IMG/VR virus record: IMGVR_UViG_3300020182_000023
Span: 14,697-78,696 of that record
Direction: 5' to 3' (one strand)
From: a virus
Length of the DNA stretch: 64,000 nucleotides
Shown here piece after piece: positions 1 to 64,000 of the stretch. Each line of letters starts with the position of its first letter. Positions within the stretch are counted from its first letter, which is position 1. Under the pieces are notes generated by a model. It ran no database searches. It had not been told where the DNA came from and was given only the letters and a program-made list of their open reading frames with translations. The translations under genes and the position numbers were made by a program.

Positions 1-342
1 TCTTTTAGTTCCTTTATTTGAGTGCGACCAACAAGGGGCTATATGCTCTATAACACCGTTATCATCTTCCACTAATACCCTTCCTGATAATAAAAACCAA
101 AAATGGTTAGTATTATGAACGGCACTAACAACATATGATTCCGCCTTCATTTTCATTTGTCGCATATAAAGACCATCGGTAAAGTTATTGGTAATAGGAA
201 AATCCTCGTTATTAACTAGGTTTTTTCCATCACCATAAACGCCATCCAAGTTATTGTTACTTATAATAGCCTCTTGCAACCGCTCAAGTCTATCGTTATA
301 AGTAGTTATATCCGATGTATTTTTTGTAACCGCAAAGTCCAT
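1..342 (-). CDS. Cupin-like phage protein (partial, runs off window start)
   Basis: Hand-translated: MDFAVTKNTS...PITNNFTDGLYMRQMKMKAESYVVSAVHNTNHFWFLLSGRVLV...; cupin-like pattern; ATG just downstream of a TATCTTTG box. Confidence 0.6.
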   Translation of the reverse strand, partial: MDFAVTKNTSDITTYNDRLERLQEAIISNNNLDGVYGDGKNLVNNEDFPITNNFTDGLYMRQMKMKAESYVVSAVHNTNHFWFLLSGRVLVEDDNGVIEHIAPCWSHSNKGTKR

Positions 343-348
343 TAAATA

Positions 349-356
349 CAAAGATA
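349..356 (-). promoter_or_regulatory. Bacteroidota primary-sigma -7 box (TATCTTTG)
   Basis: Matches TAnnTTTG, 7 nt upstream of the ATG at 342; the same box recurs before many genes on both strands. Confidence 0.6.
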
Positions 357-358
357 CG

Positions 359-3300
359 TTAAATAAAGCTTTTAATATATCTTAATGTAGAGCTAAATAC
401 TTTTACTAACGATGTAGCTGTATTATTGATTTTAGCAATGAAGTATGTGCCTATCATTAAGTCCCCTTGTGTAATAGGATTTGTTATGCCGCCAACAAGA
501 GGCGTATTCTCATCCATTAGTATGTTAGCCCATTGCCTTCCTTCTTTTTCCTCGAAATCTCCGTTGATTAAGCTAGTGCTTTGTCCTCTTTCGTTTGTTC
601 CGCTGTCCAAGTAGAAGTTAGTGTCTGTTGATTCTATCTCTAATGCCCTAGCGTTCTTTGTGTTAGTAGGCTCTGCGGCAAAAGGAATGGTGATATATGA
701 TTCGTGTTGAGCACCGTAAAAGTTTCCATAAGAGGAAACATTAGGGCTGTTATGTAAATAGAATTTGCCATCTTTACTAGAGCATAATCTACTTCTCGCA
801 CTACCGAATACATCGCCTTTGTAATCAAAGAAAGACATCCATTTATTATTCTTGGGGGAGTAATTAAGAACGTATTGCTGTCCTTGTATTACCTCTACGT
901 CAACAGCGGGATTGTATGTCCCCGAACTAGTTACGGTTGCTTGTATTGTAGTTCCACCGCCAAGCTTAGACCAATCTCCACTACTTACTGTTTCTGTTAC
1001 GAATGGCGCTGCTGTAAATGTTTTTAATACTATATCTTCACTTAGGTCAAGTTCCGTTACCTGTGCTTCTGTAAGCGTTATTACTACTGTTGTAGGTGGT
1101 GTGGTTACAACTGTTCCCGTTGATGTTGACTTATTGTTTATTGATAATATAAACGTATCAAACTCTTTATCGTAAACGCTTTGTATTACGGGTTTATTGA
1201 TTAACCTTTGAGAGCGTATAAGAACTTCATCAAAAAAGAATCTCATTCCAGCATCACTAATAGGTTTCACTTCTAATCCACTTGATATTAGTACTGTGTT
1301 TTTGCTTCTATCTACAAACATTGATGCTCCGCCAAAATAGGAAAGGCTCTCTGGATTGTCTGATATACCATAATCTGATACAGAATATCTAGGAGTTCCG
1401 AATACATCAGTAGTTTTGCCTACGAAATTATTACCGTCTAATGAGTTTATTTCCGTTCTACCCATTGGTAAAAGCCCCATCTTTCTGTCGAATAATACTT
1501 TTAGATATTCGTTTTCAGAAAATATCTTTCTTATAGTTCCGTATTCGTTCTTTAGTTCCCTAAAGTTTATATCGTAAAAGAAGCCTAATCCGTTTATGTT
1601 AGTGTTTTGTACTAACGGGTCGCTCCATCTTAATGTTGTTTTTAATTCTGGAAGCCTACTATCCTCTAATGCGACTAATGGTCTTTTTAAGCTAATAGAC
1701 CTAGAAGGCACTCTAATATCAGCGAACGGTACTTGTAGGAAAAATGCACCACCTACCGCAGTTCTCCCGCCAGATGGTATAGTTTTACTAGGAGGAAAGT
1801 TGTTAGCGTCATAATCTAAGAATGTGTAGCTTAAATACATATCACCTGTATCAGCGGGTTCATATACTAAATCCGCAGGGGGTGATATTACTTGGTTTTG
1901 GCTTGGTGCGTTAGGGTCGCCAAAACCCGAAAGGGTAGTTATTAATGAATCCAATCCTAAATGGGCTAAATCCCCATTAGCATCATACCCAATCTTACAA
2001 GGATACCCGTACTCTCTCCATAATGCGTTATTTGAATCTGTGCTTTTTTTGTAAACCTCTAAAATGTCTCTGACAGTTGGCTGTGTATTCCATTGACCGC
2101 TATTTATCTTAATATATTTCTTAAAGTTCATTTTATCCACAACAACAGATGCACCAGAACCGTCCCCCTCTACTATAAGCGTAGGAAATGAAGTATATCC
2201 ATTTCCCGAATTAGTTATAGTTACTGTTATTATTGAACCAGAGCCTATTGCAGTTGTAAAAGTCGCCCCACTACCACCTCCGCCAACAGCTTTTATTGTT
2301 GGGTTTGCAGTAAAGCCACTACCTCCGCTAATTATGGTAACGGATGCTATTTCTCCAGAGTCTAGCGTTTCAATAACCTTTGATTCATCGTAATGCGCCC
2401 AATAAGAAGATGCCGAGAAGTCGTAAACCCCTCTTACATAATATTCATCATTAAAGCTAAGAGGGAATTGGCTATCTTCGTTGTCATTATTAAATGTTCT
2501 TGGTATTTGTAGGCTTATTAATGACTGTCCGCCCGATGCTGCTGGCGTATCAACACCCGCCATAAATTGATAGGCTAAAGGTGTACTTCCCTCATAATCA
2601 ATCCCTATTGGTAAGTAACATGGTTGCCAAGTTTTAGCCCAAGATGGCGGTGCGTGACTTATTCTCATATTTAGGCTTACTATTACACTAGGGCTAGTTA
2701 CTATCGAATCGTACCAATCCGTCTCTACTTCTTGGTCAATATTCGTTAATACTGTAGAAAGCCTTCCCTTACCATCCGAGTATCTTATACCCCATTTGTA
2801 TTTAGCACCAGTTTTTAGTGTTTTTTGGTAACTCGCAGAAGGGGCTGTAGGTCTAGGTGCATAATATCTGTAAGATGAAATCATATCTAAATCTACGCTA
2901 CTAACATCTAGCCCCTCATCTATATCTCCAAATACTATTCTATTATCTTCTGTTATTGCTAATGTACCCGCTTTTTTAGGCACAAAAGAATATAGCTGAT
3001 TAGCCTCATTTTGGTCTAACGGAACTTTAGCTGAATTATTGTCGAATATTACTTCGTAGAATGACTCATATTGAACTCCACCACCCGTTACACCCCAATT
3101 ATCAGATGCTGTATTGAACTTTGTAAATGTATATTCGTTTGATGCGCTAATATCAGAGCCGTCTATATCAGCAAACTTATACCAATCTCCAGAGTTTCCA
3201 TTTCTACAATCTCTATACGCTACCTCTATCTTTTTTAATCTGTTTACTATTGCTGAATTTCTATACACCCTAAGTCTTAAACCGCCGTAAGATGTTGTTG

Positions 3301-4177
3301 GGTCTGCTAATACATTCTTGTTATAAGTATTCATTTCTGATATAGGCGACCAAGCACCATACATATCATCGTCAAATACCCATCTGTACTTAAACTGAAA
3401 ATACTTACCAAAAAGTGAGTTATTGCTTGTCCCAGTATTAGCCCCATTTATCAATATCTGATGTAATGGCTGTAACGGGCATAAATCAAAATACTCTGCT
3501 TGTAATGCAGTAGGGTATTCAGACCCAATTAATTTATCTACGTTAATATATTTAGGCTCGTTATGATTGTCAGTCCAAAACAATAACGTTTGACCATCTC
3601 TTATTAATATAGCTGAATCTATGTAATTATTCTCTTGAAAGTTTAAATAGTTGCCTATCTCCTTCCAAATTAATGAGTTTTTTTCGGGGTCTTTTTCTCC
3701 TGCATAACTAGCGGATGTAAACCCAACTAAACAAATATAATATTTAGTCTCTGAAGATATACCGCCAATTCTTAATACTACATCACCAGCGGTGTAAGAT
3801 GTTGCGTATGTAGGTGTAGCCCCGCCTAATGTACCTACTATTGAGTAAAAGTTATCTCTAACTAATTCTCTAAGAGTTTCATCTAAATAGCTATAATAAA
3901 GAATTATATGCTTCCCTTCGCTACTCCATAGGAATATATAAGTTCTTTGGTTTTCTTCGTCATCTTGTATCTTAACGCATTTATATCTACCACCAGACGG
4001 TAATGTATAACTTACTTCAAGTGTACTCTTTACATTTTCTAAGGCGTTATCATTCCCCCCATCAGTACTTGATACATAAAAGTTCTTAGCCTCTATGTAC
4101 TCACCTTCTTTTAGGTATCTAGGGTCGGAATCTTGGTTCATTCCAAGATAAAAAAAACGTCTATCTTCTTGTACCAT
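359..4177 (-). CDS. Tail stabilisation/muzzle protein, crAss-like podovirus type
   Basis: 1272 aa; N-terminal GMNQDSDPRYLKEGEY..A.N and LFWTDNHNEPKYIN, FKYRWVFDD..Y..WSP, YGISDNPES motifs typical of this family; follows the ring genes. Confidence 0.75.
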   Translation of the reverse strand: MVQEDRRFFYLGMNQDSDPRYLKEGEYIEAKNFYVSSTDGGNDNALENVKSTLEVSYTLPSGGRYKCVKIQDDEENQRTYIFLWSSEGKHIILYYSYLDETLRELVRDNFYSIVGTLGGATPTYATSYTAGDVVLRIGGISSETKYYICLVGFTSASYAGEKDPEKNSLIWKEIGNYLNFQENNYIDSAILIRDGQTLLFWTDNHNEPKYINVDKLIGSEYPTALQAEYFDLCPLQPLHQILINGANTGTSNNSLFGKYFQFKYRWVFDDDMYGAWSPISEMNTYNKNVLADPTTSYGGLRLRVYRNSAIVNRLKKIEVAYRDCRNGNSGDWYKFADIDGSDISASNEYTFTKFNTASDNWGVTGGGVQYESFYEVIFDNNSAKVPLDQNEANQLYSFVPKKAGTLAITEDNRIVFGDIDEGLDVSSVDLDMISSYRYYAPRPTAPSASYQKTLKTGAKYKWGIRYSDGKGRLSTVLTNIDQEVETDWYDSIVTSPSVIVSLNMRISHAPPSWAKTWQPCYLPIGIDYEGSTPLAYQFMAGVDTPAASGGQSLISLQIPRTFNNDNEDSQFPLSFNDEYYVRGVYDFSASSYWAHYDESKVIETLDSGEIASVTIISGGSGFTANPTIKAVGGGGSGATFTTAIGSGSIITVTITNSGNGYTSFPTLIVEGDGSGASVVVDKMNFKKYIKINSGQWNTQPTVRDILEVYKKSTDSNNALWREYGYPCKIGYDANGDLAHLGLDSLITTLSGFGDPNAPSQNQVISPPADLVYEPADTGDMYLSYTFLDYDANNFPPSKTIPSGGRTAVGGAFFLQVPFADIRVPSRSISLKRPLVALEDSRLPELKTTLRWSDPLVQNTNINGLGFFYDINFRELKNEYGTIRKIFSENEYLKVLFDRKMGLLPMGRTEINSLDGNNFVGKTTDVFGTPRYSVSDYGISDNPESLSYFGGASMFVDRSKNTVLISSGLEVKPISDAGMRFFFDEVLIRSQRLINKPVIQSVYDKEFDTFILSINNKSTSTGTVVTTPPTTVVITLTEAQVTELDLSEDIVLKTFTAAPFVTETVSSGDWSKLGGGTTIQATVTSSGTYNPAVDVEVIQGQQYVLNYSPKNNKWMSFFDYKGDVFGSARSRLCSSKDGKFYLHNSPNVSSYGNFYGAQHESYITIPFAAEPTNTKNARALEIESTDTNFYLDSGTNERGQSTSLINGDFEEKEGRQWANILMDENTPLVGGITNPITQGDLMIGTYFIAKINNTATSLVKVFSSTLRYIKSFI

Positions 4178-4941
4178 TAGCTTTTAGTAAATGCGCTGCT
4201 CTTTCTAGTCTGATTCATCATTTGGTTTTGCGTCATTGAACTGAATCTTTCAGCCATATGATAGCAAGCCCAAGTGAACTTATGCTCTAAATCTTGTATA
4301 ACACCTCTTGGTGTGCTTTTTCTTCTTCTCTTACTAAACAATTCTATACCCGCCTTAATAGGCTCCCTCATAAACTGATGAACTAGAAACTCTCCGTTTA
4401 TTGTAGATATATCTTGAAGGTATATTATCATATACTTGTCAGTAGTGTTTAAGCCTCCATTTACGTTGATAAATCCTCTTTCGTAGTCTATACTCCACTC
4501 ACCATAAACAACGTGTCCATTGCTACCGAAATTGCCTCCTAAGTTCTCTCCGTGTCTGCTTACAGATAGGCTGTTGTTTGAATCTCCGTAACCGTTTGAT
4601 TCAGCTAACCTTCCCGTAGAGGTTTGTCTTTCTGTATTGCCTTCACTATCAGTTCCTCTTGCGTTGGCGATTTTATTACCCAACCCTAATGAAATGAAGT
4701 GGTTTGCGCTATTTACAATTCCTAAGTCTATAATTCTTACGCAACCCGCAGGAATTACTATTTGGTCGTTAGAGTTTAACGTAACAAACTTACTTACAGG
4801 TATGCCCGTAAAATCATACTCCATCTCCCTTAATGCTTGTATGGCAAAGTCTAGGTAAAAAGATAAATCGTGTGTAGTCTTTTTGCCTTGCTCTCTAAGG
4901 TAGTCTTTTACTATGGATAATATGGGTAAGTCTCTATTCAT
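4177..4941 (-). CDS. Putative tail ring/adaptor protein
   Basis: 254 aa; position next to muzzle; size matches crAss-like ring proteins. Confidence 0.55.
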   Translation of the reverse strand: MNRDLPILSIVKDYLREQGKKTTHDLSFYLDFAIQALREMEYDFTGIPVSKFVTLNSNDQIVIPAGCVRIIDLGIVNSANHFISLGLGNKIANARGTDSEGNTERQTSTGRLAESNGYGDSNNSLSVSRHGENLGGNFGSNGHVVYGEWSIDYERGFINVNGGLNTTDKYMIIYLQDISTINGEFLVHQFMREPIKAGIELFSKRRRKSTPRGVIQDLEHKFTWACYHMAERFSSMTQNQMMNQTRKSSAFTKS

Positions 4942-5561
4942 TATGAATCTGCTAGGTTGTTATCGCTTAAATCTTCTGGAATGTCTTTTGTCAATACATA
5001 TTCTTGAACAGCCATATTAATTATATCCAACTCTAGGTTAGGCGGAAATGGAAAATAATCATCATCCGCTATATCTTCGCTGCTAGATATTGAGTGTACA
5101 TCTAATAATGTTTCTTCTGTCTGTTTTGCTGTAAAGTATATTCTATCTCCACTTAACCAATATCCCGTATTACCTTCTAACTCTTTTGAGGCAGAACCAT
5201 TAAATAAAGAATTAAATGTAGATGGCACTTGGTAGTATTCAAATGTGTTATTACAAGGTGTTATCTGATATATACCCATATTCTTAGGGAGTACTAACGG
5301 CTTAAATGGTAGCTGTAAATACCATCTGTTAGTTCTAGTGTCTTTTGTAGGGGATAATTGCTCATAAGTAGATATACAGCCTTCCCAAACCATATCTTCC
5401 ATTAAGTCATTACTCCACGCTTGCCAAGCGAAATCTGCAACAACTTTATCTCTAGCATTACCAACAGCAGCTACCATTTCCCTAAGAGATGTCTTAGCGT
5501 CTTGCGTTAGCTTTGGGTAAAGCTTCTTTAATGCTCTATATGCTAAATCTACTTTTGTCAT
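4941..5561 (-). CDS. Putative tail ring protein
   Basis: 206 aa; C-terminal FPFPPNLELDIINMAV pattern of ring/tail tubular proteins; translationally coupled. Confidence 0.55.
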   Translation of the reverse strand: MTKVDLAYRALKKLYPKLTQDAKTSLREMVAAVGNARDKVVADFAWQAWSNDLMEDMVWEGCISTYEQLSPTKDTRTNRWYLQLPFKPLVLPKNMGIYQITPCNNTFEYYQVPSTFNSLFNGSASKELEGNTGYWLSGDRIYFTAKQTEETLLDVHSISSSEDIADDDYFPFPPNLELDIINMAVQEYVLTKDIPEDLSDNNLADS

Positions 5562-6196
5562 TATTTGTAATTAACTAACGCTTCGTTTCCTATTGAGAAA
5601 CCAAAACGTCTAACTATACCTTGTACTATTCTTTCTGTATGCTGCTCTGGTATATCAAAATCAACCGATGTAGACGAATCGTACACTTCTCTACTAGATG
5701 ATACCGTGAAGCCCCAAATAGGGTCTAATGGAAGTCTGTAATAGCTGAGCTTAACGCTACTAAATACAGAGTAAGGTTTAATTTCTACCGTATCTGCATT
5801 AATAACTGCTATTGGATATGCTGTACTTGCTCTTGAGAAACCGCTAACTTCCGATGCGTCTGCTTCTGACTGACCCATCACTTGAAATTGAACTAGCTTA
5901 CTCTGTGTTTGATTAATGTAAACTCTACCCGTTATTGATTGCAATTGCATATAATCACTAGGCTTAGTTACTAAGTTGCTTGAGTTCGGAAAAAGATTAA
6001 CTGACACCTTTAATTCATCAGCTATGTCCATTGTTTGCTGTGAACTTTCAGACACACCTAGCACTTCATTATAAAAAGAAAGTTGTTCTAGCTTTGCGTA
6101 GTTATTAAAGTCGCTTGTCTTTATATAGCCTCCTGACTGATTCTTCTTTATAATCTCAAAGACTTGCGTCTTTACGGTATTTATATTTGCTCCCAA
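5561..6196 (-). CDS. Putative tail ring (tubular) protein
   Basis: 211 aa; KNQSGGYI...FN, YYRLP.DP.W and SVDFDIPE motifs of crAss-like ring proteins. Confidence 0.6.
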   Translation of the reverse strand: MGANINTVKTQVFEIIKKNQSGGYIKTSDFNNYAKLEQLSFYNEVLGVSESSQQTMDIADELKVSVNLFPNSSNLVTKPSDYMQLQSITGRVYINQTQSKLVQFQVMGQSEADASEVSGFSRASTAYPIAVINADTVEIKPYSVFSSVKLSYYRLPLDPIWGFTVSSSREVYDSSTSVDFDIPEQHTERIVQGIVRRFGFSIGNEALVNYK

Positions 6197-6199
6197 TTT

Positions 6200-6946
6200 C
6201 TATTGATTATCGCCACTTGTTGATACGACTGAAAATTGATTCTCGTCTGTGCATATTAATTCTATAACATCAAATTCGCTTAATGTAAGTGAAGCTCCAT
6301 TAAGAGTTCTAAGTATTTGTCCGTTTGCGCCAAATTTAGCAGGGTCTAAGTCTAGTGTAGCACCCACTCCAACATAGAATAATAATCTAGTCGCTACTGC
6401 GCATTTATTAATTTGAACTATCTCACCCGTTCCGTCTACAAAATATGTATTACCATTCTTAGCGTTTAATACTGAATCACCCGTAGTAGGGTTAATATCA
6501 GTAGCTATATTATTGTATTGACCATATAGCTGTAATGCTACGTTCTCTGATTTAGGAATAGCTGCTGATTGAAGCCCTATGAATACAGAATCAGTTGCGG
6601 ATGTCTTTGGTGATAAAACCCCTCCCGAATTATTCCAATAAGCACTATCTAATAATTCACTTCTAATCTGTGTTGCTGTATCTGAAATTTCACTTCTTAT
6701 TTGAGTTAATGAATCATTAGCCGCATACCCGTCATTTATAAAATACCTGCCATCAGCAGTAGAGTCTATTATAAACAAACTCCCATAAGCTCCGTACATT
6801 GATTCTCCGCTTAAAAACATCGTATCTCCATACGCAATCTTCTTAACTTTAAAGGGCTGATTCTTAGTTACCCAATTAATAGTGTCTTGCGAATATCCTG
6901 CTAAGCAAAACGCAGTAAGTATAAATAATATTACTATCTTTTTCAT
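6200..6946 (-). CDS. Signal-peptide-bearing protein inside the virion module
   Basis: MKKIVILFILTAFCLAGYS|QDT; short coiled repeat (DSLTQIRSEI/DTATQIRSEL); fibre-like C-terminus. Confidence 0.5.
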   Translation of the reverse strand: MKKIVILFILTAFCLAGYSQDTINWVTKNQPFKVKKIAYGDTMFLSGESMYGAYGSLFIIDSTADGRYFINDGYAANDSLTQIRSEISDTATQIRSELLDSAYWNNSGGVLSPKTSATDSVFIGLQSAAIPKSENVALQLYGQYNNIATDINPTTGDSVLNAKNGNTYFVDGTGEIVQINKCAVATRLLFYVGVGATLDLDPAKFGANGQILRTLNGASLTLSEFDVIELICTDENQFSVVSTSGDNQ

Positions 6947-6949
6947 TTC

Positions 6950-8164
6950 TTATGGTTTAATTATGTGATAAGCTACCTTTACTCCCGTATATACAATTGT
7001 TCCGAAAGTAATTTCTCCCGTTAAGGAATTTAAACTTATGCTGTATGTGCTAATTGATTCTACGTCATCTCCATCTACGGTTATGATTACATCTCCATCT
7101 GCATAGTTGTAGTTTATAAGTTCTGTGAATGTATAGCTAGTAACGTCTGCCGTCATTGTAGCTGAACCCATTCTTACTATTGCAGGGGTTGTTCCTATAC
7201 CTACTACTTGAGATACTGTTCCTGAACTACCGCAATCTCCCGTACAACTTAATAAGTCTTTTATTTCAGAGGTATAAGCCGCTGCATCCGATGATTTACC
7301 GCAGTTATATGCGCTTTGTATCAGTTGCCATAGATTAGAAGTTCTATTAAATAACTTCGTTAATCTAGCTTCATCTGTCTTATTGCCCGTATTTATAGCT
7401 GCATCTAGTTGCTGCTCTAATGCTTTCATACAACAATAAAGGTCGCAACCATCACTTCCACCGCTTACATAGATACCCTTATATCCCGTTACAGCATCTA
7501 GTAGTGTCCAAGTAACATCCGTAGAAGTTGCGTCTGTGTAATACCCGTTAAATGTATATGTAGCATTTGCTGACAAGGCTACTACCGAAGTAATATCAGG
7601 GTCAGTTGAATAGTAAAATACTTTTGTGTTTAATGTCTTTGTAGAACTATCAATGTTAGTTACATAAGAACCTAGACCTTGTGGGTGCGTAAGTGTTAAT
7701 GTACCCGCTATTGTAGGGTCTACTGAATTATAAGCGTAACTTGTTTCGTCTACTGCTTTAAAGAAAATAGGGTTTATTACGCTATAACTAAGGTCTAAAT
7801 CAGCCGTTGGTGAAGAATAAGTGTTATCAAACTGAAATGTTCTTTCAAATTTAACCAAAGGTGCTGCTACATCGAAATACGTTAGCGTTATTTGATAAGA
7901 ACCTCTAACAACTAATGAATCAGCATCTTTTGGTAGGTTTAGCGTATCGCTAGAGCCACCCGATGTCATATTAGGGTTAGATGTGTCTGTGTTATTATAA
8001 AATGTAGTTCCTTGTGGGTCTACTATCTTAACAAGTATTCTTGAATCTCCCGAAGCCCAACTTAAATCACCAGAACCATAAGTAGATGTATCTGTAAGTG
8101 TTACGTTTTTGGCTGCGATAGACTCACCTGTTGTGAATGTTATGTCTGTTGATTGAGTTGCCAT
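6950..8164 (-). CDS. Virion structural protein (beta-rich, Cys cluster)
   Basis: 404 aa, T/S/D-rich, CDLYCC and C.G.C motifs, within the structural operon. Confidence 0.5.
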   Translation of the reverse strand: MATQSTDITFTTGESIAAKNVTLTDTSTYGSGDLSWASGDSRILVKIVDPQGTTFYNNTDTSNPNMTSGGSSDTLNLPKDADSLVVRGSYQITLTYFDVAAPLVKFERTFQFDNTYSSPTADLDLSYSVINPIFFKAVDETSYAYNSVDPTIAGTLTLTHPQGLGSYVTNIDSSTKTLNTKVFYYSTDPDITSVVALSANATYTFNGYYTDATSTDVTWTLLDAVTGYKGIYVSGGSDGCDLYCCMKALEQQLDAAINTGNKTDEARLTKLFNRTSNLWQLIQSAYNCGKSSDAAAYTSEIKDLLSCTGDCGSSGTVSQVVGIGTTPAIVRMGSATMTADVTSYTFTELINYNYADGDVIITVDGDDVESISTYSISLNSLTGEITFGTIVYTGVKVAYHIIKP

Positions 8165-8193
8165 TAGTTATAATTTGTTAAATACAAAGATAC

Positions 8194-8226
8194 AAAAAAG
8201 GTGGGAACTGATATGAACCCACCTTT
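8194..8226 (-). terminator. Intrinsic terminator hairpin
   Basis: aaaggtggg...cccaccttt stem with a minus-strand U tract, after ORF 8255..9376. Confidence 0.6.
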
Positions 8227-8254
8227 AATATAAATTATATGTTTAAATTACTGA

Positions 8255-9376
8255 CTACTCATCAGTTATTTTAGACTGTATGGTAAGTTTTAATTGTCTT
8301 ACTAAATAAGCCTTCAAGTTAAACCCCTTAAACTCTAAATCGTTTTCAATCATTTTAACCACACCTTTCTTACCTTTTGCTAATTGGTTTTCTGGTTTTT
8401 TGTCGTCTAGGAATAAATAAGCACCCGATTGAATAAGAATACCTGCGTCTTTAGCCGCTTGTACTAATTCATCTGGAGTAAAGCTATCAATAACGTCTGG
8501 ATTTTCATCTACGATATACTCATCGTCTGTTTCTCCCGTTAACTTGTAAAGAATGTCATTGTAAACTTCTTTTCCCGTTCCACCTGATTCACAGCAGTAA
8601 TTAACTAATACATCTTTAGGCATTAGTCCTTTTCTTACTTTTAAGCTGATTACAGGCTCACTTGTGTCATCCCATAGTATTTGCCTAGAAATCTTGTCAA
8701 ACTTAATTAAACGTAGCGTAAATGCTCTGTTTATCTGTATTCTAGTTTCTAGTCTAGGGTCATTGATAATCTCTAGTACTTCTTCTGGATTTCTTCTAGC
8801 GTGAGAAATTAAATCCATTTTAAGTTCCTTCTCATTCAATGGAACATTGTTTCTGTCTAAAGTGTTTCTACCTAGTAATTCAGCTAATTGAATTAGGTTT
8901 TCTTCTCTAGCTTCAATAATAAACTGAATTGCTTTGTGAGTTAATTCTTCTGAATCAAATCTTTCTTCCGCATCTTTAGCTTCTGATTCTTCTGTAAAGA
9001 TTACTTCTGCATTTGGGTTTCTTTCTGGATTGCTACCGTTAGAGTTCATTGCTCTTAAATACTCAATAAGCATTGAATTTCTCTTTGGGTCTAAAATCAT
9101 TATCTTGTCATTGAATGTTATTTTAGGTGCGGAAATTAATCTGAAGTCTTCTTCTCCCTTGTAGTTATTCCACTCATCCATATATATACTACGCTGCCCG
9201 TTACTAGGGTTGTAAACTGCTATACGCTTGTTTATAACTCCCGTCTTAGGGTTTTCTATGTTTATAATGTCTTTTGCTGGAATTGATACACCTCTGTTTG
9301 CGCCACTTCTTCGTGTGTCTAGTGCAACGTGTCTTTTGTCTAGTACGAATGTAACGTACTTCTCTACTTGTGCCAT
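8255..9376 (-). CDS. Conserved post-MCP protein of crAss-like phages
   Basis: 373 aa directly downstream of MCP; ELKMDLISHARRNPEE..E..NDP pattern. Confidence 0.5.
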   Translation of the reverse strand: MAQVEKYVTFVLDKRHVALDTRRSGANRGVSIPAKDIINIENPKTGVINKRIAVYNPSNGQRSIYMDEWNNYKGEEDFRLISAPKITFNDKIMILDPKRNSMLIEYLRAMNSNGSNPERNPNAEVIFTEESEAKDAEERFDSEELTHKAIQFIIEAREENLIQLAELLGRNTLDRNNVPLNEKELKMDLISHARRNPEEVLEIINDPRLETRIQINRAFTLRLIKFDKISRQILWDDTSEPVISLKVRKGLMPKDVLVNYCCESGGTGKEVYNDILYKLTGETDDEYIVDENPDVIDSFTPDELVQAAKDAGILIQSGAYLFLDDKKPENQLAKGKKGVVKMIENDLEFKGFNLKAYLVRQLKLTIQSKITDE

Positions 9377-9431
9377 AATACTTTATTAAATTAAAATTTG
9401 TAAATACAAAATTAAACAATTTTTAACAAAC

Positions 9432-9464
9432 AAAAAAAGCCCCAATGTTTCCATCAGGGCTTTT
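9432..9464 (-). terminator. Intrinsic terminator after MCP
   Basis: aaaagccc...gggctttt hairpin with A/U tracts. Confidence 0.6.
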
Positions 9465-9486
9465 AATAGTTTATATAAGGTTAATT

Positions 9487-10899
9487 CTAGTTAGCCTTAA
9501 AGATACCATATCGGTTAGCAGCGAATCCTTCAAATCCTCTATCACAAGTCATATGAACGTTAAGTTCAGCAACATCTGATGTTGGTATTTGTGCTAATCC
9601 ACCTGTTTCCCATTGACGGAATCCCATATTAGAACCTTTTGTCTCTAAGTAGTTTAATCTTAAAGAAGGTACTGAAGATGTTCCTCCACCAAATTGTGGT
9701 ACGATTACGTTATCAGAAGGAATTACTAAGCCCATATTAGTGAACTTTTGTCCTTCAGCTCCTAGACCCCAAGGCTTATCAAAGATAGATAAGTGTTTTT
9801 TATCGAAAGCAAATCCACCATAAGTGATTTCTCCGAATCCAAACGCTACACTTCTTGAATCAGAAGGAGTTCCGTTATAAGAAATACCACCAGAATTTAA
9901 GCCAGTTGTAACTCTCATTAGGTTATCAATCTCTACAGAAAGAGTATGACCAACCCACATTGTGTTTTTTCTACTTCCTTCGTATTTAACCAACTTAGCA
10001 GCTAAACTATCGAAATCATCTAAAGCAAATGAACCAACGTTGTAAGTCTCTACGTTTCCGTAAGCTTCCATCCAAGGAATAAGACCTTGACTTCCTAATA
10101 CAGTTCCAAATCCTGATGTGTCAGCCAAAGTAGTGTTAGTTACTTGGTCGCCAATCAACATAGACTGCTCTAATTCTACCATAAGCACTTTGTAAGCGTC
10201 ATAAACAGCTTCGTTGTACCATCCGCTAGAGTTACCATCTTTACCTAAGTTCTCGAACCAAGTTTCAGTAGCAGTTTCTCTGTCTGTTACTTTGTGGTCG
10301 TTTCTTAGAGTTTGGATTGTATTCTTATATTCAAATACAGTCTTACTAGAAGAAGTTCTTTGAGAAGAAGCCTCACCCATTAAGTTGTAAGCGATTATAA
10401 TAGTATCAGTAGTTGCTACCTCTGGAATAGCATCTGCTGGATTCAAAGGAATTACATCGTATGTAGCTCCAACTACATCTGTAACCAAACCTTTTACTCG
10501 GTTAGGAAACATTAATACGTCATTCTTTCTTACAGGGTAAGTAGTTGTGTTTCCAGCTTGTACATAAGCTCCACCGTTATTAGCGGCATCCCACTTATAA
10601 GCTGTTGCAATTGTGTGCGTAACCTCCGCTCCTGCTGCTCCTTCGGAAGCAAGAGATGCTAGTTTTACTACTTCCTTAATGTAATCAGATTCAACGTGAA
10701 TATACTCGTTGTTCTTGATTCCGTTCATAGCCATAGTCATCTCACAAAATCCAGAAATCATCTGGTTTCCGAAAGGATTAACTAAAGTTGGGTCGATGTT
10801 TGGTTTACGAATCGACTGGTCGTATGTCAATGCAAGCGAATCAACGTATGTGTTGTTTGTGTAATTCGCTGTAGTTGCTGGTGTTGTATTAAATCCCAT
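9487..10899 (-). CDS. Major capsid protein 1 (crAss-like type)
   Basis: 470 aa; order TerL-portal-scaffold-MCP; ELEQSML.G, GSQGLIP, FGF....GGF.F and CDRGFEGFAAN motifs; followed by a terminator. Confidence 0.8.
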   Translation of the reverse strand: MGFNTTPATTANYTNNTYVDSLALTYDQSIRKPNIDPTLVNPFGNQMISGFCEMTMAMNGIKNNEYIHVESDYIKEVVKLASLASEGAAGAEVTHTIATAYKWDAANNGGAYVQAGNTTTYPVRKNDVLMFPNRVKGLVTDVVGATYDVIPLNPADAIPEVATTDTIIIAYNLMGEASSQRTSSSKTVFEYKNTIQTLRNDHKVTDRETATETWFENLGKDGNSSGWYNEAVYDAYKVLMVELEQSMLIGDQVTNTTLADTSGFGTVLGSQGLIPWMEAYGNVETYNVGSFALDDFDSLAAKLVKYEGSRKNTMWVGHTLSVEIDNLMRVTTGLNSGGISYNGTPSDSRSVAFGFGEITYGGFAFDKKHLSIFDKPWGLGAEGQKFTNMGLVIPSDNVIVPQFGGGTSSVPSLRLNYLETKGSNMGFRQWETGGLAQIPTSDVAELNVHMTCDRGFEGFAANRYGIFKAN

Positions 10900-10922
10900 T
10901 TTTATTGTTTAAAAAAATTGTT

Positions 10923-12089
10923 TTACATAATTGTCGGTATATGGGCTTTACTGTATGCATCTGCGTTCCTATCCTTAGCAACCTCATTTGGTTTAGCTGT
11001 GGTTTCGGGCAAAGAGGCATTAGTTAACTCATTAACCGCTTCTTTTTCACTCTTAGCTGAATTATGCTCCAACATCTTATTATGAATACCAGACCTTAAC
11101 TCTGGGTTTTGCCAAATTAAATTCTCAACTGTGACTGCTAAACCTTCGTCCTTAACACGATTTTCTATAGAGCCGTTTTCGTCAATTAATAATCTGAAGT
11201 CATTCTTAAAGATATTTCCTAAAGCTTCATTCAATGTGCTTACATTTTCTTTTGAGAACTCGTATTGTATTACGTCATCCCCTACTTTAATATCGTAAGC
11301 ACTATTCTTATTAAAGTAATCATTAACCTTTGCTTTAAACTGTCTCTCCGCTTTTGGAAGGAACGTTTGTAGCCTTTTTTCTTCTTCTTGAGCCGTTATC
11401 CTTTGTTCATCCTGTGGATTCATAGGTGGCTTCGCATTTTCTTGTCTTTCTTTTAGCTTACCTAAGTAAGTTTCAGCCTTTATGTCTAAGTCAGCTTTCG
11501 CTCGTTTATGCTCCTTGTCCTCTGGTGTAGAGTATTCGTCATACAAAGCGTCATAATCATTCTCTAACTTAGCTCTTAGCTTCTCCTCTGATACATTAGG
11601 AAAGTCTAATTTATACCCCTCTAACACAACGTCTAATGCTTGGTTTACATCGTTTAAATCATAATTATTGTAATCTCTAGTTGTTAAAGACCAATAGCTG
11701 TTATCATTTAAATCGTAACCTTGCGCTTCTAATTCTCTTGCTCTCTTAATAAAATCACTTTCTTCTGTTACATTTGATTGTGATTCTAACCATTCTTGCT
11801 TTTTAGCCTCGAAGTCTTCTTGTGTTAAATAACCTAAGTCTTTGGCTTTAGAGCGCACCAAATCTTCATTTAGTTCTGGTGCTTGCTCCTCAACCGATGG
11901 AGGTTGGGACACGTTATCTTCTACGACAGTTTCTTCCACTATCGTATCTTTTATAGGTTCTTCCGTTTGTGCAACGGGAGTTTCGTTTTCTACTACTTCA
12001 GTTGCCTCTTGTGCAACCTCTTCTGATTTCAAAGAACTATATTCGTCCTTGCTTTTTCCTAAGCTAGTGTTTATTTCTATTCCGTCCAT
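10923..12089 (-). CDS. Putative capsid scaffolding protein
   Basis: 388 aa, highly acidic low-complexity N-terminus, helical, between portal and MCP. Confidence 0.55.
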   Translation of the reverse strand: MDGIEINTSLGKSKDEYSSLKSEEVAQEATEVVENETPVAQTEEPIKDTIVEETVVEDNVSQPPSVEEQAPELNEDLVRSKAKDLGYLTQEDFEAKKQEWLESQSNVTEESDFIKRARELEAQGYDLNDNSYWSLTTRDYNNYDLNDVNQALDVVLEGYKLDFPNVSEEKLRAKLENDYDALYDEYSTPEDKEHKRAKADLDIKAETYLGKLKERQENAKPPMNPQDEQRITAQEEEKRLQTFLPKAERQFKAKVNDYFNKNSAYDIKVGDDVIQYEFSKENVSTLNEALGNIFKNDFRLLIDENGSIENRVKDEGLAVTVENLIWQNPELRSGIHNKMLEHNSAKSEKEAVNELTNASLPETTAKPNEVAKDRNADAYSKAHIPTIM

Positions 12090-12110
12090 AATAAATTAAA
12101 TTGATATATA

Positions 12111-12118
12111 CAAAATTA
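12111..12118 (-). promoter_or_regulatory. Bacteroidota -7 box (TAATTTTG) for scaffold/MCP
   Basis: TAnnTTTG consensus about 21 nt upstream of the ATG. Confidence 0.55.
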
Positions 12119-12139
12119 ATAAGATTTTTTAACAAAAAC

Positions 12140-14677
12140 CTAAGCCTGTGTTTGACCCGTTGATGCGGCTCTTTTCTGTGCGTCATCTGCTGGTCTAGGT
12201 GTGCTTCTAAAAGGCTGTGGTATTCCCCTCTTACCGCCACCACCGCTAGGCGTAGAGCTAGGAGTAGATGTTAATGAAGAAGATGGTGAGCCGCTAGGGG
12301 TGTTGTTTAATACCTCTGTTTTTGCGTTTGTGTCCATGCTTGTTTTTATCAAGTCTTGGTCTACTTCACCCTTTAAAACAGTTCCTAATCTTCCTTCTCC
12401 TGCTTTTACTTTCTCTAACTCAGCCTTAAATTGATACTCAGCTTGCATTTTTTGCATAGCGAAACTATGCTCTATTTTCATTAATTCTAAGTCTGCTGCT
12501 TTTGCCGCTTGATTACTTTGAATCTGAATTTGACCATTAGCTTGCTGTAATTCAATAGAGCGTTGGTGCGCCTTCTGCATAAAATTGTCTGCCGCTCTAG
12601 CTAGATATTCGTTAGCTGCTTTATAGCTTCCCGCTTCTAATACCTCTCTTGACCTATTAGCTTCTGCCACTGATATTTGCCCTTGTTGTATCGCAATTTT
12701 AACAGACTCTTCAAACAATGCTTTTTGTTGTTCTGACGGCTTAAACTTAATTGATATGCCTAATTCAGCATTTGTAAGTTCTTTACTTGCTTTAAGCACT
12801 TCTACTCGCAAGCTACCCATAGCCATTTTATAGCCGTTAACTTTTATGCCTCTAGCTATATTATGCTTAATCATTAAGGCTATCCTATCTGATGTACGCT
12901 CTATGATATTAGTGTATGCGTCTGTAAGTTGTTTTGTTGCGGAGTTATAAGCAGATTCTCTCTTTTCTTCTACGCCTACTAATGCGCCTTTAGCTGCTGC
13001 TGTTCCATCTATTGTAGGGTTAATACCACTCACTTGATACATTTGAGATACCCAATGATTGTATATGCCTACTAATCTCTCTACGTCTGATGATAATCCG
13101 TTTTCTAATTCTTTTATAGGAGGCTGACCCGTTAAGGTTTGAGGTCTACCATTCTTATCGTGAGAGCGGTAGTATATTCTACCCGTCTTATCGTAAATCT
13201 CTGCTAGTCCCTTATCGTCTACCAAACCGCTACCCATTCCAGATGTAACCCCTTGTAGGGCGGAAATATCTATTGCAACGTTCTTTGGTCTTGCCTGACT
13301 AATTAAGTGCTGTATCTTTTGCTCTATATTAATCATTTGACGTACATAAGGAATCATTGATTCAGTCATCCCTTGACTCATAGTATCTTGTACGTTAGGT
13401 GTGTAGAACACTAAGTCAAATTCTGCATTAGTGTCAATTACCTTGTCCTTAATGCGTCTTACTATGTCGTTTTTCTTTTTGTACCCGAAACATTTATTTG
13501 TATCACATACTAAGTAGCCTTCGTAAATGTCTATAACAGACTTTCTGATTACTTCTGTTACGCCTCTTTTCTTAACTTTCTTTCCTTCTTCATCCTCGTA
13601 ATACTCTTTGTAATTACTAGGTACTTTATCAAATGATACGCTATTTCCCTTCTTAGACTTTTTCTCTCTCCATACCTTGTGGTTTTCAGACTTGAATTGC
13701 CCAAACATAACAAGAACATTAAAGTTATCATATTCATTTGAAGTTATCCCTTCTTGGTAGTAAGAACCAAATGACCAACTCTGATTAGATACGCTTCCTT
13801 TATTTCCTGCATATCTCTTTGCTATGTCAAATAGTTCTGATTCTGATAACTCTCCGTTTGAACGTTGTCTTAGTTCATTTATAGTCATCTCTAGCACTAT
13901 GCCTACATAGGTTGCGTCTGATGCGTCTGGCTTAGTGAAATAAGAGTATATTAAGTTTTTTCTGTCTATTGCTTCTGTTATAATGTTACCGTTTCTATCG
14001 AACCTAGTCCAAGTTCCTGCGCTGTCTAAAACGTGCAAATCCCTTGATATAGTTTTCTTTATTTCCTCGAAACTATTGTTTGCGTAAACATATCGTATTC
14101 CATTTTCAATAGACTCTTCTTCTTCTGTTTTCCAATTTAATTCTGCATCAAATTGTACTTCGTCTATTGTGTCTGGAGCGTCTTTTACCTCTTCTTTTAT
14201 CTTGTCTAAGCCCGATGTGTCTTGACCTTGCGCTTCCATCTTAGCGATAGCGGCTTTAATCTTAACCTTACCGAACATCTCTTTCATTCGGTTGTCTAAC
14301 TTATCTGTGCTGTCTTTGTCTATTGCCGTAGCAATTACATCGTAAGGTCTGTCTATTAGCTTGTTAGAAGAAATGTTGATTAGGTTCTTTAATACCCCTG
14401 CTGCTGCGGGAGTGAAATCCTTAGATAATAATGATGTATTACCATCTTCTAAAGTATCTCTGTCTTTATACTCCTCAATTGAAGGCGTACCCATAGCAAA
14501 GTTCCGTAAAGTAACGAACTTCTTTCTTTGGTCGAAAAAGTTATTAGCATCCTTACTATGCTCACCCCACATAGCCCTAAGATAAGCTAGACCATACTCT
14601 CGTGTAGCTTTCTTCTCTTCAGAATCAAATGGGTTTGGGAATCCTCTAAAGGATTTTTGAGCTTTTATATTATCCAA
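12140..14677 (-). CDS. Portal protein (crAss-like)
   Basis: 845 aa after TerL; FP.PF.SEEKK...YGL.Y, IY.KTG.IYYRS and SGIN...DG motifs; C-terminal coiled coil. Confidence 0.8.
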   Translation of the reverse strand: MDNIKAQKSFRGFPNPFDSEEKKATREYGLAYLRAMWGEHSKDANNFFDQRKKFVTLRNFAMGTPSIEEYKDRDTLEDGNTSLLSKDFTPAAAGVLKNLINISSNKLIDRPYDVIATAIDKDSTDKLDNRMKEMFGKVKIKAAIAKMEAQGQDTSGLDKIKEEVKDAPDTIDEVQFDAELNWKTEEEESIENGIRYVYANNSFEEIKKTISRDLHVLDSAGTWTRFDRNGNIITEAIDRKNLIYSYFTKPDASDATYVGIVLEMTINELRQRSNGELSESELFDIAKRYAGNKGSVSNQSWSFGSYYQEGITSNEYDNFNVLVMFGQFKSENHKVWREKKSKKGNSVSFDKVPSNYKEYYEDEEGKKVKKRGVTEVIRKSVIDIYEGYLVCDTNKCFGYKKKNDIVRRIKDKVIDTNAEFDLVFYTPNVQDTMSQGMTESMIPYVRQMINIEQKIQHLISQARPKNVAIDISALQGVTSGMGSGLVDDKGLAEIYDKTGRIYYRSHDKNGRPQTLTGQPPIKELENGLSSDVERLVGIYNHWVSQMYQVSGINPTIDGTAAAKGALVGVEEKRESAYNSATKQLTDAYTNIIERTSDRIALMIKHNIARGIKVNGYKMAMGSLRVEVLKASKELTNAELGISIKFKPSEQQKALFEESVKIAIQQGQISVAEANRSREVLEAGSYKAANEYLARAADNFMQKAHQRSIELQQANGQIQIQSNQAAKAADLELMKIEHSFAMQKMQAEYQFKAELEKVKAGEGRLGTVLKGEVDQDLIKTSMDTNAKTEVLNNTPSGSPSSSLTSTPSSTPSGGGGKRGIPQPFRSTPRPADDAQKRAASTGQTQA

Positions 14678-14696
14678 GTTGCTGAATTTCTTTTTA

Positions 14697-14704
14697 CAAA
14701 GATA
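14697..14704 (-). promoter_or_regulatory. Bacteroidota -7 box (TATCTTTG) for portal
   Basis: TAnnTTTG consensus in the TerL-portal spacer. Confidence 0.55.
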
Positions 14705-14732
14705 CTAAAATTAAGATTAATTAACTATAAAG

Positions 14733-16796
14733 TTATTTAACCTTATATATCTTATGAAAACTCATTACATTAAAGTCTGCGGGAGCGGATAATTCTGACG
14801 TATCTATATTCATTCTACTCATTTTACACGCTAGTATTGCTATCATATATGCCACCGTTGCATCGTAGGGAGTCCAATTGTCTACCTCGAAATCTTGTAA
14901 ATCTTCTATTAGGTTAGGGAATGGCATTGAGCCGTAAGTAGGGCTACCCGTTTGGTCTACTTCAATATAACCTATATCATCTACAATATGCGCTCTAGTA
15001 ACGTTTACTAGGTTCTCTCGTATTCCTCCATTAGTTGCGTTATAAAAGCCTCTCTCTTTAAACTTTTTCTTTTGGTCTTTCTCTAGTTCGTTATACATTA
15101 GGTATTCTTCACATCTCTTATTCTCGAAATGACGAATCAATACTGACCCTGCGTTATTTTCTACGAAAACTCTAGCTGAATAGAATACAGCCATCATTAT
15201 CATATCCTCTGCAAAGTCTGTTGGGTGGTCTTGTCTATATAGATATTCGCATACAGCTTTAGGTGTTTTATTTCCCATATAACCTATATCAAGAACTGCG
15301 TAAGCTGCGTTATCTGAGCCGCTTCCTGCTACGGGTGCTTTAAGGTTTGTAGGGTCAATACCTATTCTAACGTGTTCTCTTGTTGGTTCTCTACCATATT
15401 CTGATATTCTGTATTGGTTTCTATCTTCTGTTGGCGGCATCCACGCAACAGTCCATCTACCGTTTTCTTTATCTTCTTGAAAACCTACTTCGTTTTCTTC
15501 TCCGTTCTTCCAATAGAAGTTACCTCGTCTGTTTTCTGCGTAAATACCTTCATCTTCGTTATATTGTGATTGCTGCTGTATCTTAGCTAACGCCCAAGGA
15601 CTTGCTGTTGATTCCATTAACCACATATCAGATTCTCTTAATGGATATTTCCTTCTGTATGATATAAGCTCAGAGCCACTTAATCTAGCCATTTCAGCTT
15701 CGTGAAACCTTCTAGCGTACTCTCTGTCTGAATACCCCCACTCATCAACCTTATACCCGTAATCAGCAGGTATAAAGAGTTTTCTTAATCCACTTATAGT
15801 TCTACCAAGTAAAGGGTCTAATGTCTTAACATTTGAGTTATCCCAAATATTTTTAAATCTAGCACCTCCAAATCTCTCCATATCCTCTACGGTTGTAGTA
15901 TGCAAGGACTTACCTACCACCTTATCCCTAGACATAAAGCATTTAGAGTTTACCTCCCAACGCTCATCTACTTCTGCTACACCTTTCTCTACCTTACCTT
16001 CCTCATCGTAATACCCAAATCTAAACCCTAATCCATCTTGAGCCATATTGTTAGCGGGGAACGGCTTAATCCAAGAGTCTAATACATATTGGTATTCCTT
16101 TACTTCGCCCTTAGAACTTTTCTTTTGTGGTGCGGTAAAATATATAGCGTTACTTCTTTTTGTTTCACCCGTATCAATAGGCTTAAAGAAGTCTGGTAGC
16201 CTTTGCCAAGATTCTTGTATTTTTAAGAATACCTCTACGGCATCTTTATTTGTTTTAGATTGTATAGCGCACTTAGCACCCTCTAACATCATTGCTGTTG
16301 TATAGCATATAGCCCCGCCAACAGATGTTTTCCCGAATCTTCTACAAGTCCCCCAAACCGCACCCAATGAACTTTTGTCCTTCTCTGTACAATCCCAATG
16401 GTAGAAAGTATCTCTCTGTGCATCAATGAAATCTGGAGTTGTGTATGTACCATCATTAACGGATGGTATTATCCACCATTGAAGCATAAAGTAATGCTTA
16501 CCCGTTACATATTCTAGTTGGTTGCCATTATAGAAGTGTATGCCCTCGTCTAGCCTTCGCTGTTCTTCTGCTACAAATTCTATTAATTCGCTTTCGGATA
16601 GCGTGTCTATTATATCCCTATCGTGTAGCGGAAACTTTCTATCATCCTTCTCTAAACCAAAATTAAATACATCGCCAACATCTGGCGGGTCGGGTCTTAC
16701 ATAATCATAGTCACCTACTCGTATGTTTGTTTGGAAATCATAGTAAATTTCGTGACATTCCTCTATGCCCTTACTTGTCTTTTCTTTGTTGGGCAT
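14733..16796 (-). CDS. terL: Terminase large subunit
   Basis: Walker A-like RRFGKT, Walker B YYDEEGK, nuclease IGIDP and YDATVA; TG.HYFMLQW motif. Confidence 0.9.
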   Translation of the reverse strand: MPNKEKTSKGIEECHEIYYDFQTNIRVGDYDYVRPDPPDVGDVFNFGLEKDDRKFPLHDRDIIDTLSESELIEFVAEEQRRLDEGIHFYNGNQLEYVTGKHYFMLQWWIIPSVNDGTYTTPDFIDAQRDTFYHWDCTEKDKSSLGAVWGTCRRFGKTSVGGAICYTTAMMLEGAKCAIQSKTNKDAVEVFLKIQESWQRLPDFFKPIDTGETKRSNAIYFTAPQKKSSKGEVKEYQYVLDSWIKPFPANNMAQDGLGFRFGYYDEEGKVEKGVAEVDERWEVNSKCFMSRDKVVGKSLHTTTVEDMERFGGARFKNIWDNSNVKTLDPLLGRTISGLRKLFIPADYGYKVDEWGYSDREYARRFHEAEMARLSGSELISYRRKYPLRESDMWLMESTASPWALAKIQQQSQYNEDEGIYAENRRGNFYWKNGEENEVGFQEDKENGRWTVAWMPPTEDRNQYRISEYGREPTREHVRIGIDPTNLKAPVAGSGSDNAAYAVLDIGYMGNKTPKAVCEYLYRQDHPTDFAEDMIMMAVFYSARVFVENNAGSVLIRHFENKRCEEYLMYNELEKDQKKKFKERGFYNATNGGIRENLVNVTRAHIVDDIGYIEVDQTGSPTYGSMPFPNLIEDLQDFEVDNWTPYDATVAYMIAILACKMSRMNIDTSELSAPADFNVMSFHKIYKVK

Positions 16797-17109
16797 AGAA
16801 CTCTGGTTTTAATTCGCTTGGCTTTAGTCTTTCTTTCTTTGCTCTCGCAAGTTCCGTGGGGTCAATTCTAGTTTCTAATTTATATATAGCATCGGTAAGC
16901 TTCTCCATTTTATCGCCCCACTTTATAAACTCATCGAAAGCGTCATCATCTTGACCGAATATTATCTTCACTTTACTAATTTGCCTAGATATATCATCCA
17001 TTTGACTTTTCAGCGCAACATATCCCTCTAAATAAGGGCTTTCAAATACCTTTTTAAGTATTCGTTTTGCTTCAGGTAAATCAAGTTTATCTATATAACT
17101 ATGCTTCAT
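16771..17109 (-). CDS. Putative terminase small subunit
   Basis: 112 aa helical protein overlapping the TerL start; positional inference. Confidence 0.4.
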   Translation of the reverse strand: MKHSYIDKLDLPEAKRILKKVFESPYLEGYVALKSQMDDISRQISKVKIIFGQDDDAFDEFIKWGDKMEKLTDAIYKLETRIDPTELARAKKERLKPSELKPEFYAQQRKDK

Positions 17110-17939
17110 AATTCTGCTAGTACGTTATCTTTTTTTACAGCGTAATACTTATTACCATTAAACTCAAATGAGTTATACCCTCGCTTCATATAAATAAGCT
17201 GCGTGTCTTTCTTATATGCGTTTGAATATACTACCTTACCTAAGCCTTTTGTTACCTTTTCTTTTCTAGGTAAATAAATGCCGTTAAAGTCTACCCACTC
17301 TTCGTCATCATCCATAGCTTCCATTATAATCCAATCACCAAAAGGAATCAATTCATCCCCATTGATTACAGCAAAAATATAGCTAGAATGTGTGAATATA
17401 ACATCCTTACCGTCTACTTGCATCCACTCACCTTCAAATTGGTCTGATGGATAGTCGTTATCCTCTGCGTAGATTATGGTATCACCTTTCTTTAATCCGT
17501 AGCAATCAATTACGATTACACCCCTGTCATTAGGCTGCTCTACGGTTTGCGGAATATATATACCGCTATCGGTAGTTTCTTTCTTAGGCAGTTTCTTAAT
17601 ACCTACAAAACCATTCGTAGGCACTTCGTTTATCGCTCTTACATACTGAACGTATTCTGAGTCTCGTAAAAGATAATAGAATATACCTTTTTCAGTTGTA
17701 CCATTCCAATCTTCGCTAGAAAACTTTCTGTCATCTAGCCAACACATTCTATGGTCAAACCAAATCTTACCGTTAAGTTCTACATCTAACTTTGTTGAGT
17801 TTTCTACGACAATGCCATCGTGTGTCATATGCTTACCCTCGTGACCCCAATTAGAGTCGATTATAAGCCCGTTTAACATATTAGCCTTATCATCGTCTAC
17901 TTTTACAGCGATGTAGTTTAAAATGCCTCCTTTAAGCAT
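17106..17939 (-). CDS. Tandem GroES-like co-chaperonin (about 3 repeats)
   Basis: KKETTDSGIYIPQT...RGVIV, IPFGDWIIME...GIYLP...GKVVY and a weaker N-terminal copy; ends VKKDNVLAEL. Confidence 0.65.
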   Translation of the reverse strand: MLKGGILNYIAVKVDDDKANMLNGLIIDSNWGHEGKHMTHDGIVVENSTKLDVELNGKIWFDHRMCWLDDRKFSSEDWNGTTEKGIFYYLLRDSEYVQYVRAINEVPTNGFVGIKKLPKKETTDSGIYIPQTVEQPNDRGVIVIDCYGLKKGDTIIYAEDNDYPSDQFEGEWMQVDGKDVIFTHSSYIFAVINGDELIPFGDWIIMEAMDDDEEWVDFNGIYLPRKEKVTKGLGKVVYSNAYKKDTQLIYMKRGYNSFEFNGNKYYAVKKDNVLAEL

Positions 17940-18213
17940 TTGGCAATATAAGATTGCTAGGTGGTTTTACCGTTGGTTCTGGTGCGTGATAATTTACAGC
18001 AGAAAATGAATCTGTCTTAGCTACAATTGTATCTGCGAACTCTATTAATTCGTTAGGTTCTGTTACTCCTGCTCGAATAGCTAAGTCTAATGCAAATCTA
18101 TAAGAACCCTCTAATGCTGATGCTTTTTGTAATTCTGCTTGAAATTCTTGCTGTGCGCCTTGCGCTAATTGCTGATAAGCCATATTAGCTTCTCGCTCTT
18201 TCTTGTCTGTCAT
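17932..18213 (-). CDS. Hypothetical protein
   Basis: 93 aa ORF coupled to the GroES-like gene, with its own TATATTTG box. Confidence 0.6.
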   Translation of the reverse strand: MTDKKEREANMAYQQLAQGAQQEFQAELQKASALEGSYRFALDLAIRAGVTEPNELIEFADTIVAKTDSFSAVNYHAPEPTVKPPSNLILPNA

Positions 18214-18305
18214 ATCTATTAAATTAAAGTTTTAACAAATATAAACAAAAAAACCCCCGATTATGGCAGGGGCTTCTTAGATAACATGAAAAAAGATGTT
18301 CTTTA

Positions 18306-18725
18306 TTATAGAGCGTTTACTAAGGCTCTAAATTCGCCTACGCTTATGCTTAGTTCGTATCGCTTATCTTGATTGCCTTCACTGTAAAATAACGTACAAG
18401 CCGTATCGCTTACTCTAACTACTCCCGTAATTTGATTTACATTAATTACAAAGCCTAATCCAGTTCCTTCTAGCAATTGAGTTCCGTATGTTGAAAACAA
18501 CGAATCTTCTACATTAATGATTGCTGATTTTCTCTGACCTCTGTAAAAATACTTTACTTCTGAAGTTGTATCTCCCGTTTGAGGTGTTACTTTATAAATA
18601 TCACCTTCCATTACAGTTGCGATTGTGTCGCTACTTGCGAATGATACAAGTACCATTGCCTTTTCTTGTGAGAATACAAATGATGTGCTAATCGCTAATA
18701 TAAATAATGCTATAATTTTTTTCAT
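18306..18725 (-). CDS. Secreted protein (signal peptide)
   Basis: MKKIIALFILAISTSFVFS|QEK; flanked by a promoter box and a terminator-like hairpin. Confidence 0.6.
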   Translation of the reverse strand: MKKIIALFILAISTSFVFSQEKAMVLVSFASSDTIATVMEGDIYKVTPQTGDTTSEVKYFYRGQRKSAIINVEDSLFSTYGTQLLEGTGLGFVINVNQITGVVRVSDTACTLFYSEGNQDKRYELSISVGEFRALVNAL

Positions 18726-18761
18726 TTCTTTTGGTTTAGTTTTCTTTTTACAAAGGTAATA

Positions 18762-19082
18762 TTATTTTTTAACTTTTTTTCTTTTCTTGGCTTTACCGCC
18801 TCTAGCGTTTTTATCGCCTTTTGTATCGCTCTTACTTCCCCTGTTAGCTTTTACGGACTTTAATCTTAGTCCGTTCTTTGTGTGGCTTAAGTCACCCGTA
18901 TCTTTACTTACAATGTTTCGCTTACGCCTAGCTTTTGATAGTTCGGCTCTTTTTTTCTTTTGCTCAGGACGAGAATTTATCTCCTTATCCTTAGCCGCCT
19001 TAACCCTTCTAGCTTTTTTAGAATTTCTGTAATACTTTGCGCTATCACTTAATTGGCTATATGGTTTCTTTCTTGGTGCGAT
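18762..19082 (-). CDS. Small very basic HNH-like protein with apparent ATC start (missed by ORF track)
   Basis: Open frame APRKKPYSQLSDSAKYYRN...KKKRAEL...GDLSHTKNG...KANRGS; the codon at the expected start is ATC, 4 nt after a TATCTTTG box. Confidence 0.5.
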   Translation of the reverse strand: MAPRKKPYSQLSDSAKYYRNSKKARRVKAAKDKEINSRPEQKKKRAELSKARRKRNIVSKDTGDLSHTKNGLRLKSVKANRGSKSDTKGDKNARGGKAKKRKKVKK

Positions 19083-19207
19083 GCTACAAAGATAAGCATT
19101 TTATAACTTTAGATAAAGTCACATTAAAACGTGGCTGAGCCTTTTGTTATAAACAATAAAAATTACTTGGTTAGTGCCTTAAGTATATTTTGATAAATTC
19201 AATTTCT

Positions 19208-19402
19208 TTATTCATAAGGACATATTTCTTTATAAAACTCCTCGTCTATTTCTTTGATAGCTTTCTCTAGTCTATCCTTCTCTAAAATAGACTGCTTTAT
19301 CTCGTGTTTTGTAGCCGTTTTACCTAAATCGGATGCTATGTGCATTTCGTGTAATAAAGCGTCTATATCCTCTCTATCTTGGTCGTCTGTATAATATCCC
19401 AT
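19208..19402 (-). CDS. Hypothetical protein
   Basis: 64 aa, coupled to the upstream ORF. Confidence 0.5.
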   Translation of the reverse strand: MGYYTDDQDREDIDALLHEMHIASDLGKTATKHEIKQSILEKDRLEKAIKEIDEEFYKEICPYE

Positions 19403-19785
19403 TATCTAAATAGTTTTTGTGCTGTATGATTATTTAACCTTACTTTTATTCCGTGTGCTAAACACATTGACCTAAATTCCTCTATGTCTTGCGGAAATGG
19501 AATTACAATATCATCTCCTATTATAATTTCAGTTGGGTATATATAGTCGTTTAAATCTTTTGAGTATTCAATGCAAGGAATATATGCTATACCATCTCCG
19601 TTCTTTTCTTCTCGCAAAGTTCCTTCAGCTAAATGCCGCATCACAGTATCGGAGTCAAATACATCGCAATAAACTGACGTTATGGATATAAGCTGCTCCT
19701 TAAATAGCGGATTATTTGGTCTTAACCGATTTAACATTTTACTTAAAGAATCCATTACTTGTACATTTTGTATTTTTGTTTCCAC
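19402..19785 (-). CDS. Hypothetical protein
   Basis: 127 aa ORF. Confidence 0.55.
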   Translation of the reverse strand: METKIQNVQVMDSLSKMLNRLRPNNPLFKEQLISITSVYCDVFDSDTVMRHLAEGTLREEKNGDGIAYIPCIEYSKDLNDYIYPTEIIIGDDIVIPFPQDIEEFRSMCLAHGIKVRLNNHTAQKLFR

Positions 19786-19817
19786 AAATATATAAGTAAA
19801 ATCAATCGAAATACATT

Positions 19818-20087
19818 ATGGATGAATTAATTTTTGGTAAAATACGCTCCATATCTTACGATAAGTATAATGGTGGGGATATTAGAACGTTTACATTTAC
19901 CGCTGGTCAGCATATACGCTCTATGAGTGCTACGGTTACAAGAATAACATTTGACGAACTACACTTCATAAATACCAACACTCCTAGATACATTATATTT
20001 ATTCAAAAGGATAATGAGAGTTATGAAGAACAATGGAAGGGTGTTCCTGCTTACAAGGCTTTAATTGAACAAGACCTGTCTATTTAG
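19818..20087 (+). CDS. Hypothetical protein
   Basis: 89 aa ORF. Confidence 0.55.
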   Translation: MDELIFGKIRSISYDKYNGGDIRTFTFTAGQHIRSMSATVTRITFDELHFINTNTPRYIIFIQKDNESYEEQWKGVPAYKALIEQDLSI

Positions 20088-20544
20088 CTTCTTCTCTTTC
20101 TTTTGCTAGTTTATATTGGTAGGGGTTAATTTTTAGCCTTCTCATTCTTTTTTCGGGGTGGTTGTCTAGGTATTCTAATATCATTTCTTGTACGTCAATA
20201 CCTTTTCCCATAGCCCAAGATAGGTTTCTTCTTACGTCTGACTCTAATGGCTCTGTTCCTAGTCTATGTATCCACATATTGTAAGACTTCTCATCCATCT
20301 GTATTAAGTCTTTTCCGCCAAATTGCGCTGCATCAATAACGTATGAAGGGGATTTATTTAAAGCTAATGCAATAGCTATCACTTGACTTATGTTTAGTCT
20401 GTATAGAGGTGCTGATAATATCTCCCTTATTTCGTTTGTGCTAGTAGTTTTAGGTAAACTAAGCAGCAATTTAATGTCTTTAAATATAAGCCCTGTTTGT
20501 AATAGCTTATCTAGTAGAAATATTTTACTGTCGTCTTTTATCAT
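20080..20544 (-). CDS. Hypothetical protein, possibly HTH-like regulator
   Basis: 154 aa; LNISQVIAIALALNKSP resembles the end of an HTH; divergent from the initiator gene. Confidence 0.4.
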   Translation of the reverse strand: MIKDDSKIFLLDKLLQTGLIFKDIKLLLSLPKTTSTNEIREILSAPLYRLNISQVIAIALALNKSPSYVIDAAQFGGKDLIQMDEKSYNMWIHRLGTEPLESDVRRNLSWAMGKGIDVQEMILEYLDNHPEKRMRRLKINPYQYKLAKEREEAK

Positions 20545-20704
20545 TTAACAGCAAAGATATTAAATTTAACTGCTGTATTTTGATTGAAATTGTCGCTTAT
20601 ATGCTACATTAATAGCTGTTTTTTTAGTTAATGATGGAATATTCATTCATCTGCTATATGTTTTTTTTTATCTCTTTTACTGTGTTTGTATAAAAAAAAA
20701 TGTT

Positions 20705-20712
20705 TATGTTTG
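20705..20712 (+). promoter_or_regulatory. Bacteroidota -7 box (TATGTTTG)
   Basis: TAnnTTTG immediately upstream of the structured leader. Confidence 0.6.
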
Positions 20713-20719
20713 CATTAAC

Positions 20720-20796
20720 AACGAGTGCAGTCGTTAGAAAATATTTAAAATCCTTCCGTTAGTAGGCTCTGCACAGCCGAAAGCGTGAAGGATTTT
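20720..20796 (+). ncRNA. Putative kissing-loop leader RNA, copy 1
   Basis: aacga-GTGCAG-tcgtt hairpin; aaaatccttc..AGTA-ggct-CTGCAC-agcc-GAA..gaaggatttt hairpin; the loops are complementary. Confidence 0.6.
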
Positions 20797-20813
20797 TTTA
20801 TACATAATAATTT

Positions 20814-21434
20814 ATGAAAACAGGAAACATTGTAAAAGCTAAATTTACTGACGAGTTTGTTAGAATACATAACTCAATAGCTAGAAATCCGAAAATGTCA
20901 ATGAAGGAGAAGGGTCTGTTATTGATAATAATGTCATTACCCGAAAACTGGACATTACACATAAGTCAGCTTCCCGCTTTTTGCGGAGAAGGGAAAACCG
21001 CTGTCAGAAATGCGTTTAAGTCCTTGAAAGAAAAAGGCTTTATTATTGAAGTTGAAATGAGGGCTTCCGATGGGAGGTTTAACGGGAAAAATTATATGGC
21101 TTACTACGAAAGTCAAACCATTGAAGAATTTATGGTAAAACGCTCTACAACCAAGGCAGATTCACCGCGTGCGGGTTTTCGGGATGCGGATAAACGGGAT
21201 GCGGATAACAGGACACTACAAAGAAAGAACGTTACACTTAATAAAAAGAAAGAAAACAAAAAAGAAAAAAAAGAAAAAGAGCAGTTAGATTTTTCTTTTT
21301 TTCTTTTTAAGCTTAAGCAAGGTCAGCGCATACCAAAAACAGAAGTACCTAATCATTTATTAAATGAATTTAATTCTTCAACAGAAGTTTTGTATAATCA
21401 AGAAGAATCATATTACTTTATGCTACCATTTTAA
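20814..21434 (+). CDS. Phage replication initiator (N-terminal wHTH)
   Basis: F.RIHNSIARNPKMSMKEKGLL.IIMSLP.NW...G.TAVR.A.K.L.EKGFI pattern of phage replisome organisers; internal repeats. Confidence 0.7.
   Translation: MKTGNIVKAKFTDEFVRIHNSIARNPKMSMKEKGLLLIIMSLPENWTLHISQLPAFCGEGKTAVRNAFKSLKEKGFIIEVEMRASDGRFNGKNYMAYYESQTIEEFMVKRSTTKADSPRAGFRDADKRDADNRTLQRKNVTLNKKKENKKEKKEKEQLDFSFFLFKLKQGQRIPKTEVPNHLLNEFNSSTEVLYNQEESYYFMLPF
21165..21209 (+). repeat. Iteron-like 15-bp repeats (putative origin)
   Basis: ccgcgtgcgggtttt / cgggatgcggataaa / cgggatgcggataac followed by an A-rich tract. Confidence 0.5.
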
Positions 21435-21734
21435 TAACAGCGAATTAAACAAAAGATTATATGGAACTAGTGTATATCGAATTAAAATGTATAATAATTA
21501 AATATTAAAACAATGGGAAGATTAACAGAAACAATGGCGTATTTAACAGCAGAACCCAATAAGTTTAGTAAGCTAACTAAGCAAGTGAACGGAGGATTCT
21601 TTTATTTATCATATATAACTCCAAATGATGATTTAAAAAAAGTTAGAAGTAAAATGAAGCTATATAAGAAGGATTAACTTATATTAACCTTTACGTTAGG
21701 ATGTTTTATTTATGTTTGACTTAAATAAAGAATT

Positions 21735-22016
21735 ATGGAAAAAGAAGATAACCTTCAAACATTAAAAACTAAAGCTGAACTAGACTTAATATTCAGTAAA
21801 AATAGTAATACGGATAGATACATTTCTAAATGGATTGAGGTTAAAGGCGTTTCTAGCGATGTAATATGTTCTGCTATGTATTTAGATGGTAAGCCTCATA
21901 CGATTACGTTTGACGAGGTTACAGTAGGCGAAAACAGACACCATAACTCAATAAGCATAAACATAAAAGAAGTAAAGCCATTATTTGATTTTATCTCTAA
22001 TATTTTAAATAAGTGA
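21735..22016 (+). CDS. Hypothetical protein
   Basis: 93 aa after a TATGTTTG box. Confidence 0.55.
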   Translation: MEKEDNLQTLKTKAELDLIFSKNSNTDRYISKWIEVKGVSSDVICSAMYLDGKPHTITFDEVTVGENRHHNSISINIKEVKPLFDFISNILNK

Positions 22017-22083
22017 AGAATTATGGCTGAATATAATTATTAGTCAATAATCTCCGCCTAAACAAAAAGTCTATATTTGATAT

Positions 22084-22302
22084 ATGGAATTTTCACTATT
22101 TTTAAACAACGGAGAACAAATAAATATAAACACAGAAGATTATACAGACCCTACTAGAACGGTTATGGAATACCTTATATCAATGCTAGAATATTATGAA
22201 ACAGAATTATCCTTCTGTGATGAAGAAAATGAATTACTGTATCAGCAAGTGGAATATTGTAAACTACTTACTGATTTGTTGAAGCCAGAGATAAAGAATT
22301 AA
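22084..22302 (+). CDS. Hypothetical acidic protein; stop codon overlaps attC-like site A
   Basis: 72 aa; its TAA is part of the TAAC. Confidence 0.55.
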   Translation: MEFSLFLNNGEQININTEDYTDPTRTVMEYLISMLEYYETELSFCDEENELLYQQVEYCKLLTDLLKPEIKN

Positions 22303-22348
22303 CACCAAGCTAAGAAGCGTTTTAATGCTTTCTTAGCGGCTGTTATGC
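22297..22348 (+). repeat. attC-like hairpin A (short type)
   Basis: TAAC-accaa-gctaagaagcgtt..aatgctttcttagc-ggct-GTTATGC. Confidence 0.65.
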
Positions 22349-22418
22349 AACGTTTTAATGTTGCAATTTTTAACCCTTATTAACATTAACCAATAGATAA
22401 TATTAATACATTTGAATT

Positions 22419-22850
22419 ATGATACAAATAGATAATATAGAAATAGACCCCACTGCATTAGTAGTGTTAGGAGGGTTTGCATTAGGGATGATTATAGCCC
22501 CTTTTGATTCCGCATTAATAAAAAGAGAATACAGGCTAGAATGGCTGTATCACACAGCTAAGTTTATGCTTATGTTCTTGTTAGGTGGTGCGTTATTACA
22601 CCACGTTCTACCTAAAGATGGATACTTCGTTCCAAGACTTATAGCTTGCTCATTATCATACAGCATTTCCTTTGACTTGTTTTTAAACTTTTTAAGAGGC
22701 AAGGAGATATTTTACATAGGACAAACTGCTTTTCTTGATAAGATGGCTAGAAAGTACCTTAAAACGGGTTTAAACTATATTTTCGTAAGGTTATTAGCTG
22801 TGTTTTTGATTGGAGTAGGAATAGTAATACATATTTTATTAAATAATTAA
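22419..22850 (+). CDS. Multi-pass membrane protein
   Basis: 143 aa with about 4 hydrophobic segments; FD..LN.LRGK..FYIG.TA.LDK motif. Confidence 0.6.
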   Translation: MIQIDNIEIDPTALVVLGGFALGMIIAPFDSALIKREYRLEWLYHTAKFMLMFLLGGALLHHVLPKDGYFVPRLIACSLSYSISFDLFLNFLRGKEIFYIGQTAFLDKMARKYLKTGLNYIFVRLLAVFLIGVGIVIHILLNN

Positions 22851-22853
22851 GAT

Positions 22854-23039
22854 ATGAATACAACTAAAATAACATATGAGGGTTACGGTAAGAAAATTTC
22901 CGTTGAATTAGACCACGAAGATGTATCTATACAAGAAGTATTAGACGCTGTTGTTTCAATGCTTTACGGAAGTGGATTTCATAAGCAGACAGTAGATAAC
23001 GGAATAATAGAATTAGCAGAAGAATTAAACGATAAATAA
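22854..23039 (+). CDS. Hypothetical protein
   Basis: 61 aa ORF. Confidence 0.5.
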   Translation: MNTTKITYEGYGKKISVELDHEDVSIQEVLDAVVSMLYGSGFHKQTVDNGIIELAEELNDK

Positions 23040-23048
23040 TTAAATAGA

Positions 23049-23249
23049 ATGGATAAGAGATACATTATAGAAGATTTAGGCTTAAAGAAAGCTAAGGATT
23101 ACAAGGGAGAGGTTTATTTTTACCCTGACGAAGAAGATTTTGTTGGGTTCTTTATAGAATCAGAAGATAAAACTCACTTTGTGTTTATACCGTCAGAGCC
23201 AATAGACAGCTTATCAAGTAAAACGGCTTTTGAAAGAATATTTAAGTAG
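23049..23249 (+). CDS. Hypothetical protein
   Basis: 66 aa ORF. Confidence 0.5.
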   Translation: MDKRYIIEDLGLKKAKDYKGEVYFYPDEEDFVGFFIESEDKTHFVFIPSEPIDSLSSKTAFERIFK

Positions 23250-23367
23250 ATATGAAAGATATGGTTTTATTGGTACTGTTAGCTGTATGTATAGTTGAAT
23301 ACAGAGAAAGACCTAGAATAGACTTCTGAGGGAATGTTTATTTGTGGTACGGTAGATATAATCGTAA

Positions 23368-24018
23368 ATGTATAAATATATTATAATGGAATATAAGATA
23401 GAAAAACAAGCTAAAGGCACTCGAATACTTTTCGGGGATGAGGTAAGAGATAGATACACGCTATTAAATAAAATGATAGCTACCGTTGAGTCTTACGGGT
23501 TTCAAGGAATACAACTGCCTAGCATAGAGCCGTCTGAAATATACATAGACAAAGCAGGGAGAGAAGTGCTTAATCAAATGTGGGTGTTTCCAGATAAAAA
23601 AGGAAGGAATGTATGCTTACGCCCAGAGGCAACGGCTACCGTTCAGCTAATCGCTAATCATTTCTGGCAAGCTAAAAAAGAAATAAGAGTTTGGTATTTT
23701 GAGAAATGCTGGAGATACGAAAAACCGCAAAGGGGCAGATACAGAGAATTTTGGCAGTTCGGTTGCGAAGTAATAAACCCATCTACTGATTTAATAAAAG
23801 AAGAATTAATAGACATATCTAAAGAACTTTGTGAACTTCAAACAAAGGATATAACGATAGATTATTCCGTAACAAGGGGATTGGGCTATTATACAGATAA
23901 AGGCTTTGAATTACGCTGTAAGCAACTAGGAGCGCAAGAACAGATATGCGGAGGTGGTTCTTATGATAGAGGAATTGGGTTTGCCATTGGGTTTGATAGA
24001 TTAATGCTTTGTAAATAA
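23368..24018 (+). CDS. Minimal histidyl-tRNA-synthetase-like catalytic domain (likely start 23386)
   Basis: KGTR, LRPEATA, motif 2 WRYEKPQRGRYREFWQFGCE, His loop RGLGYYT, GAQ.QICGGG.YD, motif 3 GIGFAIGFDRL; no insertion or anticodon-binding domain. Confidence 0.85.
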   Translation: MYKYIIMEYKIEKQAKGTRILFGDEVRDRYTLLNKMIATVESYGFQGIQLPSIEPSEIYIDKAGREVLNQMWVFPDKKGRNVCLRPEATATVQLIANHFWQAKKEIRVWYFEKCWRYEKPQRGRYREFWQFGCEVINPSTDLIKEELIDISKELCELQTKDITIDYSVTRGLGYYTDKGFELRCKQLGAQEQICGGGSYDRGIGFAIGFDRLMLCK

Positions 24019-24024
24019 ATAATT

Positions 24025-24255
24025 ATGAAAACAAAATTGATTAGAAACAGTACGCTCCAAGACTTAATGGATGCTGCGGAGTATTCTTCTTACTCAGAAA
24101 CACTAGAAGGTGTTAAACGGGCTAAAATAGGCTTAGATATATACGAGAAAGTAAAGGGTGGCTGGAAGCAAATCAGCGATTCGGGTATTATACCTAAGAA
24201 GTGTAACGTTATATCTCTTGATGCTAATGGCGCAAGCAGAATGAAGCGGAGGTAA
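24025..24255 (+). CDS. Hypothetical protein; stop overlaps attC-like site B
   Basis: 76 aa; TAA lies within TAAC. Confidence 0.5.
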   Translation: MKTKLIRNSTLQDLMDAAEYSSYSETLEGVKRAKIGLDIYEKVKGGWKQISDSGIIPKKCNVISLDANGASRMKRR

Positions 24256-24344
24256 CGGTTTGTGTATGAGTAGTGTGGCTTTGCTCTTATTTTCAACTTA
24301 CAGATAAACTTATTTAGCCACATTACTTATACACTTTTTTATAG
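24250..24344 (+). repeat. attC-like hairpin B (long type, degenerate 3' core)
   Basis: TAAC-ggttt-gtgtatgagtagtgtggct...agccacattacttatacac-tt-TTTATAGGTA (GTT expected). Confidence 0.55.
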
Positions 24345-24364
24345 GTATGTAAAATTTACGGAAT

Positions 24365-24511
24365 ATGAATAAAGAAAATAATTATTGGAAAGGAATAATG
24401 GTTGGATTTGCAGTAAGCACAATTGTTTGGTGTACTTTATGGGCATTTGTTATTGGAAAAATAGATAAGGTTCACAAACAAGAACTTGATTATATAATAG
24501 AAAAACACTAA
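24365..24511 (+). CDS. 48-aa membrane protein, cassette between sites B and C
   Basis: MNKENNYWKGIMVGFAVSTIVWCTLWAFVIGKIDKVHKQELDYIIEKH; flanks ttataggtatgtaaaatttac and gtaaattttattacctataa are near-complementary. Confidence 0.55.
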   Translation: MNKENNYWKGIMVGFAVSTIVWCTLWAFVIGKIDKVHKQELDYIIEKH

Positions 24512-24537
24512 ACAAAGTAGGTAGTAAATTTTATTAC

Positions 24538-24590
24538 CTATAACACCCGTCTAAGAAACGCTTTAATGTTTCTTTTGGCGGCTGTTAGAT
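24538..24590 (+). repeat. attC-like hairpin C (short type)
   Basis: ctaTAAC-acc-cgtctaagaaacg..tgtttcttttggcg-gct-GTTAGAT. Confidence 0.6.
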
Positions 24591-24654
24591 AAAGTTTAAC
24601 AACCATTTTACCCGACAGGGGAAATTGGTTAAGGAACATTAATAGATTTGAATT

Positions 24655-25029
24655 ATGAAACTACACAAAGACATATTATACTCCGTAGGAGATGAAATTG
24701 AGATAGATAACATTAAATACACCATAGAACTCGCAGGATGGGGTAAAATACGACTACATAAGAAATGCTGTGGTGATATGTCCGCTGCCAAAGAAGTAGA
24801 TGACGTAACAGCTATACGGGGCTTAGATATAATAATAGCACTTAATGAAGAAGGTGCTACTGAAGAGGTAGAGGAAATTAAAAATAACTTAGAATGTCAT
24901 TTTAATGAAATTGAGTGTAAATTTAAATCTGAAGAATCTAACCTTAATGACAAAATCCGCATATTAGAAGCGCAGAATAAAGATTTAAAGAATGAACTAG
25001 AGGATGATAAGTCTTGGTGGATATGGTAG
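24655..25029 (+). CDS. Hypothetical coiled-coil protein
   Basis: 124 aa after a TAGATTTG box. Confidence 0.55.
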   Translation: MKLHKDILYSVGDEIEIDNIKYTIELAGWGKIRLHKKCCGDMSAAKEVDDVTAIRGLDIIIALNEEGATEEVEEIKNNLECHFNEIECKFKSEESNLNDKIRILEAQNKDLKNELEDDKSWWIW

Positions 25030-25030
25030 C

Positions 25031-25060
25031 GATACGATAAGATACGATAAGATACGATAA
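25031..25060. repeat. Tandem repeat (GATACGATAA)x3
   Basis: Three exact 10-bp copies plus a degenerate fourth, between convergent genes. Confidence 0.85.
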
Positions 25061-25109
25061 TAATACGAAAAAGAGTTTAAGAAATGAAAACAACAGAAAG
25101 CTCGGTTAA

Positions 25110-25556
25110 CTACTGGGCTTTTTTGTTTCGCCCCCTTAAGGCTCTTTGCACCGTACTCAAGCTAACATCCAACTCATTCGCCAACTCCTGCTTAGAATAT
25201 TCTGGAAATAATTTATTTAACTCCAAAATCTTATTAACCATAGCCTTCCTTAAACTCTTCTTAATTAACCTAGCTTTCCTATTCTTAGATGTCCTTAGCC
25301 TAATAGCACGGCATTCTCGCTGCTTCAACTCCTTCAACCACATAGCTAACCAAAAATGTAAATAAGCAGAAGGCTTCCTATAATCATCAAACACCCATAT
25401 ACTATGAACCTCCCAACTGCCACCCAACTTGTGATACCACCTGTAATTAGAGTCCCTATCCCTTACAATTTTATGATTCTCTATCCTACATAAAGAAGCT
25501 AAATCATCATCAGACCAACTCGTACTTAAATTAACATCTTCCATATTCAAAAACAA
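25110..25556 (-). CDS. Protein with C-terminal HTH
   Basis: SKQELANELDVSLSTVQRALR. Confidence 0.55.
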   Translation of the reverse strand: MFLNMEDVNLSTSWSDDDLASLCRIENHKIVRDRDSNYRWYHKLGGSWEVHSIWVFDDYRKPSAYLHFWLAMWLKELKQRECRAIRLRTSKNRKARLIKKSLRKAMVNKILELNKLFPEYSKQELANELDVSLSTVQRALRGRNKKAQ

Positions 25557-25662
25557 ATATACCTAAACCATAAGGCTATAAAAAACAAAATAACACTCCT
25601 TAACATCTATCAATAAGATAATTAATTACTTTAGCTGTATGAAAAATAAAAAGTAAATAATT

Positions 25663-26010
25663 ATGAACTCAGTAGAAGAATACGAAAAAGAAGAACGGGA
25701 AATAAAAAAACTAATAGATGAGCTTAAAACAAGAAAGCCTACTATAAAAGAGATAAAAAAAGTATTGGACTTTAAAATACTACATAAGGACTCTAAGCAA
25801 AAATGGGTAATAAACGAATACTTCCCGTTAGAACACCACGAAAAACATTCAACATCATACCTAGTGCTTAAACCTTACAATAAGGGGTGGTTTTATAGAA
25901 ATGAATCATCGCACGACTACGGTATGCAAATAAACCCAGAGGTGTTTGAGGTGAAAATGACAGAACAAGAGGTAGTAGATAAGTATGTTATTAGTGATTA
26001 TGGATTGTAG
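25663..26010 (+). CDS. Hypothetical protein
   Basis: 115 aa ORF. Confidence 0.55.
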   Translation: MNSVEEYEKEEREIKKLIDELKTRKPTIKEIKKVLDFKILHKDSKQKWVINEYFPLEHHEKHSTSYLVLKPYNKGWFYRNESSHDYGMQINPEVFEVKMTEQEVVDKYVISDYGL

Positions 26011-26161
26011 TTTAATCCCCCGCAATACACAAAGGAAATAATATGAAACACATAGGATATATACCAAAAGAAACAGAAAAGAAACTACATAGAGAAGTAT
26101 GCAGTGAACTTACAGAACAAGACTACAACGGAAAAGATACTTACCACTTATACATAGAACA

Positions 26162-26506
26162 ATGGAATATAACTCAGACTTTAAATACGACCTAAAAGTA
26201 GGGCAAATAAAAGAAAAAGAACTAGCACATATACTCCAAAATGAAAAAATAGAAGTAAAAACAGACCTGCAAGCTCACAAAACAGGAAATATATTTATAG
26301 AATACCACTCAAGAGGTAAACCATCAGGACTAGCAACATCAGAAGCTAAATACTACTGCATAGCTATACAAGAAATACTAATAATACTACCAGCCAAAAA
26401 ACTTAAAAAACTATGCAGAAAATACCTAAACACCAACAGAGATAAAAAAGGCGGAGATAGCAACTCCTCAAAAGGAATACTCCTGCCAGTAAAAGATTTA
26501 TTTTAA
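26162..26506 (+). CDS. Small PD-(D/E)XK-like phage protein
   Basis: F..DL..GQ..E, IEVKTD, TGNIFIEY.SRGKPSG..TS.A motifs. Confidence 0.55.
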   Translation: MEYNSDFKYDLKVGQIKEKELAHILQNEKIEVKTDLQAHKTGNIFIEYHSRGKPSGLATSEAKYYCIAIQEILIILPAKKLKKLCRKYLNTNRDKKGGDSNSSKGILLPVKDLF

Positions 26507-26557
26507 AAATTTTGTATGTATGTAGAAGTGGGGGATAATATAATATTCAACCCCGCC
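26507..26557. repeat. Imperfect direct repeat, copy 1 (flanks HNH gene)
   Basis: aaattttgtatgtatgtagaagtgggggataatataatattcaaccccgcc resembles 27721-27772. Confidence 0.5.
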
Positions 26558-26581
26558 ACCTCCAACAAACCAAACCCGAAT

Positions 26582-27679
26582 CTATTCTGCTTTATTACCG
26601 TGACCACCAATACCATTCTCTTTCTTGTATTTTGAAATCTTAATCGCTATGTTAGATTGGGATGTTCCTAACTTCTCTGCTATTTTCCATTGTGGCATTG
26701 TCTTATTCATTTCGTACAATTCTTTATAGTCGTATTTTCTGTTTCTTTTATCTAAGCCGTTAAGCCTAGCGCCAAATCTTTTTATAGCTGTTTCAACAGC
26801 CCCGTCACCACAATTATAATACTCAGTTAGCATTTTTAGCGTGTACCTCTTTTCTACTAAGCTTAAAAACTCATCTTTATCTGCTATACCATAGGGCTTA
26901 ACATAAATATCTTCACTTCTAAGCTCACCATACTTAATAATAATCCTTTTAACAGCACCAACACTAATCTGATACTTATCAGAAATAAACTCTATGCTAT
27001 TACCAGATTCGTAGGACTTAGAAAAAACCTTACCCCTACAATCTTTGTAGTTGATATTTCGAGTTATCCGTACAATAGTAGGAGGAGATACATTAAACAT
27101 ATCAGCTATTTCCGTATTACTAACCAACTCTTCAGAATAAAGCCTTTTAATTTCCCGCTGCTCATCATAGGAGAAATTAGTAAACTTATCCTTAATAACC
27201 CTATTACTCCTACCATCAAATACGCCTAGTTCAACCAACAGTGATTTAATAACAGCGCTTGATACATTATACTGATTAGCTATATAAGTTATAGGGTAAG
27301 ACTCATACATATCAACTATATTCTTCTTGTCAGAATCACTAAACGAATACTTAGTCCCAGATAAGTAACCAGCATCTTTCTGCCTTTTTCTATTTTCCTC
27401 TGGAGTAACCCACTCTAAGTTACTAGAGGCATTATTAAGCCTATTAAAGTCCTTATGGTCAACTTCGTGTCTATCGCTAGGAGGTAGCCCATTAAAAGCT
27501 AGACAAACAAGTCTATGTACATACTGAGAGTGCCTGCCCTTTTCATTATGCCTAACTCCAACGGATAAGTACTTACCACCCTTTAATTGAGGCTTTAGTA
27601 CATTACCTCTCTTCTTATTATAAACATTTCCTAATTCATCTACTTGGTACTTATCGTACATTGGTATATTCTTTTTCAT
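26582..27679 (-). CDS. HNH homing endonuclease with multiple C-terminal HTH repeats
   Basis: YQVDELGNV, YVHRLVCLAF, EVDHKDFNRLNNASSNLEWVT..EN, then repeated IA..YNVS HTHs. Confidence 0.8.
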   Translation of the reverse strand: MKKNIPMYDKYQVDELGNVYNKKRGNVLKPQLKGGKYLSVGVRHNEKGRHSQYVHRLVCLAFNGLPPSDRHEVDHKDFNRLNNASSNLEWVTPEENRKRQKDAGYLSGTKYSFSDSDKKNIVDMYESYPITYIANQYNVSSAVIKSLLVELGVFDGRSNRVIKDKFTNFSYDEQREIKRLYSEELVSNTEIADMFNVSPPTIVRITRNINYKDCRGKVFSKSYESGNSIEFISDKYQISVGAVKRIIIKYGELRSEDIYVKPYGIADKDEFLSLVEKRYTLKMLTEYYNCGDGAVETAIKRFGARLNGLDKRNRKYDYKELYEMNKTMPQWKIAEKLGTSQSNIAIKISKYKKENGIGGHGNKAE

Positions 27680-27720
27680 ATATTATATTTTTGTAGGTAC
27701 AAATATAAGAAAAATAATTT

Positions 27721-27772
27721 AAATTTTGTGTGTATAGAGGGGTGTGGTATAATAAATAGTTCAATGCCCGCC
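27721..27772. repeat. Imperfect direct repeat, copy 2
   Basis: aaattttgtgtgtatagaggggtgtggtataataaatagttcaatgcccgcc. Confidence 0.5.
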
Positions 27773-27943
27773 TCAAACCCAATAAAAAACGGCTCAATAT
27801 TACCCGAGTGGGTCAATATTTCAACTTCAAAAACATAACCACCACCACTACATTACACCACGTTACACCATAGCATTTATATCTACATTCCTTGCCTATG
27901 CTATGCGCTTGATGCTATTGTATTTAACATTTATTAACAATGT

Positions 27944-28264
27944 ATGTATCTTTTTTATATTACATTTGTCGCAGTATCCGATGTTGGATGCTACAATTTA
28001 ATACTATATATTATGAATATTGAAATAGAATACTTGAGAACGGACAAATCGCCTTGTTACGGTGGATTCAATGTACAGAACGTTTACGAAGTGAACACCG
28101 TGACAAATGGCTTTAGTAACCGATATACCGTATTTTGCAGGATTGCAGGCTTAAACGGTGGTCAAATATGGAATGAGCCAGTAAGCTACGAAGCGCACGG
28201 CAATAACGAAGAGACGCTTATCGAAAGTGCTGTATTTGATATTTTCGAAGATAACATAGGGTAA
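27944..28264 (+). CDS. Early hypothetical protein (true start probably about 28013)
   Basis: ORF downstream of a TACATTTG box at 27961. Confidence 0.5.
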   Translation: MYLFYITFVAVSDVGCYNLILYIMNIEIEYLRTDKSPCYGGFNVQNVYEVNTVTNGFSNRYTVFCRIAGLNGGQIWNEPVSYEAHGNNEETLIESAVFDIFEDNIG

Positions 28265-28287
28265 ACAAACACAAAGCCCCGTTCATA

Positions 28288-28524
28288 TTGTTCGGGGCTA
28301 ATTTAATACTAAACAAGATGACAAATTCAAAAGGACAACCGTTAACCTTTGGTTTCAGGTCAAACACAAAGGTATTGAAGTACAAAAGCAAAAGAGCTAC
28401 AAACAAGCTGGTAGACTCTTACAATGAAGCTAAAATAGACGCATACAAGGCGCATTGGGATAGCTTTAATACTGACCTATATAAGGAATTAATTGCAATT
28501 AAATTAAATAGTTTAAACAGATAG
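28288..28524 (+). CDS. Early hypothetical protein
   Basis: ORF, probable ATG at about 28318. Confidence 0.5.
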   Translation: MFGANLILNKMTNSKGQPLTFGFRSNTKVLKYKSKRATNKLVDSYNEAKIDAYKAHWDSFNTDLYKELIAIKLNSLNR

Positions 28525-28685
28525 GATTATGAAAACTTATTATTTCAAAGTAACGAATAACGGATTGACAAAATTAGTAGGGATGTGCGCTAGCTCTAAA
28601 AAGAAAGCAATGAAGTATGTATTAAGACATCCTTCGTTCAACAATCCAATAGTAAAACATATGTAAACCCCTAAACACTAAAAAC

Positions 28686-28720
28686 AAAAGCCTTGCTATT
28701 AATTTAGCAGGGCTTTTTTT
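28686..28720 (+). terminator. Intrinsic terminator
   Basis: aaagccttgcta-ttaatt-tagcagggc-ttttttt. Confidence 0.75.
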
Positions 28721-29287
28721 ATGCGCTAAACTTTCTGTTCATACATTCTATTTAGTAAACAAATTAGCCGTAAAAATATCTCTTATTCAATATCTAATAT
28801 TTGACACGATGACTTTTTTAAGGGGCTAAAATAGTCATGCATAATTTTAAAATAACCGTCAAACCTATGCTGTCATTGGTCTGTAGAAGGTTTTGGGTTT
28901 TGACTTTTGTTACGACCTTATATAGGTAGTAAAAGTTTTTTTTGTTTGTTGATGTGTTTAGGTGTAAATAGGGTATAATTCCACACACACAAACTACTCA
29001 CATTTAAACCAAATACAATATTTAGCCAAGTCAAGAATATAATTATTTTGTCCTATGTTTAGTACATTATGTTAAGTAGAGTAACTCTATTGAGTATATT
29101 ATTATTCATTAGATTGGTTATTTTTATTGCTATTTATAGCGTATTCTATTAGTTTAATTCTAGTTTAGAATATAAACCAAGTGAATAACAGCAAGTTAGA
29201 TGTTTATATGTTAACGAATGTTAAAAAGTATTGCGTATTGAAATATTGGTTGTAGTATTGCTTTCGTAAACAAATAAACAAAACAAG

Positions 29288-29467
29288 ATGAAAAAGTATA
29301 AACAAAATTTAAGAGTAGAAAACAAAAAAGTGTTTAGTTACAATACGCACGTTGCAACAATTGAGAGTGATAATTTAATGCAGTTGGGCTATTGGTCTAT
29401 GACTACTCAGAAGCACATTAACTATGTGGCAAACGAATTTAATTTAAATTTAGTTAAGCCTAGTTAA
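29288..29467 (+). CDS. Small early protein (missed by ORF track)
   Basis: MKKYKQNLRVENKKVFSYNTHVATI...GYWSMTTQKHINYVA; SY.T.VA / S.TT.KHI pattern common in phage early genes. Confidence 0.55.
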   Translation: MKKYKQNLRVENKKVFSYNTHVATIESDNLMQLGYWSMTTQKHINYVANEFNLNLVKPS

Positions 29468-29512
29468 ACACTTTATAGCCTTATTAGGCGCAAAATATTA
29501 AAAACTATAATA

Positions 29513-29740
29513 ATGAAAACACTAGTTGACGAAATGACGGGGCGAAAAGATTTTCCAATATTCAATGGAAGTGATGAAAATATTTGTAAATGGGTTAATT
29601 CAAACATTGATTCAATGGAAGGCTTAAATGAACCTCATTCATGTACTGCTGAGTTAATAGACGGTACTATATGCATAATCGGAGATGAAGATTTAAGAGA
29701 ACTAAGAATTGTAAGAGTAGAAACTATTGATGTTAATTAA
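29513..29740 (+). CDS. Early hypothetical protein
   Basis: 75 aa ORF. Confidence 0.5.
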   Translation: MKTLVDEMTGRKDFPIFNGSDENICKWVNSNIDSMEGLNEPHSCTAELIDGTICIIGDEDLRELRIVRVETIDVN

Positions 29741-29806
29741 CAATTTTTAACACTAACATACAAAACAAATAAACTACATTTGAATAATTAAACAAAATAA
29801 AAGATT

Positions 29807-30469
29807 ATGAAAACTTATATTCAAAAAAAGATTGAGAAAATAATGCAAACGTCAACGGGTAAATCAATGTGCGACAGCGGAGGCGAAAACGGTAGACACT
29901 GGCAAAGGAATCAAAACAGAAAGCTAAACTTTAATGAGGATATAAAGTTAGATGAGTACGGGGCAATTATTCCTATTCATGTTTATATGAATACAATGTT
30001 TGAGTGTGATGATGTTACGGCTATGTTCAACCGTAAATTAAGCAAGGGTTATTTTTGGGTTCAAGATGCGTTTGATGTATTGTCTGAGTCTTTTGAATTA
30101 GATGCTGATGGATATTTATGTTCAAGTGAGGCTAACAACACTTACAACAGCGAAAACAACCTTTCGCAAAACTTTCAGTACCAATTAATAGGCTTTAACG
30201 GTGATGTATATTGCTTATTTCAATTGCATCAAGGTGCGGATATTAGAGGCGGATATACAAGCACGCAAGTATTCAAAGTTAACGACCCTGACTACTTTTT
30301 TATAGGTTGGTCGGTTGACTTTTACGATAATAGTAACGATGAGCAATTTGAATGTTTTTATTCAATTGGTGATGATGAAAGGTACGAACTGAACGAATCA
30401 AAACAATGCTTTATAAATAAAGAAACAAGTGAAGAGGTTTATCCTTATTCATCCGCAACGGGTTATTAA
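29807..30469 (+). CDS. Early acidic protein (TG.SMCDSGG.NGRHWQRNQ family)
   Basis: 220 aa after a TACATTTG box; NTYN, HQGADIRGGYT motifs. Confidence 0.6.
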   Translation: MKTYIQKKIEKIMQTSTGKSMCDSGGENGRHWQRNQNRKLNFNEDIKLDEYGAIIPIHVYMNTMFECDDVTAMFNRKLSKGYFWVQDAFDVLSESFELDADGYLCSSEANNTYNSENNLSQNFQYQLIGFNGDVYCLFQLHQGADIRGGYTSTQVFKVNDPDYFFIGWSVDFYDNSNDEQFECFYSIGDDERYELNESKQCFINKETSEEVYPYSSATGY

Positions 30470-30537
30470 TATAATTTAACTTTTCAATACATAAACAATT
30501 ATATACATTTGAATTATTAATTTTAAAACAAAACAAA

Positions 30538-30888
30538 ATGAAAACAATTAAAGAATTTTTAGGAACACTTACAACAGAATTAGACCTTCAATATAATTAT
30601 CAAGATGATATGACCTTTGGAGAATTTGAAGAGGCTATTGATACCTATATTAGAGAATCAAGCGATGTTATTTACTACTCTAAAGCGATGGAGTTTTTAC
30701 AGGAACATGACCCTAGTTTGAGAGAAAGTTTAGGGCTTGCATCGGATTTAGGATATGACCCTAGCGACTTAAATAGCGAAATTTTAGCCACGCTATTAAA
30801 CCAACAGAAACTATTTGAAGAGTGGAGCGAATTATCCAGCGAAATAGAAGAGTATTTTGATGAATATAAAAAATACCTTGAATTATAA
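30538..30888 (+). CDS. Ocr-like acidic DNA-mimic (anti-restriction) candidate
   Basis: 116 aa, very D/E-rich, helical, VIYYSKAMEFL core, acidic aromatic C-terminus, early region. Confidence 0.45.
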   Translation: MKTIKEFLGTLTTELDLQYNYQDDMTFGEFEEAIDTYIRESSDVIYYSKAMEFLQEHDPSLRESLGLASDLGYDPSDLNSEILATLLNQQKLFEEWSELSSEIEEYFDEYKKYLEL

Positions 30889-30914
30889 GGGGAGAAGGAA
30901 GAAATTTAAAACTT

Positions 30915-31508
30915 TTGTTTTGTTTATATCCGTCTAACATTGGGATGTTCTGTCCCTTTGTTTTAGGCGGGGAATTAACAAGGCAAGTAAATAAAATAAA
31001 GATTATGAAAACAAATATTAGAATATCAACAGACTATTACGGTCAAGGCGCATACAACGAATTTAGAGACGAAATAAACTACTTAGTCAATGAATGTATT
31101 GAATGTTATTGCGAAGTAAAAAACAATTCGCTTGTTAATCAAGTTGAAGAAGAAAAAAACTACATGACCTACAAAGGGCAGTTTAAAAACAAAACTATCG
31201 TGGAGGCGAAGGGATACTCTCAAGGAAACTGGCAAACATACACTTTGCATCATAACCTAGATGAAAATAACGATGATTTAATGCGCTTAGTTGATGAGCT
31301 TGAAAAAAGCTTTACGCATATGAACGACTACACGGTCGAAAAGTTTGAAAGCGAAGAAATAAATGGCAAAGTATTCAATGCAGAACCACACGACTACACA
31401 AACTTTTCAATAAGGCACATTGAGTTTCCTGATGAAGATGACGTATTGAAGGAATATTTAGAAATATATGGAAAAGATTTTGACGAATGTATAACTGATT
31501 TAAAATGA
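30915..31508 (+). CDS. Early acidic protein (true start probably about 31005)
   Basis: GYSQGNW motif; acidic. Confidence 0.55.
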   Translation: MFCLYPSNIGMFCPFVLGGELTRQVNKIKIMKTNIRISTDYYGQGAYNEFRDEINYLVNECIECYCEVKNNSLVNQVEEEKNYMTYKGQFKNKTIVEAKGYSQGNWQTYTLHHNLDENNDDLMRLVDELEKSFTHMNDYTVEKFESEEINGKVFNAEPHDYTNFSIRHIEFPDEDDVLKEYLEIYGKDFDECITDLK

Positions 31509-31786
31509 AAGCAAGAATTACTAAACACGGTCAACACTTAAACGGTTGGTATATATACCTAGAAAATTGTGATGATTGGTTAAATTATAATCCTCACTTC
31601 GGAAAGGAATTTAATGTGTATTCCAGCGATGGAATTATTTACATAGAGAAACCATTTTTAAATTTTTCAGGAACATTAAGGAAACTATCAAAAAAAGGAA
31701 GGTTTTATTTAACATCAGACGAATTAGAAGAAGGAATATATACAATAATAGAAATTGACAGCGAAACACTAGAAATAGATTTATGA
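31505..31786 (+). CDS. Hypothetical protein
   Basis: 93 aa coupled ORF. Confidence 0.55.
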   Translation: MKARITKHGQHLNGWYIYLENCDDWLNYNPHFGKEFNVYSSDGIIYIEKPFLNFSGTLRKLSKKGRFYLTSDELEEGIYTIIEIDSETLEIDL

Positions 31787-31860
31787 AAACATTTAACAGA
31801 CTAAGCATATTAACATTTATTATTTTGGTAGGTGGATTTATTGCAATAAGTTTGTGTTTG

Positions 31861-31881
31861 TTATAACGTTGAGTGTAGTGC
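31861..31881 (+). repeat. Collapsed attC-like remnant D
   Basis: taTAACGTTgagtgtagtgc: stop-overlapping TAAC fused to a GTT..gtgtagtgc near-complementary to gcattacac..aac at 32186-32199. Confidence 0.35.
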
Positions 31882-31909
31882 GGATTATTAACAAATAAAT
31901 TTAATTGAA

Positions 31910-32186
31910 ATGGCTGAAATTAATTATAGTAAAGAGAATTGTTGGAGAATAAAATACATTCCCAATAGATTGCACTAAAGAAAAAAATAGACATGGTGAT
32001 TGGCGAATTGTAGTACCCAAAATGGCAATGAGTTATGACGTTTTTATTGATATAGAAACATCTATTACACACATGGAAAGTTATGGTATTAGATACAATT
32101 ACATAGAGGGTGTCGCTAGTATGAATGTAACGGATAAAGGACTAAAAGAATTACAAGAAATGACTGACGTTATACGCATAGTTTAG
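31910..32186 (+). pseudogene. Disrupted cassette ORF
   Basis: The ATG frame stops after 22 codons; a long open frame NTFPIDCTKEKNRHGDWR...IRIV* lacks an in-frame start at its 5' end. Confidence 0.4.
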
Positions 32187-32192
32187 CATTAC

Positions 32193-32288
32193 ACAAAACG
32201 GGTAGGTATATGATTAGTGTGCGATTGCACTAACCTTTGAATTAAAACAAATATTAACTAAGCACATTAACTATATACATTGTTAGGG
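32193..32288 (+). repeat. attC-like hairpin E (long type)
   Basis: acaaAAC-gggtag-gtatatgattagtgtgc...gcacattaactatatac-att-GTTAGGG. Confidence 0.6.
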
Positions 32289-32308
32289 TGCGTTTAAATT
32301 AAATTATT

Positions 32309-32512
32309 ATGACTTACGAAGACTTTTTATTCTCACAATTATTTATGAACCACGTTGAGAATAACGAAACACAATATCAAGAACTTGAATATGACTTGAT
32401 ATTCCCCGAAGTATTAAAGCACCAAAATCTATTCTTAAAATCTAATTACAATTTAGACGTTTGTAGCGAATACGATTGCATAGTAAACTACCTTCTTAAT
32501 GAAGTGAAGTAA
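32309..32512 (+). CDS. Cassette-borne hypothetical protein
   Basis: 67 aa; cassette starts GTTAGGGT and ends ACCCTAAC. Confidence 0.6.
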   Translation: MTYEDFLFSQLFMNHVENNETQYQELEYDLIFPEVLKHQNLFLKSNYNLDVCSEYDCIVNYLLNEVK

Positions 32513-32516
32513 TGAA

Positions 32517-32610
32517 CCCTAACGTTTAGTATAAGATTAGTGCGCTAAACTATAAACTTTGAATTAAGCACTAACATAACCAAGCGCATTAATTTTATAC
32601 ATTGTTATGC
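32517..32610 (+). repeat. attC-like hairpin F (long type)
   Basis: CCCTAAC-gttta-gtataagattagtgcgct...agcgcattaattttatac-att-GTTATGC. Confidence 0.75.
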
Positions 32611-32628
32611 GCTTTTAATTAAATTATT

Positions 32629-32814
32629 ATGGACTACAAATTAATTGACAACATTGAAGTAGATGGAATAGACACTAAAGACTATCCAGATTTTTGTGAC
32701 GCATTTATAGCAAGTGCGAAATATAATGGAAAACCAATGACTGACGAGCAATTAGATGAATTAAATGAGGATGGCGGATTTGTTTATAAATGTGTGGAAA
32801 ATCATTTGTTCTAA
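32629..32814 (+). CDS. Cassette-borne small acidic protein (DGID..DYPDFCDAFI family)
   Basis: 61 aa; cassette starts GTTATGCGC and ends GCGCATAAC. Confidence 0.65.
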   Translation: MDYKLIDNIEVDGIDTKDYPDFCDAFIASAKYNGKPMTDEQLDELNEDGGFVYKCVENHLF

Positions 32815-32818
32815 TTGC

Positions 32819-32911
32819 GCATAACACCAAGCTAAGAAACGTAAAGCGCAGCACAATGTTTAATCTTAGCACAATACTATATTGCTTTATGGTGTATAGG
32901 TTGTGTTAGCA
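32819..32911 (+). repeat. attC-like hairpin G (hybrid)
   Basis: GCATAAC-accaagctaagaaacgtaaagcg (same left arm as site J)...GTTAGCA. Confidence 0.6.
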
Positions 32912-32988
32912 AATCGTTTAATTATGAATTTACAAGCAACAGATATATTATTAGCAGTATTTAAAGCAATAGCAATTACATTTTACAT

Positions 32989-33216
32989 TTGCTCAATGGT
33001 TTTATTTTTAATATACTTAGCATTATGAATGATTTAAACAAGGCAGATATTATTTCGCACGGCGAGATATTGAAGAAGGAACTAGAACAACAAGGAGCAA
33101 AAGAATTAACAGCTCACAGCGATTTAGGAGTGGCTTTAACGGCTAAACAAATGGATTTGGTGTGTGAGTATAAAGAAGTAATTAAAACGCTTAAACAATT
33201 AAAAAAAAAGATATGA
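32989..33216 (+). CDS. Hypothetical protein (probable ATG about 33025)
   Basis: ORF. Confidence 0.5.
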   Translation: MLNGFIFNILSIMNDLNKADIISHGEILKKELEQQGAKELTAHSDLGVALTAKQMDLVCEYKEVIKTLKQLKKKI

Positions 33217-33353
33217 TATACAAATTTATATATTGGTTAATGCTTGCTTCATTAGGAGCATTAGCTTGGGGAGTTATTATAGGGTTTATTTATACCGTCC
33301 TTTGTGGGATGGCGGAATTTATAGGATTAATTTAAATACCTATATTTGCAACC

Positions 33354-33440
33354 TAAGAGCGTGAGACCTCAACTTAAAACATTTAGATAATTCCTTGCCG
33401 AGAACCCTTCGGTCTCACGCCTTCTTGGTGGGGGATTATC
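33354..33440 (+). ncRNA. Putative kissing-loop leader RNA, copy 2
   Basis: gag-CGTGAGAC-ctc; gataattcctt.gccgagaa..GTCTCACG..ttcttggt.gggggattatc; directly after TATATTTG (33341-33348). Confidence 0.55.
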
Positions 33441-33458
33441 GACTTTATTATAATTATT

Positions 33459-33944
33459 ATGGCTGATAGAACACACGGAATGTCTAGCACTAGGGAATAC
33501 AAGGTATGGAAGACTATAAAAGATAGGTGCTATGGAATTAATAGCGATTGCTATGACAGATACGGAGGCAGAGGTATAGTTATGCAGTATAATTGGATTA
33601 ACAACTACATAGAATACTATAATTATGCAAGTAAGATAGATGGATTCTCAGACCCTAATAAATCAATAGATAGAATAGATTCTAATGGAAACTACGAAGA
33701 GGGTAATATTAAATTCTCTACCCCTAGTCAACAATGCGCTAATAGAAGGCTATTCAAGAACTCTAAATCAGGCTACACTGGCGTAGTTAAAAAAGGAAAG
33801 AAATACGAGGCTACCATAAGCGTTAACGGTAAAAGGATATATATAGGAAGGCATAAAGACCCTAAAGTATTGGCTATAATGAGAGACGAATATATAATCA
33901 AAAACAATCTTACCGAGTACCCACTTCAAATTTTAAATAGATGA
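33459..33944 (+). CDS. HNH-AP2 homing endonuclease
   Basis: THGMS.TREY..W..IK.RC, YGGRGI, SIDRIDSNGNYE.GN, SGYTGV...Y.ATI...GKRIYIG (AP2). Confidence 0.8.
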   Translation: MADRTHGMSSTREYKVWKTIKDRCYGINSDCYDRYGGRGIVMQYNWINNYIEYYNYASKIDGFSDPNKSIDRIDSNGNYEEGNIKFSTPSQQCANRRLFKNSKSGYTGVVKKGKKYEATISVNGKRIYIGRHKDPKVLAIMRDEYIIKNNLTEYPLQILNR

Positions 33945-35899
33945 ATAAAGTATCAGTATTCAAGCACTATAAAGACACTCACAGCCCTATACACGCAGAT
34001 GTATTTGGTATCTTAGAAAAGATAAAGACTGGAGGTAACGAGAAAGAACTAATCGAACACATAAGAACCTTAGAAGGTGATGAATATAAGAAAGAGAAAC
34101 TAAAACTGCCGTTAATTTGCTTTGGTGGTACGTTTGGGAATAGAAGTAAAGACGGAATTATTAACGGTTCGGGTATGATTCCATTAGATTTTGATGAAGG
34201 CACTGAGGATGAACTTAATGAACTTAGAAAAACATTAGAGTCTCAGCCATACACAATAGCAGTATTCTCTTCGCCACGTTTAAGAGGTAGATTTAAAGCT
34301 CTTATACGCATCCCTGTTACATCTTCGGATGAAGAGTTCAAAAAGTATTTTGCCGCCTTAAAAAAGGAGTATAAGACCATAGACCCTAGTGGTAAAGATA
34401 TTTCCAGAGCATCGTTCTTCACCTACGACCCTGATATTTACATTAACAAAGATGCTACGGTGTGGGATATTAAATACGAAACACCTAAGCAAAAGAAAAC
34501 AACAGAAAGATATACAGTTAGAGATTGGGATTCTGTTACCAATGCACTAAAGAAAATCGAGACAGCAGAAGATGGGTATAAGCATTTAGCTAGAACTAAG
34601 ATTGCATATTTAATGGGAGGTTGGATTAGCGCAAAGCAAATTAACTACCAAGAGGCAATGAAATTATTAGAGGATGCCGTTGCTAAGAATACAACAGACC
34701 TTGATGCTGCAATGAAAACCGTTAAGGATTGTGTACAAGCAGGAATGAACGCCCCACTTAATATGTCAGAGCAAAGAGAGGTATTAAAACTATCCGTTGC
34801 AGCCCCTAGAAGGTATAAGCCTATGTCTGAGGTATGGGATGATGTACAGAATTTCTATGAAACGGGCTATAAGCGTGGTTGGGATGTTGGGTTTAATTGT
34901 GCTAAAGAATATCTTAGCATCTTAGAGGGTAGTACTAGTTATGTTTATGCTGCGCCTGCTGCTGGTAAAACTCAGGTTTGGATGGAGATACTTATGAATA
35001 TAACCATTGACAGAGTTAGGAGTGGGGAAGATTTTTACAATCAAATATTCACGCCCGAAACGGGAGATGTAGCACAAGTGTATGGGGAGTTAATTAGTAT
35101 TCACGCTAAGAAATCTTTTGTTGGTAAATATAAGATGTCGGAAGATGAAATGAAAGCATCTGCTGATTTTGTATCTAAGTACTTTTTGATATTAGACTAC
35201 GAAGGAGATACGGCTGATATGAAAGGAATATTAACACAAGTGGAGGCTGCTGAAAGAGAATTTGGAATACATATTAATACGGTTACTATTGACCCGTTAA
35301 ACTACCTATCTTTTGATGAGGGTAGATATAGTAGAAGGGATTTATCCATTGCTAAGGATTTAGATTTATTCCTTGCTGATGCCCGAAAAAATAAAAGGCA
35401 TAACTGTATAATAACCCATGCACGCGACCAGCAAGCAATTAAAAATAATGATGGTCAATGGTATTATCCGTTAGTCAGCCCTAGAATGATTTTAGATGGG
35501 CAACAGTTTTTTAGAAAAGGTATGTTAATGATTAGTATATACAGACCATTAGATATAAAGAATGAGCCTTTAGCTGATGATAACGGTTATCCCGCAGAGC
35601 AGAACGAAACCCAAGTATGGATACAGAAAGCTAAACCTAAAGGCTGCGCTAAGGTAGGTATGTTTAAATTATTCTACGACTTTAAGGCTAATAGATATTA
35701 CGAGAAAGACGAACAAGGTAGAGAGTTCTTTGCTTGGGGAGTACCTAGACAGCAAGAAGATAAATTTCCGCCAATACAAAAGGAGATAAAGCAAATACCC
35801 CCCGTTAAGAAAGAAGAGGACTCATTAAAAGCTAACACAAGTTTTGATGAGCCAACCCCAATAATAGATGATATTGAAATAATGGAATCCCCATTTTAA
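33941..35899 (+). CDS. Primase-helicase fusion (BT4734/VirE-N-like primase + SF4 helicase)
   Basis: K.KLP.ICFGGTF, PLDFD, F.SP...GRFKAL, D.SGKDISRA.F..YDP; Walker A AAPAAGKT, VTIDP, ITH. Confidence 0.8.
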   Translation: MNKVSVFKHYKDTHSPIHADVFGILEKIKTGGNEKELIEHIRTLEGDEYKKEKLKLPLICFGGTFGNRSKDGIINGSGMIPLDFDEGTEDELNELRKTLESQPYTIAVFSSPRLRGRFKALIRIPVTSSDEEFKKYFAALKKEYKTIDPSGKDISRASFFTYDPDIYINKDATVWDIKYETPKQKKTTERYTVRDWDSVTNALKKIETAEDGYKHLARTKIAYLMGGWISAKQINYQEAMKLLEDAVAKNTTDLDAAMKTVKDCVQAGMNAPLNMSEQREVLKLSVAAPRRYKPMSEVWDDVQNFYETGYKRGWDVGFNCAKEYLSILEGSTSYVYAAPAAGKTQVWMEILMNITIDRVRSGEDFYNQIFTPETGDVAQVYGELISIHAKKSFVGKYKMSEDEMKASADFVSKYFLILDYEGDTADMKGILTQVEAAEREFGIHINTVTIDPLNYLSFDEGRYSRRDLSIAKDLDLFLADARKNKRHNCIITHARDQQAIKNNDGQWYYPLVSPRMILDGQQFFRKGMLMISIYRPLDIKNEPLADDNGYPAEQNETQVWIQKAKPKGCAKVGMFKLFYDFKANRYYEKDEQGREFFAWGVPRQQEDKFPPIQKEIKQIPPVKKEEDSLKANTSFDEPTPIIDDIEIMESPF

Positions 35900-35910
35900 A
35901 ACAAATAATT

Positions 35911-36150
35911 ATGAAAAAATTAACAAAAATACATTACGAAAAGAACATCCTACCAACGTATTCAGTCGAATGGAAGGAAGTTCTTAAGGATGACGAAACA
36001 AACAAAAAGTTTATAGAAATAGCTAATGAATCAGTAGTAAATGAACTTAAGATTAAAATAAAATTACTGAAATTAATGCCAACTCCAGATGAGTATAAAA
36101 AGGAAGCATTGAGCTACTTGGAATCAATGTTAAATGAGTATACTATTTAG
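35911..36150 (+). CDS. Hypothetical protein
   Basis: 79 aa ORF. Confidence 0.5.
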   Translation: MKKLTKIHYEKNILPTYSVEWKEVLKDDETNKKFIEIANESVVNELKIKIKLLKLMPTPDEYKKEALSYLESMLNEYTI

Positions 36151-36222
36151 ATTACATTAATAAATGTTAAAAAGCTTGTCAATCAGAAAGTTAAATAATA
36201 TATTTGAGTAAAATTTAGAGAT

Positions 36223-36447
36223 ATGAGCTTAACTAAAAGAAACATAGAGCAATTTAATTCTGGCTACGATGGAATGGATGATGAATACTTCTATCGCAAA
36301 GCACAAGAAGCAGAATACAGAGAAATGACAAATGAAATACCGTACTTACAGCGACTTAGGATTGAAGATGGAAAGCTTAAACAAGCTATCGAAGCATCAG
36401 CTAGAGCAGCTACTGGAAGTAATGACAAGGCATCACGGTTACATTAA
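36223..36447 (+). CDS. Hypothetical protein
   Basis: 74 aa after a TATATTTG box. Confidence 0.5.
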   Translation: MSLTKRNIEQFNSGYDGMDDEYFYRKAQEAEYREMTNEIPYLQRLRIEDGKLKQAIEASARAATGSNDKASRLH

Positions 36448-36638
36448 TAGTGAGTTTACAGAGAAAAGAAAGAAAGTAATTGAACATTTAATAAAAGAAA
36501 GATGAACTACGATGATTACAAGCTATCTAATCCTTACGATGACGAGGATGTATTTGGAAATACAATTGATAGTGAAGAAGAGGAAAACGAAGCTGCTGAT
36601 AGAGCAGATGATTATAATGATGAATTAAAACTAGAAGA

Positions 36639-36837
36639 ATGAAAAATATATACAAAGCATTAGCTGATTTTCAGCAAGAAGTCAAGTATAACATACCAGT
36701 TTTTATATAATACTACTTACATTTGTTGTATGGAAAAATGGAAAAATATAAAAAATTTTGAAGGTATTTATAAGGTTTCAAATAAAGGTAATGTAAAAAG
36801 CCTAAAAAGAAAGAGAATTATTTTTATTAAACATTAA
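36639..36837 (+). pseudogene. ERF 5' remnant plus NUMOD4 remnant
   Basis: MKNIYKALADFQQEVK.. then TACATTTG and MEKWKNIKNFEGIYKVSNKGNVKSL..*. Confidence 0.6.
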
Positions 36838-36845
36838 ACAAAAAA

Positions 36846-37448
36846 ATGAAGAATTTAGCTAAAGCGGTACTAGCCGTAATGAAAGACGTTAAGGGCGTTG
36901 AAAAGAGTATGACTGTTGGTAGCGGAAACTACTCTTATAAAGGGGTATCGGACTACGAGGTAAAGAAGATTTACAATAAGTCTATGGCGGCTAATGGGCT
37001 GTGTATTTTGCCTATTGGAATAGTAGACGATGTAGATATTAATAGATATGAAGACCAATACGGTAAGCAGAAAATGAATGTGTTTACTAGGGTTACTTCT
37101 ACATATCTTTTACTACACGAAAGCGGGGAATCTCAAGAGTTGGTAGGTTACGGTCACGGAGTAGATACGGGAGATAAAGCAGCGGGAAAGGCTACTACAT
37201 ACGCAATGAAGTACGCTTTATTATACACATTTATGACTCCTACGGGCGCAATAGATGATTCCGATACAACCCATTCAAATGACCACGAAGCACCCGTTGT
37301 TGCACCTAAGAAAGAAGCGTTAACAGAATCTCACCCACGCTATGAAGGGGCAAAGAAAGCGTTAAGCGAAGGTAAAACTACATTAGAAGTAATTAAACAA
37401 ACATTCACCGTAAGTAAAGCGGTAGAAAAACTATTAACAAGTAAATAA
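36846..37448 (+). CDS. ERF-family ssDNA annealing protein
   Basis: LLHESGES, G.D.GDKAAGKATTYAMKYALL..F.....DD.D. Confidence 0.85.
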   Translation: MKNLAKAVLAVMKDVKGVEKSMTVGSGNYSYKGVSDYEVKKIYNKSMAANGLCILPIGIVDDVDINRYEDQYGKQKMNVFTRVTSTYLLLHESGESQELVGYGHGVDTGDKAAGKATTYAMKYALLYTFMTPTGAIDDSDTTHSNDHEAPVVAPKKEALTESHPRYEGAKKALSEGKTTLEVIKQTFTVSKAVEKLLTSK

Positions 37449-37449
37449 A

Positions 37450-37983
37450 ATGGAAGAATGGAGGGATGTTTCGGGGTATGATGGCAGGTATCAAGTTAGT
37501 AATTTAGGTAGAGTAAAGAGTCTTGATATGATTATAAATAATAGGCATAATAGTACATCTAAAAAGAAAGGAAGGATATTAAAACAGCAACCTAACAAGA
37601 AGGGTTATCTTCAGGTAAGATTATGCTACAAAAAAACACATAAAAGCTGTAGGGTGCATAGATTAATTACTGAAGCTTTTATCCCTAATCCAGAGAATAA
37701 GCCTCAAGTAAACCATATAAATGGAGTTAAGGATGATAATAGGGTTGAAAATTTAGAATGGTGTACAAATAAGGAAAATCAAATACACGCAACAAAAAAT
37801 GGGCTATTTAATCCTAATTTTGGAGAAGAGCATCATATGTCTAAGTTGACAAATAATCAAGCCAAGCACATTAGGCTACTTAAATCAAGAGGTTTTACGC
37901 TAAATAAATTATCTAAAAAATACAAACTGTCAATGACAGCGATAAGCAACATAGTAAATAATAAAACTTATATAAATATCTAA
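37450..37983 (+). CDS. NUMOD4-HNH homing endonuclease
   Basis: EEWRDVSGYDGRYQVSNLGRVKS, VHRL..EAFIPNPENKPQVNHINGVKDDNRVENLEW. Confidence 0.9.
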   Translation: MEEWRDVSGYDGRYQVSNLGRVKSLDMIINNRHNSTSKKKGRILKQQPNKKGYLQVRLCYKKTHKSCRVHRLITEAFIPNPENKPQVNHINGVKDDNRVENLEWCTNKENQIHATKNGLFNPNFGEEHHMSKLTNNQAKHIRLLKSRGFTLNKLSKKYKLSMTAISNIVNNKTYINI

Positions 37984-38002
37984 CAAGTAAATAATAAATA
38001 AG

Positions 38003-38374
38003 ATGAGTGAATTAGTAATGAAGGGTACAATAGAGAAAATCGGAAGCCTTGAACAAATATCCGATAAGTTTAAGAAGGTTGATTGGGTGCTTGATACGGG
38101 TGGAGATTATCCGCAGAAAATAGCGTTCCAAACCATTCAAAAAAACGCCGACAGCTTCGTTAAGCATAATAAAGTTGGTGACGTAGTTGAAGTTAAGTTC
38201 AACGTAAAAGGCAGAAAATGGGTCAACCCACAAGGAGAGGCTAAGTATTTCAATACACTTGAGGCTTGGTTTATCTCAAAGGCTGATGGTCAAAGTGGAG
38301 CAAGTACGCCTAACAAGGAGTTCGAGAAGCAAACGGCAGCGCCAATAGCTGAGGATAATTCACTCCCATTTTAA
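38003..38374 (+). CDS. ssDNA-binding protein (DUF3127 type)
   Basis: YPQKIAF, VGDVVEVKFNVKGRKW, KYFNTLEAW, acidic LPF tail. Confidence 0.8.
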   Translation: MSELVMKGTIEKIGSLEQISDKFKKVDWVLDTGGDYPQKIAFQTIQKNADSFVKHNKVGDVVEVKFNVKGRKWVNPQGEAKYFNTLEAWFISKADGQSGASTPNKEFEKQTAAPIAEDNSLPF

Positions 38375-38467
38375 TCTATGATTAACAATTACACAAGCAA
38401 AGCAGAGGAGGTTCTAATTGAGCCTTCTTCTGCATTGTCTTTAGCTGTTTAAAATATATTTAAAATT

Positions 38468-38647
38468 ATGAAAGAAGAAATAGAAAGTAAACTATCCCCG
38501 CAACAGATGGTAGTAATAGACTCTTTAAGAGAGCAATTAGGAGATGACACAGTTAATATACTCCTAGAGTTTGGTTATGAAATAGGTAAGGCAGATGGAG
38601 TAGAGATGTTCTTTCAGCAGACTAAAGATATTTTAAAGGAAGCATAA
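38468..38647 (+). CDS. Hypothetical 59-aa protein; stop overlaps attC-like site H
   Basis: MKEEIESKLSPQQMVVID...KEA*, TAA within GCATAAC. Confidence 0.5.
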   Translation: MKEEIESKLSPQQMVVIDSLREQLGDDTVNILLEFGYEIGKADGVEMFFQQTKDILKEA

Positions 38648-38748
38648 CGTTGAGTATAAACGGTCGTTACGGATGTGTAGATATGTTTCACAACGTTTAG
38701 AGTAAAAACTGCATAGCGTAGCGGAGTTGTTTTTAAACTTTGTTATGC
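38642..38748 (+). repeat. Composite attC-like element H/I
   Basis: GCATAACgttgagt..., second TCACAACgtttagagtaaaaac...gtttttaaactt-t-GTTATGC. Confidence 0.55.
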
Positions 38749-38767
38749 GTTGCGTAAAATTAAGATT

Positions 38768-38995
38768 ATGACACCAAAAGAAAAAGCAAAAGAATTACAG
38801 AATAAACACCTTTACTGCTATTTAAACCCTGCTTACCCATTACACGATAGATTTGATGTTATTCAAGCGTCTGAGCAAGCATTGGTAACAGTAAATGAAA
38901 TACTTGAAAGTTTTTTAATAGATATTCCAGACCACCAATTTAAGTTTTGGGAAGAAGTTAAGAGCGAATTAAACACCATAATATTAGGAGAATGA
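38768..38995 (+). CDS. MTPKEKAKEL-type small protein (cassette-borne)
   Basis: MTPKEKAKEL...AL.TVNEIL...FWEEVKSEL, starting 20 nt after GTTATGC. Confidence 0.6.
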   Translation: MTPKEKAKELQNKHLYCYLNPAYPLHDRFDVIQASEQALVTVNEILESFLIDIPDHQFKFWEEVKSELNTIILGE

Positions 38996-39239
38996 AAACA
39001 CCACTACAGGAATTAATGGAGTATATGGAGCAAAACCAATATTTCATAGGAATGATTTATTGGCTAAGTATAATGAACTTATTGAAAAAGAGAAACAAGA
39101 GTTTATAAGTTGTTATATTAGAGCTATGACAAAAGAATATCTAAACCCTATGCCGAGAAAATATTATTATGAAGTTGCCGAAGATTATTATTATACTTTT
39201 ATTAACCCATTAGGCAAAAATGAGAAATCCTATAAATAG
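38992..39239 (+). pseudogene. Frameshifted small phage gene
   Basis: MKTPLQELMEY...FIG then -1 frame NDLLAKYNELIEKEKQEF...AEDYY; one base missing near 39050. Confidence 0.45.
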
Positions 39240-39274
39240 CCACTAAACGGTAATTAGTGGCAAAATATAGAACT

Positions 39275-39403
39275 ATGAAAAAGAAACTAATTGAGATACC
39301 CGAAGAAGTATTTAATCAAATAGAATTATCCGCAAAAAAGAATGTAAGGAGTGTAAATAAAGAGATAGTGTTTCTTCTTACGAGTGCGGTGGGTAAAAAA
39401 TAA
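39275..39403 (+). CDS. Arc-like ribbon-helix-helix protein
   Basis: MKKKLIEIPEEVFNQIELSAKKNVRSVNKEIVFLL. Confidence 0.65.
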   Translation: MKKKLIEIPEEVFNQIELSAKKNVRSVNKEIVFLLTSAVGKK

Positions 39404-39407
39404 TTGC

Positions 39408-39467
39408 ATATAACACCAAGCTAAGAAACGTAAAGCGAAGCGTATGTTTCCTTAGCGACTGTTAACG
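39408..39467 (+). repeat. attC-like hairpin J (short type)
   Basis: ataTAAC-accaa-gctaagaaacgta..tatgtttccttagc-gact-GTTAACG. Confidence 0.65.
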
Positions 39468-39507
39468 CACGTTTTAATGTGCGGAATATTAAAAACTTAA
39501 AAATACA

Positions 39508-39711
39508 ATGGAACAAATAACAGAAGAAGAAAGAGATTTATTATTTAACACTTGGACTAGTAGAGATAAAGTTTCATTTCTTAATGACATAATTCTTAAC
39601 TCTAATGAGCCTATTGCAACAGAGAGATTATTGTATGAGGTAGCTCAGAATATATGGGAGAACTGCATAGACAGAAAGTTAGATTTAATGAGTAAAAATG
39701 AAATAGTATGA
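39508..39711 (+). CDS. Hypothetical protein
   Basis: 67 aa ORF. Confidence 0.5.
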   Translation: MEQITEEERDLLFNTWTSRDKVSFLNDIILNSNEPIATERLLYEVAQNIWENCIDRKLDLMSKNEIV

Positions 39712-40160
39712 TTAGTTCAAATGATTGGTTCGAGGTTATTAATACACCTAAGTCGCTATCTCCATTCGAGCAAGTGCTACTTAAAATTGGAGTCGAGGCG
39801 GAAAGAGTAAATGCAAAAAAAGATTACCTAGAACTAAAGGATAGGCTTCTTTTTTACTTTGAAAATCATCACCATATAGATAGAGATAAGCTATTGACTA
39901 AAACTAAGACTAGAAAGGCGGAGATTGTAGAAACTAGGCAAATGATAATGCACTGCTTGAGACTTAATACAAACGCTTCATTAAGAATTATAGGCGATTT
40001 ATTTGATAAAGACCACTCTACATCATCCCACTCGGTTAAGGTTATAAATAATTTATTAGAGATAGACCCCGTATTAAGGATTAAGTATTGTGATATGCTT
40101 AAACATTGTGGAATGGAAACTAAAGCTAGCAGATTAGTAAAAAAATACAATAGAAAATGA
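39708..40160 (+). CDS. DnaA domain-IV-like HTH protein
   Basis: TRKAEIVETRQMIMH.LR..TNASL..IG.LF.KDHST..HS...I. Confidence 0.75.
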   Translation: MISSNDWFEVINTPKSLSPFEQVLLKIGVEAERVNAKKDYLELKDRLLFYFENHHHIDRDKLLTKTKTRKAEIVETRQMIMHCLRLNTNASLRIIGDLFDKDHSTSSHSVKVINNLLEIDPVLRIKYCDMLKHCGMETKASRLVKKYNRK

Positions 40161-40606
40161 ATTACGAATTAACATTAACGACACACGAAAAGAGAACTGC
40201 GGAACTCTTTGGAGATATAGATACCCTAGAACTTCATACCGTTCCTATTGAAACGTTAGAGGCTATGAAGAACCATTACCTTGTATCACTATCATATTTA
40301 GGGGAACTCAAAACCACTAGGGGAAATGCTTTAAACGAATCTAAAACAGCCTTAAAAATAATCCTAACCGAAAAGAAAATAGAACACTTAAAGGACTTAA
40401 CGGGTTCTGATAAAGCTAGAATAGCTACGTTATACGCAGAAAGAGATTGCGAGACAGAAATTAAAGGCATAGCTATACTAGAAAACGAATACAAAGAAGT
40501 AAGCAATAGGTATTCTGTATATGATACTATTATACGCTCTCTTACGCAGACAATAAGCGTAGTTAAGAATGAAATACAATCACAGCAATTTATAAAAGGG
40601 AAATAA
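40157..40606 (+). CDS. Helical protein (possible recombination mediator)
   Basis: 149 aa, coiled-coil, in the recombination cluster. Confidence 0.4.
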   Translation: MNYELTLTTHEKRTAELFGDIDTLELHTVPIETLEAMKNHYLVSLSYLGELKTTRGNALNESKTALKIILTEKKIEHLKDLTGSDKARIATLYAERDCETEIKGIAILENEYKEVSNRYSVYDTIIRSLTQTISVVKNEIQSQQFIKGK

Positions 40607-40610
40607 GATT

Positions 40611-40979
40611 ATGGATTTTATAGGTAAGTATTGGTTAGATTACTATAAAATAAGACACTCTAAGCCATTTTATAACGGCTCTTTAAAGGTGGGTTATCCA
40701 ATAAACATAAAAGACATAATAAACAGCGACCTAAAACGGGTTATTCCAGAATCATTAGGAATATACCACTTATTTAAAGATGGTGAGTTAGTTTATATAG
40801 GTATGAGTAAGTGTATAAAAAAAAGAATATCAGAACATTACGATAATAATGACATTGACTTTAATGAGGTATTATGGTTCTGCGCTGAAATTGCAAATAA
40901 AAACATAAAAGATATATTTAGAATAGAGAGGCTAATGATTATAAAGCATAAACCTAAATTTAATACAGCATACCTATAA
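40611..40979 (+). CDS. GIY-YIG nuclease
   Basis: GIYHL...LVYIGMS..IKKRI.EH...IE..MI.KHKPKFN. Confidence 0.8.
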   Translation: MDFIGKYWLDYYKIRHSKPFYNGSLKVGYPINIKDIINSDLKRVIPESLGIYHLFKDGELVYIGMSKCIKKRISEHYDNNDIDFNEVLWFCAEIANKNIKDIFRIERLMIIKHKPKFNTAYL

Positions 40980-41326
40980 TGATTCCCGCCACAGAAAGAG
41001 AATATAACTACTTCAAACGCAACGGACATTGCTTTGATTTAGGCTCATTAGCATACAATGAACTAACAACCGAAGGTAAGATACCAAAGAAAGCTAAAGA
41101 CCCGTCAAAAGGCTTGGAATACGCTAAAGACTCACTCGTAGAGGTATATGAGATAGATAAAGAATTAGCCAACGAACAAATGACTAAATACTGGCAAGAC
41201 AGAATAGATAATATAGATGAATTAGTTAACAGAGCGATTAAGTTAAAAGGGAGTAGCGTGTTAAGGGATGCTGTATTTATCTATTTCAAGCGATATATAG
41301 TTAATGAATATTTTAAAACATTATAA
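40979..41326 (+). CDS. Hypothetical protein
   Basis: 115 aa ORF. Confidence 0.55.
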   Translation: MIPATEREYNYFKRNGHCFDLGSLAYNELTTEGKIPKKAKDPSKGLEYAKDSLVEVYEIDKELANEQMTKYWQDRIDNIDELVNRAIKLKGSSVLRDAVFIYFKRYIVNEYFKTL

Positions 41327-41604
41327 TGAAATCAGATAACGACTTATTTAAAATAGGGGCTAGATTAGCTCTACACGGACAAAGCTTCATAGAAGTGTTA
41401 GATGATATAAAAGGCACTAAGCTGTACAATAAGAAGCCTAAGATGCTACTCAATCAGTTAATGAAAGAGTTAGAGAAGGATGTAAGTATAAGTGGTGTAT
41501 TTACAGAAGGTCAAGATGTAATTACTAATTTATCACAAAAGATTGATAAAATAGTTGATAAGGAATTAGATGACACTATATTTGAGTTGAAGGATGGTAA
41601 GTAA
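41326..41604 (+). CDS. Hypothetical protein
   Basis: 92 aa ORF. Confidence 0.55.
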   Translation: MKSDNDLFKIGARLALHGQSFIEVLDDIKGTKLYNKKPKMLLNQLMKELEKDVSISGVFTEGQDVITNLSQKIDKIVDKELDDTIFELKDGK

Positions 41605-42019
41605 AAAGAAACCCTGTAAAGACCCTAACAACACAGAAGAGGGTAAGATGTGTTATTACTTTACTAAAAAATTTGGTTGTGCCTCGTGCAGCGCTAAATA
41701 CAAGCCTAAGACAAAAACTAAGAAGGTAAAACAGAAGATTAAGCAAGTTAGTTCTAAAAGAGCTAGGATGAATCAGGCTTATTCTGTTATGAGAAAGTTG
41801 TTTTTAAAGGATAAGACTTGTGAATTTCCTAGTTGTTCCCGCAAACACACAGAGGATAATCAACTAACCATACACCACAAGAGAGGAAGAAACGGAGAAA
41901 GATTACTAGATACAACCTATTGGATGGCTGTATGTATGGAACATCATAAATACATAGAAGAACACCGAGAAGAAAGTTTCAAGAAGGGTTGGTTAATAAA
42001 TAGAAATAAAGAGATATGA
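41594..42019 (+). CDS. Small Zn-binding HNH nuclease
   Basis: CE..SC, TIHHKRGR, WMAVCMEHH..IE. Confidence 0.7.
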   Translation: MVSKKKPCKDPNNTEEGKMCYYFTKKFGCASCSAKYKPKTKTKKVKQKIKQVSSKRARMNQAYSVMRKLFLKDKTCEFPSCSRKHTEDNQLTIHHKRGRNGERLLDTTYWMAVCMEHHKYIEEHREESFKKGWLINRNKEI

Positions 42020-42070
42020 CATATAGTTTCAGTAGAATAAGTTCGTTTCATAATTGCCCTAGTGGATGGT
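42016..42070 (+). pseudogene. 5' remnant of the PD-(D/E)XK exonuclease gene
   Basis: MTYSFSRISSFHNCPSGW parallels MKETIYSWSRVNYTCLAAW of the gene at 42962. Confidence 0.55.
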
Positions 42071-42092
42071 TTATTTTTATTTATATTTGTAT

Positions 42093-42173
42093 AGTAGAGT
42101 TACGGCTACTTTTAAATATTTTTACAAAGCCCTGTCAAGAGTAGAGTCCGTAACCTCGAAATTGATGGGGTTT
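42093..42173 (+). ncRNA. Putative kissing-loop leader RNA, copy 3
   Basis: agtag-aGTTACGG-ctact; aagccctgtcaa.AGTA-gag-tCCGTAAC-ctc-GAA.ttgatggggttt; after TATATTTG (42082-42089). Confidence 0.6.
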
Positions 42174-42179
42174 ATTTTT

Positions 42180-42965
42180 ATGCAAGAGTTTACAAAAGAA
42201 GAATTAAAAAACGAAGAGTGGAGAGATGTAGTTGGATACGAAGGATTGTATCTGGTTAGTGATTTAGGGAGAGTAAAAAGCAGTTACATTGTTAGTAGGG
42301 CTAAAGATGGAATCATTAAAATGGGGAGCGATAAGAATGGGTATTGCAGTTTCGCTTTATGGAAAGACAAATCACAAATTACCAAGAATGGACATCGTGT
42401 AGTCGCTAAAGCATTTTTACCTAATCCAAAAAACAAACCGTGCGTGAATCATATAGATGGTGATAAAAGGAATAATCGAACAACCAACCTAGAATGGGTT
42501 ACATATAAAGAAAATTCCCGACACGCGATTGAAACTGGTCTGTATAGACACCCTGAAATGAAGAAGGGGTACGACTCGCCACACAGTAAAGAGGTGTATC
42601 AGCTTACGGTAGAGGGTGTTTTTATAAAAGCGTTTGGTTCATCTATCGAGGCGGCTATAAGTTTATTTGGAGATATTAATAGAGGCTCTATTATACGCAA
42701 ATGCTGTAGAGATAAATCAAGTTCTTATAAGGGTTTTCTATGGAGATACCCTAAAGACGTTAATAAAGATGCGATTTCAAAACATAAAAGAATAATACAA
42801 CAGTTTTCTTTAGAGGGGATTCTTATTAAAGAGTATACTGGTACTAGTGCAGCCCAAAAAGCCACTGGAGTCTTGGCTACTGGTATAGGGAACAATGCAA
42901 ACGGGAGGACAAATACCGCTGGGGGGTTTGTCTGGAAATATAAATATGATTACAATTCAATATGA
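42180..42965 (+). CDS. NUMOD4-HNH-NUMOD1 homing endonuclease (start revised from 42066)
   Basis: EEWRDVVGYEGLYLVSDLGRVKS, HRVVAKAFLPNP..KPCVNHIDGDKRNN...NLEW, two NUMOD1-like repeats. Confidence 0.85.
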   Translation: MQEFTKEELKNEEWRDVVGYEGLYLVSDLGRVKSSYIVSRAKDGIIKMGSDKNGYCSFALWKDKSQITKNGHRVVAKAFLPNPKNKPCVNHIDGDKRNNRTTNLEWVTYKENSRHAIETGLYRHPEMKKGYDSPHSKEVYQLTVEGVFIKAFGSSIEAAISLFGDINRGSIIRKCCRDKSSSYKGFLWRYPKDVNKDAISKHKRIIQQFSLEGILIKEYTGTSAAQKATGVLATGIGNNANGRTNTAGGFVWKYKYDYNSI

Positions 42966-43831
42966 AAGAAACAATATATTCTTGGAGTAGGGTTAACTAT
43001 ACTTGTTTAGCCGCTTGGTATCAAAATTATGTACTAGAAAAGAAGGGTGAGGACAACATCTGGAATGTCGGAGGTTTATTCGAGCATAACCTAATGGAAC
43101 ACGCAGCTAAAGGCGCAATGACACAAGAGGATTGCCTAGAAGCTGTTAAGAATACTTGGTACGATGCTGTTGATGGATTAGACAACCCATTTGGGTACTA
43201 CGGTAAAGAAGGTAATTACATTGAAGCCGCTGAACATTACTACAACAAAACACTTCCGTTCTTCACTAAGGAGAATACTAATTGGTTATTAGGTAAAACA
43301 GTTTCAGTAGAAGAGCATTTAGAATTTACCCTTCCTTCGGGCAAAAAATTTCAAGGCTTTGTAGATAGAGTAAGTGTTGATAGTGATGGAAAGAGCAACC
43401 TAGCCATCAGAGATTATAAAATAAGCAAACGCTTTACAAGAAAAAACGTAAAAGAAAAGGCTAGACAGCTATACATTTACGCTTATGGCTATCATCAGAA
43501 ACACGGAGTATATCCAGAGCAATTAGTTTTTGAGTTCTTTCAATTTTGGGACAAACCAAAGGTTATTAAGTTCAAGAAAACTGATATGGATGAGGCTATT
43601 GAGTTTGCTGAAAGTAGAATAAGAGAGATTGAAGGTAGATTAAAGGTAGAGAGAATGGGTATGAAGGGAATGTTTAACCCTGACTATAAAGAACTATTAG
43701 ATGATAACGGAGAGCGTAATATGTTCTGTAAGTCTGTCTGTGGGTATCGTAATGTCTGTCCTTTCATAGACGGAAACCACCTCAAAATGTTTAAAACAAA
43801 AGAGTTACAAGATATAGAAATAAAAAAATAG
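42962..43831 (+). CDS. PD-(D/E)XK exonuclease (RecB/Cas4-like)
   Basis: YSWSR, G...H, E..L, GFVDRV, IRDYK, QLYIYA, C-terminal C...C.Y...C. Confidence 0.8.
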   Translation: MKETIYSWSRVNYTCLAAWYQNYVLEKKGEDNIWNVGGLFEHNLMEHAAKGAMTQEDCLEAVKNTWYDAVDGLDNPFGYYGKEGNYIEAAEHYYNKTLPFFTKENTNWLLGKTVSVEEHLEFTLPSGKKFQGFVDRVSVDSDGKSNLAIRDYKISKRFTRKNVKEKARQLYIYAYGYHQKHGVYPEQLVFEFFQFWDKPKVIKFKKTDMDEAIEFAESRIREIEGRLKVERMGMKGMFNPDYKELLDDNGERNMFCKSVCGYRNVCPFIDGNHLKMFKTKELQDIEIKK

Positions 43832-43862
43832 AGTATATTCGTAAAAACTAAAATCAAATGTT

Positions 43863-45149
43863 ATGAGTAAGTGGTTTAAATATGACACTAAAATAGATAG
43901 ACTTTTAGGTTTTGGTAGGTCTGATTGGAGTCAAATGGCAAGAGAAATACTAGGAGATGTAGAGTATAGTAAAGTAGATGCTCTAAGGAAGTATATTAAG
44001 AGGAGGAGTAAGAAAGAAACTGAAGTAACCAACACCTCAACAACTAAATCAAATGAATATTCAACACCGTTTCAATTATCCGCTTGGGATGAGGATGGTA
44101 CTATAATGGATATTGATAAATACTGTGAACATCACGGCTTACCAAGAGAAGATATTACTTCTTATAAGCTGATTACGCATAGTAAAAATCCCTTCTATAA
44201 TACTGTATTTAAGGAGATTAAGGGTGTAATAGACGAATCATTTGATTTATCTGGAGCAATAGAGGATGCACTGACCTCGCTCAATATATCTGTTAGTAAT
44301 AAGTTAAGCAGAACTCCTAGTAATAAAGTTGGAGATGAGGTTACTAGACTTATATATACAGATACCCATATAGCAATGGATACTGACAGCGAAGGAACAT
44401 CAATGTATCCTACCGTATGGAATAGAGAGTCTATATTAGAAACATTTGAATTAATGTGCGCTCATACCATAGCGAATAGAAACGGTACTACATTATATAT
44501 AGATGATTTAGGCGACTTTTTAGACGGATGGAATGGAGAGACGACACGGAAAAGTCATCCCCTTCCGCAGAATATGAATAACAAAGAAGCGTTTTCACTA
44601 GGATTAGAAGTTAAAATGCTTATGCTTGAAAGACTAACCCCATACTTCAATGAAATAGTATGTACTAACGTATGCAACGATAATCACGCTGGAGATTTCG
44701 CTTCTATACTTAATCATTCTTTTATGATGTTAGCGCACTCTAAATATGAGAATGTAATTATAAGAAACTATAATAAGTTTATAGAGCATTACTATATAGG
44801 TAAACACGCTATTGTTTTAACTCACGGTAAGGATAAGAAGTCTTTGAAGTTTGGTTTCAAGCCTAAGCTAGACCCTGTTCAAATAGAAAAGATTGAGGTT
44901 TACTTAAAGCATAATGAGCATGGCAGTGTACATAAAGAGGCAGAGTTTATAGAGTTTAGTAAGGGAGATTCGCATTTAATGCTTTTTGATTATTCTTCAG
45001 CGCAAGATTTTTTTTACTTCAATTACCCTGCAATATCGCCTAGCTCAGAATGGGTGCAAAGCAATTTTAAGAAAGGACAAAGAGGATTTGTAATTCAGTT
45101 ATTTAATTCAGAAGAAATAAATAAAACTATAATACCAATATTATTATGA
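43863..45149 (+). CDS. Calcineurin-like metallophosphoesterase
   Basis: TDTHI, LGDFLDG, NDNHAG, THG, KGDSH motifs. Confidence 0.75.
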   Translation: MSKWFKYDTKIDRLLGFGRSDWSQMAREILGDVEYSKVDALRKYIKRRSKKETEVTNTSTTKSNEYSTPFQLSAWDEDGTIMDIDKYCEHHGLPREDITSYKLITHSKNPFYNTVFKEIKGVIDESFDLSGAIEDALTSLNISVSNKLSRTPSNKVGDEVTRLIYTDTHIAMDTDSEGTSMYPTVWNRESILETFELMCAHTIANRNGTTLYIDDLGDFLDGWNGETTRKSHPLPQNMNNKEAFSLGLEVKMLMLERLTPYFNEIVCTNVCNDNHAGDFASILNHSFMMLAHSKYENVIIRNYNKFIEHYYIGKHAIVLTHGKDKKSLKFGFKPKLDPVQIEKIEVYLKHNEHGSVHKEAEFIEFSKGDSHLMLFDYSSAQDFFYFNYPAISPSSEWVQSNFKKGQRGFVIQLFNSEEINKTIIPILL

Positions 45150-45393
45150 AGCAGTGTAGTAAATGTAAGGAGGTTAAAAGTATTATACTAAAAATGATAG
45201 AGATTATTACACTAAAATAAAAAGACAATGAAGAAATACACAGCAGAAGTAGCAACGGGAATACTAATGATTATTATGTTTGCAATTATATTTTTAGGAT
45301 TATGAAAGAAAAATTTATTATAGCAAATATTGCCTAATGGAGTAATACCGCACTCTAAGTATAGACCTGATAATAAATAACCCCCCTTTTATA

Positions 45394-45696
45394 TTGCGGA
45401 AATTAAATACAGAAAAGAACATAATATTAAAACAGATGAGTAAAGACCCAAACGTAGAAAGCGTAATAGAGCTTATTAAAGCTCGTTCTGAGAAAGGATT
45501 AAAGGAATACGGTACTGACACCACCAGACAAGATTATAACGCCTTAGATTGGCTTAATGAAGCTCAAGCAGAGGCATTAGATTTAGCCATTTACTTAGAG
45601 GTAATAAAGAAAGACTATGTTAAGTTTAAGGAGTTGATTAAGTCTACGCCTAATGATAAGATTTTGGGCGGTAAGATAAGGAAGATATATGGGTGA
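45394..45696 (+). CDS. MazG-like small nucleotide pyrophosphatase candidate (probable ATG 45436)
   Basis: RS.KG.KEYGT...DWL.EAQ.EALDLAIYLE. Confidence 0.45.
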   Translation: MRKLNTEKNIILKQMSKDPNVESVIELIKARSEKGLKEYGTDTTRQDYNALDWLNEAQAEALDLAIYLEVIKKDYVKFKELIKSTPNDKILGGKIRKIYG

Positions 45697-45823
45697 TTAA
45701 CTTGGTTAGGGGGTTATTTTTTTTGTCACAATTATATGATAAATTTGTGACGAGATTCCGTATTTATAGGAACGTGTTTTATGGAATAGGAGTAACCAAC
45801 CTATAAAGAAGTTCGAGGTCTGT

Positions 45824-46480
45824 TTAATCAGTTAATTCGTAAGAGTACATAAACCCATCTCTAGTCACCCCATTTCGTTTTATGCAACCACACACAGTTC
45901 CTCCGCTATACCCCATTTCCCTTTCACATTCAGCCGCACTACCAAACTCTTTAATAAACACACCATCACTGAACTGATACACCGTCTTAGACCTATTGTG
46001 TTTATACCCTGATTTACCTAACCAACTTGGGGGCTTACGGTTTAACCCGTTATCTATAGCGTGTTTTATTTGCTCGGACTGCGTGTACCATTCTAGATTT
46101 GATATATGGTTATTAGTTTTATTACCGTCTATATGATTTACTGTTTCTTTTTTTTCTGGGTTTGGAATAAAACCTAAAGCCACTAGTCTATGTACGGAGA
46201 TTTGAACAGATTTATTGCCGACCCTTAACGTTACAAACAAATAACCACTATTCCAATACGATTGCTTAAGCTCTTTTCTTGATTTCGTTGAGAATATGCG
46301 CCCGTCATCATAGATTAAATATCCTTTATAGAGTTCTGTGTAATTTCCCTTCAGCGGGGTATATGATTTATCTATGTTACGACAATCCTTACAGGTTGAG
46401 TTCCTTATACCATTAGCTTTGTTTTTCCAATGAAAACTAGAATCAACCTTCTTTATTTTACATTTGTTACATTTTTTCAT
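45824..46480 (-). CDS. HNH homing endonuclease with N-terminal Zn finger
   Basis: KKCNKC...CKDC; VHRLVALGFIPNP..KETVNHIDGNKTNNH.SNLEW; NUMOD1-like tail. Confidence 0.85.
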   Translation of the reverse strand: MKKCNKCKIKKVDSSFHWKNKANGIRNSTCKDCRNIDKSYTPLKGNYTELYKGYLIYDDGRIFSTKSRKELKQSYWNSGYLFVTLRVGNKSVQISVHRLVALGFIPNPEKKETVNHIDGNKTNNHISNLEWYTQSEQIKHAIDNGLNRKPPSWLGKSGYKHNRSKTVYQFSDGVFIKEFGSAAECEREMGYSGGTVCGCIKRNGVTRDGFMYSYELTD

Positions 46481-46521
46481 ATAACAAAGATAATAAAAAA
46501 TATCTATATGTGGGCTACCAA

Positions 46522-46977
46522 TTAAATCAGCTCCAGATGCGGCATATCGAGAAACCTTTGGTCATAGACTAATGTTCCGTCCATATCCCAATTAGCGCCA
46601 CTCCTAGTTCTGTGTGTTATTTCACATTCGTTCAATAAATGCTTACCGCAAGCAGTGAATACGCCCACTAAATACATTAAGTGGTTCTTATCAAACGCCA
46701 AATCCTTTCTATTTGGTACTGCCGCAATAAAATCAAATGCTAAAGAGGGTGAGTAGTTATGCTTACCCTTCTTATTAATTCCATCTATCTTTGACTTACC
46801 TTCATTAAACAGCTTTTGCTGGCGCTCTACGGTTCTTTCTCCTTCTATAATGGTAAAGTCTACTTGAGATACTTTAAGCGCCATATCAATTATCTTCTGC
46901 AAGTCTGGGTGCAGTGTATTATAATTATCCTTACTTCTCTTTCCTAGTTTAAAACTCATAATAATTCTTTTTTCCAT
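46522..46977 (-). CDS. Endolysin, M15 L-Ala-D-Glu peptidase type
   Basis: LG.RS...LHPDL, EGERTVERQ..L...GKS, KH....AFD, DMPHLEL. Confidence 0.85.
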   Translation of the reverse strand: MEKRIIMSFKLGKRSKDNYNTLHPDLQKIIDMALKVSQVDFTIIEGERTVERQQKLFNEGKSKIDGINKKGKHNYSPSLAFDFIAAVPNRKDLAFDKNHLMYLVGVFTACGKHLLNECEITHRTRSGANWDMDGTLVYDQRFLDMPHLELI

Positions 46978-47378
46978 TCAGAAGGCAATGACTTATCCGC
47001 AAATTTAAAGCCGTTCTTCTTGCTCCAAATAGCGTATGTAGTCTTACTACCTTTTATTATTTTCTTTTGGCTATCCCCGAATATAAATCGTATATCTAAA
47101 TCAGGGTTCTGTTTCTTTACAGCGAGCATCTTCCTGCGGTCACTAGAATCTAAAAAACCTTTTACCTCTATTATCATAGTAGTACCATCTTTCTTCTCTA
47201 AAATAAAGTCAGGACAATACTTATGGTCTATAACGTAACTTATCTTTTCGGTTTCATACCCAAAGTCTACACTCCTTGCTTTAAGGTTCTTTGCAAACTC
47301 ACGCTCTAAATTAGAACGGTAAGGGTCTTTATTACTTCGTTTTCCTTTTCCACCTTTACTTCTTCTGCCTCTTGCCAT
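46956..47378 (-). CDS. T7 endonuclease I-like Holliday junction resolvase
   Basis: YRSNLE, YE..KI.Y, YCPDF, IEVKG, DRRKML.VK.QNPDLDIRF.F, SKTTYA.W..KNGF.FAD. Confidence 0.9.
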   Translation of the reverse strand: MARGRRSKGGKGKRSNKDPYRSNLEREFAKNLKARSVDFGYETEKISYVIDHKYCPDFILEKKDGTTMIIEVKGFLDSSDRRKMLAVKKQNPDLDIRFIFGDSQKKIIKGSKTTYAIWSKKNGFKFADKSLPSEWKKELL

Positions 47379-47391
47379 TATGTAAAGATAC

Positions 47392-47646
47392 TATTTTTAT
47401 GCACGAAACTCTTCTTGCTTATCTGGAGTAATGCCGAATTTTAGAAGTCTAGCTAAATATGCAGCTTCAGTATCATACTCTTCGCAAGTCCAATATGAAT
47501 CCTCAAATGTGGTTAGTTGATATAAGGCACTATCAAAGTAGTGAGATGGGAAACCATCATCGAAGAAGATTAACCATTTATTTTCAGTTGTTGTTATGTT
47601 TACTATAGCCATAATTTTATTTTTATGCACGAAACTCTTCTTGCTT
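47392..47646. repeat. 29-bp exact direct repeat (47392-47420 and 47618-47646)
   Basis: tatttttatgcacgaaactcttcttgctt twice; gives two adjacent ORFs the same KQEEFRA* ending. Confidence 0.85.
47397..47630 (-). CDS. Small fibre-associated protein
   Basis: Probable start MAIVNITT; ends KQEEFRA. Confidence 0.5.
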   Translation of the reverse strand: MHKNKIMAIVNITTTENKWLIFFDDGFPSHYFDSALYQLTTFEDSYWTCEEYDTEAAYLARLLKFGITPDKQEEFRA

Positions 47647-47838
47647 TAGGTTTTCTTTAGCCCAAGCATTAAATGTTTTATTGTCTCCAATTATTTCAAC
47701 GTTAGCATCTGATGTTGATTGCTTTCCCTCATAGCCTTCTAAAGTGCTATTGTCGTTTAAAATAATAGTTCTGCCGCTTGTCCAGACGTTATCGGCTGGC
47801 GTTGTTCCGTTTGTTTTTATGTATCCGTAATAGTTCAT
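47623..47838 (-). CDS. Small fibre-associated protein
   Basis: MNYYGY...; ends KQEEFRA. Confidence 0.5.
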   Translation of the reverse strand: MNYYGYIKTNGTTPADNVWTSGRTIILNDNSTLEGYEGKQSTSDANVEIIGDNKTFNAWAKENLKQEEFRA

Positions 47839-47847
47839 AGTTTTATT

Positions 47848-48570
47848 TTAATGTGGTACCCATGCGCTTGGCAGGGTGAAGTTGTTTAAAGCAAAATCAA
47901 TAGCATTGCCGCTTGAATCTACCGCTATACTATCTGTGCCTGATTCGTCTAATCTTAAATAAAATTTCGGAGATGCTATTACGTTTGTCGCTAAATCTCC
48001 AGAACCGCTATTATAAAATGCAGATAGTTCCGATGGCGTAGCTTGATGATTGTCATAGTAAGCGATTTCATCTAAAATAACTGGCGACTTGTAATTGTTG
48101 TTAGACGCATAACCTATTCTTGTAGTGTTTGGCATTGTCCCATAGCCACCCGCGCCTCTATTAGATAAGGTCACGCCATTTAGATTGCATATGAATCCAG
48201 TTGACCCTGAGTTCGTTTTCAATCCAGTAATAGCAACGTGATTCCATTGATTTGCGGTAGGCTGTGTTTGAGCGCCAAACCCAATGCTATTAGATGAGAA
48301 ATTAACTGTTATTCCAGAGTAAAGTCCCCTAGAACTATTAGCAGTACCAATTACCATACTTTGACCAATTGTAGACTTCAAATTGATAAAATGCAAAAAA
48401 GTATTAATGTCGCCTTGTAGATAAAACCAAAACGATATTGTAAAATAATTACTTGTATCATATAAAGTATTGTCGTTTGAATCGCTCAAATGGTCGTTTA
48501 CCCCGTCAAAGTCCAAAGCATTACCAAAGGAAAAAGAGGGTGTTCCTGATTCTATTCTTATATATTTCAT
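47848..48570 (-). CDS. LamG/concanavalin-A-like receptor-binding protein
   Basis: NALDFDGVND, FTISFW, QWNHVAIT, LDEIAYY, YNSG.G, AVDSSGN. Confidence 0.75.
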   Translation of the reverse strand: MKYIRIESGTPSFSFGNALDFDGVNDHLSDSNDNTLYDTSNYFTISFWFYLQGDINTFLHFINLKSTIGQSMVIGTANSSRGLYSGITVNFSSNSIGFGAQTQPTANQWNHVAITGLKTNSGSTGFICNLNGVTLSNRGAGGYGTMPNTTRIGYASNNNYKSPVILDEIAYYDNHQATPSELSAFYNSGSGDLATNVIASPKFYLRLDESGTDSIAVDSSGNAIDFALNNFTLPSAWVPH

Positions 48571-48896
48571 TAAGCTAAGTTTCTAATTCCTGTTAATAAA
48601 ATACTTAAATTCTCGCAGCTTGAATTACTTGAAACTGTTATTTCTACGTTGTCCCCAATTGATACAGCGTTGTCTGTTGTATATCCGTAGTATTGCATAG
48701 TCTCCTTTTAATTTAAAATGAACCAATCACTACTTAATGACTGAGTTTCTTTTAGCCTATCTGATGAATAGCTAAAATGTTTAATAATATAATACTTATT
48801 TTCTGTAGGATGTTTTGTTGGGTTACTCCAATTATCACCTTTAAAGTAACCTTCTGATAAAGGTACGGTTTCATCATAATCTTTACATTCATCTGG
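48570..48896 (-). pseudogene. Gene fragments at the module junction
   Basis: Headless frame PDECKDYDE..KHP...LSSDWF (48708-48896) and 42-aa apparent fusion MQYYGY+TTDNAVSIGDNVEITVSSNSSC (48570-48698). Confidence 0.5.
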
Positions 48897-50033
48897 TTAA
48901 ATACCCCCATCTGTAATTGCCCAACCTTTTCCAACTAAACTTGCCCTTGCTGTTGAACTTGCTGCCGTATATTTAGCCGTTCCAAAACTTATATTTATTG
49001 GAGTTTGGACTGGTCTAGAATCCCAACCATTATAGATAGCATCTAGGTTAGCTGCGCTAAAGGTAGAAGGAGTTTTAGTGCCCATAAAATTTACAAAATC
49101 CGTGACATTCGAAACATTCCAACTTCCTAAATTTTGGTCAAATGCTGGTGCATTATCAAACATCCAAAACATATTAGTAACGCTACTTACATCCCACCCA
49201 CCTATATTACTGTTGAAATTATTGCAACGGCGAAACATTTGACTCATATTTAACGCACTTGTAGGAGTCCAACTTGATATATTACCATTGAAATTAGTAC
49301 ATTGCTGAAACATCCGTTCAAATGTGGTAACGTTGCTAACATTCCAAGAATTTAAATTTTGATTAAATGAAGAGCAACCAAAAAACATATATCTAGTATC
49401 CGTTGCACTAGCCATATTCCAAGAATCCAAAGGCTGGTTAAAAGAAGAGGCGCCATTAAACATACTTACGAAAAAAGTAACGTTGGAGACATCCCAGCTG
49501 GTAATATTACCGTTAAACGAAGAGCAATTGAAGAATGTTCCATTGAGATTAGTCATATTACTGACATCCCAATTATTCATATCTACATTCAAACTGGAAC
49601 AACCATTAAAAGTATTGGGTAAAGATGTAAGAGTTCCTAAATTTGGAGCATCAGTAAAGCCACCCGTAAAATTGGCGCATCCACGAAACGAACTAGTCAT
49701 GAACTCAAAAACATTATCTCCCCATTGGTCAATTGTAATGAGTTTTAATTTGTCTCCGCCATTATTAAAATAAAACCCGCCAAATGAACCAGATATAGTT
49801 ATTTGATATGTTCCACCGCTTGCGTATGTATGTGAAACGTTTCCTGCTGCTGCTGCGCTAAAATTTCCATCACCCCAATCAACAATTGCCGCATAAGTTC
49901 CAGTACCAGAAAAAGGAATTACCATCGTGTCTGGTGCAGAGCCTGCTCGCGTAGTATCAACGGTCATTTTAAATAAAGTAAGGTCTACTCCACCTCCAGC
50001 CGCTTGGCTATAAATTCCTAATCTTCCGCTCAT
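48897..50033 (-). CDS. PKD + BspA/DUF285 repeat protein
   Basis: VDWGDG..HTYA..GTY.ITI; repeated FN..L..WDVSNVT.M..MF units. Confidence 0.85.
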   Translation of the reverse strand: MSGRLGIYSQAAGGGVDLTLFKMTVDTTRAGSAPDTMVIPFSGTGTYAAIVDWGDGNFSAAAAGNVSHTYASGGTYQITISGSFGGFYFNNGGDKLKLITIDQWGDNVFEFMTSSFRGCANFTGGFTDAPNLGTLTSLPNTFNGCSSLNVDMNNWDVSNMTNLNGTFFNCSSFNGNITSWDVSNVTFFVSMFNGASSFNQPLDSWNMASATDTRYMFFGCSSFNQNLNSWNVSNVTTFERMFQQCTNFNGNISSWTPTSALNMSQMFRRCNNFNSNIGGWDVSSVTNMFWMFDNAPAFDQNLGSWNVSNVTDFVNFMGTKTPSTFSAANLDAIYNGWDSRPVQTPINISFGTAKYTAASSTARASLVGKGWAITDGGI

Positions 50034-50034
50034 T

Positions 50035-51018
50035 TTACGCTTTTAAAGTTCCTATCAATCTCCAAGTATTCGCAGCCGTTTTCTTTAAAACTGAACCGCT
50101 AAAAACCCCGTCTAGTTTTAAATTCCCGTCCTTGCTTTCAATCGTTTGACTTCCACTACCGATAAAACTAACGTCGTTCGTTAAGTCAATCGGTGAAAAC
50201 TCGAACTCCGTACCTACTGCAAAATCTCCATTCGCTGTATCTGTTACGGTTATAACTACCGCTCCTCCCGTTGCGTCAACGTCATAAAATGTATTTGGGT
50301 CTAAAGCCTCTAAATTAGCCGAAGCACTTATTGCTGTTCCAACGGGTCTATAAACTCTTGCGCTTTGGTCGCCCAATAATGAACTTTCAAGAGTTAAAGT
50401 GTTACTCATTGTGACTGGTGAAGAAAAAGTTTTATTTCCTGAAATCGTTTGAGAACCACTTAACAACCAAATTCTATTTCCAGCCTCTGCAATATCTTGA
50501 GCGTCTAGTACAACAACTCCAGTATCTCCGTTCACACTTGTAACGGGTGCAGTTGGATAACTTAATTCTGTCCAACCTCCAATAACTGAAGGGTCATTTC
50601 CCGTTATAATAAAATTCGTTCCCGTATCTGTTCTAACGCACCAATCACCCTTCTCACCACTTAACAAAAGCATAGCTGTTTGGTCGGCTGCCGTTCCTAA
50701 ATATTCGCTAATTGCTATGTCTGGAATTTGTGCGCTTGGTATTTTTGAATCTGATCCAAGTGAAGCGTAACCATTTGCTGCGCCTTTATTTGCAGATTGC
50801 TCAGCCGTTGATATTAGTGTTTTTTCTGCCGTTGTTACAAATAGCTTTAGCGCACCTTCTGTAATATCGTCTGAATCGTCTGTTAAAGTGATTAAACCAG
50901 AATCAATCATATTCGTTAAACCTTCCCTAAGTTTAGCGGGTGTTATAAACTCAGTTGCATTATTAGGAAATAATACAAGCAAGTTAGATAGTAGTGTTGT
51001 TCTTGTTTGTTGTGCCAT
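50035..51018 (-). CDS. Tail fibre protein
   Basis: FPNN....ITPAKLR, KGAANGYASL, VTSVNG.TGVVVL, QTISGNKTF, NTW.LIG.L. Confidence 0.75.
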   Translation of the reverse strand: MAQQTRTTLLSNLLVLFPNNATEFITPAKLREGLTNMIDSGLITLTDDSDDITEGALKLFVTTAEKTLISTAEQSANKGAANGYASLGSDSKIPSAQIPDIAISEYLGTAADQTAMLLLSGEKGDWCVRTDTGTNFIITGNDPSVIGGWTELSYPTAPVTSVNGDTGVVVLDAQDIAEAGNRIWLLSGSQTISGNKTFSSPVTMSNTLTLESSLLGDQSARVYRPVGTAISASANLEALDPNTFYDVDATGGAVVITVTDTANGDFAVGTEFEFSPIDLTNDVSFIGSGSQTIESKDGNLKLDGVFSGSVLKKTAANTWRLIGTLKA

Positions 51019-51935
51019 TATGAATATTTTTTATCTCGATTATTAAACTTGTCAATGAAGTTAAGTTCTAAAAGTAGTTCTGGCCTTTTGTTTGCGTAGC
51101 TAGGTGAATACTCCCCGTTTATTTCTACGTTCTTTTCAACATAACTACCTGAATTGTTTTCGCTGTTGTAGTCTGTTATCCAAATGTCGTCGGCTTGTAG
51201 AATATCATAAACCACTATCTCTGCTAATTCATTTGGTAAATAGCGCATTTCTAACTTATATTCTTCTCTAAAGTTCTTTTTGTAGCTGACTTCTTTGCCG
51301 CTATCGTAAAGAGTAGATTCAGTAGTAAACGGTGCTTTCTTATAACCAAAGATTGAATTTGAATATCTTATTTGGTTAAGCCATTCCATACCTACAAAGT
51401 CCCTAGTTTCTTCTGAATTGTAATCTCCTATAACGCTATTCCATAGCCAAGTAATTCTAACCGTTTGGTCAGCCATTAAGCTAGTGTAAGGACTTAAACA
51501 ATATTCATAAGAATACTTTGAAGCAGTACCAGCGTCAAAATGTATGCGATATTTTCCAGGACCAAATCCGGAAACCGATTCGTCAAGTACCTTTCTCCAT
51601 TGTATCTTATAGCCAACATAGTTATTATTATCAACCGTTCTAAAGCCTAAAGCGTAGAATGTTCCATAAGTATTATTTGACAAAGTAGCCTTATCAACCC
51701 ATACTCCATCCTCCGCTTTTTGGAGTTTCATTGTAACTGAACTATAATTGATAGGAAAGATTTGCAGACTACTTGAATAATCATTTTTGTAAATATCGCT
51801 GTCCGAAGTGTCTGCAAATACCTTTAAGTCATAGCAGCATTTTTTAAATGGGTTTGAGTCAATAGGGATGATTGGATCGGGTGTTATTTCCGATAATACT
51901 ACAATGTTTTGTTTTGTTACTTCTCCCCAGCTCAT
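51018..51935 (-). CDS. Siphovirus tail/baseplate protein
   Basis: 305 aa, position in the tail operon. Confidence 0.5.
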   Translation of the reverse strand: MSWGEVTKQNIVVLSEITPDPIIPIDSNPFKKCCYDLKVFADTSDSDIYKNDYSSSLQIFPINYSSVTMKLQKAEDGVWVDKATLSNNTYGTFYALGFRTVDNNNYVGYKIQWRKVLDESVSGFGPGKYRIHFDAGTASKYSYEYCLSPYTSLMADQTVRITWLWNSVIGDYNSEETRDFVGMEWLNQIRYSNSIFGYKKAPFTTESTLYDSGKEVSYKKNFREEYKLEMRYLPNELAEIVVYDILQADDIWITDYNSENNSGSYVEKNVEINGEYSPSYANKRPELLLELNFIDKFNNRDKKYS

Positions 51936-51955
51936 ATTACAAAATTAATCATTTA

Positions 51956-54298
51956 CTAAACGTTTTTTTGCATTATTGAACCGCTGATTGTAAACGCTCG
52001 AACTCCTTTCGGTAATTTACTGGCGTCAATCTCAAATTCACCAGTAAAAACCTTACCTACTAAACTAATATCAATCAACCCATTTGCCGAAGTAAATAAA
52101 GAAACAGCGTCGCGATTCCAAACACTTGAGAAACTTTCAGAAGTTATGTATGTACCTCCTTCAACTGGAATAATACGAGCAACCATAAACACATCCGAAG
52201 CACCGAAGGTTAAAGTTGGGTTATATTCAAAACTCATTTTTACCGTTGTGTTTCTTTTGTCAAAAGCATAAGGCTGACCGCTTACCGTTAGATTAGTTGC
52301 ACCGTCGTATATCTCAATAGTTTCATTTATCCAATCTGGGTTAGCTTCGTAGTCCTTCTCTATTAACTCAAAATCATTATCTATTACCTTTACAGTATTT
52401 TGCGTTTCAACTTCAATAGATAAGCGGTAGTAAGTAGCCCAGCCTGTTAGTTGTGCAATTCTTACCCAGTTATTATTATAGCCGTTAAATTGTTCTGCTG
52501 TGTCTAACCAATCAGCAGGTAAGGTTGCTATGTTTAAAGACTCCCAGTATTCCCAACGATACATTAAAGGGTATTGGAATCTGTACGCGAAAACGGGCGC
52601 AGCGTCTTGTCCGATATCTCTAAATGCTTTTATTTCCTTTCTTATTTCAGAAGCACTTACATTCAATGAATTTTGAGATACTTGATTAATGTAGCGAATA
52701 GTACCAACGTCGGTTAATTGGCTAAAGTCTAACTCTTGGTCTAATATAACAGCTTCCTCTCCCGTCTTTTTAGCCACTATTTGCAGGTTTACTTTATTAA
52801 TTTGTAAGTCTGTAAATGTAGCTTGGTTAACTTTTACTAGGCTATACATTGTCAGCTCGTCCTCAACCTTAACAATTCCAGAAGTATTTACAAATGTGTT
52901 GTCGTTTTGATCGTGATAAAGTATTTCGTTTGTAACCGTTAACACATTATCAGGTATCAAAACTTTTATTTGATTAACGTCAACTAACAAAGTAGTATAG
53001 TTGGCTAATTCAGCCGTTTGCAAAGAAGAAACACAATAAACAGCAATCGCAAAGTATTTATCTTTGTATGCGTCTATTTTGGCTAATACGTCAGCCCCAA
53101 AATCAATATCAAGGTCGCAAGTAACCGAACCGCCCGGACCAACACCGTTAACTGTTACGGTGTAATCTGTTATTACCTGGAAGCCAGTACCAAACTCTTC
53201 ACCATTTACCGCTCCACCTCCAGGAGTTTGAGCCGCTCTATCAAAACAATAATTCTCTTGCATTAAAGTATTTATGTTCTGATAATCGCTTGAAGCCTCT
53301 GGAAGCATTATAAAATTTAAAGTAGCATGAGCCACGTCATTTAAACCGATATTCTCAATGTCAAATGTTATATTGGTTGTTCCGTACCTATCAATCGTTT
53401 CAATTGAGTTATTGTAGCTTAGATTGGTTACGTTCCAATCTCTATTACCTCCATTGTATTCTTCGTCAAACCAGCCAGTATTGCCTTCTTTGTCGTCAAA
53501 TATTCCTTCTTGATATACGTTAGGGTCTTGTAAGGTTCTGTAACCCCTGAATCTAAAAGTATGTTTTAGGCAGTTATCCCTATCAAAGTATGGTGGTGGT
53601 TGGTTGTCAAGTAGGCTAATTAGTTGTGTATGCTTGTAGAAAGGGTGAATGAAAAAGTCTTGCTCAACTTGAAAAATGTATCTGTAATTATCTCTGTCAG
53701 CGCCTTGAGTAATATTTGCTACCCTTGCTTCACCAATTTGCCAAGATTTGCGGCCTATCGCCTCCATTGAAGTAGCTGAACTTGGAATAGCGGCCAAAGT
53801 ACCGTATTCGTAACGCATTAAATTACCGTCAACCTTTGAAGTAAATGTCGTTGGGTCGTCATTTTCTGGAAGTCCAAAGTCAAAAGTAACGCCTAAACTT
53901 TCTTGATCTAAATTAAGCCTACCAACTAAAGCAGTATCAACTATTAAGTTAGTTGGTACCCCAAGATTATCATAAACACGAATAGACCTGTCGTCTATTT
54001 TTTCTCTGATTATGTAGCTTCTATTGTTAGCAATAACATTAGTATTTTCAATTACTAAAGTATCACCTACATTAAATTCTGCAAACGCATTACCTCTTGA
54101 ATAGTCGGTTATCCAGTCGTTAGTTTTAAAGTTCTGGTCGCCAATATTTATACTTCTGTTGGTTGCTAGTTGTACCCAAGTTTCACACCTTACTTGAAAG
54201 GTTGCAGTCATTTTCTGGAAGATATTACCTTTTAAATAGTCAACATTTCCGGTAACATTTTCGGGTGCAATTTCTCTACTTTCTAAAAATACTCCCAT
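51956..54298 (-). CDS. Siphovirus tail structural protein
   Basis: 780 aa, beta-rich, downstream of tape measure. Confidence 0.5.
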   Translation of the reverse strand: MGVFLESREIAPENVTGNVDYLKGNIFQKMTATFQVRCETWVQLATNRSINIGDQNFKTNDWITDYSRGNAFAEFNVGDTLVIENTNVIANNRSYIIREKIDDRSIRVYDNLGVPTNLIVDTALVGRLNLDQESLGVTFDFGLPENDDPTTFTSKVDGNLMRYEYGTLAAIPSSATSMEAIGRKSWQIGEARVANITQGADRDNYRYIFQVEQDFFIHPFYKHTQLISLLDNQPPPYFDRDNCLKHTFRFRGYRTLQDPNVYQEGIFDDKEGNTGWFDEEYNGGNRDWNVTNLSYNNSIETIDRYGTTNITFDIENIGLNDVAHATLNFIMLPEASSDYQNINTLMQENYCFDRAAQTPGGGAVNGEEFGTGFQVITDYTVTVNGVGPGGSVTCDLDIDFGADVLAKIDAYKDKYFAIAVYCVSSLQTAELANYTTLLVDVNQIKVLIPDNVLTVTNEILYHDQNDNTFVNTSGIVKVEDELTMYSLVKVNQATFTDLQINKVNLQIVAKKTGEEAVILDQELDFSQLTDVGTIRYINQVSQNSLNVSASEIRKEIKAFRDIGQDAAPVFAYRFQYPLMYRWEYWESLNIATLPADWLDTAEQFNGYNNNWVRIAQLTGWATYYRLSIEVETQNTVKVIDNDFELIEKDYEANPDWINETIEIYDGATNLTVSGQPYAFDKRNTTVKMSFEYNPTLTFGASDVFMVARIIPVEGGTYITSESFSSVWNRDAVSLFTSANGLIDISLVGKVFTGEFEIDASKLPKGVRAFTISGSIMQKNV

Positions 54299-54519
54299 TA
54301 TAAAGTGTTGTTATATCGTTTGACTAAATCATTAGTTTCTTGTTGTTGGCTTTCAATCTTGCTTTTAAATTGCAATAATGTTTCTCGCGCTCTTTCCTTT
54401 TCGGATTCTTTTAAGTTGGAAAAATCAAAAGAGTTAATAGCTTCATTCATTATTGCAGTCCCCTCAGTTACTACTTTGCTTAGATTTTTTGATAGTTCTT
54501 TTAATTTTCTTTCGTTCAT
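54298..54519 (-). CDS. Hypothetical protein
   Basis: 73 aa coupled ORF. Confidence 0.5.
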   Translation of the reverse strand: MNERKLKELSKNLSKVVTEGTAIMNEAINSFDFSNLKESEKERARETLLQFKSKIESQQQETNDLVKRYNNTL

Positions 54520-56384
54520 TACCTTCCAATTGGTGAAATAATTGTTTCCTCTATATTGTTAGTATAAAGTTTTTTTTCTTCAATTACAAATTTAGCCAAT
54601 CTATCTTGAGGATTAAACTCAAAACTCAAAACCTTGCAAACCGTACCATTTGACAATTTAACATATCCGTCCTCTTTTACGTTTCTGTAATCTTCTAAGT
54701 TCATTTGAATATTCTCATATTGGTAAATGAACCTTTGTGCGGAATCTTTAGAAGGTGCAAAACTGTTAGACTTATGATAATTGGAATAAATGTACTCAGC
54801 ATTAATTATTATCTCATTTTCATTTGCTAACTTGGTTTTCTCTGGGTCTGCATTAACGTCCAGTAATACTAATTTATCAACTGTAAAAAGGTCTTTTTCT
54901 AGTGCCAACATTCCAATTCGGTTTTCGATAACGTCGTCTGTTGGTGGTGACTTTATCTCTTCTGGTCTTGGTGGCTCAAAAGGAATATCAATGCCAATAG
55001 TCTTTAGCTTTTTTATTATGTTTTCAATAAAATCTAACGCCTTGTTAATAACTTTTATAGCTCCATTTCCAGCTTTTACAAGAGTACCTAAAGGACCGGC
55101 TATAATTTTATAAAGTCCGCTAACCGCTTTTTCTGGGCCTGTTAAAGTTTTCTTTTTAATACCTCTTGCGAATCTTGATTGTCTTTGCTCAAAACCTTTA
55201 AGCAAGTAAAATAGCTTATTGCTTGGTTTTTTAATGTAGGATAAACTCACTTGAACGTTGTTGCCTTGCCAAGTATTTATAGTGTTTTTGTCGGTAACGT
55301 CATAACTAAACGAGATATTGTAGTTGCTTATAATCTCGTTTGCGTTTGTTTCAAAGGCTGTATTTCTTACTGGTGGTAGTTTGAATCTTGAACCAACTAC
55401 CGTATCATTGTCTAGCACTATTTGTAAATTAGTCCCGTTAATACGAACCCTTACATTTAACAATGTTCTCAATTCTCTAATCAAGTCTCCAAATGTCCCC
55501 TTATAAAACCCTGTCTGGTCATTGTTTGGGCTAGCTTTAAAGAATCCTAATATCCTATCGTCTGTTTGATTTTCAATGTTACTGAATGAAGCCGGTATAA
55601 TGTGTGCCTTTTTCCAAACAGCATTATTTAATAACGGTGAAGAATAACTTAGTCCTAATTGATCACAAGCTATTTCAAAATGCCTATTGATTGACATAGC
55701 TGGTTTGTACTTAATTTTTTGAATAATCAAATCAACCAAATCAAGTATCAATTTGATCAATGCAACTATTAAAGTAATGGTATAAAGTATTTCAGCGATT
55801 AGTTTTAATATACCTCCAACGCTATCAATTACAGAACTACTTTCTCCCGTTGCTTCTGCAATCATTATAACTTGCTTTGTCAAAGCGTCAAAAACAAATG
55901 TAGTGGTTAGGCTGATCAACATTAATTCCGTATAGTTTGGAATGCTTGTTAAAACATAAGGAACATAAACAAAGTCAGAATCTTTTATAATTTTCTTATC
56001 AAATAAATCATAAAAATCTATACCGTCAGCCACTCCACTATCTAACCAATCAATTGAGGCTTTTGGAACAGAATCAACTACGCATAAGTCTTGCTCAAAA
56101 CGTGCTGTTTGCAAGTCAATGTAACCGTCAAAGATTGTAAGTTTTAGCCCGTTTTCAACTAATTCTATCTTGTGGGCTAGTCCAGCAGTTACACCAGTAT
56201 CTCCCGTCATTCCAGCGTCAAAATAAGACCTTAACAATGAAGCCTCATAATCTATCCACTCAAATCTTTTAATGCTAGTGGCTTGGTCTAACCCGTCACT
56301 ATCTCTCTGTACTTGTAGATAAAGGTCTGGAAAGTTTACTGGCTTTTGAACCTGTACGCCTTTTATGTAGTGAATTTGTTGCAT
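54519..56384 (-). CDS. Tail-tip/hub-like protein with hydrophobic helices
   Basis: 621 aa immediately after tape measure; two hydrophobic helical stretches. Confidence 0.5.
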   Translation of the reverse strand: MQQIHYIKGVQVQKPVNFPDLYLQVQRDSDGLDQATSIKRFEWIDYEASLLRSYFDAGMTGDTGVTAGLAHKIELVENGLKLTIFDGYIDLQTARFEQDLCVVDSVPKASIDWLDSGVADGIDFYDLFDKKIIKDSDFVYVPYVLTSIPNYTELMLISLTTTFVFDALTKQVIMIAEATGESSSVIDSVGGILKLIAEILYTITLIVALIKLILDLVDLIIQKIKYKPAMSINRHFEIACDQLGLSYSSPLLNNAVWKKAHIIPASFSNIENQTDDRILGFFKASPNNDQTGFYKGTFGDLIRELRTLLNVRVRINGTNLQIVLDNDTVVGSRFKLPPVRNTAFETNANEIISNYNISFSYDVTDKNTINTWQGNNVQVSLSYIKKPSNKLFYLLKGFEQRQSRFARGIKKKTLTGPEKAVSGLYKIIAGPLGTLVKAGNGAIKVINKALDFIENIIKKLKTIGIDIPFEPPRPEEIKSPPTDDVIENRIGMLALEKDLFTVDKLVLLDVNADPEKTKLANENEIIINAEYIYSNYHKSNSFAPSKDSAQRFIYQYENIQMNLEDYRNVKEDGYVKLSNGTVCKVLSFEFNPQDRLAKFVIEEKKLYTNNIEETIISPIGR

Positions 56385-58843
56385 TATCCGTTAAGTCTTG
56401 GTCTGCGTTTAGCGGCTCTTAATACCTTTCTCAGTCCTCTTCTATGCTCTTCTTTGCTAATGTTTCCGTTAGGGTCTATGTTCAAATGAAATTGAATACC
56501 CTCAACCGCTGTTGTAACTTTCTCCAGGCCGCTTACAATGTTTTGATCGTTAAGACTTGCAACCGATACGCCCCCTTGATTGTTTAATGCTAAGTCAACT
56601 AAATCTTTATTTGATATATTGCCTAACTTGTTTCTAATTCTCAAAGAATCTTTATGGCCTAATATTCTTTCTTCTTGTGTTACAGCTACTAAAGTATTAT
56701 CAAAACCGTTACCTTTTAAATTGGCTTTAGCGTCGTCGCCTACTCTATCCGTTCCTTCGTAGAAACTTCCAGCTACTATGTTAATCGCTGCTTGTGCTGC
56801 TAACGCCTTCCCGACGGCCTCTATTGGATTGCCGCCTTCTTTTAATGCTGCTAGTACTGACTCATAAAATACTTGTCTTTTTTGGCGTTTCTCTTGCTTT
56901 TCCGCTAGTTCTTGCTGTTCTAGTTCTATTTCAGCTTGTTTCTTTTGGCTTTCCGCTAAAGTGTTGTCAAGACCTTGAGCTGCTAGTTGTGCTTGTATTT
57001 CAATATTTTGAGTAGTTCGTTCAGCTTTCCTTTCTAGCTTTTCTTGTTCTTGGTCGTCTGCCCTATCTCTTGCTTCACCAACTTGGCCTAATACGTTTTC
57101 AACTTGGCCTATTTGTTCTTTTCTTAGTGCTTCCTTGTCTTTGGCTAATTGTTCTGCAATCTTACGTTGTTTATCAGCCGCTTTTAAATCAGCGTCTATC
57201 TGGTCTTGTGCTGCTTTTTCAGCGGCCTTTTTAGCTTCTTCGTCTGCTTTTTTCTTGGCCTTCGCTCTCTCTTGGTCTGCTTTTGCCATAGCCTTTGATG
57301 CTTCGTCAAAATCAAGTCTAAATGGGTCGTCCTCTACGTTTTCTTCTTGAAGTAAGCTATCTCTAACTTTTTTAGCATCCGCAGCAGCTGCCTTTTCTAA
57401 AGCTAATTTAGCTTTTGCTAAAGCAATTTCTTCTCTATTTAAAGTATTTCTATTTATTAAAGCCTCGCTTCTAAACCCTTCGTTTTCTTCTTGTATGTCT
57501 GCTATCTCAAATTCAACCCTCTTAACCTCTTTTTGTAGTTCTAAATTATCTTTATCGGCAAATAATAGTATTCCCAAGTTTTTAAGTCTTTTTTCCTGAA
57601 ACTCAACTTGTTCTTTTTCTCGCTTATTGATAACGGTTAATAGTTTTTCATTTGCAGCCCTTCGCTCGTCAATACTTAAAGTTTCGTCATCCCTGATTTG
57701 TCTTAATTTCTCAGAGTCTTGCAGTTGTTTTTTTGCAACTCGGTCCGACTCAATTTCAATAACTTCAAGTTCAGCTAAAGCATTTTGAGCGGCTGAAACA
57801 CCCGTAGCACTCATCGAAGTCTCAATACCAAAAAGGCCAATACTTAACGCAGTTGCTAAATCTGATAACACACCACCACCTTTTCCGTCTGCTCCTAACA
57901 ATTTAGCAAACTTATTACCAGCGGTATTAAAAGCACTTCCTAGTGTATTTGTTGCTGTTGCTAAATCATAACTTCCAGCCGTTGAAGTTGCATAAAGTCC
58001 AGCTAAAGCAGTAAGACCAGCAGTTACAGCACCGACTGGAGTTGTTAACTGTCCTAAACTTATCCCAAACAAATTAGTGCTTTCTATGCTTTGTCCGATT
58101 CCGTCTTTGTAATTACCTACATTTCTTTGAAAGTTACCGATTGAAGCGTCGTTATCTTTTACTTGTTTATCAAGTTTTTTTAACTCTGTAAGTAACTTGC
58201 CGCCTACGTCTACATTTTCTCTTTCTGCTTCGGTTAGGTTACGATAAGCCGCCTTTAGCTGTCCTAGTCTTTGGGCTTGTGCATTAAATGAACTTTCAGC
58301 TTCTTGACCTTGTTTGACTTGCGCTTTAATTGCAAACCCTAACTTTGAATTTGCTACTGTTAGTTGTGCAATCTCTTTATTATTCTTAGTTGTTGCTCGG
58401 TTGTATTTAGATAGACTTATTTGCCCTCTTTGATATTCTTTATTTAAAAGGTTTTGACGCTTTTTAATGTCAGCTAATAAAGTTTTGTTTTGGGTTTGTC
58501 TGGCTATGTTAGCGTCTAAACTACCGTTAACGTCGTCAATTATCTTTTTGACTTTCTTTTGATTCTCAATTGAGTTTTCAACCTCTTTATTAAATTGCTC
58601 GGTAGCTTCGTCAGCGTCCTTTTGCGCCATTTCAAACGCCTTAACATTGGTTGTGGTTTGGCTTACTACGTCATTGTATTTCTTAATGTCGTCACCACTA
58701 TTAAAGGCTTGTGTTTTGCTTATGTCTTTTAAAGTGGTTAGGTTTTCTTCTAGTACTTTCCTTAATGCAGCAGCGGCCTTTATAACCGTAGCAAATAGAT
58801 TCGGGTCAAAAACTTCTTCGCTGGTTATCTTCTTATTTGCCAT
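56384..58843 (-). CDS. Tape measure protein
   Basis: 819 aa, A/K/E/Q-rich coiled coil, GNFQRNVGNY motif, central hydrophobic segment. Confidence 0.8.
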   Translation of the reverse strand: MANKKITSEEVFDPNLFATVIKAAAALRKVLEENLTTLKDISKTQAFNSGDDIKKYNDVVSQTTTNVKAFEMAQKDADEATEQFNKEVENSIENQKKVKKIIDDVNGSLDANIARQTQNKTLLADIKKRQNLLNKEYQRGQISLSKYNRATTKNNKEIAQLTVANSKLGFAIKAQVKQGQEAESSFNAQAQRLGQLKAAYRNLTEAERENVDVGGKLLTELKKLDKQVKDNDASIGNFQRNVGNYKDGIGQSIESTNLFGISLGQLTTPVGAVTAGLTALAGLYATSTAGSYDLATATNTLGSAFNTAGNKFAKLLGADGKGGGVLSDLATALSIGLFGIETSMSATGVSAAQNALAELEVIEIESDRVAKKQLQDSEKLRQIRDDETLSIDERRAANEKLLTVINKREKEQVEFQEKRLKNLGILLFADKDNLELQKEVKRVEFEIADIQEENEGFRSEALINRNTLNREEIALAKAKLALEKAAAADAKKVRDSLLQEENVEDDPFRLDFDEASKAMAKADQERAKAKKKADEEAKKAAEKAAQDQIDADLKAADKQRKIAEQLAKDKEALRKEQIGQVENVLGQVGEARDRADDQEQEKLERKAERTTQNIEIQAQLAAQGLDNTLAESQKKQAEIELEQQELAEKQEKRQKRQVFYESVLAALKEGGNPIEAVGKALAAQAAINIVAGSFYEGTDRVGDDAKANLKGNGFDNTLVAVTQEERILGHKDSLRIRNKLGNISNKDLVDLALNNQGGVSVASLNDQNIVSGLEKVTTAVEGIQFHLNIDPNGNISKEEHRRGLRKVLRAAKRRPRLNG

Positions 58844-59273
58844 TCTTCAACATATTAAAGTGCGTGAAATACATTCGGACGCTCAACTTCTTATCGTCAA
58901 TTGCAAAATTAAGGTTTTTAGTTAACAAAGCGATTGACTTATAATAGTCGTATTCGCTGTTCTCCATTGCCTTTTTACGCTTCTCGCCTTCAAAAATGAT
59001 TTTATCATAGGCTAAAGAACTGATTTGCGCCTTAACTTTTTTGATCTGAAACCGAATGTCGTCTTTAAGTGTATCAATGTAGTTTGGGTCTTTTGAAAGC
59101 ATATCAAAGTATTCAAGTTCGATTTTATCCCATACCGGATTAAGTACCTTTTTTAAATGGTCCACGTCTATTTTGCTAGGCATTTCATAGACTAGGTGTT
59201 TAAGGTCGCCCGTTTCTAAAACTTTGTAATAATAGTAAATAGGTAAATCGTCAATCGACTGCCAGTATTTCAT
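58833..59273 (-). CDS. Putative tail assembly chaperone
   Basis: Y.SIDDLPIY.Y.K..ETGDL..L; immediately upstream of tape measure. Confidence 0.45.
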   Translation of the reverse strand: MKYWQSIDDLPIYYYYKVLETGDLKHLVYEMPSKIDVDHLKKVLNPVWDKIELEYFDMLSKDPNYIDTLKDDIRFQIKKVKAQISSLAYDKIIFEGEKRKKAMENSEYDYYKSIALLTKNLNFAIDDKKLSVRMYFTHFNMLKNGK

Positions 59274-59685
59274 TGAGTATAATTTCTTGAATTTGTGGTA
59301 ATAACTTGTCTCTTAATATTTCAAAACTTTCTTCATTCAAACCTAAGATAGCCCCGTATTCGCTCAAATCTACGTCCTCTTTAACTGAATCAGCGTAAAT
59401 AGTTAAGTCTTTCTCGGTTACTTGTACAATATCAAAACTATCGTAAAAGTCGCCAGTATCTTTTAACGTCCACCTTTTGCCGCTTGGTTTACCGTAAACG
59501 TCAACACTGGTTTTAGAGTAAAATGGAAGTTCTTTATCGTCTGCTAAAATACCAAATTGCAACTGGTTTTCCTGGTTCAACTGAATGATTAACTTCTGGT
59601 TGATCGTTTCGGAAAACAAAACAAAGAATAGTTTACCAGTAGCAAGGCTTTCAATGTTTCTTATTACTTGGAAAAGTCTATCCAT
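59251..59685 (-). CDS. Putative neck/tail completion protein
   Basis: QL..GI, YS..S...YGK, TLKDTGDFYDSF, YG.ILGL. Confidence 0.5.
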   Translation of the reverse strand: MDRLFQVIRNIESLATGKLFFVLFSETINQKLIIQLNQENQLQFGILADDKELPFYSKTSVDVYGKPSGKRWTLKDTGDFYDSFDIVQVTEKDLTIYADSVKEDVDLSEYGAILGLNEESFEILRDKLLPQIQEIILNEILAVD

Positions 59686-59948
59686 TACACACTAAAGAAA
59701 TAACCGTCCGTTGCTAATTGGTCCACATACTCCTCAATGTTTGTTGAAAATAAAACTTCGTCTATTTCTGAATAAAGAACTATTAACGGTTCTTGGTACT
59801 CAGATGCTCTATTAGTGTACGTTATAACCATTTGCGGTGCCGCTAAATTAGGTTGTGCAATAATAACCGCAATAGGAAAAGTATAAATAAACTGAACCCC
59901 ATTGCCTGACTTAGTTACTCCGTTTATCAATTCAAGTGAAAAACTCAT
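59685..59948 (-). CDS. Hypothetical protein
   Basis: 87 aa ORF. Confidence 0.5.
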   Translation of the reverse strand: MSFSLELINGVTKSGNGVQFIYTFPIAVIIAQPNLAAPQMVITYTNRASEYQEPLIVLYSEIDEVLFSTNIEEYVDQLATDGYFFSV

Positions 59949-59960
59949 AGTTTAAAGTAT

Positions 59961-59993
59961 AAAAAAGCCCCAATAGCGTAAACTATTGAGGCT
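59961..59993 (-). terminator. Intrinsic terminator
   Basis: aaaaaagccccaatag-cgtaaa-ctattgaggct. Confidence 0.65.
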
Positions 59994-60023
59994 AATTAAA
60001 TAAATGTTTAACCTTTAATTAAT

Positions 60024-60188
60024 TTACTTCTTTTTACTAGCGTCTTGGTAATCCTTCCAAGCATTAGTCAAATCTCCTGTAAATCCAGAATCATAAAGAA
60101 AACGATTGAACTTTGTTTTATCGCCTTTCTTACGACTATACAACCCTAATTTAAGGTAACAAGTACCCGTTTTTGTTTTGAACTCCAT
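60024..60188 (-). CDS. 54-aa protein after the major tail gene
   Basis: MEFKTKTGTCYLKLGLYSRKKGDK...KKK, hand-translated. Confidence 0.45.
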   Translation of the reverse strand: MEFKTKTGTCYLKLGLYSRKKGDKTKFNRFLYDSGFTGDLTNAWKDYQDASKKK

Positions 60189-60189
60189 A

Positions 60190-61119
60190 CTATGGGACGA
60201 TTGTTATTTCAACAGCACTTAATAAAGTATCGTCATATCCTTTAGTAGTAGGTGCTATTCTTAGACTTAAAACGTCGGCAACAGTTTGCGCTGAAAATGT
60301 AAAAGCGTATGTTCCTGTTGGAGTTTCGTTAAAGGTAGAAATTACAACAGGAGAACCAGTAGTTACATTGTAAATTTCAAAGTCACCAATTACTAAACCA
60401 CCAGCAACAACCGGATTAACTACTGAGCCGTAAGGTGTTGTTACTTTCATTGAGAACGCAGTAGGCGAAATTGCAGAAGCAACACCGTTTAAGTTAATCA
60501 AACCGTTGTAGTCTAACCAAGAAGTTGAACTATCAAAGTCAGAAGCTAACAACATACCAACGTCAGAATCAGCGATTGAATCTTTCCATTGAAAAGTTAA
60601 GGAAATTTTAGCAACAGTTGAATCTGTTGTGTCGATTGTCTTAACGTCCCAAGTAGGCATTTTGATAGCCAAAGGATAAAGATAACCAGTAGTTTTTTTG
60701 TCACCTATCAAGTTGTCGTTACCGTCAACGATATAAGCCCCAACTTGACCACAACCGAAAGCGTCAATCGCTCCAGCATAAGTAGAACCTTGAAACCAAA
60801 TCTCCCCTGTGAAAGTCTTTGCTCCGTTTCTAATTTTTGCAATCGTTCCTGAAGGTGCTTCTTCTGTAATAGAATCAGCTCTTTCATTGGTTACGTTTTC
60901 CATTGTCGGCAATGGGTAGTAACGCTCCGAAGAATCAGCAGCATTAATTAGGTCAATAATTTGAGCGTTAGTAGGTATTGAACTAAGGTCAATCCCATTT
61001 CTAACATTTGAACCGTTCACCAAAGGAACGATTATAATCTTTTTTGCAACAGCTTGTAAGGGTTGGCACGAACCAACTCCGGTATTACTAAGCGTTACGT
61101 CACATGAACAAACAGCCAT
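60190..61119 (-). CDS. Major tail (tube) protein
   Basis: 309 aa; C.C...L.NTG...C N-terminus seen in Flavobacteria siphovirus tail proteins; own promoter box at 61152-61159. Confidence 0.65.
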   Translation of the reverse strand: MAVCSCDVTLSNTGVGSCQPLQAVAKKIIIVPLVNGSNVRNGIDLSSIPTNAQIIDLINAADSSERYYPLPTMENVTNERADSITEEAPSGTIAKIRNGAKTFTGEIWFQGSTYAGAIDAFGCGQVGAYIVDGNDNLIGDKKTTGYLYPLAIKMPTWDVKTIDTTDSTVAKISLTFQWKDSIADSDVGMLLASDFDSSTSWLDYNGLINLNGVASAISPTAFSMKVTTPYGSVVNPVVAGGLVIGDFEIYNVTTGSPVVISTFNETPTGTYAFTFSAQTVADVLSLRIAPTTKGYDDTLLSAVEITIVP

Positions 61120-61172
61120 TTTTTTATTTTTTAGAGTTAAACATTATTTTACAAAATTACAATTTTTTTTGC

Positions 61173-61922
61173 CTATTTAAAACCACGATCAAATCCAGTA
61201 TCAAAACCGTTCCCGTCGACTACTGGAATTTCACGAACTCGGCAAGTAAAGTCTTTGATTATGTTTAGTGGAACGGTTACTTCAACAGCACTTATGTTTT
61301 TGTTGAATACTTTTTGACCAGCGTCGTTAGTTGTTGAATTGCCCCCATTGGTGAACTTGGAATAGTTTATTCTAGTGACTCCGTTAATAGTGTTAACCCT
61401 ATTTGATCGGGCTAAAGCAGTTAAAAAGGTATCAGCTAAAGCGTTCAAAGGATTTAAAACATTATCGTAGTCGCTTTCTGTGGTGTATTTTTTCGGGTTA
61501 TTTGTAGCCATAAAGAAGAAACGGCTCGAACCTTCGCTTTCATTTACACTATCTCTTGCAGTTGGTGAAGTTCTCGAAGCTAAATCAAACCGCCAAATCA
61601 TTGGTAGAATGTCTTTGTCGTGCTTCTTTGATATTTCTTGTTGAACCTGGAGATACTTACCGTAAATGTATTGAGGCTTTCTAAGCGCATACGTTCCGAT
61701 AATTGGCGCACTTGCACCGCTTACTATTAGATAGGTGTTTTGAACGAAAGAAACAACCGTATAATTAACTTCTAATAGCGTTATAATACTGTTTTCTCCT
61801 AAGTAGTGGGTATTGGTAGCCCAAAGTTTATAGTTACCGTCTATAACTTCAACAGCATAAACGTTAAGGTCTAAACTCATTGAGTCGATTACCGATTCTA
61901 CTATGCTATCTACGCTGGTCAT
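61173..61922 (-). CDS. Putative tail terminator/neck protein
   Basis: 249 aa between adaptor and major tail; ends GFDTGFDRGF. Confidence 0.45.
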   Translation of the reverse strand: MTSVDSIVESVIDSMSLDLNVYAVEVIDGNYKLWATNTHYLGENSIITLLEVNYTVVSFVQNTYLIVSGASAPIIGTYALRKPQYIYGKYLQVQQEISKKHDKDILPMIWRFDLASRTSPTARDSVNESEGSSRFFFMATNNPKKYTTESDYDNVLNPLNALADTFLTALARSNRVNTINGVTRINYSKFTNGGNSTTNDAGQKVFNKNISAVEVTVPLNIIKDFTCRVREIPVVDGNGFDTGFDRGFK

Positions 61923-62428
61923 ATTGCGCTAATAGGTTCTAAAACTAATCCCCTAAAGTCTGTATAAGTTGCTTGGTTCTCGTAAATGTAATATTGTAAG
62001 TCCGTTCCGGTTCTTATGGTCCGATTATAAAGAACGGTCAATTTAGTAATTAAACTTTCTTGACTTGTTGCCTCTGATTGATTAGCTACGTTTCCAGACG
62101 CTTGGTTTATTATTTGTTGTTGACTTACATAGTTGTAATATATTCGGCCTTTTAAGTACTCCTTAATCCCTTGACAAGTGATTGATATATCGCAAGGGTC
62201 GTCATAGTAAAACGGGCTGAATATATCTGTCCACTTTGTTGAAGCTGGTGTTTGAGGGTCGCCAGTCAAATCATTTATAAACTCTTGGCCCAACGTAGAA
62301 CCGAACAACTCATAAATTAAAGCCTTCTCGCTATCCAAAGTAATAAACGCTTGAAGGTCAACTACTGTATTTTGGTCTTGGCTTATTTGAAATATACCGC
62401 TTTCAAAATCGGACGTTTGAAGTATCAT
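61919..62428 (-). CDS. Putative head-tail adaptor
   Basis: 169 aa shortly after MCP; LFG..L...F, GIKEYL...IYY. Confidence 0.5.
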   Translation of the reverse strand: MILQTSDFESGIFQISQDQNTVVDLQAFITLDSEKALIYELFGSTLGQEFINDLTGDPQTPASTKWTDIFSPFYYDDPCDISITCQGIKEYLKGRIYYNYVSQQQIINQASGNVANQSEATSQESLITKLTVLYNRTIRTGTDLQYYIYENQATYTDFRGLVLEPISAI

Positions 62429-62601
62429 AATATTTTAACGATTACATTATTTGGGTTACTCACTAGCCTAGTGACTGCATAGTTTAGAATCTTTTTTTTA
62501 GTGCCTTTCTTGATAGTCTTTAAAATTGGAGTGCCTTTATCGTCAACCGTTCTATATTCATAGTCTTTTAAAAACTCGACTAAGATCATTTCTTCTTGCA
62601 T
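62425..62601 (-). CDS. 58-aa protein
   Basis: MQEEMILVEFLKDYEY..., coupled to the adaptor start. Confidence 0.45.
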   Translation of the reverse strand: MQEEMILVEFLKDYEYRTVDDKGTPILKTIKKGTKKKILNYAVTRLVSNPNNVIVKIL

Positions 62602-62686
62602 AATACAAAGTTAAATAAAAAAGCCCTAACAAATTAATGCTAGGACTTTTCCCAGAGAAACTTAATACAGAGAATATTAAGAGAAT

Positions 62687-62878
62687 TTATTTTTTACTTG
62701 ATTTCGCTTTTGCTGGTGCTTTCTTTTTTTCTGTTGCTAACTCAGCCTGCCCGTTACTAATAACTAAATCAGCTTTCCATTTAGGTAGCTCGTAAACTTG
62801 ACCAACTACAAAATGTTGATTCTTTCCAGCTTTTACTTTTTTACCTCTTACCTTGATTATTTCAACTTCTGAACTCAT
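62687..62878 (-). CDS. Small basic post-capsid protein
   Basis: 63 aa; G..YEL....A..VI..G.AE plus K-rich tail. Confidence 0.55.
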   Translation of the reverse strand: MSSEVEIIKVRGKKVKAGKNQHFVVGQVYELPKWKADLVISNGQAELATEKKKAPAKAKSSKK

Positions 62879-62910
62879 AACTGTTTAATTTTATGTTGCC
62901 TCAAAGATAT

Positions 62911-62943
62911 AAAAAAAGCCCCAACAATATGAAGGGGCTTTTT
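62911..62943 (-). terminator. Intrinsic terminator after MCP 2
   Basis: aaaaaaagcccc...ggggcttttt. Confidence 0.7.
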
Positions 62944-62962
62944 AACTATATTCTAAACTAGA

Positions 62963-64000
62963 CTATGCAGTTTCTAAAGCTGCTTTGTCAGCTGCAAATG
63001 AACCTTTTACAAATGCAGTTCTATCGTTATTCTTAACGTAAACTACACCTCTCCATTCAGCTCTAATTGTCTTAAAGTTCTTAATGAAGTTGTCACCCGT
63101 ATATCCAACGTCGATTGATACACCAGACTTAGTTCTGATATGTGCTTTTGTAAAGTCACCAATCAAATATTGACCAGCGTCAACTAGAGTAGTTTCTACA
63201 ATTGGAACTCCGTCTAAAGATAAAGAACCAGCTACCATTGCTAAACGCTCAACATATCTTTTATCCGTAGAACTAACTTTTACCATTTTTAAAGTGGTAA
63301 CGTCAGAAGGATTCATAAAGATATAATTCGGCATTCCTTGTTCAGCTATCTTGATCTGATTTGCTGCTACTGTAAGAACGTCTACTTCATTAGCGTTATC
63401 AACTGCTAAAGCAAATGTTCCAGCTGCAAATGATGTTGCGGTAGTGAATACTCCATTCAATTGTGGGCTTGTTCCAGAACCACCATAAGCACCAGTTTCA
63501 ACAGCTTTCAATAACTCACGATTCAACTCATTGTTAATTTCAGTAGCCATAAACTCTACGTCGTCTAACATTTCGTCTGTAATCGTAATATAAGCAGTTG
63601 TCTTTTCAACTTTTTGAGAACCTACTAGTAAATCAAAATCAATTTGATTTTTAAGTGCTGCCTCCGCTGTTTGTCCAGCTGTTCCTTCTTTTCCACTTTG
63701 ATAAACCCATTCAACAAGGTTAGAAGAGATAGTTCCAGATTGAAGAACCTCTAGGAATCTTACTTCCCTTGAAGCAACCATATTCATTCCCGGTAGCCTT
63801 TCAGCTTGTGGAATTTGTCCCGTTACATTACCAGCGATAGACATATCACCAACAGCTTTAAGCGTAATCTTAACGCTTTCACCATTCTTGTAACGACTTA
63901 ATTCTTCTTTCTTTTCCTTTAATTGCTCGAGGATAGACTTACTTTGAGAACTTTCTGTTTTAGTCAACTTTTCAACCGCTGACTTAATAGCAGCACCTTG
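62963..64000 (-). CDS. Major capsid protein 2, HK97 family (N-terminus beyond window)
   Basis: TAE...K.Q.DF, K.TAYI.ITDEMLDD, G.GT..QL.G, MNP.D, L.GVP.V, GDF, FIKN..TIRAE.R, AFVKG. Confidence 0.9.
   Translation of the reverse strand, partial: QGAAIKSAVEKLTKTESSQSKSILEQLKEKKEELSRYKNGESVKITLKAVGDMSIAGNVTGQIPQAERLPGMNMVASREVRFLEVLQSGTISSNLVEWVYQSGKEGTAGQTAEAALKNQIDFDLLVGSQKVEKTTAYITITDEMLDDVEFMATEINNELNRELLKAVETGAYGGSGTSPQLNGVFTTATSFAAGTFALAVDNANEVDVLTVAANQIKIAEQGMPNYIFMNPSDVTTLKMVKVSSTDKRYVERLAMVAGSLSLDGVPIVETTLVDAGQYLIGDFTKAHIRTKSGVSIDVGYTGDNFIKNFKTIRAEWRGVVYVKNNDRTAFVKGSFAADKAALETA

Follow-up and report, generated by a model that had tools for sequence, protein, structure and literature searches.

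Do two sets of virion genes found on one viral contig belong to one genome or to two? The question is raised by a 78,696-bp contig. The window analyzed here is its right-hand 64 kb; window position 1 is contig position 14,697, and all positions below are those of the window unless given as contig positions. From the sequence alone, the original prediction had placed a podoviral and a siphoviral set of virion genes in the window, both on the minus strand, and both were found on that strand at the predicted places. It had favored an assembly chimera through shared fibre genes, and had also raised the possibility of a genuine genome encoding two kinds of virion.

Direct repeat and the two halves of the contig

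Self-BLAST of the contig detected a 1108-bp direct repeat (98.3% identity), with one copy, R1, at contig positions 1612-2718 and the other, R2, at 48874-49981 (minus strand) in the window. The differences between the two copies are all at the edges, and exact-match blocks define a core at 49056-49861, whose 806 bp are identical in both copies. The direct repeat is the only DNA common to both halves of the contig. It splits the contig into a 60.9-kb arc, which carries the genes for the terminase large subunit (TerL), the portal and the first major capsid protein (MCP1), a replication arm and lysis genes, and a 15.6-kb remainder that reaches both contig ends. We refer to the parts divided by the repeat as P, for the podovirus, and S, for a 16.7-kb siphovirus fragment. 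Within the window, P covers 1-48873, with its structural arm on the minus strand, its replication arm on the plus strand, and the lysis genes; S covers 49982-64000, on the minus strand, with siphoviral tail genes and a cut capsid gene. The podoviral virion gene set runs on to the left of the window, as far as contig position 2719. Among GenBank phages, no near-identical DNA was found for 1-20000, and the sole match to 49000-64000 was an 80-bp DUF285 stretch of Campylobacter phages. A scan of the junction region for promoters and terminators added nothing.

P is a full podovirus genome of about 62 kb with a circular map, consisting of contig positions 2719-63569 and one repeat copy. The P genes listed in this paragraph are all on the minus strand. 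TerL (14733-16796; phrog_6681, E 3e-69) and the portal (12140-14677; phrog_6547, E 8e-84) are 25% and 27% identical to gp090 and gp091 of phage phi38:1, respectively. MCP1, of 470 aa (9487-10899; phrog_13704), is a homologue of phi38:1 gp093 and of the Calle MCP. A large virion protein of 1272 aa (359-4177; phrog_14478, E 9e-59) is the counterpart of phi38:1 gp097 (tblastn E 1e-21), and a GroES-like protein encoded upstream of TerL (17106-17939; phrog_3188) has the position of phi38:1 gp089. An endolysin (46522-46977; phrog_465, E 3e-28) and an endonuclease (46956-47378; phrog_945, E 4e-47) are encoded near the repeat. The first gene after the P repeat copy encodes a 240-aa lectin-like protein (47848-48570; Laminin_G_3, PF13385, E 2e-6), and sequence related to it follows a P-type fibre in G002/L026.

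The original prediction had called the virion gene set at 359-17109, with its capsid gene at 9487-10899, crAss-like. The set and the capsid fold are present. An AlphaFold model of MCP1 from a 75-sequence alignment (pLDDT 64, pTM 0.62) has an HK97-type capsid fold. Its best match in a Foldseek search was Vibrio phage VP1 (9in6, E 4e-18), and it matched the phicrAss001 MCP (7qof_A/B) with E 4e-14 to 9e-14 and a TM of about 0.5 over about 490 columns. From this model, which is of moderate quality, MCP1 is predicted to have an HK97 fold of the crAss001/VP1 type; in the crAss001 fold, beta-rich domains are added to the HK97 core. Sequence searches of the PDB with MCP1, portal and TerL gave no matches, crAss001 chains included, so that the term crAss-like would hold for P at the level of the fold only. 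A 2135-aa ORF in the structural arm (contig 6044-12451), for which the giant virion RNA polymerase of Crassvirales was considered, had no PHROG or PDB sequence match.

S is part of a siphovirus of about 33 kb. Its genes in the window, too, are on the minus strand. Its major capsid protein, MCP2 (62963-64000), is of HK97 type (HK97 gp5 in the PDB, E 5e-20) and 44% identical to the MCP of the Flavobacterium siphophages snusmum/hattifnatt. Only residues 80-424 are encoded: the contig ends inside the gene, which lacks the first 79 codons. The tail genes include those for a 144-aa tail protein (59251-59685; phrog_6195, E 7e-16) and a 327-aa minor tail protein (50035-51018; phrog_2824, phrog_26941 and phrog_8780). 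Pfam searches with eight S tail proteins gave nothing above threshold, and the probable tape measure protein (819 aa, 56384-58843) and the candidate tail tube protein (309 aa, 60190-61119) had no matches in Pfam, PHROGs or the PDB. These two were therefore assigned by position, with the tape measure gene in the same gene order as in snusmum; their matches to snusmum are weak (28% identity to gp63, tblastn E 4e-6, for the tape measure).

Genes for a siphoviral TerS, TerL, portal and protease are absent throughout the 78.7-kb contig. The siphoviral set is an incomplete morphogenesis module with its MCP cut and its head genes missing; the HK97-type MCP and the tail proteins of the original prediction are there, and the full module is not. 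The missing genes are found in relatives of S. L122 has a full 424-aa MCP, of which residues 80-424 alone match our contig, and carries TerS, TerL, portal and protease genes just upstream of it. L120 and L121, with about 99.9% nucleotide identity to S, extend 1.9-2.6 kb past the contig end. L127 and L128 are 95% identical to S, and the S-like contigs have lengths of 33-34 kb.

Repeat copies, independent contigs and sequencing depth

R1 encodes the C-terminus of a 755-aa fibre of P, and R2 encodes the C-terminal 361 aa of a 378-aa fibre, or receptor-binding protein, of S (48897-50033, minus strand). The cassette encoded by R2 has a DUF285 domain (DUF285/BspA-like; E 4e-58) and a PKD domain. The cassette follows unrelated N-terminal anchors, which measure 394 aa in the fibre of P and 17 aa in that of S. 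When the two copies were aligned with L007, an independent JGI metagenome contig of 13.9 kb, L007 followed R2 throughout the variable positions of the 5′ edge and R1 throughout those of the 3′ edge. A high-depth contig of public run X1 had the L007-type letters at 48994, 49050, 49052 and 49055. Each of R1 and R2 is a hybrid, reciprocal to the other, that changes between S and P inside the exact core.

L007 has the parental arrangement of S. It carries the 327-aa minor tail gene (100% amino acid identity), the 378-aa fibre gene (99.2%) and then the ORFs of contig positions 1611 to 1, five small ORFs at 100% amino acid identity, without P in between. It continues for 8.4 kb with HNH, exonuclease, NinG and helicase genes that are missing from our contig.

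For P, a 60,144-bp relative, G001, has a 126-bp terminal direct repeat, which closes its map. Its collinearity is confined to the P arc, at roughly 76-99% nucleotide identity over the aligned 56% of the arc; its MCP1 is 94% identical in amino acids, and its endonuclease is 100% identical in amino acids (99.3% in nucleotides). It joins the N-terminal region of the fibre gene (contig 3389) straight to the endonuclease gene (47400), which lies some 1 kb beyond the P fibre gene in this genome. G001 lacks MCP2, the repeat and any DNA of S. Likewise, MCP2 was absent from four other genomes with MCP1 homologues (59-69 kb, 98-100% complete), in a search in which the positive control, our own contig, was matched. 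The exact P junction (755-aa fibre, repeat, 240-aa gene) was not found, and G001 and G002 have other cassettes at this place. The hybrid junctions were found in no independent contig.

Depth was taken from Logan contigs in the public runs X1, X3, X7 and X8. X1 and X3 come from different studies, and both are flagged as possible source samples of the contig. In X1, the depth was 43-52 on the P side, 160-168 on the S side and 212.7 for the core contig; in X3, it was about 5-6.5, 13-15 and 18.9, respectively. In both runs, the depth of the core is close to the sum of the P and S flanks, and the two halves are 2.4- to 3-fold apart. The original prediction had named a coverage discontinuity as its decisive test, and one is present exactly at the repeat in X1 and X3, as a step at the repeat edges (48.9-49.8 kb). 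The P-specific (47564-48933) and S-specific (49832-55832) contigs end or begin within 31 bases of stretches shared by both copies. The endolysin gene is on the low-depth (P) side in both runs, and the 240-aa lectin-like gene has the P level in X1 (47.9). As the Logan contigs are broken within the repeat, the flanks of the 806-bp core are linked by no read or contig, from either side.

All four runs examined, which are marine, contained both P-like and S-like sequences. Runs X7 and X8, of low share (about 0.5), had been expected to contain just one half; instead, each had diverged phages of both the P-like and the S-like kind, and the repeat core was not found there at ≥95%. The ratio of P to S was about 0.3-0.4 in X1, X3 and X7 and about 2.4 in X8.

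Origin of the contig

We conclude that the 78.7-kb contig is very probably an assembly chimera of two independent, co-occurring marine phages of flavobacterial type, joined via the 806-bp stretch that is identical in their fibre genes. The reading favored in the original prediction is upheld by several observations: a repeat is shared, the coverage steps at it, both of its copies are hybrids, S occurs in its parental arrangement and not joined to P, a P-type genome closes without S, and S is truncated. The path of the assembler would have led from the S tail genes into the shared core and out on the P side, then once round the entire P genome, back into the core from the P fibre, and out on the S side. 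The product would be a complete P genome with a repeat copy on each side, inside a 16.7-kb piece of S. We infer that the joining took place in silico rather than inside a cell.

The same arrangement could come from a real co-integrate of the Campbell type, formed by a single crossover in the 806-bp core in a co-infected host of flavobacterial type, where circular or concatemeric P DNA recombines with S and a minority of S::P molecules exists beside free S. One homologous crossover does yield a whole circular genome between direct repeats inside another genome. Co-infection and recombination are physically possible, given the co-presence of P-like and S-like phages in all four runs, and the common receptor-binding cassette makes a shared host probable. 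The depth profile would be identical if real molecules formed a minority whose depth did not exceed that of P. However, the depth step means that at least two thirds of the S copies in X1 have no 1:1 link to P. P (62 kb) and a full S (about 33 kb) would together make about 95 kb, far above the sizes of their relatives (59-69 kb and 33-34 kb), and therefore neither capsid could plausibly package the co-integrate. Among the independent sequences, a hybrid junction occurs in none, whereas L007 shows the parental S junction and G001 is of P type, closed and free of S. We consider such a co-integrate improbable; if real, it would be a direct snapshot of module movement between phage morphotypes.

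Two readings that take the contig as one genome are far less probable still. A stable hybrid encoding both podoviral and siphoviral particles would account for the two sets on one contig and one strand, but it conflicts with the step in depth and with a truncated S, and we regard it as extremely unlikely. The siphoviral set lacks terminase, portal and protease genes, its MCP is cut at the contig end, independent contigs continue past either end of ours with the remaining S sequence, and complete relatives of P have no second capsid gene. Hardly any weight can be given to a single, very long module on a circular 79-kb genome, split by the ends of the window and with a 470-aa protein that has some role other than that of capsid protein. 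The structural genes are indeed all on the minus strand, and a circular contig would give a single run from TerL to the lysis genes. However, the contig has no terminal repeat, the MCP2 reading frame stays incomplete when the ends are joined, the model of the 470-aa protein is that of an HK97-fold capsid protein, and the independent contigs go beyond both ends into sequence missing from ours. We also considered S as a capsid-encoding satellite inside P. This was ruled out, as both contig ends cut S and the relatives of S are full phages with TerS, TerL, portal and protease.

An assembly chimera has consequences for the use of the record. It should not serve as a single genome and needs dividing at the repeat: contig 2719-63569 with a copy of the repeat belongs to P, and the pieces at the two ends belong to S. 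The IMG/VR figures for it (78.7 kb, estimated 74% completeness) are misleading. Receptor-binding cassettes of this kind can give rise to chimeric viral contigs.

The real biology is the receptor-binding cassette common to a podovirus and a siphovirus, a modest but useful result. Judging from sequence identity, the exchange of the cassette between P and S must be very recent because 806 bp are identical. P and S share a receptor-binding cassette and therefore probably share a host. For two phages with no other DNA in common, the 1.1-kb cassette and the co-presence in four marine runs point to the same host for both and to an exchange between morphotypes that is very recent. When IMG/VR was searched with the 378-aa fibre, the sole match was 60% identical, on a contig otherwise unlike ours. 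In run X8, a second cassette, made up of the 240-aa lectin-like body, was found behind the same S-type leader.

Comparison with known systems

P appears to be distantly similar, in gene order and sequence, to podoviruses of the phi38:1/Calle type (Pervagoviridae); it is unclassified and would be a distant relative at best. Among named phages, phi38:1 and Calle are the nearest to P by sequence. The Cellulophaga phages phi38:1, phi40:1 and Calle (Pervagoviridae, Callevirus) and the Flavobacterium elemo podophages have a gene order in common with P: GroES-like protein, TerL, portal, structural protein, MCP, several virion proteins and a virion protein of about 1300 aa. The core set of Pervagoviridae includes portal, cpn10/GroES and structural proteins (PMC8776804). 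P and phi38:1/Calle have homologous, collinear genes for the portal, TerL, the MCP, a 211-aa protein and the 1272-aa protein, with only 22-27% amino acid identity between the products, and P has no DNA similarity to this group. The genome sizes are in one range (60-73 kb), whereas P has no tRNA genes and phi38:1 has 16. Published models of MCP and TerL of the phi38:1/Calle family cluster with those of Crassvirales (PMC9855967).

The snusmum/hattifnatt phages (vB_FspS, Muminvirus) resemble S in genome size (33-39 kb) as well as in the MCP. They share with S the order of MCP, small head-tail genes, a protein of about 309 aa, two small ORFs, a tape-measure-like protein and large distal tail proteins. 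Beyond the MCP, the one match is a weak one to the tape measure, and the genes for the tail tip and the fibre are not related.

The shared cassette has a parallel in the mosaicism of tail fibres and receptor-binding proteins among phages of one host, where a C-terminal domain is swapped behind unrelated N-terminal anchors, as in P and S. Unlike that mosaicism, the exchange between P and S crosses morphotypes.

The contig as a whole is like the repeat-mediated chimeric contigs of short-read metagenomes, in which two genomes of unequal depth are joined via an exact repeat. As in such misassemblies, the depth of the repeat equals the sum of its flanks and a whole circular genome seems to be inserted between the copies. 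The likeness extends to a shared repeat that is probably longer than the insert size of the library. Unlike the usual repeats behind such misassemblies, the repeat here is not a transposon or an rRNA operon but a receptor-binding cassette of a podovirus and a siphovirus.

Virion gene sets of the podovirus and siphovirus parts

The window holds bases 14697-78696 of a single viral record of 78,696 bp (the contig, L001), which IMG/VR classes as linear with an estimated completeness of 74%. GC content was even (31-39%), and neither a terminal repeat nor tRNA genes were found in the contig. Both virion gene sets of the original prediction were present on the minus strand.

Set 1, in the podovirus part (P), runs leftwards from 17.9 kb and encodes a GroES-like protein, TerL (phrog_6681), the portal (phrog_6547), a 388-aa protein, a 470-aa protein (MCP1, window 9487-10899; phrog_13704, "virion structural protein"), several virion proteins and a 1272-aa protein. 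Beyond the window's left edge follow a fibre adhesin, a 2135-aa ORF and a 755-aa fibre. Cellulophaga phage phi38:1 (Pervagoviridae, 72.5 kb) has the same gene order, and its homologues of the P TerL, portal, 470-aa, 211-aa and 1272-aa proteins were 22-27% identical. The model of the 470-aa protein (75-sequence alignment) was an HK97-fold capsid protein (pLDDT 64), with Vibrio phage VP1 and the phicrAss001 MCP as best structural matches. A structural study placed models of the Pervagoviridae MCP and TerL beside Crassvirales (PMC9855967). No sequence-level match to crAss001 proteins was found. The earlier description of set 1 as crAss-like is therefore fair at the fold level only and does not extend to sequence.

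The 2135-aa ORF (contig 6044-12451), which had no PHROG match and no PDB sequence match, could by its size and position be a candidate crAss-type virion RNA polymerase or ejection protein. The N-terminal region of the 755-aa fibre (contig 3389-3811) carries imperfect tandem repeats of ~60-180 bp (76-94% identity), the number of which differs in the P-type record G001.

Set 2, in the siphovirus part (S), comprises an HK97-type capsid protein (MCP2, window 62963-64000), one tail protein, a candidate tape measure (819 aa), three large proteins of the distal tail, a minor tail protein and a fibre of 378 aa. MCP2 matched HK97 gp5 in PDB (E 5e-20) and was 44% identical to the MCP of Flavobacterium siphophages snusmum/hattifnatt. 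Its gene lies at the extreme contig end; IMG/VR contigs with 95-99.9% identity align to the contig's last base and then continue past it. In L122, a relative of S, the MCP gene has 424 codons, with TerS, TerL, methyltransferase, portal and protease genes upstream. The contig keeps only residues 80-424 of MCP2 and has none of these L122-type upstream genes.

The shared repeat and the probable parental genomes

Self-comparison of the whole contig identified one long repeat, in two direct copies that were 98.3% identical. Copy R1 (contig 1612-2718) encodes the C-terminal 361 codons of the 755-aa P fibre, and copy R2 (window 48874-49981) those of the 378-aa fibre, both with a DUF285 (BspA-like) plus PKD domain. 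The copies were exactly identical over the central 806 bp (window 49056-49861), with differences confined to the two edges. The repeat splits the contig into a 60.9-kb arc (contig 2719-63569), with TerL, portal, MCP1, a plus-strand replication arm, an endolysin and endonucleases, and a 15.6-kb remainder (window 49982-64000 and contig 1-1611) that reaches both contig ends.

When metagenomes were scanned with the 378-aa fibre, a 13.9-kb JGI contig (L007) was recovered. It encodes, in order, the final part of the 305-aa protein and the 327-aa protein, each at 100% aa identity, and the fibre at 99.2%; immediately past the fibre come the 122-, 112-, 147-, 107- and 96-aa ORFs found at contig 1611-1, all at 100% aa identity. 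In this independent assembly the S tail module thus adjoins the sequence of the other contig end, with no 61-kb P between them. The next 8.4 kb of L007 hold HNH, exonuclease, NinG and helicase genes that the contig lacks. Because the upstream parts of L122 and another S-like contig, L127, overlap the downstream part of L007, S closes at roughly 33 kb, in line with S-like contigs of 33-34 kb. In a three-way alignment, L007 matched a single copy at all variable sites of each edge: R2 along the 5′ edge and R1 along the 3′ edge. R1 and R2 are thus reciprocal S/P hybrids with the switch inside the exact core.

For P, one IMG/VR record, G001 (IMGVR_UViG_3300025632_000016; 60,144 bp), was matched by two queries, the N-terminal half of the P fibre and the endonuclease. 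An exact second copy of its initial 126 bp lies 3 bp from the other end, which closes the map. Collinearity of G001 was confined to the P arc, of which 56% aligned, at about 76-99% nt identity. In G001 the fibre N-terminal region (contig 3389) is followed directly by the endonuclease (window 47400). The record encodes MCP1 (94% aa identity) and lacks the repeat, S DNA and MCP2. Four more genomes that encode an MCP1 homologue (59-69 kb and 98-100% complete; one of the four with terminal repeats) likewise lacked MCP2, in a search whose positive control, the contig itself, was matched. Although IMG/VR lists G001 as linear and 60% complete, the record spans the entire P circle and is probably complete, its terminal repeat having gone unrecognized owing to the 3 extra bases. 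In G002, a P-type record of 53.5 kb, the middle part of a P-type fibre (92% nt) is joined to sequence like the 240-aa gene.

Read depth and the probable origin of the contig

A 10-kb query over the junction retrieved 20 public runs with at least part of it, and depth over window 39001-59000 was taken from the Logan contigs of four runs. Depth on the P side, on the S side and in the repeat core was 43-52, 160-168 and 212.7 in run X1, and 5-6.5, 13-15 and 18.9 in X3, from another study; both are possible source samples. Core depth in these two runs was thus close to the sum of the flanks, and the coverage discontinuity that had been named as a test for a chimera was seen at the repeat. Flank-specific contigs ended within 31 bases of stretches common to both copies (X1: 47564-48933 and 49832-55832). 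Diverged relatives gave about 190-230 (P) and about 660-950 (S) in X7, and about 18 and about 5-8 in X8, with the core uncovered in both; the P:S ratio varies between runs. The high-depth X1 contig had L007-type letters at 48994, 49050, 49052 and 49055, in keeping with S being the majority genome.

The repeat, the depth step, the L007 junction and G001 without S together support the earlier preference for an assembly chimera through shared fibre genes, and we consider it very probable that the contig is such a chimera of P and S. Its layout is S (small ORFs), repeat, P (whole genome), repeat, S (tail to truncated MCP). The assembler would have entered the circular P genome through the repeat common to S and exited by the same repeat. 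A transient co-integrate of P and S, formed by a single crossover, would have the same structure, and the Logan contigs, which break inside the repeat, do not phase the flanks across the 806-bp core. However, it would measure ~95 kb, far above the complete MCP1-homologue genomes (59-69 kb) or the S-like contigs, it could at most accompany free S as a minority, and neither hybrid junction was seen in an independent contig; we regard it as improbable. The depth step and the absence of the S head genes both contradict a stable genome for two virions. All explanations other than a chimera or a transient co-integrate are, taken jointly, even less probable.

Variation among relatives and the shared fibre cassette

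Relatives in X7 and X8 departed from the window in the P replication and lysis arm, where blocks were replaced or deleted (39270-39431, 41603, 42072-43750, 45702-46959 and 47391-47618); several of the break points lay near 39.4 kb. One relative skips 2171 bp (39431 to 41603), one has 698 bp in place of 1677 bp, and in one the HNH and endolysin block (45702-46959) is swapped for 1065 other bases. Another difference is a 226-bp deletion flanked by 29-bp direct repeats (47392-47420 and 47618-47646). Related HNH endonuclease genes, mutually 38-45% identical, occur in P (window 26582-27679, 37450-37983, 42066-42965 and 45824-46480) and in S (L007 5228-5761 and 7881-8201). These are probably mobile homing endonucleases passing among co-occurring phages.

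A high-depth X8 contig (94.6) joins window 47770-48530 to 49991-50373, combining the first ~14 codons of the 378-aa fibre ORF, 12 other bases and the body of the 240-aa lectin-like (Laminin_G_3) ORF, with DUF285 skipped. This looks like a third phage with the same short S-type leader and a different binding cassette. The 240-aa protein (window 47848-48570) was 28-35% identical to the segment preceding DUF285 in longer metagenome fibres (L011 1990-2697, L012 656-1330 and L010 5539-6180); the lectin-like domain thus exists in fused form as well as in a gene of its own.

P and S, found together in all four runs examined, differ in morphotype and have a receptor-binding cassette in common, with 806 identical bases and no other shared DNA. 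Such sharing is ordinary fibre mosaicism in kind, yet it is a clear and recent case across morphotypes.

Follow-up and report, generated by a model that had tools for sequence, protein, structure and literature searches.

Identification of three structured leaders

Three genes in the window analyzed here (a single stretch of viral DNA of 64,000 nt) are preceded by 5' leaders which, according to the original prediction, are unrelated in sequence and share one RNA architecture with a kissing contact between two hairpin loops. This raises the question of whether the leaders belong to one RNA family, and of what such an RNA might do for the genes behind it. Reading of the sequence together with RNAfold confirmed that a small 5' hairpin (P1), an A/U linker and a long hairpin follow each other in this order in all three, with P1 starting 4–8 nt downstream of a TAnnTTTG box (3/3 leaders). 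Many other genes of this genome start 4–7 nt past such a box without any leader. The features of the three copies, with the genes behind them, are as follows.

Copy 1
20705..20712 (+), promoter box TATGTTTG of the Bacteroidota -7 type (sequence)
20720..20735 (+), P1 hairpin AACGA-GUGCAG-UCGUU, loop GUGCAG (20725-30) being kissing strand 1 (sequence, RNAfold, covariance model)
20736..20748 (+), A/U linker with AAAAUAUUU (sequence)
20749..20794 (+), long hairpin with P2, AGUA/GAA internal loop and P3 GGCU/AGCC (predicted fold, -18.7 kcal/mol)
20761-64 (+), AGUA, facing GAA at 20779-81
20765-78 (+), apical GGCU-CUGCAC-AGCC, with CUGCAC (20769-74) as kissing strand 2
20793..20799 (+), U7 run adjoining P2, terminator-like; ATG at 20814
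20814..21434 (+), replication-initiator-like gene (HTH_36; DnaD-like/replication initiation PHROGs)

Copy 2
33341..33348 (+), promoter box TATATTTG (sequence)
33357..33370 (+), small hairpin GAG-CGUGAGAC-CUC with a weak 3-bp stem (sequence, fold)
33386..33440 (+), long hairpin with a 19-bp stem and bulge CCCUUC (fold); ATG at 33459
33412-19 (+), apical GUCUCACG, 8-nt complement of the first loop
33459..33944 (+), HNH endonuclease gene (PHROG 374, E 1e-34)

Copy 3
42082..42089 (+), promoter box TATATTTG (sequence)
42093..42110 (+), P1 hairpin AGUAG-AGUUACGG-CUACU, kissing strand GUUACGG (sequence, fold, covariance model)
42111..42126 (+), A/U linker UAAAUAUUU (sequence)
42127..42173 (+), long hairpin with P2 of 12 bp, AGUA/GAA loop, P3 GAG/CUC and loop UCCGUAAC (predicted fold, -17.0 kcal/mol)
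42140-43 (+), AGUA; 42148-54, CCGUAAC; 42158-60, GAA
42171..42179 (+), U-rich tail UUUAUUUUU, with ATG 42180 immediately after
42180..42965 (+), homing-endonuclease gene (NUMOD4 + HNH_3)

The downstream genes were therefore correctly named as a replication initiator and two HNH endonucleases; the end of the copy 2 HNH gene overlaps the start of a primase/helicase gene (33941-35899). In each leader the two apical loops are exact complements, over 6 nt in copy 1, 8 nt in copy 2 and 7 nt in copy 3. Within this genome, non-cognate kissing loops have no more than 3 nt in common. The predicted hairpins gave RNAfold z-scores of -3.9, -2.3 and -2.0 for copies 1, 2 and 3, respectively. The AGUA/GAA internal loop was found in copies 1 and 3 as predicted, and these two copies also have in common the linker AAAUAUUU and the wider internal loop AGUAG/CGAAA. 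Copy 2 has neither the AGUA/GAA loop nor a U-run.

Family membership and covariation

A covariance model (R2) was built from 31 outside sequences on other viral contigs, with no window sequence in it. When the whole window was searched with R2, copy 3 scored 77.1 bits (E 4.3e-13) and copy 1 scored 46.9 bits (E 7.1e-7). Judged by these scores and by the common linker and internal loop, copies 1 and 3 are paralogs within an undescribed family of cis-located leader RNAs in Flavobacteriia-type phages. The description of the leaders as sequence-unrelated was thus wrong for these two copies and, because they are paralogous, speaking of three unrelated sequences overstates convergence.

For copy 2 the covariance models did not establish membership in this family. 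Models R1 and R2 both missed it in the window search, and it was seen only in a 301-nt local search with filters off (13.2 bits with R1, 11.1 bits with R2, neither significant). As it reached only 11–13 bits we regard copy 2 as an architectural look-alike; going by its architecture, position and 8-nt loop complement, it is probably a divergent relative. No relatives of the copy 2 type were found, and its HNH homolog L035 does not have such a leader.

Family leaders are about 90 bases long and lie between a promoter and a homing-nuclease or replication-initiator gene. The genes behind them encode HNH, GIY-YIG or EndoVII-like nucleases or replication initiators, and an AUG is located within 25 nt downstream in every member. 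Among the 31 outside members, P1, P2, P3 and the loop-loop helix all covary. Paired cells amounted to 91.0%, against 63.0% in shuffled alignments (0/500 shuffles reached the observed value) and 32–45% in slid ones. Pairing in the kissing helix was 88%; both partners had changed at 5 of its 7 pairs, and its central positions showed each of the four Watson-Crick types. Covariation on 18 sequences gave the same picture. The near-identical members L127 and L075 differ in their loops (GUUGCGG/CCGCAAC versus GUUACGG/CCGUAAC). The nested helices contained 28 G-U cells and 7 A-C cells, an excess that identifies the structured molecule as sense-strand RNA. The prediction of a conserved, cis-located structured RNA ahead of DNA-acting genes was therefore borne out.

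The linker ranges from 9 to 22 nt across the family and reads UGUAAAAUAUUU in many members. AGUA stands opposite GAA in most members, copies 1 and 3 included; this arrangement between two helices resembles the sarcin-ricin/loop E (bulged-G) motif, as a match in sequence only. In linker-anchored sampling the AGUA/GAA loop was common but not universal, and with unbiased anchors both it and the linker sequence were non-universal (junction variants were AUUA, AGUAA/UGAAC, CAAAA and unrelated junctions).

Searches for known relatives

A match to a known Rfam family would have removed any novelty. Scanning the window against Rfam 15 at gathering thresholds gave no match, and in E-value scans of copy 1 and member L204 the best sub-threshold matches were unrelated and far under the cut-off. 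Pistol or another small self-cleaving ribozyme was rejected as a candidate, as no Rfam ribozyme model matched even at E up to 10; in the pistol consensus the loop of P1 pairs with an internal loop, and a P3 and a GU cleavage site follow, whereas here the partner is an apical loop. Our literature search found no paper describing a kissing-loop leader family, although a catalog of 8,495 candidate RNAs from IMG/VR (2023, PMC10690425) might include it unnamed.

In bacterial and archaeal genomes a strict pattern gave no matches, and with a looser pattern no real member was present among the at least 120 matches listed, so the family looks phage-only. BLAST of one leader against isolated phages returned chance matches only, and model scans of crAss001, Maribacter Panino, Chryseobacterium MA9V-1, Riemerella PT33, Cellulophaga phi12:1 and MW202828 gave nothing significant. 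A match in Flavobacterium phage FL-1 (30.8 bits) was rejected, being a plain terminator after AAAAAUAUUUU without complementary loops. A loose descriptor of a hairpin plus a complement was also discarded, since it gave about 100 matches per strand in this genome and so cannot tell signal from chance.

This structured RNA is widespread and strongly supported by covariation, and it is new with respect to Rfam 15 and the searchable literature. Gene regulation in Bacteroidota phages is poorly known, and here a defined fold, with a putative role in control, is tied to homing endonucleases and replication genes of such phages. One of the 31 outside members comes from a virus in culture, Flavobacterium phage elemoF 6-3D, which makes the function directly testable.

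A terminator-like U-run and a model for attenuation

Of 34 distinct members, counting those of the window, 29 have a U-run of at least 5 directly after P2, as do 23 of the 28 that had not been chosen by a TTTTT pattern. As a control, such a run was present in 5/72 upstream regions of ORFs of at least 100 aa in this genome, giving a 12-fold enrichment in the leaders. Long-hairpin energies were about -17 to -19 kcal/mol, and the combination of a stable stem and an adjoining U-run expected of an intrinsic terminator was found in copies 1 and 3 and was lacking in copy 2. The leaders are missed by a simple terminator scan, whose rules bar internal loops and long apical parts.

The suggestion that the leader is an attenuator fits these counts and does not account for copy 2. 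A good U-run is also lacking in the HNH subfamily of L219, L372, L371 and L367; because of this group and copy 2, termination cannot be the sole conserved function. We give about an even chance to a leader that acts as an attenuator, with the kissing contact tuning its terminator. The loops of P1 and P3 form a Watson-Crick helix of 6–8 bp, with a different sequence in each copy, and the long hairpin with its U-run would act as an intrinsic terminator, so that transcription extends into the nuclease or initiator gene only part of the time. Through a short linker the contact would couple the apex of this hairpin to P1, and it may therefore compete with, or otherwise tune, closure of the lowest P2 pairs, which would decide termination and set the level of read-through. 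Translation is probably damped too, given how close the base of the long hairpin lies to the AUG. Homing-endonuclease genes restrained by terminators and hairpins at their 5' ends offer a precedent (PMC2988022).

The linker measures 17 ± 3 nt, and 11 nt in copy 1, whereas P1, the kissing helix, P3, the loop and P2 together stack to about 32 layers. As linker length does not scale positively with P2 length (r = -0.34), steric competition is a matter of geometric reasoning and not of measurement, and the kissing contact could equally stabilize the terminator.

A close architectural parallel is the guanidine-IV (mepA motif) riboswitch, modeled as a kissing loop that competes with the lower terminator stem through a linker (PMC11611296). 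It too begins with a hairpin, which a linker connects to a U-tailed terminator hairpin, and the apical loops of the two hairpins kiss. However, its kissing is guanidine-dependent and uses conserved loop nucleotides, whereas the leaders pair through a Watson-Crick helix of free sequence, their loops varying with compensation and their conserved bases lying in the linker and AGUA/GAA. Guanidine-IV genes are exporters of the mepA type and those of the leader family are phage nucleases and initiators; neither such exporters, nor conserved kissing-loop nucleotides, nor an Rfam match were found for the leaders. If the attenuator model is right, the leaders would be naturally occurring kissing-loop/terminator modules, programmable through their sequence and available in many orthogonal loop codes, which would make them attractive for studying RNA folding and for building synthetic control elements.

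Other readings of the leader

Pure attenuation leaves the conserved linker and AGUA/GAA loop unexplained. Both would be accounted for by a factor-responsive switch in which P1, the kissing helix and P3 fold a domain whose linker and internal loop form a recognition site, and in which a phage or host protein (an antiterminator of the N/nut or put-like kind) or a small ligand decides termination and times expression. Bulged-G loops are classic docking sites, and it is the unpaired nucleotides (linker, AGUAG/CGAAA) that are conserved while the helices vary freely. The terminator would also lie inside the folded domain. Phage lambda nut and HK022 put are promoter-proximal structured RNAs that govern terminator read-through, and the leaders similarly stand just after a phage promoter; neither put nor nut is known to contain kissing loops or a terminator of its own. 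Against such a switch, the proposed recognition sequences are non-universal with unbiased anchors, no regulator was seen to co-occur with the leaders, nothing about the downstream genes hints at a metabolite and no Rfam riboswitch model matches. We consider it a tentative possibility. Just as tentatively, the leaders may be a portable riboregulator class on selfish nuclease cassettes, in which a factor from phage or host, either a protein or a small molecule, is sensed by the loop-E/linker platform, which then flips the terminator, and free kissing "codes" stop cross-pairing between co-resident copies.

A slightly more doubtful reading is that the leader acts after transcription, as a structured 5' cap that stabilizes the mRNA and/or sets translation initiation, the U-run serving as a ribosome landing site. 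P1 lies at the very 5' end, the long-stem base lies 8–25 nt before the AUG in the family, the fold is kept without a U-run in copy 2 and the L219 group and these genes, unlike most here, are not leaderless. There is also precedent, as 5' RNA structures or terminators restrain homing-endonuclease genes of T-even phages (I-TevI/II/III, segB, mobE, segF), some through translational hairpins (PMC2988022). The leaders resemble these in placing structure at the 5' end of selfish nuclease genes. However, the T-even elements are simple hairpins sequestering the Shine-Dalgarno sequence, or terminators within the ORF, which are not mutually homologous and have no loop-loop pairing, whereas the leaders form one family on at least four nuclease types plus replication genes. 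In addition, their start codon is never inside the hairpin, the stem stopping short of the ATG by 19 nt in copy 1, 18 nt in copy 2 and 6 nt in copy 3. A stabilizer would not need covarying loop-loop pairing, and the enriched U-run right behind a strong stem is the hallmark of intrinsic termination.

Conditional processing of the leader is improbable. It would require RNase III or a different nuclease to cleave a quasi-continuous, coaxial P2-loop-P3-kissing-P1 rod of about 30 bp. Precedents are the leaders of T7 and lambda N, the mid-stem internal loop resembles phage RNase III sites and the helices sum to about 30 layers, but the U-run is left unexplained. We hold it equally improbable that termination yields the actual product, a small RNA of about 85 nt acting in trans, with the downstream gene expressed by leakage only. 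Promoter, structured RNA and terminator would make up a complete small RNA gene, but an AUG closely follows every member, and the loops, which differ in sequence per copy, pair with each other and leave no free seed.

Mobility of the promoter-leader block

Islands of promoter and leader of 119–148 nt, 97% identical, were found at different loci; the block moves between loci, traveling with homing-endonuclease cassettes. These islands and the palindromic linker core (TAAAATATTTTA) would suit a DNA-level element, either an operator or a recombination site for cassette shuffling with an incidental RNA fold, but this is the least probable reading, since G-U exceeds A-C and compensatory changes occur in four helices, as expected of RNA. 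The palindrome as an operator was rejected, being largely imposed by the search pattern and absent from core-anchored members. The recurrence of the islands resembles that of the PeSL promoter/stem-loop cassettes of T4-like phages, repeated blocks that head variable genes and are implicated in modular shuffling (PMC4122927). In a PeSL cassette the stem-loop precedes the promoter and serves as an ordinary terminator for the gene before it, whereas the leader fold lies downstream of its promoter and is a covarying pseudoknotted RNA.

Structured leaders in the window

The window comprises bases 14697–78696 of a 78.7-kb IMG/VR virus record, and in a homologue search the primase/helicase of this phage matched Flavobacteriia phages only (Flavobacterium, Riemerella, Cellulophaga, Nonlabens and Maribacter). 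As originally predicted, a TAnnTTTG box is followed at three sites, after 4–8 nt, by a small hairpin (P1), an A/U linker and a long hairpin built of P2, an internal loop and P3. The small-hairpin loop is in each case the exact complement of the long hairpin's apical loop, and the genes located 3' of the leaders are also of the kinds predicted.

Leaders of the window, with kissing pair and downstream gene
Copy 1, 20720–20796: GUGCAG / CUGCAC; HTH_36/DnaD-like replication initiator
Copy 2, 33354–33440: CGUGAGAC / GUCUCACG; HNH nuclease, its gene overlapping the start of the primase/helicase
Copy 3, 42093–42173: GUUACGG / CCGUAAC; NUMOD4-HNH_3 nuclease

RNAfold reproduced the nested stems, with z-scores of -3.9, -2.3 and -2.0 for copies 1, 2 and 3, respectively. 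Non-cognate loops within the window genome were cross-complementary over at most 3 bases, compared to 6–8 for the cognate pairs. The three long structured leaders stand out because many other genes of this phage begin merely 4–7 nt after a TAnnTTTG box, essentially without a leader. Such near-box starts (e.g., window 22072, 22407, 24643, 29775 and 30504; example TACATTTGAATTATG) suggest that leaderless or near-leaderless mRNAs are the default in this phage.

Relatives and covariation of the leaders

The leaders had been described as unrelated in sequence, which is wrong for copies 1 and 3: when aligned these showed 74% column identity, with a common linker (AAAUAUUU) and common AGUAG...CGAAA strands flanking the apical hairpin. 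Relatives were sought in IMG/VR with a conserved-word pattern, and matches were kept if the apical loop had its complement upstream. True relatives with differing loop pairs were retrieved in this way (GUUGCGG/CCGCAAC, GUCGCAG/CUGCGAC, GUGAUGG/CCAUCAC, GUGGUGC/GCACCAC, GGUCGGAG/CUCCGACC, GGUAGGAG/CUCCUACC and AGUGCAUU/AAUGCACU). Between the close contigs L127 and L075, matched G-to-A and C-to-U changes were seen across the two loops.

In the structure-guided alignment of 18 sequences for a first covariance model (R1), 90.4% of cells were paired, compared to 61.5% when shuffled and 35–43% when partners were slid, and 6 of the 7 kissing pairs had changed on both sides. To remove circularity, a second model (R2) was made from 31 realigned members on other contigs only, and the window was then searched. 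R2, which holds no window sequence, found copy 3 at 77.1 bits (E 4e-13) and copy 1 at 46.9 bits (E 7e-7). Covariation was seen in all four helices of the 31 outside members (91.0% paired versus 63.0% shuffled, with 0/500 shuffles reaching this value, and 32–45% slid), and all four Watson-Crick pair types occurred at the central kissing positions. The excess of G-U over A-C cells (28 vs. 7) places the fold on the sense strand and hence in the transcript. There was no match to the leaders in any Rfam 15 family. The element was described in none of the literature covered by full-text searches, although it may be listed without a name among the 8,495 candidate IMG/VR RNAs catalogued in 2023. The leader RNA family is real and uncatalogued, and copies 1 and 3 are members of it.

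Only two model-positive copies were present in the whole 78.7-kb record. Weak R2 matches at window 9428–9497 (-) (20.4 bits, E 0.2) and 15806–15873 (-) (18 bits, E 0.64) are probably ordinary terminators in an A/U-rich context rather than members. On another contig (L373), a second, weaker leader at 8234–8320 (+) (27.4 bits; kissing pair GUGGACG/CGUCCAC, with a differing junction) was seen besides that at 11113–11201.

Defining features of the family and the status of copy 2

As both the AGUAG/CGAAA core and the linker word had been built into the first search patterns, two complementary scans were run. The core-anchored scan found members with other A/U-rich linkers. In the scan anchored on P1 and linker, the AGUA/GAA core was present in approximately half of the distinct cases, with AGUAA/UGAAC, CAAAA, UGAUG/CUGAC and GAUAAAAG...CUUUUUGA among the remaining variants; the AGUA/GAA loop highlighted in the original prediction is thus frequent in the family and optional. 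Loop-loop complementarity was kept in nearly all members from both scans, and because it persists, we take the kissing pair, 5' hairpin, A/U linker and long stem as the defining features.

Only a local search run without filters picked up copy 2, at 13.2 bits with R1 and 11.1 bits with R2. This copy retains the small hairpin, the long stem, an 8-nt complement between the loops and a linker of similar sequence (UAAAACAUUU), and lacks both AGUA/GAA and a U-run. Relatives of copy 2 were sought and none were found, so it carries no covariation evidence of its own. Given that the bulged-G-type (AGUA/GAA) loop is frequent but optional, copy 2 is plausible as a variant of the family, an assignment that is likely but unproven.

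At L367:7064–7157 (- strand), identical in L374, the apical core is inverted in the leader of an HNH cassette of the type at locus L219, where TTTCGAGGTTGCGGTCTCTACTC reads as the reverse complement of the usual GAGUAGAG-loop-CUCGAAA. As a consequence, loop 2 repeats the sequence of loop 1 instead of complementing it, and matches to the model fall on both strands; the U-run is also weak. The arrangement resembles a flip of the hairpin between the two arms of P2, and the leader is a natural knockout of the kissing loop. Loci L359, L362/L363 and L364 contain an unrelated recurring context (...CGACUAUCCCG..GG-GAGUAGAG-N10-CUCGAAA...) without P1 or a kissing partner, which may belong to some other structured RNA.

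Dimensions, gene context and distribution

Dimensions of the leader elements
P1: 4–8 bp
Kissing helix: 5–7 bp as script-scored; loop complement up to 8–9 nt
Linker: 17 ± 3 nt
P2: 9–14 bp
P3: 3–4 bp

A U-run of at least 5 directly follows P2 in 29 of the 34 distinct members (window copies included), or 23/28 once the six members selected by a TTTTT pattern are excluded, compared to 5/72 upstream regions of ORFs of at least 100 aa in the window genome. The AUG lies 8–25 nt downstream. Genes following the leaders encode nucleases (NUMOD4-HNH_3, HNH+NUMOD3, GIY-YIG+NUMOD3, EndoVII-like and other homing nucleases) and HTH_36 and DUF6291 replication proteins, the others being two short ORFs without assigned function.

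L127 (~8882–9029) and L201 (7290–7437) carry oriented copies of a 148-nt island at 97% identity, which takes in the first five codons (MKKCT); the loci and nuclease genes differ. A 119-nt island is common to L225 and L215, whose genes after the island differ, and what L204 and L219 have in common is confined to the leader and the beginning of the HNH gene. These sequence comparisons show the promoter-leader block to be a module that moves or recombines. Against one-per-species bacterial and archaeal genomes, a strict pattern gave 0 matches and a looser pattern gave no member among the at least 120 matches listed.

Different structured leaders were seen at other nuclease genes. A related NUMOD4-HNH gene in L008/L009 has one ~110 nt before the HNH match, with a long hairpin (ACAGCGGA...UCCGCUGU) that includes AUGCCUUAA and a 9-nt complement (UUAAGGCAU) downstream; it may represent a further pseudoknot-type leader of a nuclease gene. 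In L010/L011, the sequence preceding the HNH match has a TATATTTG box and then a long, internally structured hairpin (AAAUGGGA...UCCCAUUU), in front of another HNH gene; the family model gave no match to this leader.

Proposed mechanism and comparison with known systems

The leaders fold at the 5' end of the transcript, place a terminator-like stem and U-run just before the AUG, and are associated with nuclease and initiator genes. These features of a conserved leader RNA agree with the earlier suggestion of a cis-regulatory attenuator, which is partly supported overall. A pure attenuator would account for the stem and U-run, but some members have no U-run and unpaired nucleotides are conserved, giving rise to rival readings as a factor-responsive switch, a post-transcriptional role, a processing site, a trans-acting sRNA or a DNA-level element. 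Most likely, the leader is a putative terminator-based dosing device tuned by the kissing loop.

In such a device the long hairpin would terminate part of the transcripts, its base would probably also hinder initiation, and the kissing contact would tune its effect. Stacked P1, kissing helix, P3, internal loop and P2 would make up ~32 layers (roughly 90 Å), to be spanned by a linker of 11–20 nt, so that fully closing the lowest pairs of P2 would put the kissing contact under strain, and vice versa. The loop-loop duplexes, at -7.8 to -11.7 kcal/mol, are about as strong as, or stronger than, the few A-U-rich pairs at the base of P2.

In transcripts ending before the P2 3' arm, the nested minimum-energy structure extends the loop-loop helix by pairing CUAC of the P1 3' strand with GUAG of the AGUAG core; GUAGAG is found in both the P1 5' strand (A5/A7 alignments, columns 3–8) and the core of the main subfamily. 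As P1 itself covaries, this alternative helix would be at most transient, and it may matter for co-transcriptional folding.

By working principle, the family is closest to the guanidine-IV riboswitch, in which elongation of the terminator stem is proposed to shorten the linker and hinder the kissing loop (PMC11611296); we propose the same linker-mediated competition here. By biology it comes nearest to the hairpins and 5' terminators holding T-even homing endonucleases in check (PMC2988022), and by genome dynamics to the PeSL promoter/stem-loop cassettes (PMC4122927). The family belongs to none of these three.

A member in a cultured phage

Among the isolated phages scanned with the model, one carries a member: Flavobacterium phage vB_FspP_elemoF_6-3D, which offers a tractable experimental system for the family.

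NC_055853.1 9209–9306 (-), 47.7 bits, E 1.4e-7 (locus L393:3193–3318): leader with upstream TATCTTTG box, kissing pair GUGGAGG/CCUCCAC, AUUA/GAA junction and U6GU5 tail

The leader heads an operon of gp17, a replication initiation protein and a primase/helicase, a context that parallels those of copies 1 and 2 in the window.

Follow-up and report, generated by a model that had tools for sequence, protein, structure and literature searches.

The window, a 64,000-nucleotide stretch of DNA from a marine phage, carries nine hairpin sites of the form TAAC...GTTA, all of which were recovered where a first-pass annotation had placed them and in one shared orientation. They occupy the + strand and fall between genes of the early arm, which is itself encoded on that strand (Table 1), and the TAA of TAAC forms the upstream ORF's stop codon at 22300, 24253, 31864 and 38645, an overlap that had also been pointed out. 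The layout matches the R''...R' arrangement of integron attC sites, as claimed, with an imperfect palindrome, outer AAC...GTT cores, a central spacer and an inner stem (L''/L'). The proposed division into a short and a long subfamily is borne out, with compensatory base changes backing both folds. Double changes occur in 6 of 16 pairs of the short-type fold and in seven pairs of the long-type 17-bp helix, which is 98.5% paired and whose score was reached by none of 500 shuffles. In the site alignments (A1 and A3), TAAC and GTTA show little or no variation, and the fold persists through changes in the stem sequence. The strand with the conserved fold is the + (coding) strand. Bulges vary from site to site; the consistent asymmetry consists of two invariant G.T pairs, with the G always on the 5' arm, together with an asymmetric loop. 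Pairwise, the sites have 17–27 identical bases in common. The short-type covariance model (R1) scored 61, 49 and 41 bits on the + strand versus 25 and 21 on the − strand, and the long-type model (R2) scored 88–99 bits on the window sites. The shared bases and the strand-specific scores indicate that the sites are not a product of chance. An R1 scan of the whole 64 kb returned nothing comparable beyond these short-type sites, and an Rfam search returned nothing at gathering scores. Ordinary terminators of the phage, present in both arms, have a GC-rich stem with a T run behind it and are distinct from the sites, which lack T runs; most sites also lack the TAnnTTTG promoter box that other parts of the arm contain.

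Table 1. Hairpin sites and associated elements in the window
Feature	Type	Position	Strand	Details
S1	short	22300..22345	+	TAAC-ACCAA-stem-CGTTTTAATG-stem-GGCT-GTTA; R1 61.3 bits on +, 25.4 on −
S1 unit	multi-gene			includes a HisRS-like gene; ends at the next core (24253-24256)
Inverted pair right after S1	ORF-less	22346..22374	+	(GTTA)TGCAAC-GTTTTAAT-GTTGCA-ATTTTTAAC
S2	long	24253..24341	+	degenerate 3' core TTTA; R2 88.6 bits; leads a one-gene unit
Cassette body after S2		24339..24543	+	TTATAGGTA (24339-24347), ORF 24365-24511 (48 aa), TACCTATAA (24535-24543); ends form a 9-nt complementary pair
S3	short	24541..24587	+	R1 48.6 bits
S4c	collapsed long-type 5' half	31864..31893	+	TAAC GTTGA GTGTAGTGCGG...; lacks the 3' arm; no fold
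S5	long	32196..32285	+	5' core AAAC, not TAAC; R2 88.4 bits; leads ORF 32309-32512
Cassette body after S5		32282..32523	+	GTTAGGGT (32282-32289), ORF 32309-32512 (67 aa), ACCCTAAC (32516-32523)
S6	long	32520..32607	+	R2 99 bits on +, 29 on −; leads ORF 32629-32814
Cassette body after S6		32604..32825	+	GTTATGCGC (32604-32612), ORF 32629-32814 (61 aa), GCGCATAAC (32817-32825)
S7	chimeric	32822..32912	+	short-type 5' half up to loop CGTAAAGCG, then 3' half of another site type
S10	weak candidate extra site	38383..38450	+	TAAC...hairpin...GTTT; non-canonical; identical in all close relatives
S8	double, long	38645..38745	+	5' remnant, then second site CAAC GTTTA...TTTGTTA; leads a three-ORF unit (38768-39403)
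S9	short	39411..39464	+	GCGAAGC loop; R1 40.7 bits; followed by an ORF-less hairpin (39465-39486)

Each unit consists of the C of the core, the folded site, GTTA-X, one or more promoterless small ORFs and rcX-TAA. The X sequences are unit-specific (TGCGC, GGGT, GCATTA, GGTGTA, GGCGCA, GGGGC and CCTG), and in a circularised unit X and rcX lengthen the TAAC/GTTA stem to a full outer arm. The R box of integron attC sites works by the same logic. Inverted repeats of the form GTTA-X...rcX-TAAC bracket 11 of the 258 ORFs, against 0.49 expected, and ten control anchors gave counts of 0–2 each. The complementary gene-flanking ends amount to the circular-permutation signature of integron cassettes. On the coding strand, joints in relatives place the crossovers at AA|C, the 5' edge of the site; consequently, the genes have the opposite orientation to those of classical integron cassettes, and their polarity is uniform throughout the phage arrays. 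The inverted pair directly after S1 may be the scar of an empty cassette, and a cleaner instance of the same ORF-less layout occurs in L005 (GTTAGCAAAT...ATTTGCTAAC).

Close relatives with 92–99% identity gain or lose entire units, and the joints coincide with TAAC; this is the kind of gain and loss that the first-pass annotation had proposed looking for. It had held that a lack of indels at the AAC/GTT cores would speak against its reading; three separate presence/absence differences fall on these cores. The S2 unit is present in the window and in relative G002 but absent from G003, in which ...gcggaggTAAC is joined straight to the S3 body without S2 and ORF 24365, and S3 directly follows the stop codon of the homologue of ORF 24025-24255. 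Similarly, G001 joins ...aaggaagtaTAAC to the body of S9, without S8 and its three ORFs, and it also lacks the stretch from the TAAC at 31864 to the TAAC at 32520. The BLAST pieces at the G003 and G001 joints overlap by just 4–6 nt of core. Since S2 and S3, like S8 and S9, belong to different subfamilies with only TAAC in common, homology cannot explain these joints. G001, G002 and runs X5 and X6 either lack S1 or have another sequence in its place, the left joint coinciding with the C of TAAC. Not every difference follows this pattern. S9, which is present in G001, is missing from G002 together with the whole intergenic region, and the sequence is joined as TAA|TGG, with the stop codon overlapping the next ATG. 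Loop crossovers mark S7 and some sites of L002 and L003 as chimeras, and an X5 contig carries the 3' half of S7 behind a different 5' half. A collapsed half-site comparable to S4c follows the ORF61 homologue in G001. Many further mosaic joints of this arm lie at plain gene borders. S10 was missed by both models and showed no indel evidence among the relatives.

The same units also recur in unrelated phages, with 87–95% DNA identity and intact borders. The ORF67 unit (S5 and ORF 32309-32512) occurs in L134, L135 and L136 amid unrelated neighbours, and the ORF61 unit (S6 and ORF 32629-32814) in L143 and L144, with a collapsed form in G001. In L134–L136 and in L143 and L144, the respective unit comprises the only genes that the locus has in common with this genome. 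The match between window 32521-32826 and L143 1392-1698 (89.6%) covers exactly one AAC-to-AAC unit, and the homology of window 32206-32524 to L135 stops at the AAC core (32523/4). Each site had been taken to belong to the small ORF preceding it; this sharing corrects the assignment, as the site travels with the downstream gene. ORF61 is phage-specific, with 106 viral relatives and none in 401 genomes of the likely host family, Flavobacteriaceae.

Both site families are found in the chromosomes of this family, with R1 matching 39 and R2 matching 88 of 151 Flavobacteriaceae genomes. R1 matched none of the 151 genomes in each of two control families (302 genomes), one of which is of the Prevotella type. 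The sites form dense arrays, co-oriented in eight host loci, and they fill most intergenic gaps in L244–L247, where R2 recovers them well. Host array L246 follows the same end-complementarity rule as the phage units (GTTATACACA / TGTGTATAAC). In all five host genomes checked, the array has a PF00589 recombinase at one of its ends, and no PF00589 tyrosine recombinase was detected in the 26 site-bearing phage contigs. Accordingly, the host or off-window tyrosine recombinase postulated earlier has a candidate beside the Flavobacteriaceae arrays, but none in the phage contigs. Against the integron integrase model TIGR02249 (cut-off 265 bits), the array recombinases scored 179–217 bits in two stretches (model positions 7 to 180 and 240 to 314), with the middle unmatched, and no protein of the 401 Flavobacteriaceae genomes exceeded the cut-off. 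The search for IntI-like enzymes suggested by the annotation thus led to a Xer/IntI-like recombinase that lacks the integron-specific insertion, and not to a classical integron integrase. Its adjacency to the arrays in host genomes makes it a candidate partner of the sites. Where viral contigs encode homologues of this enzyme, R1 sites are missing from their surroundings. Phage genes are sense to the recombining strand and are preceded by their sites, whereas genes in the host arrays are antisense, which is the classical geometry. This opposite polarity of the sites with respect to transcription favours a DNA-level role over one in RNA.

The occurrence of one site family in the phage and beside a recombinase in the chromosomes of its likely hosts points to a shared gene-shuffling system, and phage and hosts appear to share integron-like shuffling without the classical integron enzyme. 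We consider it likely that the hairpins are recombination sites of an integron-like cassette system native to Flavobacteriaceae, and that the phage carries no recombinase of its own. The CALIN-like cassette reading of the first-pass annotation is thereby supported by sequence comparison of assembled contigs, with corrections on gene polarity, enzyme and novelty. In the mechanism that we propose, the infected cell would supply the Xer/IntI-like tyrosine recombinase from its own chromosomal array. The enzyme would bind the folded single strand, which would resemble a two-arm core site by virtue of its outer arm, its spacer of approximately 5–6 nt and its inner stem. It would cut between the A and C of TAAC, and units would then be exchanged between sites. 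Cassettes could thus leave as circles, reinsert and pass between co-infecting phages. The proposed action of a host Xer-type recombinase on folded single-stranded phage DNA resembles that at attP of CTXphi, where a host enzyme of this type acts on a hairpin of single-stranded phage DNA and exchanges one strand. CTXphi integrates its whole genome at dif; dif-like arms were not found in the phage sites analysed here, and their inner arm is unlike the XerD arm.

T4-type phages, which are lytic, also have conserved intergenic stem-loops: in their plastic early regions, the promoter-early stem loop (PeSL), a mobile regulatory cassette, borders indels and replacements that affect small orphan genes (PMC2839356, PMC4122927). 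The hairpins could accordingly be regulatory modules of this kind (terminators, RNA processing sites or 5' stabilisers), swapped by the general recombination of the phage through ERF annealing, exonucleases or template switching at hairpins, without a site-specific enzyme. The phage encodes ERF and two exonucleases, and its sites lie between early genes on the transcribed strand, where the G.T pairs would be G.U in RNA. The loop-crossover chimeras (S7, L002 and L003) resemble homology or microhomology events, the mosaicism of the early arm extends well past the sites, and indels at intergenic stem-loops have documented precedent (PMC2839356, PMC4122927). We nevertheless regard this explanation as unlikely. 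PeSLs are composite promoter-terminators exchanged by homologous recombination of like copies, whereas the joints here (S2/S3 and S8/S9) link unlike sites at a 4-nt core. The sites have no T run, with ordinary terminators present alongside, and mostly no TAnnTTTG box, and they are not PeSLs by these features. Moreover, the explanation has no role for the unit-specific inverted repeats around the genes, and the same sites stand antisense to genes in bacterial chromosomes, with a recombinase adjoining.

Alternatively, the sites might be inactive relics that entered phages once, through integron-like or illegitimate events, and are now inherited, the indels arising from ordinary deletion and module exchange. 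Decay is visible in S4c (collapsed), the 3' core of S2 (G-to-T), the core of S5 (AAAC) and S7 (chimeric), and none of the 26 phage contigs holds a recombinase; illegitimate capture has also been raised as a source of phage CALINs (Qi et al., PMC9892861). The identity and intact borders of units common to unrelated phages, the three core-bounded differences among close relatives, the confinement of ORF61 to phages and the uniform gene polarity over the phage arrays make this very improbable. That the units are IS200/IS605 (PATE) single-strand transposons, inserted 3' of a TAAC target by an HUH Y1 transposase, is scarcely credible: the unit start always right after a fixed tetranucleotide, the target followed by a subterminal hairpin and the fixed strand polarity would suit it, but the Y1 transposase (PF01797) was not found in five phage records (G000, G001, G002, G020 and G021), the hairpin lies at one unit end only, the host arrays go with a tyrosine recombinase and not with TnpA, and a core-site crossover better fits the complementary unit ends.

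Returning to the cassette system proposed above, we lean, on balance, towards its broader form, in which one folded-DNA system with an insertion-less Xer/IntI-like recombinase is common to Flavobacteriaceae and their lytic phages, and the phages maintain a separate early-gene pool of inverted polarity that is shuffled by the enzyme of the infected cell. If so, an integron-type mechanism would be a general engine of mosaicism in phage early regions.

The first-pass annotation had put the system forward as undescribed, which is not wholly the case, since publications exist on CALINs in virulent phages (PMC9892861) and on rAID-1 arrays (bioRxiv 10.1101/471110). CALINs, which are integrase-less attC clusters, were reported in virulent phages by Qi et al. 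in 2023, one of them in a phage of Polaribacter (Flavobacteriaceae); these have 2–3 predicted sites each, with no comparative evidence of cassette movement (PMC9892861). The present sites resemble attC sites and CALINs in their conserved structure and unconserved sequence, their co-oriented arrays between small promoterless genes, and a core crossover that splits the outer arm, leaving complementary unit ends from which the circular form rebuilds it. As in CALINs, no integrase lies near the phage sites. In contrast to classical integrons, IntI is absent from the phage contigs and, above the cut-off, from the 401 Flavobacteriaceae genomes, the host-array enzyme lacks the IntI-specific insertion, and the phage site precedes its gene, whereas in integrons the coding strand has the gene first and its attC after it. 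Loops of attC sites are variable, while CGTTTTAATG is a conserved loop here. Extrahelical bases show no consistent pattern among the sites, and the asymmetry may come from the two fixed G.T pairs. The rAID-1 arrays carry immunity genes in gut Bacteroidales chromosomes, and their intergenic sequences have been likened to integrons (Ross et al. 2019, bioRxiv 10.1101/471110). By this description, the host loci are alike in having a XerD-like tyrosine recombinase followed by co-directional, low-GC small genes with repetitive intergenic sequences. Recombinase-headed arrays of this kind are present at host loci L244–L248; the phage has arrays without a recombinase, and rAID-1 was described for chromosomes, not phages. 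As R1 matched none of the 151 genomes of the Prevotella-type family, the site families differ from those of rAID-1.

Apart from the sites, the phage genome has genes for ERF, for exonucleases and for at least four HNH endonucleases, whose products could also drive exchange.

The virus record (G000) spans 78.7 kb with an estimated completeness of 74%, and the window corresponds to its bases 14697–78696. At the protein level, its nearest cultured relatives are Flavobacteriia phages, the best being Maribacter phage Panino with 25% identity over the primase-helicase. The early/replication arm occupies 20.8–45 kb on the + strand, and the remainder of the window is the structural arm on the − strand. 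The early arm encodes an HTH protein, a HisRS-like fragment, a primase-helicase, ERF, a DUF3127 protein, and a DnaA-C HTH protein, together with two exonucleases and at least four HNH endonucleases.

Every hairpin site (TAAC...GTTA, S1–S9) listed by the first-pass annotation is present in the window, and its division of the sites into a short and a long subfamily is borne out by a covariation-backed fold for each. The short type (S1, S3, and S9) comprises TAAC, five bases, a stem of approximately 10 bp capped by the loop CGTTTTAATG, and, after the return stem, 3–4 bases and GTTA. In an alignment of 11 non-identical short sites from the window and other viral contigs, TAAC, the loop, and GTTA are invariant, and the stems vary in sequence, with compensatory double changes in 6 of 16 pairs. 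The long type (S2, S5, S6, and the double site S8) shares the base of the short type and carries a loop of about 40 nt on a 17-bp helix, which starts with GTATA in most sites. This helix is 98.5% paired across eight sites, with double changes in 7 pairs, and its covariation score was matched by none of 500 shuffles. It contains two invariant G·T pairs with the G on the 5′ arm every time, the − strand equivalents of which are C·A mismatches. The covariance models of the short and long types (R1 and R2) both strongly favor the + strand. The ordinary terminators of the phage, GC-rich stems followed by T runs, were found in both arms, and the sites are distinct from them. DNA of the sequence d(GCGNAGC) folds into mini-hairpins of very high stability, and loops of this type in the chimeric site S7 and in S8 and S9 hint at folding as DNA. 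A Rfam scan of the window returned zero families at gathering score. A generic scan for TAAC...GTTA hairpins with DNA folding energies, as well as box-plus-stem counts compared with 32 other tetranucleotides, gave no discrimination in this AT-rich genome. The exact 5′ half pattern of the short type had 33 matches in bacterial genomes, at chance level save for one Aequorivita contig end.

Three close relatives (G001–G003), picked up in a search of viral contigs with the motif of the short type, are 92–99% identical where alignable. In G003, the end of the homolog of ORF 24025–24255 (...gcggaggTAAC) is joined straight to the body of S3. Exactly S2, ORF 24365–24511, and the terminal ...TACCTATAA are missing, and the two BLAST pieces share the tetranucleotide TAAC. 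In G001, ...aaggaagtaTAAC is joined to the body of S9 without S8 and three ORFs, with a 6-nt overlap between the pieces. A second segment, from TAAC 31864 to TAAC 32520, is likewise missing from G001, and this form recurs in an independent metagenome. After ORF 32629–32814, G001 and the window have ttctaattgcgNaTAAC in common and diverge beyond it; since the stop codon lies 10 nt further upstream, the joint tracks the core rather than the stop codon. Homologous exchange cannot create the S2/S3 and S8/S9 joints, because the paired sites belong to different subfamilies with only TAAC in common. Relatives thus contain the core-located indels that the first-pass annotation had proposed to look for. 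Its assignment of each site to the preceding small ORF has to be reversed: the unit lost is always a site plus the downstream gene or genes, which places the crossover on the coding strand, at the 5′ core of the site. Joints in metagenome assemblies (Logan contigs) are variants from relatives. The core rule has exceptions, in that S9 and the entire intergenic region are missing in G002, S7 and the sites of the viral loci L002 and L003 are chimeras joined within loops, and many further early-arm joints lie at plain gene borders. General recombination therefore shapes the region as well.

The units also occur in viral loci that have only the cassette gene in common with G000. Relatives of ORF 32309–32512 in three such loci (L134, L135, and L136) have an S5-type site upstream and ...ACCCTAAC downstream, with upstream neighbors and downstream sites that are all different. 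Relatives of ORF 32629–32814 (ORF61) in two others (L143 and L144) have an S6-type site upstream. The window and L143 are homologous at the DNA level over 32521–32826. This stretch extends from the AAC of S6 to that of S7 and corresponds to one 306-nt unit with 89.6% identity. The homology with L135 terminates at the AAC of S6. ORF61 has 106 relatives in other phages, most without any site, and no host homolog among 401 genomes.

Within units, genes are flanked by GTTA-X upstream and rcX-TAAC downstream, in which rcX is complementary to X and X is unit-specific. The end pairs in the window are TTATAGGTA/TACCTATAA, GTTAGGGT/ACCCTAAC, and the GTTATCGC-type GTTATGCGC/GCGCATAAC; other members of the clade have GCATTA, GGTGTA, GGCGCA, GGGGC (13 of 15 bases match), or CCTG as X. 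In an anchored test, 11 of 258 ORFs had four or more matched bases past the core, compared with an expectation of 0.49 derived from mismatched upstream and downstream pairs, and ten alternative tetranucleotide anchors yielded 0–2. This complementarity spans the gene rather than a single hairpin and is the trace that crossovers within the outer arm of a folded site leave in integron arrays. One viral locus (L005) carries a unit devoid of an ORF, GTTA-GCAAAT-loop-ATTTGC-TAAC, and the small hairpins behind S1 and S9 may be units of the same kind.

Clustered R1 matches were found in 39 of 151 Flavobacteriaceae genomes, and R1 matched none of 151 genomes from a Streptococcus-type family or 151 from a Prevotella-type family; R2 matched 88 of the 151 Flavobacteriaceae genomes. 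Sites are co-oriented in the eight Flavobacteriaceae chromosomal (host) loci, and in L244–L247 most gaps between the genes of a co-directional array contain one, with sites and genes on opposite strands. The host sites match the phage layout (TAAC/CAAC-GGTnn-stem-CGTTTTAATG-stem-GTTA), and consecutive ones also obey the end-complementarity rule. Sites are antisense to transcription in the hosts and sense in the phage, and relative to the site itself it is the same strand that conserves the fold; a single function in both settings would therefore act at the DNA level. A further RNA role in the phage is possible. The arrays in L244–L251 (e.g., L246:2819–15425) contain at least eight cassettes, and most of the gaps between their genes hold a site of about 125 nt.

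Consistent with the earlier remark that no integrase was in view, no tyrosine recombinase was found in the 26 phage contigs with sites, of which two are at least 90% complete, and neither a Y1 transposase nor a serine recombinase was found in the phage records searched. A PF00589 gene was located at one end of the array in each of the five host genomes checked. Three of the encoded proteins (357–376 aa) score highest against the XerA/integron-integrase model (216–227 bits) and reach 179–217 bits against the IntI model, under its 265-bit cut-off. The IntI match falls in two stretches, and model positions ~180–240, where the integron-specific insertion is located, are unmatched. The suggested search for IntI in Flavobacteriaceae covered 401 genomes, none of which gave an integron integrase match exceeding the NCBIfam cut-off. 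The array-end recombinase is extended at its N-terminus by about 100 aa; in one genome (G062), its match lies in an open frame of just 202 aa. Its viral-contig relatives, at 38–47% identity, have no R1 sites within 5 kb. A link to Xer/dif is speculative: the outer arm TTGCGCATAA is similar to the XerC arm of E. coli, but the inner arm is unlike a XerD arm, and searching five host genomes for a dif-type pattern did not outperform the control.

Sequence comparison supports the proposed integron-like cassette system, corrected for polarity, enzyme, and precedent. The core-located joints and complementary ends suggest that the phage system resembles an integron cassette array in its working, but it departs from the classical integron in the two tests of IntI enzyme and gene-then-site order. 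The claim that the system is undescribed holds in part. Qi et al. 2023 (PMC9892861) described integrase-less attC clusters (CALINs), with 2–3 predicted sites each, in virulent phages, among them a Polaribacter phage; five of six such phage sites were recombined by IntI1 in E. coli. In Bacteroidales, rAID-1 comprises arrays headed by a XerD-like recombinase with integron-like repeats (Ross et al. 2019, bioRxiv 10.1101/471110), and promoter-early stem loops (PeSLs; PMC2839356, PMC4122927) are a phage precedent for intergenic stem-loops bordering indels. No publication was found on this Flavobacteriaceae family of sites, on its recombinase, or on phage cassettes in which the site leads the gene. 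If the cassette reading is correct, integron-type recombination of folded single strands would extend beyond IntI enzymes and beyond bacteria, and a Xer-like enzyme lacking the insertion that is supposed to be essential would work likewise in a major marine phylum. Part of the gene-by-gene mosaicism of phage early regions would gain a defined, testable mechanism with predictable breakpoints. The sites would also provide a sequence handle tying uncultured phages to Flavobacteriaceae hosts (0 of 302 control genomes) and allow the cataloguing of mobile early genes, likely takeover or counter-defense genes. Standard integron surveys keyed to IntI would overlook such a system.

Coordinates of site loops and other early-arm features in the window
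Feature	Position	Strand	Remarks
Loop of S7, GCGCAGC	32845-32851		
Loop of S8, GCGTAGC	38715-38721		
Loop of S9, GCGAAGC	39434-39440		
HisRS-like protein, 216 aa	23368-24018	+	Catalytic core alone (PF13393, E 1.9e-27); within S1-led multi-gene unit
Arc-like ribbon-helix-helix protein, 42 aa	39275-39403	+	PF03869, E 1.6e-5; final gene of S8-led unit
HNH/NUMOD4-type endonuclease genes, at least 4	26582-27679 (-); 33459-33944; 37450-37983; 42066-42965		
Structured leader, 123 nt	33336-33458	+	Long stem (gcgtgagacc...ggtctcacgc); upstream of HNH-like/primase operon
Short tandem repeat, gatacgataa units	25030-25083		Between two ORFs
Bacteroidota-type early promoters (TAnnTTTG; TACATTTGAATTATG)	22404-22421; 24640-24657; 29780-29806; 30510-30537		4-7 nt before ATG

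The short distance from TAnnTTTG to ATG suggests that the early mRNAs may be leaderless or near-leaderless; the box is missing from the cassette genes located behind sites. BLAST alignments to G001 and G002 stop at 37449 and restart at 38279, leaving the third endonuclease gene without an aligned counterpart, an absence pattern that would fit a free-standing homing endonuclease. The structured leader has an identical copy in G002, and G001 has a different sequence at the same place. The Arc-like gene is skipped or replaced in variants from two metagenome runs (X3 and X6), and one metagenome variant lacks exactly 10 nt of the tandem repeat.
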